From IMG/VR virus record IMGVR_UViG_3300025121_000013: a stretch of DNA of 64,000 bases. One strand, written 5' to 3'. Every line of letters starts with the position of its first letter. Position 1 is the first letter of the stretch. Below the pieces are notes generated by a model. It saw nothing but the letters and a program-made list of their open reading frames with translations. It made no database searches and was not told the DNA's origin. The position numbers were made by a program, and so were the translations under genes. The stretch is from a virus. Lineage: Duplodnaviria; Caudoviricetes. Positions 1-64,000 of the stretch are shown here, in pieces.

Positions 1-29
1 TTATATACCATACATTATCAATTTTCATA

Positions 30-416
30 TTAATCTTTTATATACCTTCTGAATTCTGCTTTTAATTCTTCTCGAGTCATGTGTCTAAAATATATAAGTC
101 TTAGATTCAAAAATATTAATTCCTTATGGTCTACGCCAATTTTAAAAACTATTTGATTATATTTCATATTTATCTTTTCAAATTCTAAATGTTTTAAAAC
201 TCCTTCTTTATACTCATCAAATTTTCTTGAATTTCTTCCAAAAGATTTTTTATGTCCTTCAAAATGTCCAGGATTAGTTTCTTCTAAATAAAGCCAAACA
301 ATTTCTTTCCATTCTTCTATAATTTTTTTAATACATTTTTCTTTTTTGTTAACCAATCTTTCAATAGATTTTTCAATTGAAATTAATTTTAAAGTATCTT
401 TAAAATTATCACTCAT
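30..416 (-). CDS. hypothetical protein
   Basis: 128-aa ORF, stop/start overlap with upstream gene, same strand as all neighbours. Confidence 0.6.
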   Translation of the reverse strand: MSDNFKDTLKLISIEKSIERLVNKKEKCIKKIIEEWKEIVWLYLEETNPGHFEGHKKSFGRNSRKFDEYKEGVLKHLEFEKINMKYNQIVFKIGVDHKELIFLNLRLIYFRHMTREELKAEFRRYIKD

Positions 417-613
417 CGAATAACAAATCTTTTATAATTAGTAATTTTTTCAATTTTTCTCTTTACTAATTGAAAAATTTCTTTTATAAGTTCAAAATCC
501 CGAAACATAATATCCGTAATAATGAGAACTAAAAGAATAGTGATAAAAGAAATAGAAATTCCAAGAATTATCTTTAACATTACTTCTAACATCGCATAGC
601 CTAAGGTGATCAT
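413..613 (-). CDS. small single-pass membrane protein (paralog of 1153-1335 and 1725-1913)
   Basis: Hydrophobic N-half, basic tail NYKRFVIR; ATG at 613 follows AAGGAG SD (track start 634 is TTG). Confidence 0.6.
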   Translation of the reverse strand: MITLGYAMLEVMLKIILGISISFITILLVLIITDIMFRDFELIKEIFQLVKRKIEKITNYKRFVIR

Positions 614-650
614 CTCGTTCTCCTTTTTCGGCAAACTATGAAACGTAGAT

Positions 651-1094
651 TTAGAATTTAGTTAACCCCAAAATATATTCATTTCTCAATTTCATTAATA
701 ATTGTCCTAAATGGTTTTGTCCTTTTCCATTGCAAACGCCCCAATATGTATCATGCCACCAATTTCCTTCAATTAATTCATAACCATTTGTTTCTATTAA
801 CTTTTTCTTTAGTTCTAAGTTTTGATTAAATTTCATTCTCAATGCTTTTTCCATAATAAATATTTTTACTTTATCCCAGTCGTTTCTCATAACAACTTTT
901 CTTCCTAATTTTTTAGCAATTCCCGGAGATGGTGAATTTCTTATTTTTTCTTGATCATTCAAATCTAAAGTTTTTTGAGCTTGATAATAATGTTCTACGG
1001 TTTTATATTTTATGCCATCATTATCTATAATTTCTGAATCATAAAAATTTGATAAAAATCCATAGTCTCCTATAAAATTGCTTATCTGCTCCAT
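651..1094 (-). CDS. NADAR (YbiA-like) family protein
   Basis: FLSNFY, TVEHYYQAQK, SPGIAKKLGR, WHDTYWG..GQNHLGQLLMKLR motifs. Confidence 0.92.
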   Translation of the reverse strand: MEQISNFIGDYGFLSNFYDSEIIDNDGIKYKTVEHYYQAQKTLDLNDQEKIRNSPSPGIAKKLGRKVVMRNDWDKVKIFIMEKALRMKFNQNLELKKKLIETNGYELIEGNWWHDTYWGVCNGKGQNHLGQLLMKLRNEYILGLTKF

Positions 1095-1152
1095 ATTTTT
1101 CTCCTAAGTTTGAAAGAACTCCTGTCTTAAAAAAAATACAAATATGTATAAA

Positions 1153-1335
1153 CTATTTTATAACTATTTTTCTATGTTTTAAAATTTTCTTTTTTAATGA
1201 ATTGAAAATACCTTTTATCAATTCTGAATCATTAGAAATGACATCTGAAATTACAGTCCCAACTATTACAAAAATAATAGAAAAAGAAAGTAAAATTGAT
1301 ACATGAATAATTATATTTTCAATCATCTTTTTCAC
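1153..1335 (-). CDS. small single-pass membrane protein
   Basis: TM helix followed by DSELIKGIF and basic tail HRKIVIK. Confidence 0.55.
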   Translation of the reverse strand: MKKMIENIIIHVSILLSFSIIFVIVGTVISDVISNDSELIKGIFNSLKKKILKHRKIVIK

Positions 1336-1720
1336 TCCTCGTATCTTTTATGATCATATTAAATTCTGTCTTTTTTTGATCATTATCCCAATAAATTATC
1401 ACATTTAAAGAACACATATTTTTTGTTGGATTGTTAGATTTAATTTTAACGACTTCTTTAAATTCTTCATATTGATATATTTCATTATAATCTCTGGTAT
1501 ATGAGATATCTGTTTCAGGAAAATTTTCTTCAAGAAATATATGTGTGATTTCACTCTCTATGGTGTTTTCTGCTAATTTTGTTGATTTTGTAATATTCTT
1601 GGAAAGATCATTTGTTTTAATTATTGTATAGACTAAAGTTATTACTCCCAAAAGTCCAACTGCTAATAAAAATATAGATATTAAAATCTCAAGAAGGGTG
1701 AAACCATTTGTCTTTTTCAT
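1319..1720 (-). CDS. prepilin-type N-terminal cleavage/methylation protein (PilV-like minor pilin)
   Basis: MKKTNG|FTLLEILISIFLLAVGLLG: class III signal peptide with G-1, F+1, E+5. Confidence 0.85.
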   Translation of the reverse strand: MKKTNGFTLLEILISIFLLAVGLLGVITLVYTIIKTNDLSKNITKSTKLAENTIESEITHIFLEENFPETDISYTRDYNEIYQYEEFKEVVKIKSNNPTKNMCSLNVIIYWDNDQKKTEFNMIIKDTRSEKDD

Positions 1721-1724
1721 TTTA

Positions 1725-1913
1725 TTATAGCTTAACTGTAAATTTTTTATAATTACAAATTCTTAACATATTTGTTTTTATTTTAATTATCATACATTTT
1801 GTTCTAATTATAATATATTTTTTTATTTCAGGAAACTCAATTAATAAAAATAGTGATACGACAATAATTAAAAACGCTATCGGAAATAAATCATTTTCTA
1901 AAAAATTCATCAT
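1725..1913 (-). CDS. small single-pass membrane protein
   Basis: TM helix and tail NYKKFTVKL. Confidence 0.5.
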   Translation of the reverse strand: MMNFLENDLFPIAFLIIVVSLFLLIEFPEIKKYIIIRTKCMIIKIKTNMLRICNYKKFTVKL

Positions 1914-1914
1914 T

Positions 1915-2160
1915 TTAATTAATTGTTTTATTAACTTCGTTAAAAATTATAGTTTCTACTTTTTCATCATTGATCAATTCATTATTAAAATATTCATCAC
2001 TTCTGGATTTCAAAATCTTTCCGCCATTCATATGAATATATAAAACTAAATCAGCATATTTAGAACAATCAAAAATTATAGAATTAAAATGTTCTAACCC
2101 AATTGCATCATGAGCCGAGAGATTTGCTTTTAAATCTGAAGGCGTTAAAATAATTATCAT
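1915..2160 (-). CDS. hypothetical protein
   Basis: 81-aa coupled ORF. Confidence 0.5.
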   Translation of the reverse strand: MIIILTPSDLKANLSAHDAIGLEHFNSIIFDCSKYADLVLYIHMNGGKILKSRSDEYFNNELINDEKVETIIFNEVNKTIN

Positions 2161-2765
2161 GATATAAGCTCATTTCTTTTAGCTATCATCCGCAAATAAA
2201 TATCACGACCATCCAATGAAAAATCAGATCTTACTTCAATATCCCTAAAATATTTTTCAAGATCAAAATAATAAATAAGACGATCTTCAGTCCAAATACT
2301 TGCATGAGGGTCTTCCGGGGTATTTAACATTTCAGTTGTCAAAATGATATTATGTAATTCCCATCCTGCTGTTCCTGGCGACTCATTTAAAATCATTCCT
2401 GATAATTTTTCATAGTCAGGAACAATGACATCAATAATTCCATTTGGTTTAAGAAGTTGTGACATGACATAAATAAAATAAGGAACCGCCGTAAATTCAA
2501 CATGTTCCAAAAATCGATAAATACATATTTTATCAAATAAAAGAGTTGGATTTTCAATATAAAAATTATCCCAGTGATACTTAAAAAAGTATTTTTGATT
2601 TCCAATTTTTGAATTCAATATTTTTTCTAAACTTTCAGGGTATAAAGGAGGGGTTGAATATATTGGGTCAATATTTACAACAATATCATTTTCAGAATCA
2701 AATGGCATTAATTTTCCACTTGCGACATTCAGAATAGTTTTTGGCATACGGGATTGCTCAGTCAT
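2157..2765 (-). CDS. class I SAM-dependent methyltransferase-like protein
   Basis: ILNVASG (motif I variant), FLEHV, LLKPNGIIDVIVPD. Confidence 0.7.
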   Translation of the reverse strand: MTEQSRMPKTILNVASGKLMPFDSENDIVVNIDPIYSTPPLYPESLEKILNSKIGNQKYFFKYHWDNFYIENPTLLFDKICIYRFLEHVEFTAVPYFIYVMSQLLKPNGIIDVIVPDYEKLSGMILNESPGTAGWELHNIILTTEMLNTPEDPHASIWTEDRLIYYFDLEKYFRDIEVRSDFSLDGRDIYLRMIAKRNELIS

Positions 2766-3018
2766 AGACTTTTCCTTTCGAATCCTCTAAGCATATTACT
2801 TTTGGTTTAGGTTGAGAATATTCTTTTCTTGGTTTGATCATATTTATTAAATATTCTATTTCTTTTCCTACTAAAGATAATTTAACATTTTCAGAATGTA
2901 AAATATTTGAAGATTCTGTTTTATCTCCATTTAAAAAATATGAGCCTGCCTCCTGAATCCTCTTTAATGAATCGTTCACATTTTCAAGAATATGTTGAAA
3001 TCTTTCTATTTCGTTCAT
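2758..3018 (-). CDS. hypothetical protein
   Basis: 86-aa coupled ORF. Confidence 0.5.
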   Translation of the reverse strand: MNEIERFQHILENVNDSLKRIQEAGSYFLNGDKTESSNILHSENVKLSLVGKEIEYLINMIKPRKEYSQPKPKVICLEDSKGKVYD

Positions 3019-4193
3019 ATAATTATATTTGGAATAAAATCAACTGAGATAAATCCTTCAGACATTGAAGGCAATTCTTGATGCATAGCAAATTTCATTA
3101 TAACATCCTTTCCAACTATATGATCTTTTCTATTAAAATCTAAATCAATTGCCTGATTTAAGGGAGATAAAATATATACACAAGAAATTTTTATATTTCT
3201 TTTTATTTTATTTTGAATGAGTTTAATAATTTTTGATCTTGTTTTAAAAGTGGTATAAGTATTTGAAATTATAATTGGAAATTCATTCTTATTAACTCTC
3301 TCAATAATTTTTTCTCCTATTAGATTTAAAGCAATTTCATCAGTACATGTTTTATACGCTTCGCTATAAATTTCTAAATCGTTCATATGATTTTTTATTT
3401 TTGGGTGTTTGCTAATAAAATATTCAACCCTACATTTATCATATGTTAAAACTTCAAAATTAGATCCAAACATTTCTGAATAACCATTTCCATAAAAGTC
3501 TTTTCCTACCCCTGGAATTCCGCAAAATAAAATCACTTCTCCATAATTATCTTGTTCTTTTTCCTTAAAATGAATAATACTATTTCTCAATCTTTCAGCC
3601 GTCTCCAATTTGCTTATTCTTGAATATAGATCAATGCTAATTTGTCCTTGAATATCAGCATTCCTTAATCTCAAAAGAACATCAGCGAGATCTTTATTTT
3701 GATTTAAAAATGATATGAATTGTTCAGGTAAATAAAGTTCATCGAGACTATTATGTGCTGAAACACAATAAACCACAATTTCTAAAATATCTTTAAAATA
3801 TTTTCTATTTAAAAAAAGTTCAGAACATGAATCTTTAATTTCAGCTTTATAAAATAAATCAAAACAAACATCTATTGCAAATTGAACTCCGGCATATTCA
3901 TGCCCTCCAAAATTGATTCTCCCTGGTTTATGAGATTCTCTTGTAAATTGTCTTCCAGCGTCATGACATAATGCAGAGATTAAACACGCTATGACTTTAT
4001 ATTCTTCATTTTCGGTAAAATCATGAATTTTAATGGATTCATAAACCATCATTGTATGAGACCAGCAATCATCCTCTAAATGATAAGGAGATAAATTTTC
4101 TGAAGAATAAGAATGTAAACAACTTCTCATTCTATGAGGAAAGGTTGGAAATCTTTTAAGAAAGATACTAAGAAACTTTCCTTTATCTAGCAT
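3015..4193 (-). CDS. HD-domain phosphohydrolase fused to P-loop (Pnk/AAA_33-like) kinase
   Basis: YHLE...WSHT, ALCHDAGR, GHEYAG, AH...AD (HD); LFCGIPGVGKD Walker A; NT...R motif. Confidence 0.75.
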   Translation of the reverse strand: MLDKGKFLSIFLKRFPTFPHRMRSCLHSYSSENLSPYHLEDDCWSHTMMVYESIKIHDFTENEEYKVIACLISALCHDAGRQFTRESHKPGRINFGGHEYAGVQFAIDVCFDLFYKAEIKDSCSELFLNRKYFKDILEIVVYCVSAHNSLDELYLPEQFISFLNQNKDLADVLLRLRNADIQGQISIDLYSRISKLETAERLRNSIIHFKEKEQDNYGEVILFCGIPGVGKDFYGNGYSEMFGSNFEVLTYDKCRVEYFISKHPKIKNHMNDLEIYSEAYKTCTDEIALNLIGEKIIERVNKNEFPIIISNTYTTFKTRSKIIKLIQNKIKRNIKISCVYILSPLNQAIDLDFNRKDHIVGKDVIMKFAMHQELPSMSEGFISVDFIPNIII

Positions 4194-4207
4194 ATGATCC
4201 CCTTTTT

Positions 4208-5404
4208 CTAAAATCTATTTAAGATATCATTTCTTGTTGGCCCATAACTACAAATAAATCTATCAAACCCTAAAGTTACTTTTAGAAAATTAGGAAATAA
4301 TTCTTTTCTTAATTTTAAAATATCATATAAATCTTTGAAAGGTATATCTTCATCTACCTGATCCATACAAGTAATTACAATATTTTTTCGTATTATAAAT
4401 TTATTTGCATATATTAAATCAAAATTTATTGTGTCATTCATTAAGGGAATATCTAAATATCCGAATCTCAAACTACCTTGAAAATTATTAGGGATATTAG
4501 TTTTATCAATAATTTTAGAATATATTTTTTCTGGTTGTTCTGTCGGAAATGGGCCAGCCCCATGTCTCGTCATATATGTTCTTGTAATATAATAAATATC
4601 TAACTTAGAAATTTCAAAATCATTACAAAGTTCAATTACATTTTTTAATCCGGTATTTGATCTGGTGACATGAGGAAACCATTTATGATTTTGATCTAAG
4701 AGAAGCCCTTGAGCCCCTTCAAAAATAATATTCTTATTTTTAACAAAATTTAAATCAGAAGGAATTATAATTTTTTTAATAAATTCTTGACAATCCAAAA
4801 TAAAATTTTCAATTATATTTTCATTATATAATCTTTCCTTATATTTATCATCAATATTTTCTATTCCTAAAATTCGTAATCTATTAAAAAAATATTCTTC
4901 TTTTATTAATCTTAATTTATCTTTAAGTTCTTTTGGATTTTTTAATAGATCAGAAACTTCGATTAAATATCTGTTATTATTTAAAGATCTTTCAATTGTT
5001 TCATTTATTCCTAGACCACAACTACCATGTTTTTTATCTCCTCGTTTTTCCTCAATTATATGATTTATCAATACATCAAATGGGGTTGTGACAATACATT
5101 CTTTATCAACAAAAACAATAGGGTTATAATTTTTAAGTAATTCATATTCATCTAAAAATACATAAGGATTTACAATAAAATATCTACTTAAAAAAGTTGG
5201 AACATTATTAAAAGTTCCTGCACCAAAATGTCCAAAAACATGTCTTTTTCCATTTTCTAATTGTACAGAATGTGCTGCCTGAGAACCTCCATTAAATCGT
5301 ATGACTATCCCACTTTCTTTAAATTTATTAGAAAGATAATCTGTAAAAAGTCCTTTGCCTTCATCACCAAAATTAGAGCCGATAACAACCTTAGCGTCTT
5401 TCAT
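4208..5404 (-). CDS. purA: adenylosuccinate synthetase-like protein (divergent PurA)
   Basis: GSNFGDEGKG, RFNGGSQAAH, HGSCGLGI, FEGAQGLLLD, TRHGAGPFPTE; start MKDAK at 5404 (track extends through a hairpin). Confidence 0.85.
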   Translation of the reverse strand: MKDAKVVIGSNFGDEGKGLFTDYLSNKFKESGIVIRFNGGSQAAHSVQLENGKRHVFGHFGAGTFNNVPTFLSRYFIVNPYVFLDEYELLKNYNPIVFVDKECIVTTPFDVLINHIIEEKRGDKKHGSCGLGINETIERSLNNNRYLIEVSDLLKNPKELKDKLRLIKEEYFFNRLRILGIENIDDKYKERLYNENIIENFILDCQEFIKKIIIPSDLNFVKNKNIIFEGAQGLLLDQNHKWFPHVTRSNTGLKNVIELCNDFEISKLDIYYITRTYMTRHGAGPFPTEQPEKIYSKIIDKTNIPNNFQGSLRFGYLDIPLMNDTINFDLIYANKFIIRKNIVITCMDQVDEDIPFKDLYDILKLRKELFPNFLKVTLGFDRFICSYGPTRNDILNRF

Positions 5405-5410
5405 GATGGT

Positions 5411-5443
5411 TGGGGGACATATCCCTTTCGAGATATGCCCCCA
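5411..5443 (-). other. GC-rich hairpin with GAAA tetraloop between the vWA and purA-like genes
   Basis: Minus strand UGGGGG-CAUAUC-UC-GAAA-GG-GAUAUG-U-CCCCCA, 7 nt after the stop codon, no U tract. Confidence 0.7.
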
Positions 5444-5449
5444 TTCCAA

Positions 5450-6379
5450 TTATAAAGAAACTATTTCTGAGGAATCAATTTTGGATACAACAAGATCATT
5501 AATTGATTTACGAACAGAAACGGCTGTACTGCCATCCCAACTTGATAAAATTTCATCCTTATCTTTTCCACTTCTCAATTGAAGGATCGAAACAATGGTT
5601 TCAGAAATTTTGGTATGATCAGGAAGAAGGATCGCATTTTGTCCCAAAATATCACGCCATTTTTTTGTGACTCTATCACCATAACTCCGAAAATGATTTC
5701 CTTGTTCAACCATAATATGATAAACATCATATTGACGTCTAACCATAGTTAACAATTCTTCAGAGTTTAAATCGGTTTGGGGTCCAGTTCCCATAACCTT
5801 TTTAATATCATTTGCACGAAGATAAGGAGTGGGTTCTTCATCACCGATGGTGAAAAGAACTCCTTTTTGTCCTCGTTTTTCAAAACAATCAATGCTTGTT
5901 CTTGTCGCGGCAAAATACCACGCCAATGCATAAGATTCATAATGATTTCCGCCGCCACCATGTTCAAGAAAAATTTTCTGAAGCTGTTCAGCCAATTTAA
6001 TATCAGCCTCAAATTGAGTGACTTGAAGGGGAACTTCATCTCCCACTTCAACATCATCAATGCCCATCAACATTACATGAGGATCTTCAACTGGTTTTCT
6101 TGCATAAATTTCTGTTAAGAGAATATTGAGGCCTTCTCTGATCATTGCGTCAGCTAAAATTCCCATTGATCCAGACACATCCAAAGCGATGATAATTGCA
6201 TTTGATTTTGGATTTAAATCTGAGTCTCTTGATTCACGAATAGTGATTTTTGATGGATCAAATTCAGGATGTAAACGACTTGATGTGAAAATTGCCGAAG
6301 TTGATTTTCCTTTGGTTTTTGTCGAACTATATGCCGACCACGATTTATCATCCCACCGGGAATATCCCATTCTATTCAA
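5450..6379 (-). CDS. von Willebrand factor A (vWA) domain protein
   Basis: MIDAS DVSGSMG, GGGGNHYESY, TIGDE. Confidence 0.85.
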   Translation of the reverse strand: MNRMGYSRWDDKSWSAYSSTKTKGKSTSAIFTSSRLHPEFDPSKITIRESRDSDLNPKSNAIIIALDVSGSMGILADAMIREGLNILLTEIYARKPVEDPHVMLMGIDDVEVGDEVPLQVTQFEADIKLAEQLQKIFLEHGGGGNHYESYALAWYFAATRTSIDCFEKRGQKGVLFTIGDEEPTPYLRANDIKKVMGTGPQTDLNSEELLTMVRRQYDVYHIMVEQGNHFRSYGDRVTKKWRDILGQNAILLPDHTKISETIVSILQLRSGKDKDEILSSWDGSTAVSVRKSINDLVVSKIDSSEIVSL

Positions 6380-7457
6380 CCCTTTCGTACAGATCTTTTT
6401 TTTCTATGTCCATTTTGACAAATTTTCTTTTTCCAAAAACCTCTGTTAAAATTTCTCCCCAATTTTTATATTCATCGACTGGATTAGATGTCGATGGCAT
6501 TAATAAATATTCACAAATAGGCAAAGGTATTTTCATGGTTCTTAATTTTATTCCTGTTGGATCTCCTAATAATTCTCTACCGATTTGTTTGATCAATTCT
6601 AAATCAATAATCGAATCATAAGTTTTTTCTTTGATAATTCTTGTGGGTAAAAGTTCTTTAGTTCTTTTTGGAATTAATTCTATTTTTGAGCCAATATCAG
6701 AAGAAAACCACCATCCTCCCAAAAGTAATCCACTATGATATTTTGGTGATAAAAATATTGAGGTTTGGGAAAAATCATTATGAACCAATTTTGCATAATT
6801 TAAATAACAAGCTATATTGTATAATGAATTTAAAATCCAGGCAACATGCACAGGGTCAATCTTTCCTTTAAAATAATTTAATATATCCTTTAAAACAAAA
6901 ACATCTGGAGTTTTCTTTAAAATTAAAACATATTTATTATCATCCGTACTAAAAGATTTTTCAATCTGAGGTAAATATTTAATCATTTCATTTTTCATAT
7001 CTTCAGAATAAAATTTAAACTTATTTATATTTTTAAATCCATTCAAATATAAATCTTTTTTATCCTGATCAATTACAAACATGACAAGTGAATTACCCAC
7101 ATACATTTTTCCTACGTTGATTTCATGTTGAGTTAAATATTTAAACCTTATAATTTTTCCTTTAATTTTCAAAATTAAAAGATTTGGATAATCCCAAATA
7201 TTTTCTTTTACTTTTTCCTTTGCTAATTTTCTTAATTTATTTATATGTTTAAATACTTCACCAGCATTTTTTTCTTTACATTTATCAGGATGCCATCTAT
7301 GAGCCAACTTGATAAATATTTGATCTATTTGATCTGGCTCCTTGAATAATATCTCGGGATGCTTGATCTTAAGTATTTCTTCTCCAGATAAAATGGAGTT
7401 TTTATCTCCTACCATGGAAAAAGTATTTTTAATCCTTTCCTGATAAAGTCTTCCCAA
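6372..7457 (-). CDS. J-domain (HPD) protein fused to a protein-kinase-like domain
   Basis: FIKLAHRWHPDK J-motif; LVHNDFSQTSIF catalytic-loop-like segment; GGW at the DFG position; true start may be ATG at 7415. Confidence 0.7.
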   Translation of the reverse strand: MGRLYQERIKNTFSMVGDKNSILSGEEILKIKHPEILFKEPDQIDQIFIKLAHRWHPDKCKEKNAGEVFKHINKLRKLAKEKVKENIWDYPNLLILKIKGKIIRFKYLTQHEINVGKMYVGNSLVMFVIDQDKKDLYLNGFKNINKFKFYSEDMKNEMIKYLPQIEKSFSTDDNKYVLILKKTPDVFVLKDILNYFKGKIDPVHVAWILNSLYNIACYLNYAKLVHNDFSQTSIFLSPKYHSGLLLGGWWFSSDIGSKIELIPKRTKELLPTRIIKEKTYDSIIDLELIKQIGRELLGDPTGIKLRTMKIPLPICEYLLMPSTSNPVDEYKNWGEILTEVFGKRKFVKMDIEKKDLYERVE

Positions 7458-7630
7458 CTTAGAACTTTAAAATATACACAATACTTAAAACATTCAACAC
7501 TTATATTTAATTTTGAACATTTTCCATCTATGGATCTTTTTTTAGATTTAAAAAATTTACAATTTTCACATCTTTGATATGAGAGAATGCTAGAAAGATA
7601 AAATAATCTCTCTCTTAAATTAAGACTCAT
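7409..7630 (-). CDS. small Cys-rich protein
   Basis: CENCKFF..DGKC..C..YC pattern. Confidence 0.5.
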   Translation of the reverse strand: MSLNLRERLFYLSSILSYQRCENCKFFKSKKRSIDGKCSKLNISVECFKYCVYFKVLSWEDFIRKGLKILFPW

Positions 7631-7639
7631 GCTATGTGA

Positions 7640-7933
7640 TTATCTTTTTCTTGTTTTCAAACTATTTTTAATCTCTTCAAATTCTTCATTGGTCAATGGC
7701 TTAAAACAAGGTCCAGCGGGAATTACTTGCATGTTAAATCCAGAACTAAACTTTTTTCCATCTTTTTTAATTTTGAAGATCTGAGGAAATTGAAGGGCAC
7801 AATCCATTGTTTCATCGAGATTCCATAATGCCTTACACCCTTTGCAATAAAAAGCATCTTTCAGTTCAAGACTTAAACCTTTCATTCTATTCTCCTTTTG
7901 ATAAGTCTGGTAGCCTTCTGAGTTTTTCAGCAT
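7640..7933 (-). CDS. hypothetical CxxC protein
   Basis: YCKGCKALW; real start probably downstream of the track start. Confidence 0.45.
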   Translation of the reverse strand: MLKNSEGYQTYQKENRMKGLSLELKDAFYCKGCKALWNLDETMDCALQFPQIFKIKKDGKKFSSGFNMQVIPAGPCFKPLTNEEFEEIKNSLKTRKR

Positions 7934-8249
7934 AATTACGAAAATCGAATTTCTTAATTGTGATTTCTAAAATAAAATCATCATCCCAAAAACCTCTATC
8001 TTTCATTTCTAATAATATGCATCTTGGACAGTGTCTTTTATTAATTTTATTAACGTCATTACAATTAACATTTTCATGATCTTTAAAATATTCTAAAAGG
8101 AGATCTATATTTTGAAATCCAAATGTGTTTCTTCTATGTTCTTTTTTAAGATTCTCAAGTTCCAATTCTTGTTGTCTTTGATTCAATTCATTTTTTAAAT
8201 CTTTTATTTTATTGATTATCTCCTGATTAGTCATCTTTTTTTCTGACAT
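7887..8249 (-). CDS. hypothetical protein
   Basis: Coiled N-terminus, C...CPRC motif. Confidence 0.6.
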   Translation of the reverse strand: MSEKKMTNQEIINKIKDLKNELNQRQQELELENLKKEHRRNTFGFQNIDLLLEYFKDHENVNCNDVNKINKRHCPRCILLEMKDRGFWDDDFILEITIKKFDFRNYAEKLRRLPDLSKGE

Positions 8250-8252
8250 CGT

Positions 8253-9164
8253 TTAGGAAGGTCCTCTCCAATCGTACTTAGATAAAATATTTTCAAGGTC
8301 TAAAAATAATTTTTGAAAATCTCCCAATCCATCTAACGATTTCATTGCAGAATCCAGAGAACCATAATGTTCTTCAAGACATGACATTAATAAATTTTTC
8401 AGCTCTCTTTCCCTTGGATATTGAGGCAATTTACTTTTCAGATATAACCCTTCTAATTGTTTTTCTTTATCAGATACATATTTAATTAATTCATCCATTG
8501 TCCATTCGCCACGACGTATTGCCTTTAATTGTTCACGATCTCTTTGAAGATCTATATCCCCTTCATTTAATATTTGCTCTACTTCTAAAAGAAGTCGAAC
8601 CGCATGGCTACCAAATTTTGTATCCCATCCATATTTTTCAATTAAGGATTTTCTTTTACCAATCGGATTTTTAGTTTTTAATTTATGAATTTGTGAAAAA
8701 GAATACCCTTTAAAACTCCACCATGCCTTTTTACTTAAAAATATTTTTCTATTTTCTCTAACAATATTTCCAACCTTTGTCATATGATTAATACAATTGA
8801 AAGGGACAAACAAACTGTCAATCATGTTTGGATTATTGTCCATACATAATTGAAAATATTTAACAATATTATATATTGTAATATCAAATTCTTTCTTTTG
8901 TTCTTTATCTAAAATATGATGTTGTTGAAATTGATCGAATCTCTCTCCTTGATTTCCAAAACTACGAATAATTCCTAAAGTATGAGGAAATACAATTTCT
9001 CTTGGAGGGATACAAAAACCGTATAAATCAACATCAGATAATTCTTGGGAAATGCCGTACGCATAACTTCCCATGGTCACTAAATAATGACAATCTTCAA
9101 TAATCCATTTTTTAATTCCTTTGGGTAATAAACCCTTTTTAAATAAGTCAGCTAAAATATTCAT
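8253..9164 (-). CDS. nucleotidyltransferase, Nuc-transf/RlaP (YcgL-like) family
   Basis: GSYAYG..SDVDLYG pol-beta motif; NNPNMIDSLF; SHAVRLL. Confidence 0.85.
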   Translation of the reverse strand: MNILADLFKKGLLPKGIKKWIIEDCHYLVTMGSYAYGISQELSDVDLYGFCIPPREIVFPHTLGIIRSFGNQGERFDQFQQHHILDKEQKKEFDITIYNIVKYFQLCMDNNPNMIDSLFVPFNCINHMTKVGNIVRENRKIFLSKKAWWSFKGYSFSQIHKLKTKNPIGKRKSLIEKYGWDTKFGSHAVRLLLEVEQILNEGDIDLQRDREQLKAIRRGEWTMDELIKYVSDKEKQLEGLYLKSKLPQYPRERELKNLLMSCLEEHYGSLDSAMKSLDGLGDFQKLFLDLENILSKYDWRGPS

Positions 9165-9173
9165 TTTATATTT

Positions 9174-9653
9174 TTAAGGTTTATAATCATAAATAAAAAT
9201 TGGAATATTATTTTTAGAAAAATATTTAATCAATAAAGGTTCAATTTTTTCCCATTTTCCCCCGGCTAATCCACAGCCTATTCTTGGGGCATGAATTGAT
9301 ATATTATTTAACTTTTTATATAAAATAAATTCTGAAATTTCTTTTAAACATTTTTCTAACGCATCATAACGTATTGGTGAAATATTATTTTTTGATCTTA
9401 TGCCATGTTGAGCGATCATATTTATAACTGTGATTTCATCTGATACTTTACAAAATTGACAACTGCCCAAAATAGAATTACCAGCTTTGGATATAACTAA
9501 AAATTTAGCTTGCGGAAAAGACCATTTTTTAGAAATTGCTAAAACAAACCCAGCGCCCCATTTTCCAATATCATTGCAAACATGAATAATATATTTTTTC
9601 CCAGATCCTATGGGATTTGTCGCATCTCCATTTGTATATGTTATATCAATCAT
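9174..9653 (-). CDS. macrodomain (Appr-1-p processing) protein
   Basis: GDAT, HVCNDIGKWGAGF, PRIGCGLAGGKW. Confidence 0.9.
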   Translation of the reverse strand: MIDITYTNGDATNPIGSGKKYIIHVCNDIGKWGAGFVLAISKKWSFPQAKFLVISKAGNSILGSCQFCKVSDEITVINMIAQHGIRSKNNISPIRYDALEKCLKEISEFILYKKLNNISIHAPRIGCGLAGGKWEKIEPLLIKYFSKNNIPIFIYDYKP

Positions 9654-9945
9654 TATATTCCTCTGGATGAAACTTTCTATTTATTTCATCCCATTTTTCT
9701 TCAATATAATTTCTTTCATCCCAAGAAGAATCTATATAAATTATACCAGGTACATTATGACAAGTTGCCCCATGCTCAATAATTTCTTTTTCAAAATCTT
9801 CTTCATTGTTTCCATCATAATCTTCTGAGGTAAAAACTCCAGCAAATGCACCATGCATTATATTTCCTCGTAAAATAACTTGTCGTTCTCCAAAACCTTT
9901 ATCAATAAGATCTTCAATTATTTCTTTCATTTCTAGAAGAGTCAT
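9646..9945 (-). CDS. hypothetical acidic protein
   Basis: 99-aa coupled ORF. Confidence 0.55.
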   Translation of the reverse strand: MTLLEMKEIIEDLIDKGFGERQVILRGNIMHGAFAGVFTSEDYDGNNEEDFEKEIIEHGATCHNVPGIIYIDSSWDERNYIEEKWDEINRKFHPEEYND

Positions 9946-9991
9946 AAAAATTGATTCCTTTCTTTTAATCTTTGAGATTCAAGAAAAATAC

Positions 9992-10294
9992 TCACTTTAT
10001 TTCAGTTTTGATAAATGTTTCATAAATCCAATTTTTAAAATCCATAAGTGAGTTGAACATTTCAACCTCATAACCTTTTTTAATTGCTTCCTCTAAAAAC
10101 TCCTTAAGATCCTCAGATGGTTCAATCCCTAATAATTCAGTTCTTGTTTCCAAAGAAATAAATGAATAAATATTATCATTAGTTTTGATCAAAAATCCAC
10201 TTTCATCGTCTCTTCTAGCTATAAACCATTTTTCATCATCACATTGATCAGCAAAAATAACTTGTTCTTCCCCATAAGTCGGGATGACTTTCAT
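9992..10294 (-). CDS. hypothetical protein
   Basis: 100-aa ORF with SD. Confidence 0.55.
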   Translation of the reverse strand: MKVIPTYGEEQVIFADQCDDEKWFIARRDDESGFLIKTNDNIYSFISLETRTELLGIEPSEDLKEFLEEAIKKGYEVEMFNSLMDFKNWIYETFIKTEIK

Positions 10295-10303
10295 TCTATA
10301 TTC

Positions 10304-10558
10304 CTATTCCTCGAGATTTGGCTCTTCAATAATTCCAGTGAAAAACTTATGCCATTCTTCCGCCCAATCTTTTCGATAAATATTTGGATGAACTGTTCCC
10401 ATTCTTCTTAAAGGATTTAATGCCACTGAACATAAACGAACAGGACATTTAGAACAAATTTCACAGTCATTCAAAATTTTGAAATATTTGCAATTAGGAG
10501 GACAAAGCATTGGAAAAGAAAAACCAGAAACTTTGATTTTACAACGATCTTCACTCAT
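10304..10558 (-). CDS. small Cys-rich protein
   Basis: CPPNCKYF...CEICSKCP. Confidence 0.55.
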   Translation of the reverse strand: MSEDRCKIKVSGFSFPMLCPPNCKYFKILNDCEICSKCPVRLCSVALNPLRRMGTVHPNIYRKDWAEEWHKFFTGIIEEPNLEE

Positions 10559-10610
10559 TTGCTTTTTATCCTTTCTACTCCGTTTTAAAACTATTTTTTA
10601 GTTTTCTTTT

Positions 10611-11342
10611 TTAAGAAAATTGCCAAACAATACTTTTTGAAAAAGGTAATATATAAATATCAAAATATTTTTGTTTGTCAACCTCATTTATATCAATCAA
10701 TTTAAAAGAATTTTCGTTTAGATAAACTTCTCCATATTCTTTAAGGAGAATACTATATTTATCTTCAAATGGAATGCAAAATAATTCTATATCATCGCAT
10801 TCAAATAAATAATTTTTTATTTTTTGTAACCCTTTAAAAATTGAACCCCTTTCAGCAAAATTTAGTTTTATTATTTTTTCATATAGATAATTCATTCTTT
10901 CATATTGATGTGAAACTCCTTTTATTTTAAGTTTGTTTTTTTGACTATCAAAAGATATATACATATTTCTATTTATCGAAATCAAGAATTTATCAAAAAT
11001 ATTTTGTAATTCTAATGGTAAAAATAAATCTATTTTTTCTCTGTTTAATTTTTTTGTTAATAACAAACCATCATATTGTCTTATTACGATTTCTGAATTA
11101 TCAATATTATTTATTCTTATATATTCGTCTATAATTTTTTCTGTCGTATTTCTAAGTAATTTAATAAGTTTAGGATTATCCCTCATTTTTTTACCGATTT
11201 CAATATTTCTTTGTTCTTTATCATTCTCATTTATATTAGATAAATCTGTACATAAATTTTTTAAAATAGAATAATGACAAGATCTTATGTCATAAGAATA
11301 AACATTATTTAAATAATATGAAACCGATTCATTTATTTTCAT
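10611..11342 (-). CDS. possible minimal family-B-like DNA polymerase palm protein
   Basis: YSYDIRSCHYSIL resembles motif A (DxxSLYPSI); IRQYDGLLL resembles motif C. Confidence 0.4.
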   Translation of the reverse strand: MKINESVSYYLNNVYSYDIRSCHYSILKNLCTDLSNINENDKEQRNIEIGKKMRDNPKLIKLLRNTTEKIIDEYIRINNIDNSEIVIRQYDGLLLTKKLNREKIDLFLPLELQNIFDKFLISINRNMYISFDSQKNKLKIKGVSHQYERMNYLYEKIIKLNFAERGSIFKGLQKIKNYLFECDDIELFCIPFEDKYSILLKEYGEVYLNENSFKLIDINEVDKQKYFDIYILPFSKSIVWQFS

Positions 11343-12291
11343 TCAAGACACGTTCTATTTCTAAAGGGGTTACAAAGCTAGTTCCAATTTTTCCAACTAC
11401 AATCCCTCCTGCAATATTTGCAATTTTTATCGCTTGAAAAATTTCACTTTGTTTGGATATCTCTAAACCAAGTGTGGCTAGAACTGTATCCCCAGCCCCG
11501 CATACATCAAAAACTTGTCTTGGCCTTTTTGCTGGAAACTGTTTTTCATAAGTTTTTCCATATAATGACATACCATTTTTTCCTCTGGTTATTATTACAT
11601 TTTGAACATCTGCTTCATTTAAAATATATTTTCCCATCTCTGATAATTTTTCTTTTTTAGAAAACTCTTTTGCTTCTTTTAAATTTGGTGTAATTGCATA
11701 AACTTTTCCATATTTCTTATAATCAGTTCCTTTTGGATCAACCAAAATATAAGAGTCTTTAAACTTATTAGAAAGATAATTTATAATTGAACTTTCAACA
11801 ACTCCTTTTAAATAATCAGAAATTAATATGACATGAATTTCTACATTTATTTTTTCAATAATATCTTTAAAATTTTTTATTTGACTATCAGACACTATAG
11901 TTTTTATTTCTTCATCAATTCTTAAAAGTTGTTGTCTATTTGACATAATTCTAACTTTAGTCGTTGTTTTTCTTTCTTTAGTTCTTAAAACTCCATCTGT
12001 ATTAATATTATTTCTTTCACAAATCTCTAAAATTTTTCTTGATGATTTATCATCTCCAATAATACTACATAAAAAAGCATTTCCACCCAATGAAGAAATA
12101 TTATTTGCAACATTTCCACACCCACCAAGATTATAAGATTTGTCAACCACTTCGACAATTGGAACTGGAGCTTCTGGGGAAATTCTTTCAACATTTCCCC
12201 AAATATAATAATCTAACATTAAGTCTCCAAAAATTAAAACATTTTTTCCTCTGTAATCAATTTTTTTATAATCATCTTTTTTTTCTTTCAT
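11329..12291 (-). CDS. hldE: D-glycero-D-manno-heptose-7-phosphate kinase (HldE/RfaE domain I, PfkB family)
   Basis: GDLMLDYYIWGNVERISPEAPVP, LGGCGNVANN, SDYLKG, DVCGAGDTV. Confidence 0.9.
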   Translation of the reverse strand: MKEKKDDYKKIDYRGKNVLIFGDLMLDYYIWGNVERISPEAPVPIVEVVDKSYNLGGCGNVANNISSLGGNAFLCSIIGDDKSSRKILEICERNNINTDGVLRTKERKTTTKVRIMSNRQQLLRIDEEIKTIVSDSQIKNFKDIIEKINVEIHVILISDYLKGVVESSIINYLSNKFKDSYILVDPKGTDYKKYGKVYAITPNLKEAKEFSKKEKLSEMGKYILNEADVQNVIITRGKNGMSLYGKTYEKQFPAKRPRQVFDVCGAGDTVLATLGLEISKQSEIFQAIKIANIAGGIVVGKIGTSFVTPLEIERVLNENK

Positions 12292-12312
12292 TATTTTTCT
12301 CCCTTCAATTCT

Positions 12313-12350
12313 AGGGGGTTGGGAGAAATTTAGTTTTCTCCCAACCCCCT
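12313..12350. terminator. perfect 16-bp inverted repeat (terminator or 3' stabiliser hairpin)
   Basis: AGGGGGTTGGGAGAAA-6 nt-TTTCTCCCAACCCCCT, intergenic. Confidence 0.7.
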
Positions 12351-12384
12351 TTTATCGTTTACGGGTTTAGTTGTTCATATTCGC

Positions 12385-13155
12385 TTAACTTTTTTCAACA
12401 TTAAAAAACAAATTTAACAAAACTTCATCAATCTGAATATAATGATTAACGTCAAAAATATTTGTAAGTCTTTCATTAAACCATTTAACCACTTCACCCA
12501 AAGTTTTAAATTCAATATTTGTTTTTGAAATCTGGGGGTAAAGTAAAACGATATCTTCCATATTTACAGGTTTATTCATTTGAGATTGAATCGCTTCAAT
12601 ATTCTCGATTGGAATAGAAATTGAAGCTTTGCCGATATCTTTTCTTTTGATTTTATTTCCAATGGGAAACGGTACACACCCATCTTCAGTGATGCCACAT
12701 AAACGATAAAAAAGGCCAGTTTTTGTTCCATACGTTTTAATAAAAAGTTTTTCATTTATTCCATAAAGAATAAAAAATCCATTATTAAAAATTTTCATTC
12801 CAACAGGAGGTAGGGACAAAACCGGTGTGGTATTTGCCCTAGTAATAACCTTAATCAATTTCTTTGGATTTCCTTTGAATTCCCCACCTTTTGGATCAAG
12901 GTATGAACACACCATAGTTTCCATAGGGTCAATGCCCCTAATGTCAATTTGAGAATGATTAATATTTGGAAGTTGTTTACTATATTTTAAAAACCAAGAT
13001 GAAAAATCTATAATTGGCGCAGAAAAATTATTTGTCGTTTGACTAATTTCTTTTTTTTCTTCGACAGGATTTTTTTCTGTCTGTTCAATTGATTCTTTAG
13101 ATTGATTTACCATATTGTCTGGATTCTCATTCTTCACAAGATCTGCTAAATTCAT
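12385..13155 (-). CDS. hypothetical protein
   Basis: 256-aa ORF. Confidence 0.7.
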   Translation of the reverse strand: MNLADLVKNENPDNMVNQSKESIEQTEKNPVEEKKEISQTTNNFSAPIIDFSSWFLKYSKQLPNINHSQIDIRGIDPMETMVCSYLDPKGGEFKGNPKKLIKVITRANTTPVLSLPPVGMKIFNNGFFILYGINEKLFIKTYGTKTGLFYRLCGITEDGCVPFPIGNKIKRKDIGKASISIPIENIEAIQSQMNKPVNMEDIVLLYPQISKTNIEFKTLGEVVKWFNERLTNIFDVNHYIQIDEVLLNLFFNVEKS

Positions 13156-13409
13156 TTTTTCTCTCTCCGTTTTTTATTGTTGTCTCTCAGTGAAAAGTAT
13201 TCAGATAATGATAAAATATTATCGTCTTTTTCTGTGCTCAATACTCTTTTAACAAATGTGAAATCTTCAATTTCCTTTGAAACATCTCTCCTATAAAATT
13301 TTGGATAACCTAGTCCTAATTCTAAAAATGAACACAATTCAGAATCAGGTGGAATTTTTATCATAATATTTAATTTGGTGTCTTTATATACATGAAATAT
13401 ATTAGACAT
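13152..13409 (-). CDS. hypothetical protein
   Basis: 85-aa coupled ORF. Confidence 0.5.
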   Translation of the reverse strand: MSNIFHVYKDTKLNIMIKIPPDSELCSFLELGLGYPKFYRRDVSKEIEDFTFVKRVLSTEKDDNILSLSEYFSLRDNNKKRREKK

Positions 13410-14073
13410 TTTTTATATCTTCAATAACAATATTTTTAAATCCTGGCCAATTTAATTTTCCTGCTAAAGTTAAACAAGAATCATAATATTCACAATCTTT
13501 TTCATATTGATTTTTTCCAGATTTTAAAAAGTTAGAACAACGATCTTCGACTTTTCCTGAAATCAAAATACACTTCCCATTTTTAATTTGTTGTTTTTCA
13601 AAATAAGGATTTTCTTTAATAGCTTTTACACATTTAAAACAAATGTTATATTTTTCTAAAATTTCCACTTGAGACTTTTGATAAATTGGAGATGAAACCA
13701 TTCTAGATTCTTGACAATTAGAACATTTCAAAGAAAAAGGTTTTAAATTATTATCACTTCTTGTTTTGATTCCTGTTGAATTCTCAATCCTTCTACAAGA
13801 AATACAAATAATTTCTCCCTTAATATATCTTTCTTTTTTAATATTAAATTCATTTAATGAGACTCCTCTTTTTATATTACATTTTGGACATTTAATAATT
13901 TTAATTTCTTTTTCATTAACTACAAAAACTGATCCCTCTTCAACAGTTTCATAACAACGTTTACAAATTAAAAAATTCATATTTCGGCTTGGCCAAAATT
14001 TATCTCCTTTGACTTGAAATCTTTTATTGCAGCAAGGGCAAAAAACAGAAAAAATCCGAAATGGATCGGGCAT
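13402..14073 (-). CDS. multi-CxxC zinc-ribbon protein
   Basis: At least six CxxC pairs (CPCC, CKRC, CPKC, CISC, CSNC, CFKC). Confidence 0.65.
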   Translation of the reverse strand: MPDPFRIFSVFCPCCNKRFQVKGDKFWPSRNMNFLICKRCYETVEEGSVFVVNEKEIKIIKCPKCNIKRGVSLNEFNIKKERYIKGEIICISCRRIENSTGIKTRSDNNLKPFSLKCSNCQESRMVSSPIYQKSQVEILEKYNICFKCVKAIKENPYFEKQQIKNGKCILISGKVEDRCSNFLKSGKNQYEKDCEYYDSCLTLAGKLNWPGFKNIVIEDIKNV

Positions 14074-14089
14074 CCAAAGATCTTTCTTT

Positions 14090-14722
14090 TTAGATTTTTT
14101 CTAAAAGGTTCTTTTTTAGATTCTTATTATTCATCCAATGCTCATCAGTTTGAACATGATGTTTCCTAACATATTTAACAACTGATTTATTAAAATCTTC
14201 AAATTTAAAAGAGTCAAATAATCTTATGACATACCCTTCAGTTTTTTCAAAATTTAAATCATTTTGAACATGTAATATTTCTTCTTCATCCCATAAAAAT
14301 ATTTTAAAAATTGGAACAAAAGTTAAACCAAAATAACTACATAGTCTTTTTGTATCATCCAAACTTAAACATATATTATTTTCCCAAATCGAAAACACTA
14401 AAAAGAAATCTTTTAAGTTATCATATTTTATACTTTTTTGATAATGAAGATTCTCACCACATATTCTTATATTTTCTGGAATTAAAGATTTAATATTTCC
14501 ATGAATTCTATTTACATAATGTCTTGAAAAATGTCCAGAAAATGAATCTAAACTTCTGTGCCAAATTTTCTCTCTAGTCATGGATGTATTTTCACCATCC
14601 ATTTTTTCAGTCATCACTACAATTTTGTTTTTAAAATTTTCTAAATCAAAAAGAGTCCTATCATCTTTTGTTTTCCCGGGACTCCATGGAAGATGAAATG
14701 TTTTTGGATATTTTTCTAACAC
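14090..14722 (-). CDS. RNA ligase family protein (ATP-grasp nucleotidyltransferase)
   Basis: KYPKTFHLPWSPG, TEKMDGEN (adenylated Lys), CGEN, EGYVIR, KYVR. Confidence 0.85.
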   Translation of the reverse strand: MLEKYPKTFHLPWSPGKTKDDRTLFDLENFKNKIVVMTEKMDGENTSMTREKIWHRSLDSFSGHFSRHYVNRIHGNIKSLIPENIRICGENLHYQKSIKYDNLKDFFLVFSIWENNICLSLDDTKRLCSYFGLTFVPIFKIFLWDEEEILHVQNDLNFEKTEGYVIRLFDSFKFEDFNKSVVKYVRKHHVQTDEHWMNNKNLKKNLLEKI

Positions 14723-15828
14723 TATTCCCTCTCTTGAATTGTCCTTTCAAAAGTTCTTTTTCTAATTGCAATTCCTGGTTGAAATGGCTTTGGTTGAAAA
14801 AGAACTAATCTTTCCCAATCAGTCCTCTTTCCTTTTTCTCGATAACCTTCTTCCCATTTAACATTTTTCAACCAGGATGGAAATTTTCCCTCTCCATATT
14901 TATAGAATGCAAATTCTGTAAGTCTTGTATTAAATCTAAGCAATGGAAGGGCTGTATACAAATAATAATTTCTTTTATCAATTAGATCAAGCATAATTTC
15001 TTTCGTTATATCATATTTCTTAAAATCTCCTGAAAAATCTATATCAATATCGCATTCAAAACACTGAACTTTATTTGATACTAAATCTGAGGTATCTTTT
15101 TTAGGCGATGGAGTAAAATCTTTATCAGAGGAAGTTAAAGGAATTTTTTTCTTCATCTCTTTAATCTGTTCAAAAATATTTTGACATTCTTCTGTGAGTC
15201 TCTTCTCTAAAATTTTTGTAATGAAATAATATTGACCATAAAAACTAATCCATCTATTTGGGTGAACAAAGTTTTTAAAGATAATTTTGTTCTCTGTCAA
15301 AATTTGGGTTTCTTGAAGAAATTTATTTTCATCATTATTTGGCAGAAATTGAATTTCATGCCACCCATCATAAAATTCTCCAGAAGGATCTGTGATGTTG
15401 AAATTTCTGGGAAACCCGACTTTATCAGTTGTCATGACATTCATATCAATGACTCTAACTGAAAATGCAAATGTTTCTTTATTTGACATAACGCCAACTA
15501 ATTTTCCATGTCGATTTTTCGAAGAAACAATCATTTGTTCTTCGTTAATGGTTTTAGCGGTTCTACTTTTATAAACTGGAAGATTGATAATTGCGGAACG
15601 TCCTGATAGAGAATAAAGAAATGTCGCCAAATCTAAATCAGTACTTTGAAAAGTATTTCCGTCATTATAGGCTGGAGAAGGTTTTCGATTCATTAAATCG
15701 TATTTCCAAAAATTTAATACCTCTGGAATTAAATCCATAACATCTTTTTCTCTATTAATAATGTCAAGAACCATTGGGTTTTCAAGGATAGAAAGAAGCG
15801 CCATTGAAACTTTCTTTTTCTCGGTCAT
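14722..15828 (-). CDS. hypothetical protein
   Basis: 368-aa ORF with SD. Confidence 0.7.
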   Translation of the reverse strand: MTEKKKVSMALLSILENPMVLDIINREKDVMDLIPEVLNFWKYDLMNRKPSPAYNDGNTFQSTDLDLATFLYSLSGRSAIINLPVYKSRTAKTINEEQMIVSSKNRHGKLVGVMSNKETFAFSVRVIDMNVMTTDKVGFPRNFNITDPSGEFYDGWHEIQFLPNNDENKFLQETQILTENKIIFKNFVHPNRWISFYGQYYFITKILEKRLTEECQNIFEQIKEMKKKIPLTSSDKDFTPSPKKDTSDLVSNKVQCFECDIDIDFSGDFKKYDITKEIMLDLIDKRNYYLYTALPLLRFNTRLTEFAFYKYGEGKFPSWLKNVKWEEGYREKGKRTDWERLVLFQPKPFQPGIAIRKRTFERTIQERE

Positions 15829-15898
15829 CTTTTTTCCTTTTTCAAAGATCTTTTATGTTCTAAAGAAGAGGGAAACCTAAATTCATATAGATGTTGGA

Positions 15899-16310
15899 TT
15901 AAATATACAAACTATTTAATAGTATTTCTTCTTTTAATTTTATAGAGTTTTGATTATAAATTTCTGGAGAACGAGTTTTTAATCTTTCCATTAAAATTGA
16001 AATTTCTTCTTGAGTTATATTTTTATTAACAAACAATTTTAAATTTAATCCATTTTCTAAAATCTTTTTTCTATCAAAATTTATATTGAACTTTTCTCCT
16101 TCCAAAATTATATCCTGCATATATGTTGATAAAGTTTTTAGAGGAAACTCCGTAGTTAAGAAGGATTTAACACAAGGATGATTTTTACAACAATGTCCTT
16201 CACCATTTATTAATTTTTTTTAAAATTCCCTGGACTACAATTGAGTCATACCACAAACCTTGCAAACCTTTTTTATCTAGATATGATGGGTGAAAAGTCC
16301 ATAATCTCAA
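15899..16310 (-). pseudogene. pyrimidine-dimer DNA glycosylase (Pyr_excise/endonuclease V-like), frameshifted at an A8 run
   Basis: TTG start at 16310 gives LRLWTFHPSYLDKKGLQGLWYDSIVVQGILKK; removing one A at 16214-16221 joins it to ...CKNHPCVKSF...TYMQDI...FDRKKI...LKTRSPE (about 136 aa). Confidence 0.75.
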
Positions 16311-16702
16311 AAGAATAAATATGAATATTTAAAGATCAAATACATGAGAAATAAATGGATTGTGTTATCTGCAATTGTTTGAACCAAAGAAACAAATGAT
16401 ATGTTTATTTCAGTATGATATTTTTCTAAATTTAAAGGATTATCTTTAATGGTTTTCCATGATCGACTTTTAATTTTTGAAAGATACCACTCAATAAAAT
16501 TCGTCCCATCTAAAATTGCATGAGAAATAAAAATTAAAAATAGAAATATAAGTCCATTATGAGATTTATAATATGGACTTACAAAAATTAAAACTGATAT
16601 AGAATATATCCAACAATGTAAAAGTAAATATTCTATCTTTTTCTTTTTAAAAAAAGCCATCTTATTTGTTTGAAAAAGATAATCTCCGAATAAATGCCCC
16701 AT
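16307..16702 (-). CDS. DUF3307-like membrane protein
   Basis: GHLFGDYLFQT, LLHCWIY, SHAILDG, DNTIHL. Confidence 0.8.
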   Translation of the reverse strand: MGHLFGDYLFQTNKMAFFKKKKIEYLLLHCWIYSISVLIFVSPYYKSHNGLIFLFLIFISHAILDGTNFIEWYLSKIKSRSWKTIKDNPLNLEKYHTEINISFVSLVQTIADNTIHLFLMYLIFKYSYLFF

Positions 16703-16728
16703 GATTAAAAGGAAGAAAAATTCTCCAT

Positions 16729-17058
16729 CTAACTTCGTTTCTTTTTCCTAATTTCATATCCGTGTTGATCAGCAAGTTGTTTTAAAATTTTAATTTTATT
16801 ATTTGATGGGGTATAATATAAATTTGCAATTGTTTGCCCCATGTTTCCACCAATAGAAATTATCTGTGTTACATCAGCATGTTCAGAAGATATCGCTGAA
16901 GCCGCATTTATAAAAATTCCAGAAGGAATGTCAACAATTTTTTCTTTCAAAACTGATAATTTTAAAACTGCATGATATACCTTTTCTCCAAAATCTTTAT
17001 CTTCTTTTATTTCATTCAAAGCATCATTTAAAACTAAGATACAAGAATTATAACCCAT
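16729..17058 (-). CDS. hypothetical protein
   Basis: 109-aa ORF with SD. Confidence 0.6.
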   Translation of the reverse strand: MGYNSCILVLNDALNEIKEDKDFGEKVYHAVLKLSVLKEKIVDIPSGIFINAASAISSEHADVTQIISIGGNMGQTIANLYYTPSNNKIKILKQLADQHGYEIRKKKRS

Positions 17059-17132
17059 CTTTTATATTATCCCCTTTCAAATCACGACATTCTAAAAGAG
17101 TTTTTATCCTTTTTAAATTTGATATAATAATT

Positions 17133-17369
17133 TTATTTTTCAATTATTTCTTCCTTCTCTTTATGAAATACACACCTAAATGTATCTTGAATATAAATTT
17201 TTTCTAAAGAAATTAAACTATAATTTTCTATCTGTAGAAGTTTTAAAAGTAATTCACAATGTCCATCAGATCTTGGGCCTTCATCTTTTTCAGTATTCAT
17301 ATTTATGTATCTACCTCTTTTAAATATAGAACATGTTTTACATTGCTTTTCATCCATTAAATTCTCCAC
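17133..17369 (-). CDS. small Cys-rich protein
   Basis: CKTCSIF..DGHC..RCVFH, similar to 7409-7630. Confidence 0.5.
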   Translation of the reverse strand: MENLMDEKQCKTCSIFKRGRYINMNTEKDEGPRSDGHCELLLKLLQIENYSLISLEKIYIQDTFRCVFHKEKEEIIEK

Positions 17370-17613
17370 TTAAAAATAACTCAAGCACTTCTTCAAAAGG
17401 TATATTTTTATTTATTAATAATTTTTCAGCCTTCTGAACACATTCTTCAATTGTGTCTCCCTTAAAAAATATTTTTGGACATGATGATTTTCCAATACCC
17501 AATGTCCATTCGCTTCCAGTATATTCTATTTCTTTCAAATTTTTTTGTAAGATCGTTCCAGGAACTCCTCCAACAATTTTTTCTAAATTTATGATCCTTT
17601 CTTCAAGATTCAT
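17350..17613 (-). CDS. hypothetical protein
   Basis: 87-aa ORF. Confidence 0.5.
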   Translation of the reverse strand: MNLEERIINLEKIVGGVPGTILQKNLKEIEYTGSEWTLGIGKSSCPKIFFKGDTIEECVQKAEKLLINKNIPFEEVLELFLSGEFNG

Positions 17614-17622
17614 CTTCTTCTC

Positions 17623-18069
17623 CTAAGGTTCAAAGTTATCATATTTATATCTATATTCTTCATCCCACCATCCATTTTTAATCATATAATCTGCACTTTC
17701 TTTATATTTTTCTTTCCAATTTAATCTAATAAAAATAACATCATTGATATTTAATTTTCCTCTGGAACATTGATCGACACTTCCTATGTGTTTGACCCCA
17801 TCTATCAAAGATATTCCACAAATAACAAAACCGTCTGTTTCAGTACAAATAGTTGGGTGGCTATTACAAGCTAAATAAATCATTCCTGGAAAAATAATAT
17901 TTTTTCTATTTCTATACCCAGACAAATAACAAAGTATATTTGTAAGAAAAACAATCAGATAATGAAAGAAATAGAATAAATTCGGATGTTTAAAATAAAG
18001 ATTATTAACCTTATAATTAAGCCAATCTGATTGAATATGAAATATAAAAAATTTCAAAATCCTTTTCAT
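17623..18069 (-). CDS. hypothetical protein
   Basis: 148-aa coupled ORF. Confidence 0.5.
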   Translation of the reverse strand: MKRILKFFIFHIQSDWLNYKVNNLYFKHPNLFYFFHYLIVFLTNILCYLSGYRNRKNIIFPGMIYLACNSHPTICTETDGFVICGISLIDGVKHIGSVDQCSRGKLNINDVIFIRLNWKEKYKESADYMIKNGWWDEEYRYKYDNFEP

Positions 18070-18407
18070 CCATTCTCTCCCTCAAACTTTTTCTTTAAAT
18101 TTAAATATAATTCATATTGAACTTTTTTAACCCTATCTTCACTTTCTTTTGTTCTTTTTTCAAATTCAGCTTCACGTTTTTTTCTACGTTCAAATTCCAG
18201 ATCCGTTTCTAAACTTTTAAATGTTATTCGATAGTTTCGTTCTTTTTCAGGATCATCATCTGTTTCTAAAAGATAATCAATTCCAAATCTATCAATTAAA
18301 TTATTGACATATGCTAATAAATTTTTTAATGATAAAACTCTATATTCTTCTTCAAAATCTTCCATTGAAACATCAACTCTTCTTTCTACCATCAATCTTT
18401 CAGACAT
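18066..18407 (-). CDS. phage paralog family protein (ETDxEF coiled-coil)
   Basis: LETDLEFERR...LYLNLKKKFE. Confidence 0.65.
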   Translation of the reverse strand: MSERLMVERRVDVSMEDFEEEYRVLSLKNLLAYVNNLIDRFGIDYLLETDDDPEKERNYRITFKSLETDLEFERRKKREAEFEKRTKESEDRVKKVQYELYLNLKKKFEGENG

Positions 18408-19212
18408 CTTTTTTTCCCCTAAACTTAGTTATCATGACACATCTATAGCAATTAGGAATAAAACAAGAATGAAATTTTTTATTAAAATCTTTAAAACTTT
18501 CAAGAAAACTATTTTCCTTTATATCATTTTCTATATCATCAATCTCCCATAATCCAAAAGGACATTTAAAAATTATTCCTTTTTCATCAATTAAAAAACT
18601 ATACTTTCTTATTGGATTTCGACAATAACAACTAAATTGAGAATATGGCCCTTCAAGGAAGAAAAATGATCTTCCGATGGGAACAATTGAGTTTGAGCTT
18701 CCTTCTTCTTCAGTCGTAATTCTATAATTAAATTTATATTTTTTTAAAAGTTTCTCAGCTCTTTTAACATTTTTATTTGAATGCCACCTATCTTTAGAAA
18801 CGGCTATTCTTAAATTTGTTTTAAATTCTTGAAGTTTATCAATAATATCTTCTCCAAAATCTCCATTGGTAACTAAACGAACATTTGTGTTCATAGTGAT
18901 ATTTCTAATTATTTCTAACCAATTTGGATTACAAGAAAATTCACCACCCATTAAATTCACAGTTGATATTTCATATTTTTTCAAAAATTCAGAGATTTTT
19001 TCAGACATTAAAATTGACATGTGACTTTCTTTTTGAGGAGAACACTCATAACAACAATGTGAACATTCTTGAGTACATTTCAAAGTCATTCTAACCGTGG
19101 GTTGTAAAATTCTATAACATGTATCGAACCTTTCACATGTTTCACAATTACAAGAAAATGGGGTATTTGTTTTCTTACATTCTTCCTCAAAACAAAAGTC
19201 ACATGTTTTCAA
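18400..19212 (-). CDS. radical SAM protein with Cys-rich N-terminus and twitch/SPASM-like C-terminus
   Basis: CTQECSHC (CxxxCxxC), LMGGEF, LVTNG, IDEKGIIFKC. Confidence 0.85.
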   Translation of the reverse strand: MKTCDFCFEEECKKTNTPFSCNCETCERFDTCYRILQPTVRMTLKCTQECSHCCYECSPQKESHMSILMSEKISEFLKKYEISTVNLMGGEFSCNPNWLEIIRNITMNTNVRLVTNGDFGEDIIDKLQEFKTNLRIAVSKDRWHSNKNVKRAEKLLKKYKFNYRITTEEEGSSNSIVPIGRSFFFLEGPYSQFSCYCRNPIRKYSFLIDEKGIIFKCPFGLWEIDDIENDIKENSFLESFKDFNKKFHSCFIPNCYRCVMITKFRGKKDV

Positions 19213-19550
19213 ATTTTCGAATCCTTTTCAAACTTTTTCCTTAATCTTATATATTCTTTACGTTCGTATTCTTCCTTTAATTCTTTTTCCCTTTTACATC
19301 TCATTTTAATTATCTCTTCTTTCCTCATTCTCTCTTTAAATTCATCATCAGTTTCCAACCGTTGATATCTCAAGATAAGTCTACTATAATCCAACTCTGT
19401 TCTCGCATTTTCTCCAAAGTTTTTAATTAATTCATTTATTTTTATGATATTTTCTTTTAATGTATGTCCAATAAAATCATCTTGATCTAAATCTACAACT
19501 AAGGTGACAACTTCTTTTTCTGAAGAACATTTATTTTTATTTTTTCCCAT
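19209..19550 (-). CDS. phage paralog family protein (ETDxEF coiled-coil)
   Basis: RLETDDEFKER...EYIRLRKKFE. Confidence 0.65.
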   Translation of the reverse strand: MGKNKNKCSSEKEVVTLVVDLDQDDFIGHTLKENIIKINELIKNFGENARTELDYSRLILRYQRLETDDEFKERMRKEEIIKMRCKREKELKEEYERKEYIRLRKKFEKDSKI

Positions 19551-19881
19551 CTATGATCTCCTTATCGAACTCTTTTTTTAATTCCAAATATTTATTATAC
19601 CGGTTTTTCCTTTCACGTTCTTGCATTTTATTTCTATAGATTTTAATTGATTCCTCGTCTTTTTTCCTTGCCTCAAATTCTTCATCTGTCTCAATTCTTT
19701 TATAAGATAATTCTATTGAACGATCATGTCCAGTCATATTTACTACAGCAGATTCTCCATATTTTTCCGAAAGATCCTCTACAGTTTTTATAATATCTTT
19801 TAAAGAGATGTTAAAAACATCATCATCCAGATAAATTTCTTTATATAAAAGTTTCTTTTCTTTTCTCAAAACGTCATTCAA
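19537..19881 (-). CDS. phage paralog family protein (ETDxEF coiled-coil)
   Basis: RIETDEEFEAR...KYLELKKEFD. Confidence 0.65.
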   Translation of the reverse strand: MNDVLRKEKKLLYKEIYLDDDVFNISLKDIIKTVEDLSEKYGESAVVNMTGHDRSIELSYKRIETDEEFEARKKDEESIKIYRNKMQERERKNRYNKYLELKKEFDKEIIDGKK

Positions 19882-19944
19882 TTTTTAACTTCTCCTTTAG
19901 GATCTCTTTTTTCATTCTCCTTTGTTCCTTTCTTTTTTCAAATA

Positions 19945-21060
19945 CTATTCATAATCCCTTATCGCTATACCCGTAGCATGAACTGGAACTCCAGTTTCAG
20001 ATCTTCCAATAAATCTAACCGTTAAAGGCAATCCCTTTAAAGATTGAATATTTTGGAGCCATGATTTTCTTAATTCTCTTGAACCTTTTGGTCTAACACT
20101 AAAAGTTTCTGAAGGATTGACGTCTAATTGTACTATAAAAATAACACAACCTTTTTCGACACCAGTTCCCTCTTCTCCACCAACAATCATAAATTCAGAA
20201 TCTTCAAAAACTTTATATTTTTGCAAATCTTTATTTCTATAATCAAATGTGTATTGACCATTTATATTTCTTAAAATAATTCCCTCATACATTTCAGAAA
20301 TAAATTTATCATGTAATTTTAACATTTCATTTTCATTATTTATTTTTATAGTTGGAACTTGAATTAATTTTTTGAAATTTATTTTAGAAAATTTATTTGA
20401 AATATAATCTAATCTCTTCTCAAAATTCATTTTAGGAGCCAACTCAGCCATATCATAAATCCAATATTCAATCTCATTAGATGTTTCTCTTTGTTTCTTT
20501 ACGTTTCTTATAATTTCTTGAAAACTCCATGTATGTTTATATAATTCCCCATCTCCAAATATATCAGAACGTCCCTCTAAAAATTCACTTAATTCTTCAT
20601 CTAAATGTTGAACCGTATTATATAATTTTCCATTTCTTGAAATATATTTTACTTTTTGTTTATCAATTAAATTTGAGATACTTCGAACCCCATTCATTTT
20701 TGGTTGGGCATAACATGGATAAACAATATGTCGTTTACTATTTTTATAATCTTGAGCTAACATAGGAAGATATAAAATCGAACCTATTTCAGGAGGATTA
20801 TCTTCCTGATAGCCATGATCTTTTTTATTTGTCCAGGTTGATTGAGCCTCAGAAACCGCTTGCTCAAACGGAGTTGTTTCATTCGATTTTCCAATATTTT
20901 TTCCTTCTGTAATTTCTTTTGCTGTGGTTATAATTTTCTTTCCTTGATAACCATGTTTTGTAATAATGGTTGGAACTCCATTTTTTTCTTCTACAAATAT
21001 TTCCCATATTTTAACAAGATCTTTTGACGATCTACCATAAAGAATAGGAAAAGAAATCAT
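19945..21060 (-). CDS. lig: ATP-dependent DNA ligase with N-terminal WGR-like domain
   Basis: PMLAQ, QPKMNGVR (KxNG), DGELY, YEGIILR, LQKYK, OB-fold tail. Confidence 0.9.
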   Translation of the reverse strand: MISFPILYGRSSKDLVKIWEIFVEEKNGVPTIITKHGYQGKKIITTAKEITEGKNIGKSNETTPFEQAVSEAQSTWTNKKDHGYQEDNPPEIGSILYLPMLAQDYKNSKRHIVYPCYAQPKMNGVRSISNLIDKQKVKYISRNGKLYNTVQHLDEELSEFLEGRSDIFGDGELYKHTWSFQEIIRNVKKQRETSNEIEYWIYDMAELAPKMNFEKRLDYISNKFSKINFKKLIQVPTIKINNENEMLKLHDKFISEMYEGIILRNINGQYTFDYRNKDLQKYKVFEDSEFMIVGGEEGTGVEKGCVIFIVQLDVNPSETFSVRPKGSRELRKSWLQNIQSLKGLPLTVRFIGRSETGVPVHATGIAIRDYE

Positions 21061-21148
21061 ATGTATTCCGCCTTAGGTTTTGATTTTATAGGTGAAGTTA
21101 AAAGAAGTTTTTTAAAAGATTCTGATAAAAATTTTATACAATTAAATT

Positions 21149-21556
21149 CTAACATAGAGCCCATGTTATAAGAATTTCATCATCTTCAAATAATGTTGTC
21201 CAACTGGAAACTGGTTTCCATTGATCTATTTTTTTAAAAGATTTTAAAATAACAATTTTAAATCCATAAGTTATTAAAAATAATCTAGTATATCTTATTA
21301 AATCCTTATAAATTTTAAAATCAAATTCAATTTCAAAAGAACATTTTGAACAAATTCCATCAAAAAATTCAATATGACTATGTTCTTTATCTACATTAAC
21401 ATTAATGTTATTTTTACAAAAACAACACTTTATAATACAATCTTCAATAACATTTAATTCAATAAAAGTTTTTATATCAAAATCATTTAAAAAATTTATA
21501 CAAGGTTCGGAACAAAATTTTTGTAAAATGCAATTATTGCAAGGAAACAACATCAA
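21149..21556 (-). CDS. Cys-rich hypothetical protein (similar to 63546-63953)
   Basis: PCNNCILQKFCSEPC, CCFC, CSKC. Confidence 0.55.
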   Translation of the reverse strand: MMLFPCNNCILQKFCSEPCINFLNDFDIKTFIELNVIEDCIIKCCFCKNNINVNVDKEHSHIEFFDGICSKCSFEIEFDFKIYKDLIRYTRLFLITYGFKIVILKSFKKIDQWKPVSSWTTLFEDDEILITWALC

Positions 21557-22398
21557 ACCTGAAGAAAATATTTTTCATCAAATCCTCCTTGAATTCCTTT
21601 CCAAGAACTTGCAACTGCCTCTGATGTATGGATTGATTCCTCATGAGAACATTTTATGATCCAATCCTCTATCCCATCTATCGAATCGATTTTTTGAGAA
21701 ATAACTCGAATTGCATCTTCAACAAAAATGGGATTTTCTGCTGCGATTCTAGCGATCTCTTGCTCATCTATTCTTTTGATTATAGGGTATGGCTGAGTTC
21801 GTATCGAGTTTTCGACAGTAAATATTAGATCCTCTAACCATATATAATTATTCTCTTTTATTTTTGCTATGATTGATGAGAAAGATCTCTGTGCATGAGG
21901 AAAACCTTCTAAGCCATTATTTTTTAAATCTTTACATAATTCAGCAGAACATGGACAATATGAAGAATATTGAACTGTTACGCCCTGATAAAATGAAAAT
22001 TTATCATCTAATAGATGCCCTTCAAACATACTTTTATAATATAAAGGAAATTCATTGTTTGAAATTGGAGATTTTTTAATAATAGGAAGTTTAAACTTAA
22101 ATGTTAACATACTATTTTTTGTTTCAAGATTTTTTGCAATATCTTTTAAAATTTCAAGAATTAAAAAATGTTTTAACGGTTTTCCTAAAAATGGTTTTAG
22201 GGTTAATAAAAGTCTTGACATGGAAATGCCTTTAATATCTTCTTTTAAATTTGTTTTTAAAGAAACTGAAGCTAAGACATCCGTATAACCACCTGATTTT
22301 AATTGAAGAATAAACGGAAGCTCAATATTTTCAACCCCAACCTGATTAATATATCTTTTAATCTCTGGCTCTGTTTTTTGAATGTCCGGCAGTGTCAT
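21553..22398 (-). CDS. folE2: GTP cyclohydrolase IB (FolE2)
   Basis: LPDIQ, INQVGV, KGISMSR, SYCPCS, PHAQRS, ENPIFVEDAIR, HEESIH. Confidence 0.93.
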   Translation of the reverse strand: MTLPDIQKTEPEIKRYINQVGVENIELPFILQLKSGGYTDVLASVSLKTNLKEDIKGISMSRLLLTLKPFLGKPLKHFLILEILKDIAKNLETKNSMLTFKFKLPIIKKSPISNNEFPLYYKSMFEGHLLDDKFSFYQGVTVQYSSYCPCSAELCKDLKNNGLEGFPHAQRSFSSIIAKIKENNYIWLEDLIFTVENSIRTQPYPIIKRIDEQEIARIAAENPIFVEDAIRVISQKIDSIDGIEDWIIKCSHEESIHTSEAVASSWKGIQGGFDEKYFLQV

Positions 22399-22503
22399 AT
22401 TTATACGCTCCTGATTTCATTGAGGAAGTTCTTCGTTAAACAATCATTTACCTTAAAACATAACAACTTTATTTGTACTTCTTACAATTTTATTACCTTT
22501 TTA

Positions 22504-22538
22504 GTGGGATGGGAGAAATGCCAAATCTCCCATCCCAC
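22504..22538. terminator. 13-bp inverted repeat directly after the RNAP beta gene
   Basis: GTGGGATGGGAGA-9 nt-TCTCCCATCCCAC; no U tract on the coding strand. Confidence 0.65.
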
Positions 22539-22544
22539 ATTATC

Positions 22545-25541
22545 TCACGGCTCTATTCCGATTGCCTTTAAATATGAATATAAGAGATTTACAGATTCAG
22601 GGGAAATATTTATTTCTTCATCAAACATCGTCATTCCAGTATTTCTAATACTATTTTTAATATGTTGATTTTTTAAATCTATACAATCAGATTTTGTGGT
22701 AAACATCTCAAAAAGATTTGTGCTCGCTTCGTACCCAATCAAACTAGCGGACTCCATTTCACCACATCTTTGTCCGCCTTTATTCTTTCTTCCACCTAAC
22801 GGTTGAAGAGTTTTCTTTGTATATGAGCCGATTCCTCTGGCGGCGAGCTTATCTTCAGCAATATGTGCAATTCTAAAAAAAGTTAAAAACCCTACTGCAA
22901 CCTCATTTAAAATATCCATCTTAGAAATTGGATCAAAAACCTTATACTTAAAATTCTCATTTGTATATTTTAAAGCGTCTTCAATTCCCTTCATATCTGT
23001 TGACTCAAAAGGTGGCTGATGAACTGAAAAATTCTCTAAAAATTCTTTTTCAATATTTTCTGGAAAATTTTCAATAAATTGTTTTGTATACCAATTGCCT
23101 TCTGTTCTATCAATTATTTTAATAAACTCAATTAAAAATTCCTTTATTTTTTCCTGAGGTTCTGAATTTTTTAACATCTCTAAAGATTTCATTTTAAGGG
23201 TATTAACTGCCATCCCCAAATGAAGTTCAAATAATTGTCCAATATTCATTCTGGAAATTATTCCAAGAGGATTTATACAGATATCTAAATGTCTTCCATC
23301 TTCCAAAACAGGCATTTTTTCTTCAGGAATTATTGCTGAGATAACCCCTTTATTTCCATGTCTGTTAGCTATCTTATCTCCAACCTGGATTTTTCTAAAA
23401 AATATTCCTGACATTTCAACAAGTATACCGCTTATTCTTTCTCCCTTAATTTTATATCTTCCAGCCTGAGAAAATTTATTTAGAAAATTATCTCTAATAA
23501 TATCTTCAATATCTCTTTTTTCAAAATGATCTTTTAGAGATTCTCTAAAAATATCTTCATTTCGTATCTGTTCATTTTTAACGGTTTCAACCCATCTTGA
23601 ATATTCTGGAATTTCTTTGTTCCAATCATTTATATATAAATTGAGGTCTGTGATTATAACATTTTTATCTGTAGTTTGTTCTTCCACTTCTTCAAAAACA
23701 CTAGTAAATTCAGTTCCAGATAAAATACTTTTAGTTTTGGCATATGCTTGCCCTTTATAAATTCTTTCAAATTTTTCTGGAAGAGGTTTATATGAATTTT
23801 TTTCTAAAGATAAAAGAACTTTATTTGATGGAATATTAAAAGATAAATCTTTAAAATGAACTGAGGTAAATGAATCATCTTTTATCAATCGATCTGAAAT
23901 TACAATGCCGTCTTCATAATTATATCCATAATAAACCATAACTCCGGTCAGAAGATTTTTTCCAAAATTTATTTCACCATTTCTACAAAATAAACTCTCC
24001 GCTAAAATATCTCCTTTATTAAATGTATCTCCAACTTTCACATAAACTTTATAAATGTCTAAATTTTTTACATATATTTCTCTATGGCCAACCTCAAAAA
24101 AGTCAGGCGTTTCATCCTCATATTTTACAATTAAAATCTTTTGATCCAAATAAATTACAGTTCCTTTATTTTTTGCAGTTTTTACAAATTGAGTTTTATC
24201 GGTATATAATCCTTCACAACCTGTTTTGATTAATTGTGAATCATTATTTTTTAAAAGAATTGTTTGTCTCATTTGTGATGATGCCATTTGCAATCTCGTC
24301 TGGTCATCTCTTTCAAGAAATGGGACAAATGATACTGGGATAGAAATTGGTTGATTGCTTCTCTCTTCTGAAAATCTTAAATTATTATCTAATTTTGTAT
24401 TTATTAGAAGATTTTGTAAAACTCCACAATTTTCTCTATCTGGGGTATCAACAGGACAGATTCGATTATACATAGAGTCATTTATATCTCTCAACCCCCT
24501 TGGAACATTTTCTCTCTTAAAACCACCAGGCCCAACTAAACTGGTTCTTGATAAACTGGTTAATTCTTCAATTGGATTTATCGCAAAATCAAATTGAACA
24601 ATATCTGAAACATTACATTCAGAAATTATATGGCTAGTATTAATATTGAAATTTGGATTTCGTGTTGTTCTATTTGTAACGCATAAATCAAAAACGGCTT
24701 TAGCAACCTTTTCTAAAACAACATATTCAAAACATCTTATTCTTTTATTTCTTAAATCTAAATCATTATAAAATCCATTAATTAAAGGATAAAGAATTTC
24801 ATCTAAAACATTTTCAGTTCTGAAGAATTGGGAAGACATAATATCAACTTTTGGAATTATATCAAGAGCATATATAACATCATAACCTTTTGATTTAATA
24901 TTATATTTTGTGTAATGCCGCCCTAACATTTCCATCAAAAATTCTTCTTCAATTCCTTCATTTTCAACCTGAAATTCCTCAATATCTTTTAATAAATTTT
25001 CTGAAAAAACATTATGCTCTTTCATACCTAAAAGTTTTTGTTTTCTTTCTTCCAACTCTTTTTCAGAAAAATAGCATGCCATCAATAAAACTAAAGGGAC
25101 TTTTTTACCCAAAAAAGATGCTTTTATAAAAGGCTCTGTTTTTTCATTTATTAACATTAATGTAGAAACACAAGTTCTTAATTTAATAATTTTTCCTCTT
25201 GTCACAACAGGTAAATCGAACATTTGAAATAAAGGCATTTTCTTTCGACCGTTAATATAAAAATAATTATTATCAATTAATTTTGGAACAGACATACTTA
25301 AATCAATCGTTGAATTTCTTTTCTTCAATTTGATAATCAAATTTCGTCTCAATGTTCTATGAAGTTCACCAGAAGTAAATTTATGATCATAAAAATCCAA
25401 TTCTTCGACAATAAAATCAAGATCTCTAGCAGGTTGTAAAATTATATTAACCTTGCTAAGTATTTCATCATATTCATTTTTTCTGATTGAAAACATATTA
25501 TTTACAGGATCGTCAATCTCATAAAAAGGATTTCGAATCAT
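22545..25541 (-). CDS. rpoB: phage multisubunit RNA polymerase, beta-like subunit (set 1)
   Basis: CPVDTPDRENCG, PFLERDDQTRLQMASSQMRQ, GYNYEDG, GDKIANRHGNKG, GGQRCGEME; ATG at 25541 follows GGAGG. Confidence 0.93.
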   Translation of the reverse strand: MIRNPFYEIDDPVNNMFSIRKNEYDEILSKVNIILQPARDLDFIVEELDFYDHKFTSGELHRTLRRNLIIKLKKRNSTIDLSMSVPKLIDNNYFYINGRKKMPLFQMFDLPVVTRGKIIKLRTCVSTLMLINEKTEPFIKASFLGKKVPLVLLMACYFSEKELEERKQKLLGMKEHNVFSENLLKDIEEFQVENEGIEEEFLMEMLGRHYTKYNIKSKGYDVIYALDIIPKVDIMSSQFFRTENVLDEILYPLINGFYNDLDLRNKRIRCFEYVVLEKVAKAVFDLCVTNRTTRNPNFNINTSHIISECNVSDIVQFDFAINPIEELTSLSRTSLVGPGGFKRENVPRGLRDINDSMYNRICPVDTPDRENCGVLQNLLINTKLDNNLRFSEERSNQPISIPVSFVPFLERDDQTRLQMASSQMRQTILLKNNDSQLIKTGCEGLYTDKTQFVKTAKNKGTVIYLDQKILIVKYEDETPDFFEVGHREIYVKNLDIYKVYVKVGDTFNKGDILAESLFCRNGEINFGKNLLTGVMVYYGYNYEDGIVISDRLIKDDSFTSVHFKDLSFNIPSNKVLLSLEKNSYKPLPEKFERIYKGQAYAKTKSILSGTEFTSVFEEVEEQTTDKNVIITDLNLYINDWNKEIPEYSRWVETVKNEQIRNEDIFRESLKDHFEKRDIEDIIRDNFLNKFSQAGRYKIKGERISGILVEMSGIFFRKIQVGDKIANRHGNKGVISAIIPEEKMPVLEDGRHLDICINPLGIISRMNIGQLFELHLGMAVNTLKMKSLEMLKNSEPQEKIKEFLIEFIKIIDRTEGNWYTKQFIENFPENIEKEFLENFSVHQPPFESTDMKGIEDALKYTNENFKYKVFDPISKMDILNEVAVGFLTFFRIAHIAEDKLAARGIGSYTKKTLQPLGGRKNKGGQRCGEMESASLIGYEASTNLFEMFTTKSDCIDLKNQHIKNSIRNTGMTMFDEEINISPESVNLLYSYLKAIGIEP

Positions 25542-25560
25542 TGAATCCTCCATGAAAAAA

Positions 25561-28287
25561 TTAAACTTTTTCCCCTTTTAATATTCGGTCCATAATTCCA
25601 GTATATAAACCTTTATATACCATTCCATTTAATATGCTCTTTTTTGGATTAGAAAAAGCTAAAGCTAAAAGCCAACTTTCATAACTGGGAACCGATTGGA
25701 CACTTTTCATTTCTAAAGATTTTTTATCACGATCTTTGGTTAATCTCCATTTTTTCATTCCATGCCACATTAACTGAGAAATCACACATTCAAAATGAAC
25801 ATGATGTATTTTTCCAGAAGAGGAATATACTTTAAATAAATTATTTAAAGAATTCATAAAATTATTATCTTTAAATCTATGTAATAAATCAGAAGCGGTT
25901 TCTAAATCCCCAATAATATCCATCTGTTTCATCTCATCAATTTTTTCTTCAGATTTTTCATTAATTATAGCAGACCCAGAAGTATGGAAAGTTCTTAAAA
26001 CTAATTGAGTTCCTCTTTCACCAAGACACTGAGCCGCAACTACGCCAATAAATTTACTATTGATAATTTTGTATAAATCTCCATAACAAGTTTTACAAAT
26101 ATTTTCAGATTCACAATAAATAGGACTTCGTAGTTTTAAAGTTTTTCCAACTAAACTTTTAAAATTTAACATTGTAATTTTTTTCAATTCATTATTCTCT
26201 ATATAATTTCTGCCTATTAAAGATTTACTTTTATCTGCATTTTCAATAAAAAGTTCTATACAATCTTTAGTTCCACAATCTTCTAAATTTAAATCAAGTT
26301 GAAGATTACAACAGGTAAAAATCAACTTTCTTGAAAGATAGCCTGAGATTCCAGTATTTAATGCAACGTCTAATAAACCTTTTCGACATCCATATGTGGA
26401 TATAAAAAATTCTCTTTTGGTTAACCCATTCATTAAACTATTTTTAATTGGTTCAGGTAAAATTTGTCCTTCAAAATTTGAGATAAACCCTCTTGATAAA
26501 ACAATTTGTCTAACTTGGTCCCAAGTTCCTCTGGCTCCAGATTCAACCATATAAGAATATTTAAATATTTTCTTTAAAGTTTCTATAGTTTCATTTGAAG
26601 ATATATCTTCGATTTGTTTTCTTATATTTTCTCCTGAAAATATTTTATCTACATATTCCTTAGAATCTTTTGATGTACAATCAATTAAAGACATAGTGGT
26701 TCCGAAAATTGTTGAATATTTAAATCCCAATAATTTGATCTTATCTAAAACTATGGCTAATATTTCTTTAGAATAATTTTGTGAAATATCACTTAAGATT
26801 TTTAATAATTCATTTTTGCCTACAGAGTAATTTATTATAGGATAGTCTTCTGGAAAACACTCATTGAATAATTTTCTTCCTTCTGTGATTTTAATATTTT
26901 TAAAAATAGTTTCTTTTGTTAAATCAGGAAATTTATCATTTGTTAACATATAAATTCCCAAAATTATATCTTGATTTGGCATAGTCGCTAATTGTCCATT
27001 TGATGGACTGTTTAAATTATTTGTTATCAATAACTTATCAAGAACTTCATCTTTTGCCTCTTGAGATATTGGTAAATATACCGCCATCTGATCCCCATCA
27101 AAATCAGCATTAAATGGCTCACATGCTAAAGGGTGAATTTTTATAACATTATCTGAGGATATTTTAATTTTGAAACCAAGCATTCCTAATCTATGAAGCG
27201 TGGGTTGCCTATTTAAAATACAAACTTCACCCTTTACAATTTCTTCAGCTTCTTTATATAAATCCAAACTTTTAAGATCAATGCATCTATCAACAAAATC
27301 TATTGCCTCGTTGAGAATTTTAAAACTTTCATTATTCACTAATTTTTGTGCAATTTGAATTTTAAATAATTCTAAAATCATAACATAGGGTAAAACACAT
27401 TCGTCAATATTAATAGTTGGAGATGGGACTATTACGGCTCTCCCTGAAAAATCAATTCTTTTTCCTAAAATATTTCCTCTTATCAATCCTTCTTTTTTAG
27501 AAAGTTTTTCCAATATAAAAACATAAAGTTGATTTACAGTTTTTTGAATTTCTTTAAAATACATATAATATATCTTTTTATTTTTTTGAACTTCGACCAA
27601 AGTGTTTTCAATGATCTTTTTATTTGTTAAAAGTTGAACATAAAATCTATTTATTGGATCTGCGACAGGAACATTTTTTACCGTAGTTTTTGATGGGGGT
27701 CTTAAATCTGGAGGTAAAACAATTACTTCGTTTATTAAAATATTATTTAAATTTTCTTTTATTATATTCCAATAACTTAATTCTGGATTTTCTTCATCCT
27801 TTAAAATCTCTTTTGTAATTTGTGTAATAAATTCTTTTATTGCCTCAGTTTTTTCAAAAAATATTTTTTCTTTAGGGATGCTTTCAATATCTGTGGTTAT
27901 AACAAATTCTCCATTATCATCTTTATATAAAATACTTTTATCATTTTTCATTAACATAGAAATCATTTCTTTAACTTTCTTTCCGCCAACAAAACTTAAT
28001 AGTTCAAAAAACATTGGATTTACAATTGGAAAAGGCAAAACAATTTTTCCAAATCTTCTTCTTCTTACATTACTATTAACTATGTCAACATTACAAATAT
28101 TACATTTTCCTCCGGATTTTGAAACGCCCCTATAAATTTTACATTGACATGTATAATTTCTTATTGGTCCAAAAAGTTGTTCTGAAAAAAGGCCATTTGG
28201 ATGAAATTTTTTCTTATCAATAATCTCAAATGTAGTTACCTCTGGAAGATTTTCACAAAACTTAGAAATATCTAAGAGTTTGGGCAT
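25561..28287 (-). CDS. rpoC: phage multisubunit RNA polymerase, beta'-like subunit (set 1)
   Basis: N-terminal Zn ribbon, VLPPDLRP, LGKRIDFSGRAV, LNRQPTLH, NADFDGDQM active site, GYLSRKL, QLVLRTFH. Confidence 0.95.
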   Translation of the reverse strand: MPKLLDISKFCENLPEVTTFEIIDKKKFHPNGLFSEQLFGPIRNYTCQCKIYRGVSKSGGKCNICNVDIVNSNVRRRRFGKIVLPFPIVNPMFFELLSFVGGKKVKEMISMLMKNDKSILYKDDNGEFVITTDIESIPKEKIFFEKTEAIKEFITQITKEILKDEENPELSYWNIIKENLNNILINEVIVLPPDLRPPSKTTVKNVPVADPINRFYVQLLTNKKIIENTLVEVQKNKKIYYMYFKEIQKTVNQLYVFILEKLSKKEGLIRGNILGKRIDFSGRAVIVPSPTINIDECVLPYVMILELFKIQIAQKLVNNESFKILNEAIDFVDRCIDLKSLDLYKEAEEIVKGEVCILNRQPTLHRLGMLGFKIKISSDNVIKIHPLACEPFNADFDGDQMAVYLPISQEAKDEVLDKLLITNNLNSPSNGQLATMPNQDIILGIYMLTNDKFPDLTKETIFKNIKITEGRKLFNECFPEDYPIINYSVGKNELLKILSDISQNYSKEILAIVLDKIKLLGFKYSTIFGTTMSLIDCTSKDSKEYVDKIFSGENIRKQIEDISSNETIETLKKIFKYSYMVESGARGTWDQVRQIVLSRGFISNFEGQILPEPIKNSLMNGLTKREFFISTYGCRKGLLDVALNTGISGYLSRKLIFTCCNLQLDLNLEDCGTKDCIELFIENADKSKSLIGRNYIENNELKKITMLNFKSLVGKTLKLRSPIYCESENICKTCYGDLYKIINSKFIGVVAAQCLGERGTQLVLRTFHTSGSAIINEKSEEKIDEMKQMDIIGDLETASDLLHRFKDNNFMNSLNNLFKVYSSSGKIHHVHFECVISQLMWHGMKKWRLTKDRDKKSLEMKSVQSVPSYESWLLALAFSNPKKSILNGMVYKGLYTGIMDRILKGEKV

Positions 28288-28706
28288 TGATCCTCCACAA
28301 TATATATTTTTGGTTTGTGTGTTACCTTTTCATATTTAAGATAAATAGCTTTATCTATAAAATAACTATTATCCAAATTATGTATTGAAATAAACCGATT
28401 CTCTATTATGTTTAAAAATTTTTCGTTAAAATGTTTTCCAATAAAAGGCTTAGGTAAACATAATAAACCAGAATATAAATCAGCGTTCGGATGAACACCA
28501 CATAAAATAATTGATAGAATTCTTTGATCTATCACCCTAACATAATAACCATTAATAATATATGGCAAATCTATTTCTAATATTTTAAAATATTCATTAT
28601 TCAAAATAAAATAAGAAGGAATAATTTTTTTATTTATCTTCTCAATTTTTATTTTAGAATCTTTGTTTATAACTATCGCTCCATTTTGAAGGATGATATC
28701 ATTCAT
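28272..28706 (-). CDS. putative E2/UBC-like protein
   Basis: VHPNADLYSGLLCLP matches the E2 signature HPN-x(3-5)-G-x-(I/L)-C-L; next to E1 and Ubl genes. Confidence 0.55.
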   Translation of the reverse strand: MNDIILQNGAIVINKDSKIKIEKINKKIIPSYFILNNEYFKILEIDLPYIINGYYVRVIDQRILSIILCGVHPNADLYSGLLCLPKPFIGKHFNEKFLNIIENRFISIHNLDNSYFIDKAIYLKYEKVTHKPKIYIVEDQCPNS

Positions 28707-38082: not shown

Positions 38083-39100
38083 TCTCCCTATTTTTTGTAT
38101 GGATGACTAAATCCCTATATTCATCTTTTTGAGAAAGTTTGCTAAATATCGGGCATGTCCAATTACAACCTTGACAAAATCTCTTTTTATCCTCTTTTAA
38201 TAATTCTAAAAAACCTTTATTAAAGGTTAAATCCGAATTAAAAATATTTTGAATTTTAAAAGGTAACCCAACGTATCCCATAATTCTTAAACACAATCTC
38301 AATGAACCGTCCGAATCAATTGTAATATTATGAAGATCTTCTTCTAATTTACAATCGTAGTTTGAGGGTAATATTTCAAATAATCTATCTAAAAATTCTT
38401 TTCCCATATGAATATTAAAGTCTTCTTGTTTTATTTCATCAAAAATTTTCTTTGTGTTTTCATCAGGCAATACTAATAAATTTTTATCTGTTACATTTGA
38501 AAAATCATAAAAATCATTCTTTGCAATATCTATAGATGTCACGCTGCTAGAAATTTTTCTGTTGGTTAAATCTTTTAATAAAGGCTTTAAATAATTTATC
38601 GTTTCTCTATCTATCGTAACCTCGGCTACAACGTCTTTTATTTTCTCCGTTAATTTTGTTAAACGTTCAAGACCTTTTTTACTTTTTTCATATCGATCTT
38701 TATCATAGTTTGTAGAAAATAAAACTGGATCAACGGATGAAGTAAAACCTTTAACTTCAACATTATCAATCAATTTAATTATTCGTTCTTGAACTTGATC
38801 ACTATTATTTGAGATAATTGTATAATGAATATTTTTCTTATTGCAAAAATCAATAATCTCAATTAAGTCTTTTCTTAAAAAAGGCTCTCCACCATAAAAA
38901 ATATGAAAACAATTTGGATTATGTTCTTTTAAAATATCTAATGAATCAAGAACATATTGGGTGGACATTTCATAATTTATAAAATATTTAAATGATGGAT
39001 AATTTCTATTTTTATATTTTGGATCAGATATTCGACAATATGAACAATTTAAATTACATCGCCTCGTTAAAAGCCAATTTACAATTTGAATTCTATCCAT
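38063..39100 (-). CDS. radical SAM protein with SPASM/twitch-like C-terminus
   Basis: TRRCNLNCSYC, FYGGEPFLR, IDSDGSLRLC, CQGCNWTC. Confidence 0.88.
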   Translation of the reverse strand: MDRIQIVNWLLTRRCNLNCSYCRISDPKYKNRNYPSFKYFINYEMSTQYVLDSLDILKEHNPNCFHIFYGGEPFLRKDLIEIIDFCNKKNIHYTIISNNSDQVQERIIKLIDNVEVKGFTSSVDPVLFSTNYDKDRYEKSKKGLERLTKLTEKIKDVVAEVTIDRETINYLKPLLKDLTNRKISSSVTSIDIAKNDFYDFSNVTDKNLLVLPDENTKKIFDEIKQEDFNIHMGKEFLDRLFEILPSNYDCKLEEDLHNITIDSDGSLRLCLRIMGYVGLPFKIQNIFNSDLTFNKGFLELLKEDKKRFCQGCNWTCPIFSKLSQKDEYRDLVIHTKNRENENGNH

Positions 39101-39386
39101 TATTAATTTTTTCTTTAAGATCTAAATATTGTTTAACTTTTTTATCTTTTTCTAATTCTTTTAAGATAGAATAATACTCTACTTTTTTAAGACGTAACGC
39201 TTCTTCTTCTTTAGTTTCTTCCCTACATGTATGTAATGAAATATTTATATCTCCATAATCTTCCCTGATAGCAATGGTAGAATCTTTTCCGTTCTGATCA
39301 ATGAGAAAATTAATTTTTTCTTGTATTTTTTCCAGAGATTCGTCAAAGAAATCATAACCTAAATCCAAGGTACGATAAAGAATCAT
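39093..39386 (-). CDS. phage paralog family protein (ETxEE coiled-coil)
   Basis: REETKEEEALR...QYLDLKEK. Confidence 0.6.
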   Translation of the reverse strand: MILYRTLDLGYDFFDESLEKIQEKINFLIDQNGKDSTIAIREDYGDINISLHTCREETKEEEALRLKKVEYYSILKELEKDKKVKQYLDLKEKINNG

Positions 39387-39400
39387 TCTAAAGACCTTTC

Positions 39401-41602
39401 TTACAGTTTTATGAGCTCATCATATTCTATTTTTTCATTGTGCATATGGCTGATGATATATATCGACTTCTCTTTAGACTTTTCTTTTAAAAGGAACGAA
39501 ACACTCTCAGTATTTTCCTCATCCAAACTATCAAATATTTCATCAAATAAAAGAATATTAAAATCGATTCCATAAATATTTGATTGAAGATCGCTCAATG
39601 TTAAAATAGTTGCCAGATCAATCAATCTTTTTTGGCCACCTGAAAGCATAGATACGGAATTTGCTTTTGTGACATTATCAAAAACATTTACCGATATTTT
39701 ATCTTTTAATTTTTCTTTATCTTTTGTCTCAGATAATGTATCAAAAGAAACCTTATATCTTCCATTAGAAATTTCATCTAAATATCTCTTAACATTTCGA
39801 TTCATAAAAGGAATTGATTCATCTATTAATAAACTCTGAATACCTTGGCTAGAAAAGCCTGTTGACCAAAAATCTATAATATCTTTTTTCTTTATATTTT
39901 TTAACATTAATAAATCTATATTCTCAATAGAACCTTTTTCAATCAAAATTTTCTCTTTAATTTCAATGATTTTAAAATTATAATCTTCATAAACCTTAGA
40001 ATCTTTTAAATTTTCCAATTCTTTTTCAGTATTCTCAATTGTCGAATCTATTTTAACTAAATCTAATTTACAATAAGGTAGCATTTCTTTTTTTCTATTT
40101 AATACTTCTTGTTTTTCATTTAACTCAGATAAAAGAAATCTGTTAGTTTTTAAATCAGAAAGAAATTCTCTTGTTAAATTTTCTTTTTCTCTTAACATTA
40201 AATCTGATATTAAATTTAATTTATTATCTAATGCTTCCTTTATTCCTTTTATATCATTTTTATTTTGTACATTAATTTTATCTTTTTCTTCAATAAACTT
40301 TTTTCTATTTACATCTTCGATTTTTCTTAATTTTGTTTTCTTTTCTTCTAGATCGAGTCTTTCAGCTTTTAACACTTCTAACTCTGTACATAAAAGATCT
40401 TTTTCTGTTTGATATTTTTGCACTTTTTTCTCAAGAACATCTTTTGCTTTTTTATCTAAAAGAGATTCACATGTTGGGCACTGTGGGACATCTGTTTTAA
40501 TAATTCTCTCAGTTATCTCTTTTATTTTATTTTCTAGATTTTTAATAAAAATATTTACCTCTTGAGAGTTTAAAAGATTTTTAGAAATAGCTATATCTAT
40601 TTCTTTATTTTTTTCTGAAAGATGCTCTATAAATAAATCGTATTGTTTTTGACATTCTAATAATTTATATTCCTTTACTTCTTCAACGTCTTCCTTTAAT
40701 TTATAATATTCTTTATTCGCATCATTGATCTTAATATTTTTTTCATTTTCTATCTTTAAAAATACAGTTCTTATTTTTTCTTCAATTTTTCGAATTTTAT
40801 TTTCCGTCAAATTTATATTTCCTGATAAATCATTAAATGATTCTATTTCATGTTCCAATTTTTTTATATCATCTTTAATAGTTTCTTTTTTAATATTTAA
40901 TTCAGATATTTTATGATTTATATTTTCAATTTCTTTTTCTCTTCTTATAACTATATCTCGTATATTTCTATTAAAACTCATTATATCATTTTCATATTGA
41001 TTAATCAATTCTAATTTGATTCTTTTTTGAATTTCAAGATCTTTAATTAAATCCTCTAATTCTTTTAAAAACTTATTTGCTTTCTTTTGATATTCAACAT
41101 ATTTTTCTAGCTTTAAAATGGTTCTAAAAATTTCTTTTTTGTTTGAGTCTGGAAGATTTGTGAAAAATGTTTTTACTTGCTGAGCAAAATAAAATGTATT
41201 AAAGAACAGATTTTTTGGAACTAAAAGACGTTCAATTTCAGCTATAACATCTCTTTGTCCAACTTTAATTTTTTCATTTTCTTTCAATAAAATTACTGTG
41301 TTCCCCATCTTATCATATTTTTGATATCTTTCGATTGTATAATTTATATTTTCTGGAGCCAAAATAAATTTAGTCCATGTTTTGCAGTTTTTCCCTATTT
41401 CTCGATTTACACACTCGTCTCCAGAAGCTTCAGGGGTTGCTCCATACCAAGTAAATGGAATCGAATCAAAAAGGGTAGTTTTTCCAATCCCATTTTTCCC
41501 CATAATTAAAACTAATTTATTATCATAAATGGGCAATGATATTTGCCCTTTATATCCTTTAAAATTTTTCATCCCTATCTCAGTAAATTTTACTGTTTTC
41601 AT
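39401..41602 (-). CDS. sbcC: SbcC/Rad50 (gp46-like) SMC ATPase
   Basis: GKNGIGKT, coiled coils, CPTC zinc hook, LSGGQ, LLFDEIFDSLD. Confidence 0.93.
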   Translation of the reverse strand: MKTVKFTEIGMKNFKGYKGQISLPIYDNKLVLIMGKNGIGKTTLFDSIPFTWYGATPEASGDECVNREIGKNCKTWTKFILAPENINYTIERYQKYDKMGNTVILLKENEKIKVGQRDVIAEIERLLVPKNLFFNTFYFAQQVKTFFTNLPDSNKKEIFRTILKLEKYVEYQKKANKFLKELEDLIKDLEIQKRIKLELINQYENDIMSFNRNIRDIVIRREKEIENINHKISELNIKKETIKDDIKKLEHEIESFNDLSGNINLTENKIRKIEEKIRTVFLKIENEKNIKINDANKEYYKLKEDVEEVKEYKLLECQKQYDLFIEHLSEKNKEIDIAISKNLLNSQEVNIFIKNLENKIKEITERIIKTDVPQCPTCESLLDKKAKDVLEKKVQKYQTEKDLLCTELEVLKAERLDLEEKKTKLRKIEDVNRKKFIEEKDKINVQNKNDIKGIKEALDNKLNLISDLMLREKENLTREFLSDLKTNRFLLSELNEKQEVLNRKKEMLPYCKLDLVKIDSTIENTEKELENLKDSKVYEDYNFKIIEIKEKILIEKGSIENIDLLMLKNIKKKDIIDFWSTGFSSQGIQSLLIDESIPFMNRNVKRYLDEISNGRYKVSFDTLSETKDKEKLKDKISVNVFDNVTKANSVSMLSGGQKRLIDLATILTLSDLQSNIYGIDFNILLFDEIFDSLDEENTESVSFLLKEKSKEKSIYIISHMHNEKIEYDELIKL

Positions 41603-42636
41603 TTTATGTCCTTTTCTATTATTTCTATTCCAACTTGAATAAATTCTTCTATATCCGAATTTTTAACTTCTTTAAATTTACAATATTTTTCCATTCTTTC
41701 TCTCTCACTCATATTCATTGACATTCCTCTATTCGTTAAATCGGACGTTTCATTTTTAATAAAAATAATTCCTTTATTGTCAACCACATCAATATTTTCT
41801 TCACTTTCAATTTTTACATAATGTCCTTCATCTCTTAATTTTAAAGCATTTTTTAAAATCTCATTTTTATTTTCTTCATTTAAACTAAAATAATAATGTT
41901 TTTTATAACCTTCAATAGGGATACTCTCGACAGATAAATTATCTGTATCAATAATTAAAAATCTTTTTTCCTCGCCTTTTTCACCCCAATCTTTTTGTAT
42001 AATAGATCCAGAATAATATAATGATATTTCTGGAAGAATCATTTCTTGGGGTTTATGATAATGTCCCAACAAAACTAATTTATATTTTCCAATAAGATCT
42101 TTTACACTTATTTCAGATTTTACGCTAATCCCTGAAGATAAAACCGCTTCAGAAAGTCCGAAGTGGGATATTAAAATATCCGCTTTATTATTCTTTATGT
42201 CTTCAAACATCCCAAAAGTCCAGGGAACATGAAAAATCTTTTTATCTTCTATATTCATAAAAGAAGAATTTTTTATTCTAACTACATTTGATTCGCTATC
42301 TAAACATTCTAGACCTGATTTTAAATATTTTCCTTTATCCGTAACATCATGATTTCCATCTATAATAATAAATTTAAAGTCCTTGTGATTTCGAAAAAAC
42401 TGTAATAAAAGATTTTGCGCAACTACATATATTAAAGATTTATCATTTAATAAATCTCCACCAATTTCCAACGTATTGATATTTCTTTTTTTACATTCAA
42501 GAATAATAAATTCCAAACATCTTTTAATGCTGGCGATTCTTAAAGGTAAATTTTCAACTGAGTCTATAGGATCATTTCCAAAACCAGAAAGATGTAAATC
42601 TGCAATAAAAGCAAATTTCATTCTATTTCCTTCCAA
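41599..42636 (-). CDS. sbcD: SbcD/Mre11 (gp47-like) nuclease
   Basis: ADLH, GGDL, GNHD, SHFG, GHYH; likely start MKFAF. Confidence 0.92.
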   Translation of the reverse strand: MEGNRMKFAFIADLHLSGFGNDPIDSVENLPLRIASIKRCLEFIILECKKRNINTLEIGGDLLNDKSLIYVVAQNLLLQFFRNHKDFKFIIIDGNHDVTDKGKYLKSGLECLDSESNVVRIKNSSFMNIEDKKIFHVPWTFGMFEDIKNNKADILISHFGLSEAVLSSGISVKSEISVKDLIGKYKLVLLGHYHKPQEMILPEISLYYSGSIIQKDWGEKGEEKRFLIIDTDNLSVESIPIEGYKKHYYFSLNEENKNEILKNALKLRDEGHYVKIESEENIDVVDNKGIIFIKNETSDLTNRGMSMNMSERERMEKYCKFKEVKNSDIEEFIQVGIEIIEKDIK

Positions 42637-44053
42637 GAATTTTTATTGCATCATTTTTTGTTACTTTTTCTGTTTTTCCATCCTGAAAACATACTATAAA
42701 ATTTATATCCCATTTTTTAGATTCATAATATTTAATCCTCTGAAATAGAGTTTGATAAATAAATCTGCACCCAATATCAACAATATCATAAATCTCTGCA
42801 TTCATTTTATCTTTAAAAGTTCTTGAAATTCTTCCTGAAATCTGATTGATATTTTTTATTGGAGACGTCATAATTAAACAATCTTTTTCAGGTTTATCAA
42901 TGCCATCTCGGACTTTTCCAGGAGTCGCAAATGTAATTTTATTATCCATATTCTCTAATCCACCAGGCCCATAAAATTTTCCTTTATCTCCTTCAATTAT
43001 CTCATACATAAAATCTAATAATTTTATTCTTTCAGCAACAAAAATTATTTTTCTTTTTTCTTTTAATTTATCAATTAAAGTCTTTGATAAACTCAAAAAT
43101 TGAACTGATTTTTTCATTAAATTTAAATATCTTGATCTCTGAAATTGTCCTCCCCACATTAAATACCTAACTCTCTTTTCTGTATAAATATTATAATCTA
43201 AAAGTAAAATATTAACGGTAGGATTTATTGTATTTTCTAAATCCTCTCCTTGAAATGTTTCTCCCAAATGATATTTAATAATATCAGTATTTCCATCATA
43301 TCTATAAGGGGTCGCGCTCAAGCCATATGATCTATATGAAGGAATCCACAATGAACATTTTGAAAACTCATATGCCCCAACAGATATATGAATTTCATCG
43401 GCTATCAAAATTCCTAATTTCATTTCAATTAAACTTTTTATAAATTCTTCTTTATCTCTTCTAAGTAAAGATAAAATAGTCTGAACTGTGGTAACCATTA
43501 TTTTTTTATTGATTCCTTCTTTATAATTATTAGAGGTTAACCTCATAATATCTTCTTTTTTACAATCGGTAAATTCTAAAATTCGATTCATCCACTGTTC
43601 AACAAGAGAATCTCTATGAGCAATTATCAAACTTCTTTTCTTTAACATAGAGATAACATAAATAGCAATTACCGTTTTTCCAACTCCAGGATCTAATTGT
43701 AAAATGCAATTTTCATTTTTTAACATATAATCAATTGAAGTCTTTTGAACCTCACTTCTTGGAATGATATTATGATTAATTTCAATATCTTTCCCCTTTG
43801 GTAACATATTTTTTATTTCAATTTCATCACAAAAATCTTTTATTGGAAAATTTCTTGGAATTAAAAGATAATCTTCTGCTTCATAAAAATATTCTTGTTT
43901 TATCTTTAGAGAGGGATCTTGCCAATCAACAGAGAGACGAGTTAGATCATTCTTTATATTTTGATAAAAATCTTCTTTTTGATATTTTGAGGGAATTAAT
44001 ATTCCCGATGTTTTAGGAAACTCTATAAGTCGCTTTTGAATTTTCATTTTCAT
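42623..44053 (-). CDS. superfamily 2 helicase (UvsW/ResIII-like)
   Basis: PGVGKT, ADEIH, GLSATPYR, DGID..D, QISGRISR. Confidence 0.88.
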   Translation of the reverse strand: MKMKIQKRLIEFPKTSGILIPSKYQKEDFYQNIKNDLTRLSVDWQDPSLKIKQEYFYEAEDYLLIPRNFPIKDFCDEIEIKNMLPKGKDIEINHNIIPRSEVQKTSIDYMLKNENCILQLDPGVGKTVIAIYVISMLKKRSLIIAHRDSLVEQWMNRILEFTDCKKEDIMRLTSNNYKEGINKKIMVTTVQTILSLLRRDKEEFIKSLIEMKLGILIADEIHISVGAYEFSKCSLWIPSYRSYGLSATPYRYDGNTDIIKYHLGETFQGEDLENTINPTVNILLLDYNIYTEKRVRYLMWGGQFQRSRYLNLMKKSVQFLSLSKTLIDKLKEKRKIIFVAERIKLLDFMYEIIEGDKGKFYGPGGLENMDNKITFATPGKVRDGIDKPEKDCLIMTSPIKNINQISGRISRTFKDKMNAEIYDIVDIGCRFIYQTLFQRIKYYESKKWDINFIVCFQDGKTEKVTKNDAIKILGRK

Positions 44054-44441
44054 ATACCGTTACATAGTCCATGTATATTTTATTGCTAAATTGATAATTC
44101 TTCAAAGCCCATTCTATCTCATTATACAGATTACATGATAAATTTTCAGCTGTGGGTTCTCCATCAAATACAATAACCTTAAAATTTCGCCTTATATACA
44201 AATCTATAAGTTCCTCATCCAATGAATTTAACATAAAAGCGTGATCAAATTTATCCAAAACTTTATTACAAATTTCTTTTAACACTGTAAAATCCATGAC
44301 CATTCCTTCATTATTTACTTCTTCAGACTTAATCCCAACCAATATTGAGAAATTGTGGCCATGAGGGTTTTGGCACCGATTCTTATTCAAATAAAGTCTA
44401 TGTCCAATTGGAATGGAAAACTTCTTTTCTATATAATACAT
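44013..44441 (-). CDS. queD: 6-carboxy-5,6,7,8-tetrahydropterin synthase
   Basis: GHRL...CQNPHGHN, MVMDF, FDHAFML, PTAEN, VYEN. Confidence 0.92.
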   Translation of the reverse strand: MYYIEKKFSIPIGHRLYLNKNRCQNPHGHNFSILVGIKSEEVNNEGMVMDFTVLKEICNKVLDKFDHAFMLNSLDEELIDLYIRRNFKVIVFDGEPTAENLSCNLYNEIEWALKNYQFSNKIYMDYVTVYENENSKATYRVS

Positions 44442-44442
44442 A

Positions 44443-45771
44443 TTACCATCTCCTTGTTGTTTGTTGATATTCTTCTAAAGCGCTTTTTCTTATCTCTTTT
44501 AACTTTTGATTTTCAAATTTTAAAAGATCTAACATTTCTTCAGTACGTATATCCATATTTAGAATTTGTAACAATTTATATTTTCCTAATATTTCTTTTA
44601 CTTCTTCAAATGAAACACCGGATTTTTCAGAAATTATTTTAATTTCTTTGTCAGAATCTTTAATGATTTTTAACAATGCTTGTGATAAATAAGGCCTAAT
44701 TTTTTGTAATATTTCATATTCTTTAATTGAACCTTTTAATTTTTCTATTTGATCCTCGATAGAGATTTTTAGAAAATTTTCATATCTCGAAAAAGTCCTT
44801 TTTAAATAATCATCGACACCAATAACCTCAATTTCGTCATTTTCATTTACAATTGTAATTTGAAAATTTTGTGTTCCGTGTAATTCCCTTAAAATCTTTT
44901 GCTTAACCTTTTCATAAGTGACTTCTTTATTTCTTTGTCTTAAAATTGAAAATACTATTTTTGTTTCTGTTGTAGAATCATCTCTAAATCCAACATCTCC
45001 GTTTTTCAATTCTGTTTCTAAACACTTTAAAAATTTTTCAAATCTTTTAGGAAATGGCCAAGAATAAATTTCTATTTCAAATGCTTCTTTATTTTCTTTA
45101 TATTTCCCCATCACTTCTAATTTTGCTTCGCCAGTTGTTAATAATTTTTCAAGTTCTTCAGGTGGTGATAAAATATCCAATTCCATTCTTGGTAAAATCA
45201 AAGGCTTTTCTTTCTTTTCTCCTAAAAGCCATAATAGCCTTTTATATAAATCTTTAACTTCATAACTTGGAATTACAGTTCTAAAACCAAAACCAATTCC
45301 AAAACTTGTAGTTTTTCCAATTAAACAAATAGGATATTTAACTGGTAAAATTACAGGTTCATTTTGACCCAATGGATTTAAAAAATATGGAACAAAATTA
45401 ATCAGATTAAAAGCCAATTCTTGTGTCTTTTCAGGCAAACGGCACTCAGTATATCTCGAAGCGGAAGCCTCTACCGGTTCGATTCCGGTATTGCATCCAA
45501 AGCTTCCCTGGCCTTCGAGGATATCCTGTTGAGCTAACTGTACTATTGTGCCATAAGAAGAACCGTGTGGGTGGAATCTACCCATCACATCTCCTTCTAT
45601 TCTGGCAGACTTAACATATTTATTTTTTGCGATAAGATACGACGAGTAAAGTACTCTGCGCTCAACGGGCTTCAATCCATCGGGTCCAGGAAAAGCTCGA
45701 TTGATATTTACATACATTCCATATTTTTTATAAAAATATTGAACTGTTTTAAACAAATCTTTTTTAACCAT
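44443..45771 (-). CDS. gyrA: type IIA topoisomerase subunit A (no C-terminal beta-pinwheel)
   Basis: DGLKPVERR, KSAR, FHPHG, ASRYTE catalytic Tyr. Confidence 0.9.
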   Translation of the reverse strand: MVKKDLFKTVQYFYKKYGMYVNINRAFPGPDGLKPVERRVLYSSYLIAKNKYVKSARIEGDVMGRFHPHGSSYGTIVQLAQQDILEGQGSFGCNTGIEPVEASASRYTECRLPEKTQELAFNLINFVPYFLNPLGQNEPVILPVKYPICLIGKTTSFGIGFGFRTVIPSYEVKDLYKRLLWLLGEKKEKPLILPRMELDILSPPEELEKLLTTGEAKLEVMGKYKENKEAFEIEIYSWPFPKRFEKFLKCLETELKNGDVGFRDDSTTETKIVFSILRQRNKEVTYEKVKQKILRELHGTQNFQITIVNENDEIEVIGVDDYLKRTFSRYENFLKISIEDQIEKLKGSIKEYEILQKIRPYLSQALLKIIKDSDKEIKIISEKSGVSFEEVKEILGKYKLLQILNMDIRTEEMLDLLKFENQKLKEIRKSALEEYQQTTRRW

Positions 45772-45774
45772 TTA

Positions 45775-47580
45775 TTAAAACATCTCCTCTATTTTTATAT
45801 CTTGGTTATAAATCAAGCTTCTTTTTTCCTCTGCGTCAGAAAATAATTTAAACATATCTTCAATATTTTCCGAATATTCAATTTGAATTAATCTGCGATT
45901 TTTTTCATCTAATAAACATTTCTTTAATTGTTGAGGAGTTAATTCTCCTAATCCTTTAAATCTCGAAATTGGCTCATTATTTTTTCGAGCTTTTTCTAAT
46001 TCATCTTTTGTCCATAACGGAGTAAAAACAGTCTTTTTATTTATAGCGAAAAGAGGAGTCATCGCTAAATAATAAAATCCTTTTTTGATAATCTCAGGAA
46101 TTGTTGCAACCAAATTCAAAGTCAACAAACAGAATATATGAAATCCATCGTCATCAGCATCGGCGGCACAAATAATTTTATTATATCTAATATTATCAAT
46201 ATTAAAATCTGGCCCATACCCAGTCCCAATACTTTGAATCAATTCAAACATTTCTTTATTTTGTAATATATCTTTATTAATCGTAGAAGGGGGTTTTCCT
46301 TTTAAAGGCAATATTGCATGTAATGAAGGGTCTCTGGCTTGAATTAAACTTCCGCCGGCGCTTTGTCCTTCGACAATAAATAATTCACCATTTGGTTTAT
46401 TACAATCTCTTAATTTTGTATATTTAACAGAGACTCTTCTATTAGAATCTACGGTAATGATTTTTTTAGAATCTAATCTTCTTTGATAATTTTCCATGTG
46501 CGTTAATAAAGGAATTAACAAATCTTCTTCATGATCTTTAAAAAAATCTTCTAACCCAGTTTTCAATTGAGGAATAAATTTTACTAAATCTGTTTTTTTA
46601 TTTGTCAAACTATCTTTTGTTTGTCCTGAAAAATCAGGCTTGACTAATGACAAAGAAAAATAACCTCTTAACCCACAAATTGCACAATTTGGCTGAAACT
46701 TAAAATTATATTTTTTAGCCTTAGAAATAAAAAATTCTCTTAATAAATCGATAAAAAGATTAACATGAGTTCCGCCCTTTTGAACAGGTAATAAATTTAC
46801 ACTAGACCGTATTTTTGGAGAAGAAGATCCATCGAATGAATAACAAAAAGACGCTCTAAATAATTCTGGAGATTTATCAGAAAATATCTCAATAATTGGA
46901 GTACAATCTTTATCTCCGTTGGCTAGACAATATTCTTTAAAAAAGTTTTGTTTGGAAATATTTATAACTTCTTTTTTATTATCTATGATCAATACAAATT
47001 TAACTTTCGGCATCTCTACTGAGGCAACAAATAACCTTTCCCTAATTCTTTCGATAGAAGGTAAAAGTTCTTCAAAAATGTTTTTCATTGGTTTAAAAAG
47101 AATTCTTGTTGAAAAGGGTGGCTCGCCTGTAAATTCTTCTTTTTTCTCTTGAATTAATTTTGCATTATTAAATTCGTAAATTGCGTGTCTTTTGTTTCTA
47201 TAAACTTCAACAATATATTTTTCACTTAGGGCATTTACAGCAACCAATCCAACACCATGAAGGCCGCTAGAAATTTCATATGCGGTTTTTCGACCTTTAA
47301 ATTTTGCTCCAGAAAACATTTCATAGGAAACAACTTTTGGCATATCTTTTTCTATAGGAATTCCTCTGCCATTATCAATTACAGAAAATTCATTATTTTT
47401 TGTATCCATATTAATTGCAACAATGTCAGCGTGTTTTCCTAAACACTCATCTAAGGAATTATCAAAACATTCTTCCAAAAGATGTGTGGGAGTTTCTGTA
47501 CTCCCTATATACATTGTTGGATTTATTTGAATGTGACTTATATGATCTATAACTTCAATAGAATTATGGTCATAAGACAT
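45775..47580 (-). CDS. gyrB: type IIA topoisomerase subunit B
   Basis: DNSLDE, DNGRGIP, GLHGVG, GGTH, EGQSA, PLKGK, DADDDG, RFKGLGE. Confidence 0.93.
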   Translation of the reverse strand: MSYDHNSIEVIDHISHIQINPTMYIGSTETPTHLLEECFDNSLDECLGKHADIVAINMDTKNNEFSVIDNGRGIPIEKDMPKVVSYEMFSGAKFKGRKTAYEISSGLHGVGLVAVNALSEKYIVEVYRNKRHAIYEFNNAKLIQEKKEEFTGEPPFSTRILFKPMKNIFEELLPSIERIRERLFVASVEMPKVKFVLIIDNKKEVINISKQNFFKEYCLANGDKDCTPIIEIFSDKSPELFRASFCYSFDGSSSPKIRSSVNLLPVQKGGTHVNLFIDLLREFFISKAKKYNFKFQPNCAICGLRGYFSLSLVKPDFSGQTKDSLTNKKTDLVKFIPQLKTGLEDFFKDHEEDLLIPLLTHMENYQRRLDSKKIITVDSNRRVSVKYTKLRDCNKPNGELFIVEGQSAGGSLIQARDPSLHAILPLKGKPPSTINKDILQNKEMFELIQSIGTGYGPDFNIDNIRYNKIICAADADDDGFHIFCLLTLNLVATIPEIIKKGFYYLAMTPLFAINKKTVFTPLWTKDELEKARKNNEPISRFKGLGELTPQQLKKCLLDEKNRRLIQIEYSENIEDMFKLFSDAEEKRSLIYNQDIKIEEMF

Positions 47581-47598
47581 ATTTTTCCTCCAGAGATT

Positions 47599-47970
47599 TT
47601 ATACCCCATCTGTTATTTTAAGACTGGTCCACTGTGGTGCATGAATACATTGCGCCCATGAGGATGTTCCTTCAAAAATATAAATTCCATGATCCGTATG
47701 AAGTTCGACTTTAACACTTTCAGAGACCCAAGATTTTTTTGGAAAGGTTTTATTAATTATTCTTCTGATTCCCATTATAAAAAGATCAGAAGAAAATTGG
47801 AAAAATTCGTCATAAGATCCTTTTTGAAAAAATGTATCAAACCTTCTTGCACTACGTTGTATGTCATCAACGATAGATTCTCTAATATAAATAGTTTTTC
47901 CTTTAAATCTAATTTGAACATCATTTCTATCTATACGTTTTTGATGAAGTTTTCGATTAAACTTTTTCAT
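47599..47970 (-). CDS. hypothetical protein
   Basis: Start MKKF at 47970 after GAGAGGA SD (track extension runs through a hairpin). Confidence 0.6.
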   Translation of the reverse strand: MKKFNRKLHQKRIDRNDVQIRFKGKTIYIRESIVDDIQRSARRFDTFFQKGSYDEFFQFSSDLFIMGIRRIINKTFPKKSWVSESVKVELHTDHGIYIFEGTSSWAQCIHAPQWTSLKITDGV

Positions 47971-47989
47971 ATTCCTCTCTATTATATTG

Positions 47990-48023
47990 ATGTGGTGGGA
48001 AGAGTTTCCCCTTCCCACCACAT
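47990..48023 (-). other. GC-rich hairpin with GAAA tetraloop
   Basis: ATGTGGTGGGAAG-GG-GAAA-CT-CTTCCCACCACAT on the minus strand, 12 nt after a stop codon. Confidence 0.7.
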
Positions 48024-48034
48024 ATATTTCTAAC

Positions 48035-49252
48035 TCATTCTTCGAAAAATTCCGGAAGCCTAATTATCGGGCCTGTCCCTTCAATTTGAGATTCACTGCC
48101 TCTGTGATTTAAAATCCATAAAATCGAATGTGGCAAATGACTATCTCCACGAGAATGTTTATCACACTCTCCATCGGTAAAGACTAAATTAACATCAGAA
48201 TTAATTTCTTTTAATCTTGCAAGACCTGGTTGTAAAGTAGTTCCATGCCGCCCATGAAATTTAGGTTGAATGTCTGATATTTTTTTAACTGAATATTCTT
48301 TTTGAACTTGTGTATCATTTTCTAAAACGGTGATTGAGACATCTGGATCCTTTTCTAAAATATTTTTAATCGATGATAATCCTTCAGCCATGTCGCGCAA
48401 ACCCATTGATCCAGAGGTATCAATTAAAACCCCTATGGAAAAAGTCCTTTTCCTTTTATAGCCAGGATAAGGAAGAATCCTTGTCATTTTCTCCTTGACA
48501 ATATAAATTTTCTTTTTATTTAAAATCATTCTTCGTTGCATTATAGCTCTTCTACTTTTCTTAACAAACCTTCGAATTAATTCATAATATGGCAATGACG
48601 CATTAAAAAATTGATTTAAAAGTTCTTCTAAGTTTCCCCCATCAGATCCTCTATTACTTATTCGTTTCCATTCATCTGCTGCTTTTGACATAACATTTTG
48701 TAAATTTCTTAATTCTTTTTCGATATCTTTAGGAATAAGATGCTCATCAAATTTGAATTCCTGGGGGATGGATTCATCTTTCATTTTCTTTTCTAATTCA
48801 TGATAATACCATTCAAAAGCCATATTTCTTGGTAAATTAAACATTTCAGGTCTTGCGACAGGAAAAAATTTTCCCATGCATGTAACACCGCCTTTAATAT
48901 CTCCAACGTCATTAGCTGCCATATCAACCGCAATAGCAAAAATTTCATAATTAAATTTCTCTTTTTTTATCTCCTTCAATTCTCTTAATCTAAATAAGTG
49001 TTTTAAAATTAAATGATATCCCTCATGAACCAAAACTTTCTCAATATCTTCCTTTGACATTGTAGAAAAATATTCAGAATTTACGCAAAGGTTTATCTCT
49101 TTATTTTCAAGCGCAACAGCACATATTTGTCCCGGAAAATGATATTTTTTATTGACCCTTGAAAATAGAAAGCCCCAGAAACTGTTTCTGACAATTAAAT
49201 CACAAATTACACCCTCAACTTTTTCCTTTATCTGTTTCTGAATCTGATCCAT
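48035..49252 (-). CDS. DUF2201-like HExxH metallopeptidase-vWA protein
   Basis: LVHEGYHLILKH; IDTSGSM MIDAS; GRHGTTL, VFTDG; ATG at 49252 after AAAGGA. Confidence 0.82.
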   Translation of the reverse strand: MDQIQKQIKEKVEGVICDLIVRNSFWGFLFSRVNKKYHFPGQICAVALENKEINLCVNSEYFSTMSKEDIEKVLVHEGYHLILKHLFRLRELKEIKKEKFNYEIFAIAVDMAANDVGDIKGGVTCMGKFFPVARPEMFNLPRNMAFEWYYHELEKKMKDESIPQEFKFDEHLIPKDIEKELRNLQNVMSKAADEWKRISNRGSDGGNLEELLNQFFNASLPYYELIRRFVKKSRRAIMQRRMILNKKKIYIVKEKMTRILPYPGYKRKRTFSIGVLIDTSGSMGLRDMAEGLSSIKNILEKDPDVSITVLENDTQVQKEYSVKKISDIQPKFHGRHGTTLQPGLARLKEINSDVNLVFTDGECDKHSRGDSHLPHSILWILNHRGSESQIEGTGPIIRLPEFFEE

Positions 49253-50411
49253 TAAGGGTCCTTTCATGAACTTCGACTCTGAATTTTTCAAACCTCGTTA
49301 GATCTCTCATCAATAAAGCTATATATTTAAAAGACTCTTCAGCCTTTATTTTATTAAATTCAGACAAAAATATTTGAAAAATATCCCTTGGAATCATACA
49401 AAAGAATTCAGAGATGCCTTCCTTTTGAGCATCAGTTAACCCAGGGGTATTATTTTTCAAAGTCAAAAATAATCCAACTGTCAATTCTGAGGCACTAAAA
49501 TTATCAGTTTCACAAATTACCTTCACCGCGTCCTTTATTGTTTCAAAATTAAAAATAATTTTATCAGGGCTAATGGTTTCATTTTTCTGTACATATTCAA
49601 TGAATTGTGATGACATCCCAGTATTTATCAATCCAGAAATAAGTAAATCAATGCTTTCTATCTCCGAAGCATTCGTGCTTCTAATTTCCATCAATTTTAA
49701 AATTTCTGATACCTTTTCCCAAGATGATGGATTTGCAAATGCCTGCCCATTATGATGAGATTGATTATCATAAAGTCTGTCTGTAAAATTCATAATAAAG
49801 TTTGTAACAAATGGATGAAATTTAGAATTTATTGCATAATTGATCCATTCTGAAGTACTGCATTCACATCCAATATGCAACGACCGTCTCATTCCAGCGG
49901 AGTCGTCAATCGTATTCATTGAATAATTATCGTCATCTGGGTTATCAATAGAGACCACAAACCATCCTCTTGGAAAAGATTTTGTATGAATTCGGCATTC
50001 ATTCTGAGCTTGCCAAAGAAGCATTTGAAGATTCGTGTCGCCCCTTGAAAATTCGTCTAAAACCAAAATTCCAAATTCTTCCTTTGAAGGAACAAAATCT
50101 GAATAAAGCATCTTAAATTGATCGGATTCCCCAATCGGATAAGGAATCAAAAAATCATCTCTTGTAATAACCGGGCACTTTAATTCAATAAATCCAAACT
50201 CAACTTTCAATTCTTCTTGAAGTTCCAATGCAATTTGCCTTAAAATATCAGTTTTTCCAATTCCCGCATTTCCAATCAAACGAATAGAAATTTTAATTGG
50301 TGATTCTCCATTAAGTATTTTTTTAGTCATTTGGGTAAAATATTTTTTCAAAATTATTTTAGCTTTACCTATACTTGTTTTTTGTATATTCAGCTTCTTG
50401 ATATAGTCCAT
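49215..50411 (-). CDS. MoxR/dynein-related AAA+ ATPase
   Basis: GNAGIGKT, LVLDEFSRG, sensor N, RR arginine finger, PSSWE. Confidence 0.85.
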   Translation of the reverse strand: MDYIKKLNIQKTSIGKAKIILKKYFTQMTKKILNGESPIKISIRLIGNAGIGKTDILRQIALELQEELKVEFGFIELKCPVITRDDFLIPYPIGESDQFKMLYSDFVPSKEEFGILVLDEFSRGDTNLQMLLWQAQNECRIHTKSFPRGWFVVSIDNPDDDNYSMNTIDDSAGMRRSLHIGCECSTSEWINYAINSKFHPFVTNFIMNFTDRLYDNQSHHNGQAFANPSSWEKVSEILKLMEIRSTNASEIESIDLLISGLINTGMSSQFIEYVQKNETISPDKIIFNFETIKDAVKVICETDNFSASELTVGLFLTLKNNTPGLTDAQKEGISEFFCMIPRDIFQIFLSEFNKIKAEESFKYIALLMRDLTRFEKFRVEVHERTLNGSDSETDKGKS

Positions 50412-50430
50412 AACCTATTCCCTTCTGTGG

Positions 50431-50468
50431 AAAATAAGGCGAGAGGTTTCATCCCCTCGCCTTATTTT
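50431..50468 (-). terminator. intrinsic (bidirectional) terminator
   Basis: AAAATAAGGCGAG...CTCGCCTTATTTT with T-rich tails on both strands. Confidence 0.8.
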
Positions 50469-50487
50469 TTTATTTGGTTTCGTATTA

Positions 50488-51366
50488 TTAAATATCTAAA
50501 TTAAAATCAAACATGTTAGCGATTTTTTCTTTTTGAGAATTGGTTGAGGTATTTTCTTCTTTTGACTTTTCTTGCGTCTTTGCCGATTCAGAAAACATTT
50601 GATCCTTAGATACTTGCTTATTATTTTTTGACCAATCAAATTTTTCATCGAAGTCAGGTAAAAACTTTTTAGCAATTTTTAATACGGTGAGTACATTTTC
50701 TTTTGAAACTTCATTGATGGCCTCAAGTAAGAATACACTTTTAGGCCCGTAATTTGAATCTTCTTTACCGACTGTGATCTTTGTTACAACCTTCTTATTA
50801 TTCACGACCCTTTTTTCAAATTCTTCTTCACCAGGAAATAAAACTAAATCAAAGTTTTCTTCAGAAAGTTTATCAAGATAATCTCCAACATTTTTATATT
50901 TCATTCCATTCGCTCGGATAAAAACTAAAATCGGTTTATTATCTTTATCTATAATCGGCTTTCCTGTTTGGTCAGTATAAATACCTGACAAAATAATATG
51001 TTCTCTACATGTTGAACAAAAACTATCATTTCTTCGTTCCGAGCTATTTTCTGGACAAACTTTTTCTGATGATCCTTTAAATGGAGAACTATTTTTATAA
51101 GAAAAACATTTTAATTTTCTCTGAGTTCCCATACTAATTTCATTTACAAAAACTTTTTTAACATGTAAAATTATCATATTTACATCATTGTGATTTGAAG
51201 AAACCCCACGTATTTGTAATTTGCCTGGTTCTTCTTTTACCCCAGAACTTTCATTAAATCTTGAGATTCCACTAATATAAATTGAATGAAAAATTTCATC
51301 CTCAGGCGCCACCATTTTTTTCTTACTGGAAGATTCCCCATACAGTCCTTCAAATTCATCCTTCAT
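50488..51366 (-). CDS. possible single-stranded DNA-binding protein
   Basis: About 290 aa, CxxxC...CxxC cluster, flexible linker and acidic/aromatic tail MFDFNLDI. Confidence 0.4.
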   Translation of the reverse strand: MKDEFEGLYGESSSKKKMVAPEDEIFHSIYISGISRFNESSGVKEEPGKLQIRGVSSNHNDVNMIILHVKKVFVNEISMGTQRKLKCFSYKNSSPFKGSSEKVCPENSSERRNDSFCSTCREHIILSGIYTDQTGKPIIDKDNKPILVFIRANGMKYKNVGDYLDKLSEENFDLVLFPGEEEFEKRVVNNKKVVTKITVGKEDSNYGPKSVFLLEAINEVSKENVLTVLKIAKKFLPDFDEKFDWSKNNKQVSKDQMFSESAKTQEKSKEENTSTNSQKEKIANMFDFNLDI

Positions 51367-51378
51367 GTTTTATCACCT

Positions 51379-51957
51379 CTATTTATTTGGGGTTAGGAAA
51401 AAGTTTTCTCCTTCTGAATAAATTGTAAATACATCATTAAACCAGCACTTCAATCTTTTTCCAGAAAGTTCTGTTGAAATAAAATCCCTAATTTCTTTTG
51501 GCTCAGGAAGTTTAAAATCTGGGGCCATTTGAATTGTAATGGGAGATACCTTCTTTACATTATCTACGGTTATTGAGGGAATTAATTTTGTATGGGGGCA
51601 ATACACAATTACCAATTTATCCCCAACCATTCGATAAATTTCGTTCTTGTAAAAAAATAAATTAGTATCCAAATCTCTCATAATTCGACCAGACCCCGAT
51701 CCTATAATTCGAGTGATTGAGGTATGTCTGCGGCACAAAAGGTTCTTTTTCTTAGTATCTTTACAAGCTTCACAATCTGAATTATCAATTTTAATTTCAG
51801 TAAAGATTTCAAAATTTGGATCTGATGCCTTTTGAAAAAAGCTCATAATTCTCTGCTTCGACAAGATAAATTTCATTAAAGTGATAGGGTAAACTTCTTC
51901 ATTCTCAACCATTTTTTCAAGGCTAAAAGCATCTAACATCGTTCTCGAACCTTTCAA
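51379..51957 (-). CDS. hypothetical protein with Zn-finger-like motif
   Basis: CEACK...CRRH. Confidence 0.6.
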   Translation of the reverse strand: MKGSRTMLDAFSLEKMVENEEVYPITLMKFILSKQRIMSFFQKASDPNFEIFTEIKIDNSDCEACKDTKKKNLLCRRHTSITRIIGSGSGRIMRDLDTNLFFYKNEIYRMVGDKLVIVYCPHTKLIPSITVDNVKKVSPITIQMAPDFKLPEPKEIRDFISTELSGKRLKCWFNDVFTIYSEGENFFLTPNK

Positions 51958-52093
51958 AAAAAGTTTAAAGAGAAAATAAAAAGTTCAAAAAATAGGTTTA
52001 CAATTTTTAAAAATTAGTTCATCAATTCAATTAAAAAAATTAATAAACCTTCTCTTCATTTATTAATATATATAGATAAAAGGTTAATACATA

Positions 52094-52351
52094 TTAGGTT
52101 TCGATTCGTGCAGGTTGCCTATAATTTAATAAATCAAAAAACAAATTTCCCTTAGGAATTTTACTTGAATTAGAAATAAGATGTTTTGTATCAATGGGCA
52201 TCTGGGTATCCACAAAATAAAGAAAACTCCCATTTGAAAAATTAAAAACAACACCATCATGTGTTTCTTGAACTCCAGTTAATGTTTTTCTGGGGCACGT
52301 TAAAATAACGTTTCCTTTCTTAATTGTAACCATAAATTCTTCCATCGTCAT
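52094..52351 (-). CDS. hypothetical protein
   Basis: 85-aa coupled ORF. Confidence 0.6.
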   Translation of the reverse strand: MTMEEFMVTIKKGNVILTCPRKTLTGVQETHDGVVFNFSNGSFLYFVDTQMPIDTKHLISNSSKIPKGNLFFDLLNYRQPARIET

Positions 52352-52941
52352 TTCCTTTCTCGAATCCCAAGTTCAATTTGTGGTTTTTGTTTATCTGAAA
52401 TATATACTATCCAAGATAATATTCCATCTTTAAAATATGTTCTTAAAAAAAGAAAAATGAACATATTGTTTAAATATTTATTAGATAATAAAGAAACTCT
52501 ATTAATTATTTTATTTCTATTCTCGATAGAAAATTTTTTAATATCAATGAAAATTGTAGGAACAACGCCCTCCCATAATTCTATTAAAAAATCAAGATTT
52601 TTAAAATGTAAAAATTCTAAAAATTCCATAAATAATTTAATATCTTCTTTGGTATAAAATTCCTTCTTAGATGGAAAACTAAAATTATAAACATTCTCTA
52701 TTTTATCTAAAATCTTTTCACAAAAAATTTGTAAATATTCATCTGGTAGTTTTAATATATCTTTAATCTCAATTCGATAAATATTTTCAAAAGTGTCTTT
52801 CCCAATATTATCAATTATTTCTATTTCTTGATAATTTAAAAGACCACTATCAATTCTTTGATCTATTTCTTTTTGATCTTGATCTACCGATGGAATTGGA
52901 GTTGTGTCTCCAATTAAAATTTGAGAATTTTCATTATTCAT
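52348..52941 (-). CDS. hypothetical helical protein
   Basis: 197-aa ORF with GGAG SD. Confidence 0.65.
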   Translation of the reverse strand: MNNENSQILIGDTTPIPSVDQDQKEIDQRIDSGLLNYQEIEIIDNIGKDTFENIYRIEIKDILKLPDEYLQIFCEKILDKIENVYNFSFPSKKEFYTKEDIKLFMEFLEFLHFKNLDFLIELWEGVVPTIFIDIKKFSIENRNKIINRVSLLSNKYLNNMFIFLFLRTYFKDGILSWIVYISDKQKPQIELGIRERK

Positions 52942-52994
52942 CTTTTCTCCAAAAAGTTACAAAAAAATTATTTTAATTTAATCTAAATGTACTA

Positions 52995-55900
52995 TCACTT
53001 TGAGAGCATTAAAGAAATAAAATAACTATTCAAAATATCTTTTGTTGGACTCGTTTTTGATTCTTTCCATTTTGTTTGACCGGTTTGAATTATATCTGAA
53101 ACCATTTCATTTTTCATAGCGTGATCATCAGAAAGAGGCCCAAATAATTCTGAAAGAATAGTGGGGCAATTGTAGCTCAGTAAAGCCCACGTATCACCCT
53201 CTCCAACTCGTTGTCCACCTTCCTTTTTCTTTCCAGCTAAAGGTTGTAATGTTTTTCCAGCGACGGGGCCTGTACTTCTTACGTGAACTTTCATTTCTCC
53301 AATATGTTCTAACTTATAAATATAACTATATCCAAAGGGAACTGGCTTAATTGTTTTTGTCCCATATTCAGGTAATGTTAAATAATAAGAATCTTGTAAG
53401 CCAAGAGATTTCAAGGCTTTTGTTATCTGTTCTTTATTTGGTGATTTAAATGGTGGAACTATGATTGGAACAAATGACTCTTTTTTAATTTGCTCAATTA
53501 ATAAATTATAATTTTGATCTGAAAGATTTTTTATTCTATTTATAAAATCAACAGTATATTTTTTATTTTTTGTATTATCTAATAAACTCAATGTCTTATC
53601 AAAAATATTTAAAACATTTATTCTTTTGGGATTTTCGATAATCACCTGAGATAGTTTTTTAGAAATTAATCCACAATACATTTCGTACATTTGACCAATA
53701 TTCATTCGAGAAATGACACCAATAGGATTCATAATAATTTCAACTCTTTCTCCCCAAGGTGTCCTTGGCATATTTTCTCTTTTTTCAACTAACGAAACTA
53801 TTCCTTTATTACCAAATCTTCCACATAATTTATCTCCGATATTTATATTCAATTCTTGTTCAATTTTAAATCTTATAATTAATCCTTTAAAAGGATTTCC
53901 TTTTATTGTGAAATTTTGTTTATCAGGTTTTCCATATCTCTGATTAGTTCTTTGAATTAATTCATTCAATTTTTGAAACTTTGAACTTGGAAGATTTGAC
54001 AAAACCTCAATATCAACTATTCTTCCACCCGGACTCTTTTTAATATATTGTCCTGAAGAAATTAAACTTGAATCGTCGTCATCAATATTATCAAACCCAA
54101 TCAATTGTTCTATCTCTCCAACAGTTTTTCTTATTATTGGATCACCTTTTTTAATATAAGATCCAATTTCTGCTAAATATAATAATCTATCATTTTCAGA
54201 CATAAATATATCTTCAATGATTCCATGGAGTGAAACCATTTTTTGACTTTCAACTAAATCTTCACTTATCACAAGACCATCTTCAAAATTATATCCCTTA
54301 TATGACATATAGCAAGTTGCCAATGTTCTGCCTAACGCAATGGACCCTTTTGAAATGCAACTTCCTTCAGATATAATTTCATCTTTTTTTACATTATCTC
54401 CACTCTTCACAGTATGATTAAAAACGCTTAATGTATTTTTTCCAGAGCCTGATCTTAAATGAACAGGAATTGTACTAATAATTTTTCTTTCGCCTTTTTC
54501 ACATCTTAAATGAATTTCATCTTTATTCACTTTTTCAACTTTTCCATTGCATGGAGATTTTTTTACAAAATTATCTGAAAGCACTCCGCTTAAAATAGAC
54601 TCATAGCCTGTTTGTATAATTGGCGGCTCTGGATTTTTTAAAGGCAAGGCTTGTCTCGCTTGGTTAACTGACATGATAATACGAGCGCCTTCATTATTTT
54701 CCACGAATGGAATCATCACGGCAGTTGTCGATAAAATTCCACTTCTCTCTTCATTATTTATTTCCTTTAATGCAAAAAGTCCTCGGGTTGTAGTTAACTG
54801 TGAGTCAATTGTTAAATGTTGAACGACTCCAATATTAGAACCTTCCGGAGTGTCCAACGGATCAATATTTCCAAAATATGAAGGATGAATATTTCTAGCT
54901 TCAACTTGAACAACCATTTTATCTGGAATGCCACCTACCTTTTTTCCAACAGGGGAAACCCTTGTCATAGTTGACATTTCTTCTATTGGGTTTGCATATT
55001 CCATATCTGTAACAATTTCAGAATTTAAGAACTCGCTCAAAACCTTTGTTGGAGAAAGTAAAAATTTCGCGTTTTTATTTCCCGACAAAACCTGTTCTTT
55101 ATATTGTGTATATGTCATTAAAATTTGTTTTTGTGCTAAATGCACAATAATTTCTGAATTTCTAATTCTCTGGTTTGAAATATCATTTCTATCGATTACA
55201 GTTCCTTTAATGACATTCTCTGTCATATATTGAATGATATCTTCTAAAATAAATGGTTGTTGTTTATCAATTAAAACTTCTTTGACAATTGGGTCAACTA
55301 TATTTTCAAGGTTTGACTGAATTAAAAATGTAGAATTGATTCGTCCAGATAATTTAATTATTACTAAATTAAAAAATTCTTTTGATGGAAATGGTTTATT
55401 GATTTTTAAAGAAGAAAGATCGGCCCGTATCAATGAACTCACCAATTCTTTCTTCAATTCATTATCTACATTTTTAAATAAAATAAATTTATCTTCAGAA
55501 ATCTTCGTAATAAATAAATCCTTTTTTGTTTTAGCGTTAACAAATTCATATTCTATTCCATACCTCTTCAAAGTATTTTCAAACCCAAAGCTAAATGATA
55601 ATAAAACTAATAAAGGTAATTTATATGATGCCATATAAATTTCAAGATAATTTCCAGCTTTTAATCTACGACTCGAAATATGAAAAGAAGAATATGAGCT
55701 TTCAAATTTAGAATCGTATGGTTTTGGAAATGTAATTGGATCTTGTACTATTTGATTTATCAAACATTTCTTTCTTCCATTAATTCTAAAAGCCCCAGTA
55801 TTTGGGTCAATTCTAGGAATTTCCATTTCGATTAAATGCTCATTATTTAATTGATCTCTTAAAATAGTTTTTATAATAGATATATCAGATTTTTCGACTT

Positions 55901-57095
55901 CTCCAGGTCTTTGCGGTTTATCTTGTATTTCTAAATGTTCAATCTTTAAAGGTATTTCTTTTCTTTCGAGAACTTTAAAAGAATTTATCATATCAGTTTT
56001 TAAATTCTTTTCAAAGTCAATTTTTCTTTTTTCAAAAATATGTTTTGGAGATTTATTATCAACTAACATGGGTATATTTGTTTCTTTGGTAACTAAATCT
56101 TTAGAGTTTGATACAGTTTTTTCTCTCATTAAAATTTTATCTGTATATGTTTTATCTATAACATGAACAGCTTTATTTAATCTTTTTATTGGAATATTTT
56201 TTACAATCTTTTTTGTTTCTAAGGGATTGTTATTAATCTTTTGTAATATCGATGATACCGCAATCTTTTTTTGTATATTTTTATCATCTGGTTTATTAAA
56301 GATTTTTTCAACTTCTTTCTTATTTGACTTTAAATAATCTTTTACAATGTTTTTTAACTTGTCAGTATTTTGAATTGGAATCTCATCTTTTCTCACTGTA
56401 TTCAAAACTTTTTCAGAGGCGTCTTTTATTTCTTCGTCTTTTTCTTCCTCTAAATCTGTTTCTTCATATTTTAAAGATCTTAAATAGGGAATAATTCTTT
56501 GTAGATTATATTCTCTTTCTTTAACTAATAGTCTATAATTAGGTTTATCTTTTAATATACAAAAAAGTAAATCATCAAAAAATACCTCTTCATTTTTTAA
56601 CATCTCAAGAATAGGATAAAACTTCCTGTTAATATATTCTGGAAATTCATTATTTACATTTATTGAATATAGAAAAACTTTTGTATAATTTGATGGAAAC
56701 ATTGAAAAAGTTTTTAATAAAATATTTTTAATAAATAACCCACCCCTCTGACGATAATTTCCTGGTTTTAAAGAATTATCAATTGCCTTTAAATAATAAC
56801 TTAAATCAAAAATCAAAGGTTCATTGGGAGGATAATTTACAGATTGAAATGACTTTAAACTATATTTTCGAAAGGCTTTTTGAATTTCTGGATATAATCT
56901 CGATCTTGGAAAATTTGTATTTGGAATTACCACATTTTTCATATCGGTAAAAGAAATATTTAAACTTTTATAATCATCTATTAACATGGAGTTTTCAGGA
57001 AAATACACAATAAGATAAGGTTTAATTTTGCTCCTTTTATAACGAACCACATCGGTAGTTTGTGTATATTGTCTAAACTTATCTATCCAAAGCAT
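52995..57095 (-). CDS. rpoB: phage multisubunit RNA polymerase, beta-like subunit (set 2) with long N-terminal extension
   Basis: DPLDTPEGSNIG, PFVENNEGARIIMSVNQARQ, GYNFEDG, GDKLCGRFGNKG, GGQRVGEGD. Confidence 0.93.
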   Translation of the reverse strand: MLWIDKFRQYTQTTDVVRYKRSKIKPYLIVYFPENSMLIDDYKSLNISFTDMKNVVIPNTNFPRSRLYPEIQKAFRKYSLKSFQSVNYPPNEPLIFDLSYYLKAIDNSLKPGNYRQRGGLFIKNILLKTFSMFPSNYTKVFLYSINVNNEFPEYINRKFYPILEMLKNEEVFFDDLLFCILKDKPNYRLLVKEREYNLQRIIPYLRSLKYEETDLEEEKDEEIKDASEKVLNTVRKDEIPIQNTDKLKNIVKDYLKSNKKEVEKIFNKPDDKNIQKKIAVSSILQKINNNPLETKKIVKNIPIKRLNKAVHVIDKTYTDKILMREKTVSNSKDLVTKETNIPMLVDNKSPKHIFEKRKIDFEKNLKTDMINSFKVLERKEIPLKIEHLEIQDKPQRPGEVEKSDISIIKTILRDQLNNEHLIEMEIPRIDPNTGAFRINGRKKCLINQIVQDPITFPKPYDSKFESSYSSFHISSRRLKAGNYLEIYMASYKLPLLVLLSFSFGFENTLKRYGIEYEFVNAKTKKDLFITKISEDKFILFKNVDNELKKELVSSLIRADLSSLKINKPFPSKEFFNLVIIKLSGRINSTFLIQSNLENIVDPIVKEVLIDKQQPFILEDIIQYMTENVIKGTVIDRNDISNQRIRNSEIIVHLAQKQILMTYTQYKEQVLSGNKNAKFLLSPTKVLSEFLNSEIVTDMEYANPIEEMSTMTRVSPVGKKVGGIPDKMVVQVEARNIHPSYFGNIDPLDTPEGSNIGVVQHLTIDSQLTTTRGLFALKEINNEERSGILSTTAVMIPFVENNEGARIIMSVNQARQALPLKNPEPPIIQTGYESILSGVLSDNFVKKSPCNGKVEKVNKDEIHLRCEKGERKIISTIPVHLRSGSGKNTLSVFNHTVKSGDNVKKDEIISEGSCISKGSIALGRTLATCYMSYKGYNFEDGLVISEDLVESQKMVSLHGIIEDIFMSENDRLLYLAEIGSYIKKGDPIIRKTVGEIEQLIGFDNIDDDDSSLISSGQYIKKSPGGRIVDIEVLSNLPSSKFQKLNELIQRTNQRYGKPDKQNFTIKGNPFKGLIIRFKIEQELNINIGDKLCGRFGNKGIVSLVEKRENMPRTPWGERVEIIMNPIGVISRMNIGQMYEMYCGLISKKLSQVIIENPKRINVLNIFDKTLSLLDNTKNKKYTVDFINRIKNLSDQNYNLLIEQIKKESFVPIIVPPFKSPNKEQITKALKSLGLQDSYYLTLPEYGTKTIKPVPFGYSYIYKLEHIGEMKVHVRSTGPVAGKTLQPLAGKKKEGGQRVGEGDTWALLSYNCPTILSELFGPLSDDHAMKNEMVSDIIQTGQTKWKESKTSPTKDILNSYFISLMLSK

Positions 57096-57757
57096 TATTT
57101 CAATTCTCCAGTCAGAATTTTTTCAAGAGGAGACGCTTCTAATTGTTCCTCAGTTATTAACCCGGTGACAATAGCTTTATTCACATTTTCAAAAGCTAAG
57201 GACTGTAAGAATCCTGTTTGAAAAACTAATTCTTTTATATTCATCATAATTGGATTCCAAGTTTTTCCCATTCTAGCGGGAAAAGCTGTATTTGCTTGAT
57301 CACGTAAAACTTGAGAAATTAAAGTTTCAATATGAACTGAATCCGAGCCAGAAGATTCAAATATTTTAAAAAGTTTATTATAAAGATGAGACACGTCTTT
57401 ATAAATCTCTTTTCCGCCTAAAAGTCTCTCTACATATTGGACCTGTTCTTTTATGTTATCAGTCCCATAACTAGTTGATAAAATAATTTCACCCTCAGAA
57501 AATGTCAATATAATTAAATTCTCAGTTTTTTCCATATTGGAACCATTTATTTCAACTGAGTAGTCGAGAATTAAATCAAATTTATTTTTGTCACTAAATT
57601 GAATACGACTGATTAAAGATCCTAGCCAAATTTGATTTTCTAAAAATTGTATATTATTGTCAATTTCGTAGTCATCTAAATTTAATATTAAAGAACAATC
57701 TTTTTTTGCTATTAAAAAATTATTTTCCTGAGTTAAATAATCAGAGATTTTATACAT
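57095..57757 (-). CDS. RNA polymerase beta' C-terminal fragment (set 2)
   Basis: QVQYVERLLGG (trigger helix 2-like), VHIETLISQVLR, FLQSLAFENV...SPLEKILTG. Confidence 0.8.
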   Translation of the reverse strand: MYKISDYLTQENNFLIAKKDCSLILNLDDYEIDNNIQFLENQIWLGSLISRIQFSDKNKFDLILDYSVEINGSNMEKTENLIILTFSEGEIILSTSYGTDNIKEQVQYVERLLGGKEIYKDVSHLYNKLFKIFESSGSDSVHIETLISQVLRDQANTAFPARMGKTWNPIMMNIKELVFQTGFLQSLAFENVNKAIVTGLITEEQLEASPLEKILTGELK

Positions 57758-58093
57758 TTATGATCTCCTCGTTTTTAATATAAATAGTGTAATTTTTAAT
57801 TTTCTTTTCATTTCTTCATTTTTAAAAAAACATTTAACTCCACAAAATTTTCTGTATGTCAATGAAGAATTAATATATTTTAATATGTTTCCGCATTCAC
57901 ATTTAGGTATTTCATATAAATCATTTAAAATATGATATATTCTTTCACTAAAATTATCTTTTTTTAGATACTTAGTTTCACTAATGATGAAATCATATAT
58001 TTTTCTATCATACTTTTTAATAGTTTGTCTAAAAGACCCAGGATTTTTAATATTCTTTTCTAAAAAATATTTTTTTACTTCAAATCTATCCAT
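57758..58093 (-). mobile_element. truncated homing-endonuclease-like zinc-ribbon ORF between the beta' halves
   Basis: ERIYHILND..IPKCECGN...YRKFCGVKC; no nuclease motif follows. Confidence 0.5.
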
Positions 58094-60438
58094 TAAAGTT
58101 CCAAATCGTCAGACGGGTTGTTTTCAAGAATATCTTTAAGCATATTTCTTTTTGCGATTGTTACTTTGCCTCCAGTATGAAAAACTCTCATAATATTTTG
58201 AGTACTCATTTGTCCCAATTTTAAAGCAGTAAAAATTCCAATGTACGGGGTTTTGTTAACCTTCAATAAATCTCCATAACATGTATGACAAATTTTTAAA
58301 GATTCGCAAAAAATCGGTGTTCTGATATTTGCTATATCGCCTTCTTTCAAACCAGATTCTTCAAATTTTATAATTTTATCATTCTTTAAAATATAACGGC
58401 CCATAAATCTAGAGACCATTTCTTTGGTAAGTCTAATATTTAAAGTTCTTTTTGTTTTGCAATCCTTTAATATAGGATCAGCTTCAACAGAGTTTAAAAG
58501 ATAAACTAATTTTCTTGCAAAATAGCCAGTTTGACTAGTCGATATAACCCGTGAAATGATGCCATGTCTTGATCCAGAGGATGCTTCAAAATATTGTTTA
58601 TTTGTTAACCCTTCAGAAAAAGAACTTTCAATTGGGGGCAAAACGTTTCCTTTTGGATCAGCGATGATACCCTTTGCCACTAAAATTTGCATAGGAGAAT
58701 CCCATCCTTTTCCAGCACCAGATTCAATTATTTCATATAATCCAGTATCTTTTAAATGTTCGATTAATATTTTTTTCATTTTTTCTAAAAGGTCTGAAGC
58801 CTCTTCTATAGTGGCCCCACTCATTTTTTTCTTTAATTGAATTATAGAATCAGGAATTGTTAATTCATCTAGGGGAAGGCTATCTCCAAAAATCGTAGCC
58901 CATTTAAATCCTATATTTTCAACCTTTAAAAATGTATTTAGAGTTATTTCTTTTCCGTATTTTTGATATATTTCTTGAATTAAATTGTTGACAATTTTCT
59001 TGTTTATTTGTCCATCGACAAATCTAAAATCTTCTGGAAAACAATAATTAAAAATTGCTCTTCCAAGAGTGGTTTGTCTTTTTTTAAATATTACAGGTAA
59101 ATATGGATTTGTTCCTTTTTCTAATAATTCCTTTGAAACCGAAACTGGGGATTTATTTACTTTTACATCTTTTGTTAAACTATAAAGTCCAAGAGCCATT
59201 TCTTTTGATAATTCAAAGGTCATACTATTTGTTGATGAACCGGCTGTTAGCCTCATCATTTTCATTTTTGCTTCTTCCTGAGCCTCTTTACTCAAAGGAA
59301 GAAAAACACCCATTGCATCTCCATCAAAGTCGGCGTTAAACCCACCGACTCTTAAAGCACATAATTGCATGGTATTTCCATGATGAATTTTTATATAAAA
59401 CGCCCCATAACCTTGATCATGAAGAACTGGATCTCGCTTTAATAAAACAACTCTATCTTTTGAGGCGATCTCCGTGGCTTGAAAAAATATATCATACAAT
59501 TCTTTAGGAACTTCATCACCTATTTTTATAGATTTTATAACCTGAAGAATTGTATCAACATTTAATTCACTTTTTGTATATTTTTTTATTTCTCTTGATA
59601 AAAGATTTTTATCTATAAGATTTGTATGTAAAAGAATATGAATTATAAATGGCTCTAATAGTTTTACAGCCATTTTAAATGGAAGTCCAACCTCACTTAC
59701 TTTTAAATCTGGTCCAGGGGTGATAACCGCTCGCCCAGAAAAATCGACACGTTTTCCCAATAATTGATTTCTAATAATTCCATCCTTTTTTTGAACTCTT
59801 GTGCGTATAAAATCATCATGAGAATTTACCGAAGTTTGAAGACTAAAATTTAATAAATCAAAAAGTTCACCTTTTGAGCCAACAGATTTTATTTGTGAGG
59901 CTCTATACATAACTGATAAATAAATATCATTTAAACTATCATGAATCCATTGATTTGATTCATCTTTGAAGATAGGTCTTAAATCAGGGGGAATAACTGG
60001 AAGTTTTCTAATAAATAAAAGTCCCTTTTTATTAGATTCTTTTAATAAAAAGATTAATTTTTCTCTTGTACGTGTTTCCCCTCTAAATTCAATTTTATCA
60101 AAATCTTCCATAAAATTTTGTAATCCAGTTCTCCCTTCTTCTGCTGTTTCTATTTTTCCATCGGTTATAATATATTTTTCTTCTGTAGATATATATTTCT
60201 CAAATTTTCTATGTATTTGTTTTAAAATTTTATACGCGGTTGGATGTAAAACATAAGCTCCAAGATCTATATAAGAAAACTTTTGCCTTCTTTCAAAAGA
60301 TCCTTCAGGTCCAAAAATATCTTCAGAAAATAACCCTTCTTGATTAAACCCACCACTTCTCGAAAAAAATTCTGTAGATAAAACTGGAGTCAGTTTTCTA
60401 CAAAATTCTTCAACATTTAAAAAATTAAGATTGGCCAT
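58093..60438 (-). CDS. rpoC: RNA polymerase beta' N-terminal/catalytic part (set 2)
   Basis: VIPPDLRP, LGKRVDFSGRAV, LKRDPVLH, NADFDGDAM, GYFARKL, QNIMRVFHTGG. Confidence 0.93.
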   Translation of the reverse strand: MANLNFLNVEEFCRKLTPVLSTEFFSRSGGFNQEGLFSEDIFGPEGSFERRQKFSYIDLGAYVLHPTAYKILKQIHRKFEKYISTEEKYIITDGKIETAEEGRTGLQNFMEDFDKIEFRGETRTREKLIFLLKESNKKGLLFIRKLPVIPPDLRPIFKDESNQWIHDSLNDIYLSVMYRASQIKSVGSKGELFDLLNFSLQTSVNSHDDFIRTRVQKKDGIIRNQLLGKRVDFSGRAVITPGPDLKVSEVGLPFKMAVKLLEPFIIHILLHTNLIDKNLLSREIKKYTKSELNVDTILQVIKSIKIGDEVPKELYDIFFQATEIASKDRVVLLKRDPVLHDQGYGAFYIKIHHGNTMQLCALRVGGFNADFDGDAMGVFLPLSKEAQEEAKMKMMRLTAGSSTNSMTFELSKEMALGLYSLTKDVKVNKSPVSVSKELLEKGTNPYLPVIFKKRQTTLGRAIFNYCFPEDFRFVDGQINKKIVNNLIQEIYQKYGKEITLNTFLKVENIGFKWATIFGDSLPLDELTIPDSIIQLKKKMSGATIEEASDLLEKMKKILIEHLKDTGLYEIIESGAGKGWDSPMQILVAKGIIADPKGNVLPPIESSFSEGLTNKQYFEASSGSRHGIISRVISTSQTGYFARKLVYLLNSVEADPILKDCKTKRTLNIRLTKEMVSRFMGRYILKNDKIIKFEESGLKEGDIANIRTPIFCESLKICHTCYGDLLKVNKTPYIGIFTALKLGQMSTQNIMRVFHTGGKVTIAKRNMLKDILENNPSDDLEL

Positions 60439-60439
60439 A

Positions 60440-60868
60440 TTATTTTATTTCCTTCATCTCTTCACGAATCTTATTTAAGGACATGGTTTCTCTACCTTTT
60501 AAATATGCCATATCTTGAGGCTTAGGAATCTCTTGATTATAAACATTATATTTTCTTACAAGATAAGCGATAACTTTTGCAACCTCAACTGGAGAAAATT
60601 TATGTAGCTTGCTTATTGCGATCGCTAATTTTAAAGAGAATGAAATAACCTTTGGATCATGAATTCCTTGAACATTACAGATTGGAAAAACTGGACCTTC
60701 CTCTCCTTCCCCATGTTGAATCTTAATAAAACATTTAGGATTTTTTTCATACATATTTTTAACATAAGATGGATCCATCATATTTTCAAGAAACTCCTTA
60801 TAACTATCAGGTTGTAAAATGTCATGAATCTTTTTGATCAATTCTGTGATGCTTTCCTTTTCCTTCAT
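60440..60868 (-). CDS. hypothetical protein (first gene of the RNAP set 2 operon)
   Basis: 142-aa ORF coupled to beta'. Confidence 0.65.
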   Translation of the reverse strand: MKEKESITELIKKIHDILQPDSYKEFLENMMDPSYVKNMYEKNPKCFIKIQHGEGEEGPVFPICNVQGIHDPKVISFSLKLAIAISKLHKFSPVEVAKVIAYLVRKYNVYNQEIPKPQDMAYLKGRETMSLNKIREEMKEIK

Positions 60869-61012
60869 AATTATTTAATCCTCCAAAATATGAATGTTTC
60901 AACCCCATTTTAATATTTGTTCTTTAAAAAAGTTTAAAGAAAAAGTGCAAAAAAATGGATCGGGATAAACCATGCCCCAACCCATTTTTCTTTAATATTT
61001 TCTTGTAGTCTA

Positions 61013-61267
61013 TTATCCGTGATATCTAATTGCTTCAAGCATTCTTCTTCCAAATTTATGAAAAGGACAATTTCCTTTTTCATCTTTGAAAAGATCAGAA
61101 GAAAATTTATAATTCTCATCGATTTTAACTAATTCCATTTCAACCATGGGACAACTACGACAATCATTCGAATGTAAATCATCACATATACCTGTCAAAA
61201 GCCCTTCAATTTGTTTATCGGTATAATTTCCAACTTTTGCTATCTCGACTATGATATTATAATCCAT
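61013..61267 (-). CDS. small Cys-rich protein
   Basis: GGAGG SD; C..CRSC..CPFH. Confidence 0.55.
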   Translation of the reverse strand: MDYNIIVEIAKVGNYTDKQIEGLLTGICDDLHSNDCRSCPMVEMELVKIDENYKFSSDLFKDEKGNCPFHKFGRRMLEAIRYHG

Positions 61268-61279
61268 TTTTAATCCTCC

Positions 61280-62644
61280 TTAAATAGCTGCGTTTCTTCT
61301 AATTTCTTCAAAAGTTCGATCTATCAACAATTCTCCATTTTCAAAAACTGTTTCTAAAATATCTACGCCGGTTCCTTCCTTTACAGTAATATAATTTTCT
61401 CCTTCTTTATTTAAAGAAAATCTACCTTTCTTAGACATTTTGCTTATATCCTTTGGCTTCTTAAAAATTTCTCTCCATTCTCCATTTACACATTGTGCTG
61501 AACATTTAAAAGCAAACCTTTGATCGTCTCTATTTATTTTTTGTAAAAGACCACCACCCATTCCAAATACAATATTCTCAGCACTCCAAGCGGCTGCTTT
61601 CATCGCATGAAGAATATTTCTTATTCCAAGATAATCAATGCCATCTCCCCACAAAACACCAATTTTTTCATTTAAAACTTTATAGCCTTTATCATTAACT
61701 TGACATCCAAAAATAGATTTCAAAAGTTCAAGAACTAAAATTGTCGTAGATACTGGCTCACCGCTATCAGGACGAAATACAGTTTTTCCATTTCTATTTA
61801 AAATTTCTTCTTTACAAGATTTTGAAACCTCAGAAATAAAATTCTCAAAATCATAGCTATCAATGACAATACTTAAAATTCCAGAATTATACTTTTTACA
61901 AAGATCTTTTAACAATTCTTTTTCACCTTCTTGACCACGGCTTGTCATAATACTATGTTCGGTAGCGGGGACTGAATATCCACAAACATCAGAATGATAA
62001 TATTTGATCGCTGTTTCGATGCCTCTAATTGTATCTGTGCCTTTAAAATTTACAAGATGACCAGCCCCTTCAATTCCCGCACTTTCGACTGAGCTAACTC
62101 CACGATAACCAAAATCATGAAGCATGAAATCAATTCCTTGAAAATTGGAAGACGCTGTAAGATCTAAATAATATTTAAAAAGAATTTTAATTTCTCTAGA
62201 AAGAGTCGCGCATGTACTTGAACTCCAAACATGAGTCAATAAAGTTTCTAAATGATTTGTCAACCAAAAACAATTTGGATCGGTATTTTCAACTGTCATT
62301 ATAACATTATTTGTTGGAATTGCCATTCCTTCAGGAACTGCCTTAATTCTTACGGGCAATTTTCCATCAAAATTATTCAATATATAATTCCAACCTTTTT
62401 CATTAAAAATACCTGGGCCCAAATGTTGATCGATCAATTCTTTTCCCATCTTAATTTTTTCTTTTGTCACGACCTGACCCAACAAATTTTTCTTAATTAA
62501 ATATTGAAGTCCAAAGAAAACTGTTGCATTGAATTTTGCGCCACTTCTAGACTCAAAATATGAATAAACATTTGTAATTCCATCTGGATACATTCCATAA
62601 TGTCCCATTTTATAGGAATCAGATAAGGTTGTTATATTTCTCAT
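61280..62644 (-). CDS. nadV: nicotinamide phosphoribosyltransferase (NAMPT)
   Basis: SDSYKMGH, HDFGYRG, PATEHS, RPDSG, GDGI, FGMGGGLLQ. Confidence 0.95.
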   Translation of the reverse strand: MRNITTLSDSYKMGHYGMYPDGITNVYSYFESRSGAKFNATVFFGLQYLIKKNLLGQVVTKEKIKMGKELIDQHLGPGIFNEKGWNYILNNFDGKLPVRIKAVPEGMAIPTNNVIMTVENTDPNCFWLTNHLETLLTHVWSSSTCATLSREIKILFKYYLDLTASSNFQGIDFMLHDFGYRGVSSVESAGIEGAGHLVNFKGTDTIRGIETAIKYYHSDVCGYSVPATEHSIMTSRGQEGEKELLKDLCKKYNSGILSIVIDSYDFENFISEVSKSCKEEILNRNGKTVFRPDSGEPVSTTILVLELLKSIFGCQVNDKGYKVLNEKIGVLWGDGIDYLGIRNILHAMKAAAWSAENIVFGMGGGLLQKINRDDQRFAFKCSAQCVNGEWREIFKKPKDISKMSKKGRFSLNKEGENYITVKEGTGVDILETVFENGELLIDRTFEEIRRNAAI

Positions 62645-62646
62645 GT

Positions 62647-63519
62647 CTAAAGTCCTTTCAAAAGTCCAACAAGGGGAAAATGAAATGGAATTACATATTT
62701 TTCAAAATCTTCAATTTTAAACCATTTCAATTCTTCAACATCATCCCTTGGGGTTGCCTTCCCAAAAAGTCTAATTGTTTTAAATAATGTCGTTATAATA
62801 TTTGTAGGCTCATTTCTATATCTCCAATCATCAATTACACAACTTCCAATATATTGAATAGAGGAAACTTCAAGACCAGTTTCTTCAAAAGTTTCCCTTT
62901 TTGCCGCAGATTCGATTGTTTCTCCTGGGTCAACAAAACCACCAATAAATTGAAATTTATCTAAATTTGGTTTTCGACATAAAAGAATTTCTGTATTTTC
63001 TTCATTTAAAATTGCAATATCTACAGTAGGGATTGGATTGATATATCTATTTTGTGAAGACCAAATTATACCAGAACGAAAAGCTGAATCTTGTAGAATT
63101 GATTTTCCTATATGTGCTCTAATTTTAGTTCCTGATTTTTTAGAATTACTATCGACTGTTACATGAGAATATTTTCCGGAATAAAAAGAAATAAAACTAT
63201 CTCTGCCCCCATATAAAATAGGCTCCTCATTTGGGCCAATAATATCATAGATTTTTTCATCTAAGATTTTAGACCAAACTTTATCATAATATTCATCTCT
63301 AATATATGAAACGATAGCTTTTGGAAATTTTTCTAAAATCACTTGTTTTTGATTTTCAAAATCTAATGGATTTCGAAATGAACTTTTAGCTTGAGAAATT
63401 CCAATAAAAATAATAACTTTCGTATGTTCATTAAATACAAATCGAATCAATTCTTCATGTCCTTCATGGAGTTTATCAACTTGAAATCTTCCGACTATAA
63501 CTCCAACGGTGTTTTTCAT
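62647..63519 (-). CDS. nadM: bifunctional NMN adenylyltransferase / Nudix ADP-ribose pyrophosphatase
   Basis: GRFQ..LHEGH (HxGH), SGTKIR, Nudix box GGFVDPGETIESAAKRETFEETG. Confidence 0.92.
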   Translation of the reverse strand: MKNTVGVIVGRFQVDKLHEGHEELIRFVFNEHTKVIIFIGISQAKSSFRNPLDFENQKQVILEKFPKAIVSYIRDEYYDKVWSKILDEKIYDIIGPNEEPILYGGRDSFISFYSGKYSHVTVDSNSKKSGTKIRAHIGKSILQDSAFRSGIIWSSQNRYINPIPTVDIAILNEENTEILLCRKPNLDKFQFIGGFVDPGETIESAAKRETFEETGLEVSSIQYIGSCVIDDWRYRNEPTNIITTLFKTIRLFGKATPRDDVEELKWFKIEDFEKYVIPFHFPLVGLLKGL

Positions 63520-63545
63520 CCTATCCTTTCAAAGATATATTTGTT

Positions 63546-63953
63546 TTAAGAAATGATAAATATTTCATTTTTATTTTTTAGAAATTTAAATGGTCTTCCA
63601 AATGATGTATATCCAAAACATCTCCAACAATTTATTTCTGAATTTTTATTAAAAAATGTTTTACATGGTCTCACTATTTCAGAATAATAAATTTTTATTC
63701 GATTATGATGTTTTAATATAAAGACAGCCTGCATTATTCCAGAGTGACAATTCCCTTTCGGATTACTAATGGCACTTTCATATACATCTTTCATACATTG
63801 ACAATCAATTTTTATTCTCTTTCCGCAAAGGGGGCAAATATTAAAATTTTTGTTAAATAACCATTTATCGGAAATTTGGTCAAAAAATAAATCACAAAAA
63901 GAGAAGCAATTGATTCTTAAAATACATTTATCACAAAAGAAGTTTGATTGCAT
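63546..63953 (-). CDS. Cys-rich hypothetical protein
   Basis: CDKCILRINCFSFC, CPLC; similar N-terminus to 21149-21556. Confidence 0.55.
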   Translation of the reverse strand: MQSNFFCDKCILRINCFSFCDLFFDQISDKWLFNKNFNICPLCGKRIKIDCQCMKDVYESAISNPKGNCHSGIMQAVFILKHHNRIKIYYSEIVRPCKTFFNKNSEINCWRCFGYTSFGRPFKFLKNKNEIFIIS

Positions 63954-64000
63954 TTTAAAATATCATATATAACTTATTTTTATTTTTTAAATATAAAGTT

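What the first reader, a model, noticed from the sequence alone, without database searches (positions are those of the whole stretch)
22545..60438. Two complete, mostly unsplit multisubunit RNA polymerases with beta' before beta
Seen: two NADFDGD active sites and two GDK..RxGNKG/GGQRxGE beta subunits, with gene order beta' then beta in both. Set 1 beta' has the N-terminal Zn ribbon, set 2 lacks it, and no alpha subunit is present in the window. Known: phiKZ and AR9-type jumbo phages carry virion and non-virion RNAPs whose subunits are split into several genes. Inference: these are virion and non-virion RNAPs of a lineage with less fragmented subunits, informative for phage RNAP evolution.
Basis: partly seen in the sequence, partly recalled or inferred. 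Interest (0 to 1): 0.65.

Follow-up and report, generated by a model that had tools for sequence, protein, structure and literature searches.

The report
Two near-whole RNA polymerases, huge phage
An uncultured huge phage encodes two complete bacterial-type RNA polymerase cores that are the largely undivided counterparts of the particle-carried and later-made polymerases of phiKZ/AR9-type phages. In this genome one subunit has been cut by a selfish-gene remnant at the same spot where the phiKZ and AR9 enzymes are divided.

Summary
All genes lie on the minus strand.

**Set A (52995-60438):** beta' of 781 aa, then a 111-aa ORF, then a 220-aa beta' C-terminal piece, then beta of 1366 aa.

**Set B (22545-28287):** beta' of 908 aa with a CxCx12CxxC zinc ribbon, then beta of 1002 aa.

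Both sets keep NADFDGD, GDK..RxGNKG and GGQRxGE. Neither set groups inside bacterial rpoC.

- **Set A** groups with virion-RNAP beta' N-terminal subunits (SH-aLRT 97). Its 220-aa piece is the homologue of head protein phiKZ gp176.
- **Set B** best matches AR9 non-virion subunits. The trees allow this grouping but do not prove it.
- **Split in Set A:** in 32 of 41 related IMG/VR loci the Set A beta' is one ~1000-aa ORF. Here, and in 8 relatives, it is cut in the trigger loop, where phiKZ gp80 and AR9 gp263 end. ORF111 is a homing-endonuclease remnant.
- **Promoter-like motif:** a conserved AGAACAAA motif precedes the Set A module. It contains the AACA core of the AR9 late promoter.
- **Not found:** alpha, sigma, chimallin, PhuZ, or gp68/gp226 homologues, including in a complete 277-kb relative.

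The lineage was published in 2020 as mReC (Weinheimer & Aylward), and their tables list both gene sets, but the text never links them to virion and non-virion RNAPs. This scan found the same layout on at least five other genomes. It is a new member of a known kind and is of moderate interest.

The parts
60908..60923 (-). Promoter-like motif AGAACAAATATTAAAA, 40 nt upstream of the first gene of the Set A module. It follows a hairpin plus T-run.
   Evidence: This is the only zero-mismatch match in the window. GAACAWA occurs in 26 of 33 distinct upstream regions of the orthologous gene in relatives, against a background of 0.12 per 280 nt. It contains AACA, the core of the AR9 late promoter (PMC5449584).
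60440..60868 (-). Conserved 142-aa ORF directly upstream of the Set A beta'. Function unknown.
   Evidence: Present in the same position in 38 of 40 related loci. No Pfam or PHROG hit. The AF2 model has pLDDT 81 and no PDB fold match.
58093..60438 (-). Set A (virion-type) beta', N-terminal and middle part, 781 aa. It ends about 25 aa after the trigger-helix motif FHTGG.
   Evidence: Pfam Rpb1 domains 1, 2, 3 and 5. NADFDGD at 368. It aligns to residues 1-779 of the ~1000-aa single ORF of relatives. Clade with vRNAP beta' N-terminal subunits, SH-aLRT 97.
57758..58093 (-). ORF111, which splits the Set A beta'. It is a remnant or N-terminal domain of a homing-endonuclease-type mobile gene.
   Evidence: 35-44% identical to a 90-aa ORF at the same site in G004, to the N-terminus of the 333/344-aa ORFs of L225 (same site) and L222, and to that of a 608-aa homing endonuclease in L253 (phrog_3339, E 5e-139). 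Absent from the 32 unsplit relatives. Its start overlaps the beta' stop (TAATG).
57095..57757 (-). Set A beta' C-terminal piece, 220 aa, preceded by its own GAGGAG ribosome-binding site.
   Evidence: Aligns to residues ~785-998 of the unsplit relatives. phrog_2926 is the family of phiKZ gp176 (structural head protein), the SPN3US virion protein next to the prohead protease, and one AR9 gene.
52995..57095 (-). Set A beta, 1366 aa, with a ~480-aa N-terminal extension.
   Evidence: Pfam Rpb2 domains 3, 6 and 7. phrog_3148 (profile of 1424 positions) E 3e-43, and a tblastn match to phiKZ gp178. Catalytic motifs intact. Start overlaps the stop of the 220-aa ORF.
52094..52941 (-). Two conserved downstream ORFs (197 aa and 85 aa) of the Set A module. 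Function unknown.
   Evidence: Each is present downstream of beta in 35 of 40 related loci. The 197-aa model is all-alpha, pLDDT 86, with no significant PDB match.
28272..29590 (-). Two conserved ORFs (295 aa and 144 aa) directly upstream of the Set B beta'.
   Evidence: Present in 36 and 28 of 38 related loci. No PHROG or Pfam hit. Another reader assigns them to the neighbouring ubiquitin-like system.
25561..28287 (-). Set B (non-virion-type) beta', 908 aa, unsplit, with an N-terminal zinc ribbon.
   Evidence: Pfam Rpb1 domains 2-5. CxCx12CxxC at 47-65 and NADFDGD at 393. Best AR9 hits are the nvRNAP beta' N- and C-terminal subunits. 299 IMG/VR stretches encode relatives; the 80 loci kept match over the full length at 52-59% identity.
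22545..25553 (-). Set B beta, 1002 aa, unsplit.
   Evidence: Pfam Rpb2 domains 3, 6 and 7. Motifs intact. Follows beta' in all 38 Set-B-type loci. Best AR9 hit is the nvRNAP beta C-terminal subunit.
22505..22537 (-). Hairpin GGGATGGGAG...CTCCCATCCC directly after the Set B beta gene, terminator-like. Coordinates are approximate.
   Evidence: Read from the intergenic sequence 22399-22544. Not tested further.

Best explanation
The window comes from a huge uncultured tailed phage of the published mReC lineage. The phage carries its own two-stage transcription machinery.

Set A (142-aa ORF, beta' in two pieces, beta, and conserved small ORFs) is the ortholog of the virion RNA polymerase of phiKZ/AR9-type phages. 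By inference it is made late, packaged in the head, injected with the DNA, and transcribes early genes without host RNAP.

Set B (beta' then beta) is the counterpart of the non-virion polymerase. By inference it is made early and transcribes middle and late genes, including the Set A module from the conserved AGAACAAA...AAAT element.

Both enzymes work without alpha or sigma, as the phiKZ and AR9 enzymes do. In this lineage each catalytic subunit is normally one polypeptide.

In this genome a homing-endonuclease-type gene, now a 111-aa remnant, inserted into the trigger-loop insertion site of the Set A beta'. The result is two translationally coupled pieces that should reassemble, as the naturally split phiKZ and AR9 pieces do.

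What is shown: gene content, intact motifs, orthology of Set A, the position of the split, and conservation of the synteny and of the motif.

What is inferred: packaging, timing, promoter use, and activity of the split enzyme.
For: - **Domains and motifs:** Pfam and PHROG domains and catalytic motifs are intact in all four large proteins.
- **beta' N-half tree:** bacteria form one clade (100), Set B forms one clade (100), and Set A plus the split vRNAP beta' N-terminal subunits form one clade (97).
- **AU test:** holding Set B with the split nvRNAP subunits gives a likelihood 4.45 units higher than the free tree.
- **Best hits in AR9:** Set A matches gp144 and gp263, annotated virion RNAP. Set B matches gp269 and gp153, annotated non-virion.
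- **C-terminal piece:** phrog_2926 (phiKZ gp176 head protein and the SPN3US virion protein beside the prohead protease) matches the 220-aa ORF here and the C-terminus of the 1002-aa beta' of the complete relative G001.
- **Split frequency:** 32 of 41 Set-A-type loci have an unsplit beta'. Seven of those loci, plus G004 and this window, are split at residue ~780.
- **Split position:** the site lies just after FHTGG, where gamma-proteobacterial beta' carries its large insertion and where phiKZ gp80 and AR9 gp263 end.
- **ORF111:** it is related to homing-endonuclease genes.
- **Expression signals:** strong ribosome-binding sites and overlapping stop/start codons at the junctions.
- **Synteny:** both modules are conserved across 38-40 loci.
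- **Motif:** conserved upstream of the Set A module in 26 of 33 relatives, and it contains the AR9 late-promoter core AACA.
- **No alpha or sigma** found.
Against: - There is no virion proteome, no host and no expression data, so packaging and timing rest on orthology alone.
- The beta' C-half tree does not recover Set A with vRNAP or Set B with nvRNAP. The split phage subunits sit on separate long branches. The AU test for Set A with vRNAP gives p 0.12: not rejected, but not supported.
- No homologue of the nvRNAP fifth subunit was found (phiKZ gp68, phrog_3209; AR9 gp226, phrog_25005). How Set B recognises promoters is therefore unknown.
- The AGAACAAA motif has one perfect copy in the window, and its spacing to a TA start differs by one base from the AR9 consensus.
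- I picked the motif after seeing the sequences.
- No beta trees were made.
Confidence: 0.75

Rival explanations
1. Both polymerases are made only inside the cell and divide the work by time or gene class. Set A is not packaged, and the phage starts infection with host RNAP.
For: There is no direct evidence of packaging. No sequence match covers the ~480-aa N-terminal extension of the Set A beta, and no prohead protease lies beside the module, unlike in phiKZ and SPN3US. Cultured relatives with one unsplit RNAP exist, for example Carin-5 and Yersinia phage GN1.
Against: The Set A beta' N-half is in one clade with the virion subunits (97). Its C-terminal piece is homologous to a protein annotated as a structural head protein in phiKZ. 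No sigma factor or other host-RNAP redirecting factor was noticed.
Confidence: 0.15
2. The split Set A beta' is a broken gene. In this genome Set A is decaying, or it needs RNA or protein splicing to work.
For: A 111-aa ORF interrupts the gene in a functionally central element, the trigger loop. ORF111 looks like a truncated mobile gene. One relative, L253, has an intein-like segment at this site.
Against: Both pieces keep open frames and conserved residues and align end to end with the unsplit forms, with almost no residues unaligned. The 220-aa piece has its own GAGGAG ribosome-binding site and ATG. The same split occurs in 8 other genomes, three of them with no inserted ORF, and at the natural subunit boundary of phiKZ and AR9. 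The insert is filled entirely by ORF111, which leaves no room for a group I intron core. Rfam finds nothing.
Confidence: 0.05
3. One set is cellular rpoBC, either from host contamination of the assembly or from a recent capture from a host.
For: Both beta' proteins hit solved bacterial beta' chains far better than phiKZ or AR9 chains (E 8e-109 and 2e-61). Set B keeps the bacterial zinc ribbon and NADFDGDQM.
Against: The best of 598 bacterial rpoC matches are only 28-34% identical and are spread over many phyla. Bacteria form a clade at 100 that excludes both sets in both half-trees. Gene order is the reverse of rpoB-rpoC and there is no alpha. 299 IMG/VR stretches encode relatives of the Set B beta', and the 80 loci kept match at 52-59% over the full length; in the loci examined the phage gene neighbours are the same. 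GC content matches the rest of the window.
Confidence: 0.01

Closest known systems
mReC, multi-subunit-RNAP-encoding Caudovirales (Weinheimer & Aylward 2020, Nat Commun 11:4506, PMC7481178)
   Same: Same lineage. The complete 277,131-bp relative G001 (IMG/VR 3300001782_000005, equal to WOR52_10000459) is listed in their Supplementary Datasets. Their tables contain both size classes of gene pairs: beta 1362-1365 aa with beta' 1002-1009 aa, and beta 1011-1019 aa with beta' 899-904 aa. Some contigs have two rows. The proteins here are 50-59% identical to those of that clade.
   Different: Their main text never uses the words virion or phiKZ. It treats the RNAP as one phylogenetic marker and does not describe two paralogous enzymes, their correspondence to vRNAP and nvRNAP, or any splits. 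The 781-aa Set A beta' of this genome would fail their 800-aa length filter.
Virion RNAP of phiKZ-like and AR9/PBS1-like jumbo phages (Sokolova et al. 2020, PMC7598289)
   Same: The Set A beta' N-half is in one clade with their beta' N-terminal subunits. It has a gp176/gp244-type C-terminal piece. Its beta matches the PHROG family with a 1424-position profile and phiKZ gp178. There is no alpha or sigma. In this genome the cut at the trigger loop is in the same place as their C-beta' / small-virion-protein boundary.
   Different: Three polypeptides here and two in most relatives, against at least five in phiKZ. There is no cut after the catalytic double-psi barrel. Sequence is much closer to bacterial beta'. 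Virion location is untested.
Non-virion RNAP of AR9 and phiKZ (PDB 7S00/7S01 and 7OGP, identifiers cited from an earlier scan note; PMC5449584, PMC8287921)
   Same: Set B best matches the AR9 nvRNAP beta' N- and C-terminal subunits and its beta C-terminal subunit. An AACA-containing element precedes the presumed late Set A module, as at AR9 late promoters.
   Different: Two polypeptides instead of four. It retains the bacterial beta' zinc ribbon. No gp68 or gp226 homologue was found by profile. Tree support for orthology is only permissive.
Cultured phages with a single unsplit beta'/beta pair (Cobetia phage Carin-5, Yersinia phages GN1 and YerA41, Rhizobium phage RHph_TM30, Vibrio phage Va2)
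   Same: Unsplit subunits. Carin-5 and GN1 also have beta' directly followed by beta.
   Different: Only one beta'-like place per genome. Genomes are 128-208 kb. In the trees they fall outside both Set A and Set B. Carin-5 has an annotated sigma-like gene before beta'.
Genes in pieces made by free-standing homing endonucleases. This rests on my own knowledge of the Aeromonas phage Aeh1 nrdA split by mobE (Friedrich et al. 2007, PNAS), not checked here.
   Same: A mobile endonuclease-type ORF sits inside a conserved enzyme gene, leaving two separately translated pieces that presumably reassemble.
   Different: Here the inserted ORF is only a 111-aa N-terminal remnant, and the same site is split in other genomes with no insert left.

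Membership tests
mReC (Weinheimer & Aylward 2020) | Tailed-phage contig encoding both beta and beta' of a multisubunit RNAP, each at least 800 aa, with NADxDGD | tested here: met
   Set B: 908 and 1002 aa. Set A beta: 1366 aa. NADFDGD is present in both beta' proteins. The Set A beta' is 781 aa only because of the split.
mReC (Weinheimer & Aylward 2020) | RNAP clusters apart from cellular RNAPs and with the other mReC sequences | tested here: met
   Bacteria form one clade at 100 that excludes both sets. The sequences are 50-59% identical to WOR52_10000459, an mReC contig named in their datasets.
phiKZ/AR9-type virion RNAP (Set A) | Subunits orthologous to the vRNAP beta and beta' fragments | tested here: met
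   beta' N-half clade at 97. Best AR9 hits are gp144 and gp263. phrog_2926 piece. The C-half tree is neutral (AU p 0.12).
phiKZ/AR9-type virion RNAP (Set A) | Proteins present in the virion and injected | not testable with these tools
   Uncultured phage. No proteome exists.
phiKZ/AR9-type virion RNAP (Set A) | Core made of at least five polypeptides (beta' in three, beta in two) | tested here: not met
   Three polypeptides here and two in 32 of 41 related loci.
phiKZ/AR9-type non-virion RNAP (Set B) | Subunits orthologous to the nvRNAP fragments | tested here: inconclusive
   Best AR9 hits are nvRNAP subunits. The constrained tree is 4.45 lnL better than the free tree, p 0.58. The free trees place the split nvRNAPs on a long branch apart.
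phiKZ/AR9-type non-virion RNAP (Set B) | Fifth, promoter-specificity subunit (phiKZ gp68 or AR9 gp226) | tested here: inconclusive
   phrog_3209 and phrog_25005 find nothing in the genome records searched (G000-G005 and G000-G003), although they find phiKZ and LPJP1 respectively. These proteins diverge fast: the phiKZ profile also misses AR9.
phiKZ/AR9-type RNAPs (both sets) | No alpha, omega or sigma homologues encoded | tested here: met
   PF01000 and PF04542 are absent from G000-G003 and G005, including the complete G001. Controls were positive. Omega was not searched.
Chimalliviridae (nucleus-forming phages) | Chimallin nuclear shell protein | tested here: not met
   phrog_4795 has no match in G000-G005, including the complete G001. 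The phiKZ control gave E 2e-232. A very divergent shell protein cannot be excluded.
Cellular rpoBC operon | Order rpoB then rpoC, nesting within a bacterial phylum, alpha present in the genome | tested here: not met
   The order is reversed. Both sets lie outside the bacterial clade. Identity to any bacterial rpoC is at most 34%. No alpha was found.

The most novel reading that the evidence does not exclude
The unsplit state is ancestral for both jumbo-phage polymerases, and the fragmented phiKZ/AR9 enzymes arose from it through invasion by selfish genes at a few tolerant sites. This lineage would preserve the process in progress.

- The trigger-loop cut that separates phiKZ gp80 from gp176 is polymorphic here: 9 of 43 genomes are split. 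It is seen with a full-size endonuclease-type ORF, with a remnant, with an intein-like segment, or with nothing left.
- A more divergent relative, L253, already has its beta' in three ORFs, and it branches next to the fully split virion enzymes.

If true, this argues against the proposal that the many-piece phage enzymes are relics older than the fusion into cellular beta and beta' (Iyer et al. 2021, PMC7824862).
Probability: 0.55. Interest if true: 0.65.

Novelty: new member of a known kind. Interest (0 to 1): 0.5.

Why it matters
Reviews up to 2026 still describe jumbo-phage polymerases as built from at least four or five fragments, and they call the origin of the two enzymes unknown (PMC7598289, PMC13282480). 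One comparative study argues that the fragments are primordial (PMC7824862).

A widespread lineage changes the picture in two ways.

- Both enzymes exist as whole beta' and beta proteins that stay close enough to bacterial RNAP to align well. This gives a usable outgroup for rooting the phiKZ/AR9 enzymes.
- Sporadic, evidently secondary cuts fall on the phiKZ/AR9 subunit boundary. This shows a concrete route to fragmentation.

In practice, a two- or three-protein alpha-less, sigma-less RNAP core should be easier to express and to solve than a five-piece virion enzyme. According to the 2020 review, no vRNAP had yet been purified.

The conserved AGAACAAA element is a directly testable promoter candidate.

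Tried and rejected
- **Host contamination or cellular rpoBC:** rejected.
- **Group I intron at the split:** rejected. The insert is filled by ORF111, both flanking ORFs have their own stop and start, and Rfam found no family in the window at the gathering threshold.
- **Pattern scan of IMG/VR with the 781-aa protein alone:** found nothing. An alignment of six orthologues was needed.
- **beta' C-half tree:** dominated by long branches and not decisive.
- **beta phylogeny:** not made. The beta genes of AR9-like phages are interrupted by up to five introns (a six-exon CDS in AR9), and the phiKZ beta C-terminal pieces were not detected by the search.
- **AR9 vRNAP beta' N-terminal exons:** could not be fully recovered by tblastn. 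I used Goe21, LPJP1 and DC4 instead.
- **Absent by profile:** chimallin, PhuZ, gp68, gp226, alpha and sigma.
- **Conserved small neighbours of Set A (142, 197, 85, 192 and 292 aa):** no Pfam hit for the two that were scanned (142 and 197 aa) and no PHROG hit for any. The two I modelled have no convincing PDB fold match. Foldseek best E was 0.5 and 1.7. VIA best Z was 5.2 for the 142-aa model and 6.8 for the 197-aa model, both on common helical arrangements.
- **A second candidate motif, TTTTTGNNACTTTTT:** seen upstream of three Set A module genes, but its count is not above chance in the window.
Full report
**What is there**

The window is 27-29% G+C and all its genes lie on the minus strand, tightly packed. 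There are no tRNAs and no Rfam matches.

Four large ORFs carry RNAP domains.

- **Set B:** beta' at 25561-28287 (908 aa), followed 7 nt later by beta at 22545-25553 (1002 aa).
- **Set A:** beta' at 58093-60438 (781 aa), a 111-aa ORF (57758-58093), a 220-aa ORF (57095-57757), and beta at 52995-57095 (1366 aa). Each junction has an overlapping or abutting stop and start: TAATG, TAAATG, TAATG.

Both beta' proteins have NADFDGD, the second zinc site and the trigger-helix motif. Both beta proteins have GDK..RxGNKG and GGQRxGE.

**The genome**

The file holds 125.6 kb of the record, and CheckV estimates 40% completeness. Earlier notes of this scan describe a ~265-kb groundwater phage.

Other genes in the window also fit a large lytic phage:
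- a two-gene type II topoisomerase
- SbcCD
- an SF2 helicase
- a DNA ligase
- NAD salvage genes
- FolE2

**Which polymerase is which**

PHROG profiles of the split jumbo-phage subunits hit both sets. I then searched whole phage records.

- In AR9, the Set A beta' best matches gp144 (E 5e-26) and gp263 (E 2e-20). Both are annotated as virion RNAP beta' N- and C-termini.
- The Set B beta' best matches gp153 (E 5e-28) and gp269 (E 4e-19). Both are annotated as non-virion.
- In phiKZ, the Set A N-terminal half hits gp180, a structural head protein, and Set B hits gp55.

The 220-aa ORF matches phrog_2926. That profile finds exactly one gene in each of three phages:
- phiKZ: gp176, a structural head protein
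- SPN3US: the virion protein next to the prohead protease, which appears to be the small virion subunit gp244 of the Sokolova review
- AR9: one gene

The same profile also matches the C-terminus of the 1002-aa beta' of the complete relative G001.

A maximum-likelihood tree of the beta' N-half (51 rows, LG+C20) gives three results.
- Bacteria are monophyletic (100).
- Set B is monophyletic (100).
- Set A groups with the split vRNAP beta' N-terminal subunits of phiKZ and Goe21, and with matching pieces of SPN3US, LPJP1 and DC4 that were not labelled beforehand, in one clade (97).

The split nvRNAP subunits sit on a long branch. Holding them together with Set B gives a tree 4.45 log-likelihood units better than the free search (AU p 0.58). 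That grouping is therefore allowed, but it is not demonstrated.

The C-half tree is dominated by long branches. Set A with vRNAP is not rejected there (p 0.12).

Both beta' proteins are much closer to solved bacterial beta' chains (E 8e-109 and 2e-61) than to phiKZ or AR9 chains. However, the best of 598 bacterial genome matches are only 28-34% identical and show no phylum preference. Neither set is a contaminant or a recent capture.

**The lineage**

IMG/VR holds 299 stretches that encode relatives of the Set B beta'. The 80 loci kept match over the full length at 52-59% identity. An alignment-based scan for the Set A beta' confirmed 524 stretches.

In five large contigs both sets are present. 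One of them, G001, is a complete 277,131-bp genome with terminal repeats.

I tabulated ORFs in 80 loci.
- All 41 Set-A-type loci and all 38 Set-B-type loci have beta' followed by beta.
- Set B is never split.
- The Set A beta' is one ORF of about 1000 aa in 32 of 41 loci.

Synteny is conserved.
- **Set A module:** 142 aa, beta', beta, 197 aa, 85 aa, in 35-38 of 40 loci.
- **Set B module:** 295 aa, 144 aa, beta', beta, FolE2, in 28-36 of 38 loci.

G001 is WOR52_10000459, one of the mReC contigs of Weinheimer & Aylward 2020. Their supplementary tables list both size classes of gene pairs, and some contigs have two rows. Their main text contains neither 'virion' nor 'phiKZ'.

I found no later paper that connects mReC with vRNAP and nvRNAP. 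The 2026 review still describes four- and five-piece enzymes of unknown origin.

**The split in this genome**

The 781-aa and 220-aa ORFs align to residues 1-779 and ~785-998 of the unsplit orthologues. ORF111 has no counterpart in those orthologues.

The same break, at residues 778-785, occurs in L212, L216, L218, L221, L223, L225, L226 and G004. What lies between the two pieces varies:
- nothing
- about 270 nt
- a 333-aa ORF
- about 890 nt
- in G004, a stretch holding two short ORFs (90 and 128 aa)

ORF111 is 35-44% identical to several ORFs:
- the N-terminus of the 333-aa ORF that sits at the same site in L225
- the N-terminus of a 344-aa ORF between beta' and beta in L222
- a 90-aa ORF at the same site in G004
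- the N-terminus of a 608-aa homing endonuclease in L253 (phrog_3339, E 5e-139)

The C-terminal half of the L253 endonuclease is 41% identical to AR9 gp264, the endonuclease gene that sits directly after the AR9 vRNAP beta' C-terminal gene.

In a MAFFT alignment the break lies just after FHTGG, inside the trigger loop. A gamma-proteobacterial beta' has its large insertion at that point, and Firmicutes have none. phiKZ gp80 ends at aligned residue ~768, and AR9 gp263 ends right after the same helix.

So the cut in this genome coincides with the boundary between the C-terminal beta' subunit and the small virion protein of phiKZ and AR9.

Other sporadic cuts exist in relatives:
- beta' cut at the NADFDGD motif in L230
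- beta' in three ORFs in L253, which has an intein-like segment at the trigger-loop site (PF14890, E 4e-6, below Pfam's cut-off)
- beta cut at three different places in L206, L220 and L229

L253 branches next to the fully split vRNAPs (88).

**Signals**

The Set A module is preceded by a hairpin with a T-run and then AGAACAAATATTAAAA (60908-60923), 40 nt before the 142-aa gene.

- In relatives, 26 of 33 distinct upstream regions of that gene carry GAACAWA, mostly as T-AGAACAAA-W4-5-AAAT. The background is 0.12 per 280 nt.
- Nine of 33 regions upstream of the Set B module also carry it.
- In the held 125.6 kb, 4 of the 12 coding-strand copies of AGAACAAA fall in the 5% of the DNA that is intergenic.

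The element contains AACA, the essential -11 to -8 core of AR9 late promoters (PMC5449584). Reading it as the promoter from which Set B transcribes the late virion-polymerase genes is an inference. I chose the motif after seeing the sequences.

**What is missing**

No alpha, sigma, chimallin, PhuZ, gp68-family or gp226-family protein was found in this genome or in four to five relatives, one of them complete. Positive controls worked for every profile.

The lineage therefore resembles AR9 rather than phiKZ in lacking a detectable nucleus shell. Its promoter-specificity factor, if any, is unidentified.

The conserved 142-aa and 197-aa neighbours of Set A fold confidently (pLDDT 81 and 86) but match no solved structure convincingly.

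**Verdict**

The phage group and its polymerase genes are already public. This scan has reported the same layout on at least five other genomes. As a find it is a new member of a known kind.

What this window adds is a clear case of a secondary cut, associated with a mobile gene, at the subunit boundary used by phiKZ and AR9. It also adds a lineage-wide promoter candidate. Both bear on the open question of how the fragmented jumbo-phage polymerases arose.

Noticed in passing
window:31494-37410 (-): Two large paralogous proteins (785 and 814 aa) have weak Prok-E2_D hits, and a 371-aa protein has a Prok-JAB hit. They lie upstream of the Set B module. Other readers flagged this as a ubiquitin-like conjugation system.
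   Followed up: no
window:61280-63519 (-): NAD salvage pair directly upstream of the Set A module: a nicotinamide phosphoribosyltransferase (NAMPT_N plus NAPRTase, E 4e-44) and a cytidylyltransferase/NMNAT-like protein fused to a NUDIX domain.
   Followed up: no
window:21553-22398 (-): A type I GTP cyclohydrolase FolE2 (E 1e-60) sits directly after the Set B beta gene. It holds that position in 33 of 38 related loci. This suggests a link between the non-virion polymerase module and the phage's 7-deazaguanine pathway, which was noted elsewhere in this genome.
   Followed up: partly
L253:5178-13295 (IMGVR_UViG_3300022697_000186, 236 kb): A more divergent relative has its virion-type beta' in three ORFs. 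A 608-aa homing endonuclease lies just upstream. An intein-splicing-domain hit (E 4e-6, below cut-off) starts the third ORF at the trigger-loop site.
   Followed up: partly
L230:4282-8917 (IMGVR_UViG_3300037468_000575): The virion-type beta' is cut right at the NADFDGD active-site motif, with about 1 kb between the two ORFs. This looks like another mobile-element insertion at a conserved site.
   Followed up: no
window:30001-32000: G+C rises to 0.37 against about 0.27 elsewhere. The stretch covers ORFs 30282-30719 and 30805-31497 and the start of the JAB-like gene. It may be foreign DNA or a compositionally constrained region.
   Followed up: no
window:48035-50411 (-): A MoxR-like AAA ATPase (AAA_5) is paired with a DUF2201 metallopeptidase/vWA protein, between the topoisomerase genes and the Set A module.
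   Followed up: no
G000:C1:31794, 43494, 53604 (outside the window): Three further intergenic copies of AGAACAAA followed by A/T-rich sequence, 23-119 nt upstream of genes on the main coding strand. These are candidate members of the same promoter class.
   Followed up: partly
window:52348-52941 (-): The conserved 197-aa protein after the Set A beta is predicted to be all-alpha. The C-terminal half of the model gives weak matches (Z about 4.2-4.5) to winged-helix domains and to a segment of a phiKZ nvRNAP chain (7ogp_C). These are too weak to interpret.
   Followed up: partly
L284:6360-6950 (Cobetia phage Carin-5): In this cultured phage with a single unsplit RNAP, the gene directly before beta' is annotated as an RNA polymerase sigma factor. 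Pfam gives no significant hit for it. The position matches that of the 142-aa ORF before the Set A beta' here.
   Followed up: partly

Follow-up and report, generated by a model that had tools for sequence, protein, structure and literature searches.

The window analysed here, the whole 64,000-nt stretch of IMG/VR virus record IMGVR_UViG_3300025121_000013 (Caudoviricetes), carries on its minus strand a cassette holding all the parts of a ubiquitin-like (Ubl) conjugation pathway, with a ThiF-type E1, a JAB protease and a Ubl ending in Gly, followed by a small ORF, here called mini-E2, which abuts the genes of a phage RNA polymerase (Table 1). The genes are laid out as two modules: the large E2_D-like, JAB, ThiF230 and Ubl genes lie on one side of a hairpin, and the genes for a TM protein (the 212-aa protein), E1b and mini-E2 on the other. 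Read from its sequence, the hairpin is terminator-like and may separate two transcription units. A literature search found no description of this phage cassette.

Table 1. Features of the conjugation cassette and of the adjoining RNA polymerase genes, in order of position in the window.
Feature	Position	Strand	Remarks
RNAP beta	22545-25553	minus	with beta', a phage multisubunit RNAP directly downstream of mini-E2
RNAP beta'	25561-28287	minus	Pfam RNA_pol_Rpb1_2, E = 1.5e-34; also domains 3, 4 and 5
mini-E2 ('E2s'), subject of this analysis	28272..28706	minus	144 aa; ATG start; conserved core residues ~19-128
C83 codon, predicted thioester-forming cysteine	28458-28460	minus	read from sequence
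H72-P73-N74 codons (HPN triad)	28485-28493	minus	read from sequence
E1b, ThiF-family protein	28703..29590	minus	295 aa; translationally coupled to mini-E2; family profile
212-aa protein with N-terminal hydrophobic helix	29587..30225	minus	first gene after the hairpin; 4-nt overlap with E1b
GC-rich hairpin	30248..30266	minus	six G-C pairs; CUUCGG loop region; directly after the Ubl stop
Ubl	30282..30719	minus	Rho_N/HeH domain and beta-grasp-like C-terminal part; end …GRKG-F
ThiF230, canonical E1-like adenylating enzyme	30805..31497	minus	ThiF, E = 3.3e-20
JAB/MPN metalloprotease-like protein	31494..32609	minus	371 aa; Prok-JAB, E = 2.9e-5, 24.4 bits against a cut-off of 25
Two paralogous large proteins, 814 and 785 aa	32609..37410	minus	N-terminal Prok-E2_D-like region in each

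Within the first module, the NxxRQ and VDNHxxR motifs of ThiF230 and C168 in its MSCEEL loop are all invariant, the JAB protein is likely to be the Ubl-processing and deconjugating enzyme, and the Ubl of relatives ends either in …KG or with one extra residue. The Prok-E2_D-like region of the large proteins carries an invariant Asn and Cys eight residues apart (N159 and C167; PxN…C), scoring 24.5 and 18.2 bits against Prok-E2_D, below the Pfam cut-off of 25; a profile of this domain matched no chain in the PDB.

For mini-E2, the initial annotation had reported an HPN…Cys signature and a 16-nt overlap with the start of beta', and both are borne out by the sequence. The translation reads V71-H72-P73-N74 … S79-G80-L81-L82-C83-L84-P85, and the ORF overlaps the beta' ORF by 16 nt at one end and the upstream E1b ORF by 4 nt at the other. 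Relatives were found via the conserved beta' neighbour, followed by local phmmer/hmmsearch: of the 77 related huge-phage loci whose upstream DNA could be read, 74 carry a homolog at this position, and 92 cluster representatives of the family were found in a library of 1.8 billion proteins. Such conservation marks it as a real gene that is maintained by selection. A 147-sequence alignment has a mean column identity of 15%, against which H72 and C83 (each 147/147), N74 (146/147) and P73 (144/147) are retained among stand-alone members, the His-to-Cys spacing being 11 residues in 127 of the 147 homologs. C83, on whose conservation the proposed E2 identity had been made to depend, is thus invariant, and in the alignment the HPN…C motif is more than chance. 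Further conserved columns follow C83 (P85, N110, L111, D112, C114, Y115, F116 and P118), HPH replaces HPN in one distant subclade, and the ends (~18 N-terminal and ~16 C-terminal residues) are poorly conserved and modelled with low pLDDT. A word-indexed homolog search with mini-E2 returned only the query, tblastn of GenBank phages gave no match to it, and peptide-pattern scans of viral contigs with mini-E2 or E1b gave none. The window protein matches no Pfam or PHROG family, and because neither collection has a model of the family, its members are annotated 'hypothetical' everywhere.

Assignment to a known superfamily was approached through sequence profiles. Searched against the PDB, the family profile of mini-E2 recovered only two chains, Pex4 (5nkz) and UBE2U (1yrv), both of them E2s, at E-values of 0.2 and 1.4, and the HMMER alignments place HPN on HPN and C83 on the catalytic-Cys position. 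The initial annotation had pointed to the UQ_con and Prok-E2 profiles; of these, only the first found an echo. UQ_con turns up in the members more often than any other Pfam family, albeit below threshold (6/147, best E = 0.0033; top bit score 16.6 at E = 0.0059, against a gathering threshold of 27), and one member aligns from its HPN region on, over positions 70-129 of the 140-position profile. The window protein itself did not match UQ_con (PF00179) or, at E ≤ 1, any of the Prok-E2 families A–E (PF14457 to PF14462), nor do the 25 Pfam families that recur most among the 147 members include any Prok-E2 family. Kinship of mini-E2 with the Prok-E2_D-like domain at the N-terminus of the large proteins likewise found no support (hhalign probability 1.9%), in agreement with the earlier description, which set mini-E2 apart, as a canonical-type (HPN…Cys) E2-like protein, from the Prok-E2_D-like proteins upstream.

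Structure prediction points in the same direction. The AlphaFold2 model of mini-E2 built with the alignment has a pLDDT of 88.4 and a pTM of 0.79 and proceeds from a beta-meander through the HPN loop and Cys83 to a helix at residues 95-106; the predicted structure shows the elements of a UBC core, namely an antiparallel beta-meander, the active-site loop and helix α2. DSSP assigns helices only at residues 95-106 and 113-116; the N-terminus of the model is strand or coil, C-terminal strands span residues 108-110 and 122-128, and helices α1, α3 and α4 are missing. The single-sequence prediction reached a pLDDT of only 33 and the Atlas's own model one of 0.38. In a Foldseek search of the PDB, the ten best matches of the model were all E2s, each with E ≥ 0.2, and in a VIA structural search of all PDB representatives the best 16 rows were E2 or E2-variant chains, led by 1yrv (Z 5.0, rmsd 5.3 Å over 101 residues), where a Z below 8 may reflect merely a common arrangement. 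E2s filled 48 of 50 rows in a second VIA look at the PDB, the two nearest ESM-Atlas shapes were UQ_con clusters (TM 0.49 and 0.46), and Foldseek against BFVD gave no meaningful viral match. The best matches of the model are therefore UBC folds, as the initial annotation had anticipated, and since their magnitudes are weak, the assignment rests on the consistency of the matches and on no single score.

Taken singly, each homology signal is sub-threshold. A protein of other function, in which both HPN…C and the weak resemblance in fold had arisen by coincidence, would account for the absence of any score that passes a significance threshold. We nevertheless regard such a small, E2-unrelated phage protein as very improbable, as five partly independent searches (PDB profile, Pfam per member, Foldseek, VIA-align on all PDB representatives and ESM-Atlas shape) agree on the superfamily and on the aligned active-site residues, and as the gene stands in an E1/Ubl/JAB cassette.

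Compared with canonical UBC E2s (UQ_con PF00179; UBE2U 1yrv, Pex4 5nkz/2y9m and UBE2D/UbcH5), mini-E2 has the same HPN triad with a Cys 10-11 residues further on, the 11-residue His-to-Cys spacing recurring in 1yrv and 5nkz over the stretches that align with it, and its model likewise places a beta-meander before the active-site loop and a helix after it. An account of the part that HPN plays is given in PMC11354881. The phage protein differs in its conserved core of only ~110 residues, which lacks α1, α3 and α4 and scores below the Pfam cut-off, as well as in being phage-encoded and paired with small ThiF-type E1s, whereas canonical E2s work with a multidomain E1 bearing a UFD. A eukaryotic HPN…Cys signature is thus retained in a core that has lost helices for E1 and E3 contact. 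In canonical E2s, α1 forms the E1- and E3-binding surface; because the mini-E2 model is without it, E1 recognition would have to differ.

The obvious partner is E1b, to which the initial annotation had described mini-E2 as coupled. The coupling is conserved, the mini-E2 start lying within 30 nt of the E1b stop in 72 of 73 related loci and usually overlapping it, but the ThiF identity of E1b is visible only via its family profile. The window's E1b alone gave no Pfam match, and it is the one exception among 40 listed database relatives, the other 39 of which match PF00899. The profile matches MoeB (E = 1.1e-13), ThiF, MccB, Cap2, UBA5 and UBA3, and aligns with the ThiF230 family at an hhalign probability of 97%; judged by these comparisons, E1b is a true ThiF-family protein. 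It keeps GxGxxG, D35, K56 and the DCxD motif, with the ATP-site residues G10, G12, G15, D35, K56, D99 and D102 retained and R107 present in 63 of 66 sequences. The NLxRQ arginine is lost (family consensus NLxNS, the window copy being more degenerate), and E1b is without a conserved crossover-loop Cys, its well-conserved cysteines being only C100 (in DCxD) and C125 (54/66). All 66 aligned sequences end at the same C-terminal position (G293 in 63/66 and A295 in 65/66), the tail having the form …ETG(A/G)A and the last residues in nearly all being …TG(A/G)A, and this shared end and conserved tail suggest that a free E1b carboxylate matters. Prediction of a complex of E1b with mini-E2 scored 0.30 against a mark of 0.32, which counts neither for nor against their pairing.

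On the combined evidence, ORF 28272-28706 is probably a minimal UBC-type, thioester-carrying E2 of a phage-borne Ubl conjugation system and, because a mini-E2 with intact HPN…Cys is paired with E1b in a Ubl cassette, these phages probably tag proteins themselves. In the pathway we envisage, the JAB protease would trim the one-residue cap (F145) off the Rho_N-Ubl and expose its terminal Gly, which the ThiF-type E1 machinery would then adenylate, ThiF230 having intact ATP-site motifs and the invariant loop Cys168. The degenerate E1b would probably act as the partner subunit of ThiF230 in a heterodimeric E1 and as the E2-docking subunit; the Ubl would pass as a thioester to Cys83 of mini-E2, and N74, the HPN asparagine, would aid its discharge onto target lysines. 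Because the cassette also holds the large Prok-E2_D-like protein, mini-E2 need not be the E2 of the Rho_N-Ubl.

The initial annotation had instead read E1b and mini-E2 as a second E1-E2 branch. Here E1b would adenylate a C-terminus different from that handled by ThiF230 and hand it directly to Cys83, the large Prok-E2_D-like protein serving ThiF230; the substrate could be the same Ubl destined for other targets, or E1b's own …ETG(A/G)A tail, in the manner of Cap2 and cGAS. The presence of two E1-like genes and two kinds of E2-like genes with a hairpin between the modules speaks for such an arrangement, as do the conserved E1b-E2 coupling, the retention of most E1b ATP-site residues and the strict conservation of the E1b end position and tail. 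Yet a single recognisable Ubl gene is present in the cassette, the two modules were never found apart in the loci examined, and E1b lacks both the NLxRQ arginine and the conserved crossover-loop Cys that ThiF230 has. Nor did profile comparison point to a second modifier within E1b: its last 100 residues, considered as a fused Ubl, show no profile similarity to the cassette Ubl (hhalign probability 0.1%) and match no PDB chain by profile, and a search for E1b-E2 fusion proteins as Rosetta-stone evidence found none. We therefore consider a separate branch unlikely; a split two-subunit E1 feeding mini-E2 fits at least as well.

To our knowledge, bacterial E1/E2/Ubl conjugation has so far been characterised as anti-phage host defence, in Bil, CBASS Cap2 and Bub, whose E2s either have no eukaryotic HPN triad or rely on a different chemistry. 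The phage cassette, as read here, would place the tagging machinery in uncultured huge phages themselves, across a large clade. If active, it would make phages users of ubiquitin-like tagging as well as its targets, provide a minimal E2 scaffold informative about the catalytic requirements of the UBC core, and add a data point on the spread of HPN-type E2s outside eukaryotes and archaea.

The closest parts list is that of type II BilABCD (Chambers et al., PMC10557695), which comprises a Ubl with a one-residue cap, a JAB DUB, an E1 with an inactive and an active adenylation domain and a Cys-dependent E2, BilB, of roughly UBC fold. The motif of BilB is CEHH, not HPN (PMC10557695), and mini-E2 has no conserved Glu or His after C83. 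BilD is a single chain (IAD, AAD and CYS domain), whereas the phage has two separate ThiF-like proteins; its Ubl carries an extra Rho_N/HeH domain, and the cassette contains the additional large Prok-E2_D-like protein. Bil is a host anti-phage defence, in contrast to a cassette carried by the phage. CBASS Cap2/Cap3 (PMC10097602) similarly combines a ThiF-type E1, a minimal E2 and a JAB protease, and the E1 domain of Cap2 is among the matches of the E1b family profile (E ~1e-9). In Cap2, E2 and E1 are fused in one chain that conjugates the cGAS C-terminus (PMC10097602); the phage cassette has no nucleotidyltransferase, and no such fusion was found. In the Bub system (Ye et al., PMC11601596), bacteria likewise have E1, E2 and Ubl components, in diverged form, which work through oxyester (Ser) intermediates with an E1 that lacks a catalytic Cys, whereas mini-E2 has an invariant Cys; BubCD-BubB is among the weak structural matches of mini-E2 (9eav_D, Z 3.5), and the E1b profile matches BubCD at E = 3e-4. 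The E2-superfamily Asn and Cys eight residues apart of the Prok-E2_D/PRTRC-type E2-like proteins (PF14460) are present in the 814- and 785-aa proteins of the cassette, which, at ~800 aa, lack the His of HPN and have no detectable profile similarity to mini-E2.

Anti-phage bacterial Ubl systems (PMC10557695; 10.1101/2023.09.04.556158) also give phages a motive for counter-measures, and a UBC-like fold could be put to non-conjugating use, as a UEV-like adaptor or regulator docked, for example, on E1b or the Ubl, or as a decoy or inhibitor of a host Bil, CBASS-Cap2 or Bub-type defence. A model without α1, α3 and α4 would suit such a role. Cys-less copies do exist, as the N-terminal halves of the tandem proteins P0022 and P0078, while the fused homolog P0010 has Asp at the catalytic Cys position, and two lineages appear to manage without mini-E2 (it was not seen within the fetched flank at loci L056 and L071, where E1b is kept). 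These Cys-less copies, however, never occur by themselves but as part of a fusion or alongside a partner, and among the stand-alone members the unbroken conservation of the Cys, with HPN equally conserved, is the pattern expected for catalysis and not for a scaffold. Since mini-E2 also sits inside a complete phage-borne E1/Ubl/JAB set, a purely non-conjugating function appears quite unlikely.

A more ambitious form of the preferred conjugating-E2 reading is a clade-wide, eukaryote-like cascade, in which a split E1, the HPN mini-E2, a JAB DUB and a Ubl with a nucleic-acid-binding HeH domain would attach this DNA- or RNA-binding tag to the phage RNAP or to host proteins, reprogramming transcription or disarming host defences. 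We regard this scheme as speculative and rather unlikely, and are similarly doubtful of the analogy it would imply between the split E1 (active ThiF230 with degenerate E1b) and UBA3-NAE1. If true, it would be the first protein-tagging system of a virus of bacteria with a canonical E2 active site.

The RNA polymerase had been put forward as a possible target on the strength of the overlap with beta', and this suggestion loses its footing among the relatives. Gene order from a WYL-like gene to GCHY-1 is conserved across the clade and, because the whole region keeps its order, adjacency alone is silent on the target. The small ORFs that relatives carry between mini-E2 and beta' belong to no Pfam family, and the window contains no homolog of them. 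Abutment on or overlap with beta' occurs in only 8 of the 74 relatives, and in the other 66 the two genes are separated by a gap of 150 nt or more containing one or two of these ORFs.

The mini-E2 protein studied here carries the active-site stretch V-H72-P73-N74-A-D-L-Y-S-G-L-L-C83-L-P, which confirms in translation the HPN…G.LC signature reported in the initial annotation. Its ORF shares 4 nt with the upstream 295-aa ORF (E1b, a ThiF-like protein) and, as originally described, 16 nt with the downstream rpoC-like gene, a 908-aa ORF identified as multisubunit RNA polymerase (RNAP) beta' (Pfam Rpb1 domains 2–5, E down to 1.5e-34). The source IMG/VR record spans 125.6 kb, with an estimated completeness of ~40% and a GC content of ~27%. 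Pfam and PHROG contained no family for this mini-E2, and word-indexed search returned no relative beyond an identical protein encoded on a 274-kb contig, with none in GenBank phages.

Coordinates of mini-E2, its cassette and related intervening ORFs (window positions unless a locus prefix is given)
Feature	Position	Strand	Description
mini-E2	28272..28706	minus	ATG start, 144 aa
E1b C-terminus	28703-28720	minus	conserved terminal residues
212-aa protein	between GC hairpin and E1b	minus	N-terminal hydrophobic helix
GC hairpin	30248-30266	minus	perfect six G-C pairs, GGGGGG…CCCCCC, CUUCGG-type loop
Ubl (Rho_N-Ubl)	30282-30719	minus	62% GC
785-aa + 814-aa tandem paralogs	32609-37410	minus	Prok-E2_D-like N-terminal region, sub-threshold
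Intervening small ORFs, examples	L009:7542-7989, L017:7542-7995		between mini-E2 and beta'

Across 80 related viral loci collected through the conserved beta' (beta' identity 52–59%), a mini-E2 homolog was detected in 69 by phmmer and in 74 by profile HMM. The six loci without a match comprise three truncated upstream, L076, which lacks the entire cassette, and L056 and L071. The last two retain E1b with no mini-E2 in the fetched flank (L056:768-2057; L071:6692-7998), and a small helical ORF directly follows E1b in both. Exhaustive phmmer searching of 1.8 billion cluster representatives yielded 92 matches, all without annotation. In the resulting alignment of 147 mini-E2 sequences, mean column identity is 15%; H72 and C83, the cysteine on whose conservation the initial annotation had made its E2 reading depend, are invariant, P73 and N74 occur in 144 and 146 sequences, respectively, and a His-to-Cys spacing of 11 is shared by 127 of the 147. 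His-Pro-His replaces His-Pro-Asn before the Cys in a distant subclade (L081, L088:7637-8098, L090:7810-8229 and L051), in two members of which, L088 and L090, the mini-E2 gene again overlaps beta'. Two proteins, P0022 (L082:3546-4259) and P0078, are tandem duplications whose first copy lacks the Cys and is UEV-like, an arrangement of a Cys-less and a second copy that recalls Mms2-Ubc13. A 300-aa fusion, P0010, joins a mini-E2 copy with Asp in place of Cys to a further C-terminal domain.

Five lines of evidence point the same way, to an E2 identity, each one alone falling below significance. Searched against all PDB sequences, the alignment profile matched two chains only, Pex4 (5nkz, E = 0.2) and UBE2U (1yrv, E = 1.4), both E2s and both aligned HPN-to-HPN and Cys-to-Cys. 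Of the UQ_con and Prok-E2 profiles proposed for checking, UQ_con was the most recurrent Pfam family in a member-by-member scan (6/147, best E = 0.0033), whereas no Prok-E2 family was among the 25 most recurrent, and the window protein itself matched none at E ≤ 1; the L054 homolog aligned to UQ_con positions 70–129 of 140, a stretch starting at the HPN region, and scored 16.6 bits where the cut-off is 27, and because this threshold is not reached mini-E2 is not assignable to UQ_con. AF2, supplied with the alignment, gave a confident model (pLDDT 88.4, pTM 0.79), in which five strands (19–24, 32–35, 38–45, 54–59 and 62–68) precede the HPN/Cys loop, followed by a helix (95–106) and two further strands. 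E2s ranked first in structure searches, with weak scores: Foldseek against the PDB placed them at the top, yet with E ≥ 0.2, and re-examination of its list found E2s in 48/50 rows (best Z 4.8). In a VIA-align comparison with 48,161 PDB representatives, the 16 top-ranked rows were all E2 or E2-variant chains (1yrv highest, Z 5.0), and the ESM-Atlas shape comparison had two UQ_con clusters as its nearest matches, with TM values (by query) of 0.49 and 0.46. Unlike canonical E2s, the model lacks α1, α3 and α4. From sequence and model together, we conclude that mini-E2 is of UBC type, minimal and highly diverged, and has a predicted canonical-type catalytic site. The conserved columns rule out a Bil-type E2 (CEHH motif), and Pfam scans and hhalign comparison rule out Prok-E2_A-E membership.

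The two ThiF/E1-like proteins of the cassette differ in their equipment. ThiF230 carries all adenylation motifs (NxxRQ, VDNHxxR) and an invariant loop Cys168. E1b belongs, by sequence, to the ThiF family: its family profile matches MoeB over the first ~107 residues (E = 1.1e-13) and the ThiF230 family by hhalign (97%), its ESM-feature score to ThiF clusters is 0.93, and PF00899 occurs in all but the window's own E1b among the 40 database relatives listed. It retains GxGxxG, D35, K56 and DCxD; NLxRQ is replaced by NLxNS, and the crossover loop has no conserved Cys. The claimed coupling to mini-E2 holds, with E1b stop and mini-E2 start lying within 30 nt in 72/73 loci, mostly with a 1–4 nt overlap, the pattern expected of two proteins made and used together. 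This pair could form an independent branch, as first proposed, possibly acting on the E1b tail; the tail ends at the same aligned stop position in 66/66 members, nearly always as …ETG(A/G)A (G293 63/66, A295 65/66), and such a strictly conserved free C-terminus suggests that the tail itself is a substrate or an active-site plug, although no similarity to Ubl was detectable in its C-terminal part. A single cascade through ThiF230/E1b to mini-E2 is nevertheless favoured, because a fully equipped ThiF230 alongside a degenerate E1b parallels type II Bil and eukaryotic E1s, each of which pairs one inactive with one active adenylation module (PMC10557695). In this single cascade, Ubl would be matured by JAB, adenylated and bound as a thioester on ThiF230, with E1b as its partner or E2-docking subunit, then handed to Cys83 of mini-E2 and passed to target lysines, N74 assisting discharge (the role of HPN in E2s is described in PMC11354881).

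The suggestion that RNAP is the target found no support beyond adjacency, mini-E2 abutting beta' in only 8/74 relatives. In the other 66 the gap is at least 150 nt and contains one or two small ORFs; gene order is kept across the entire region, so the neighbourhood carries little information on the target. These intervening ORFs (~72–90 aa) are charged, helical and conserved, and have neither a Pfam family nor a homolog within the window.

E1/E2/Ubl/JAB systems are known as a kind; new here are the phage-borne setting, an HPN-type mini-E2 predicted to lack α1, α3 and α4, and its tie to a degenerate ThiF. Literature searches found no paper describing this phage cassette.

All cassette genes lie on the minus strand, transcribed in the order 785-aa and 814-aa paralogs, JAB, ThiF230, Rho_N-Ubl, GC hairpin, 212-aa protein, E1b, mini-E2, beta' and beta, an order conserved in ~70 related loci and in more distant relatives. 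The Prok-E2_D-like region of the large paralogs has invariant Asn159 and Cys167, 8 residues apart, and their long C-terminal parts received no family assignment; most relatives encode a single ~850-aa copy, compared with two in this phage. Ubl ends in …KG, or one residue beyond, in nearly all relatives, and its gene belongs to the conserved core of the clade despite extreme compositional deviation from the genome (~25% GC) and from its neighbours (23–31% GC). The hairpin lies 16 nt past the Ubl stop, is followed by a weak T-tract, and may be a terminator or RNA-stabilising element that sets the Ubl module apart from the module formed by E1b, E2 and RNAP.
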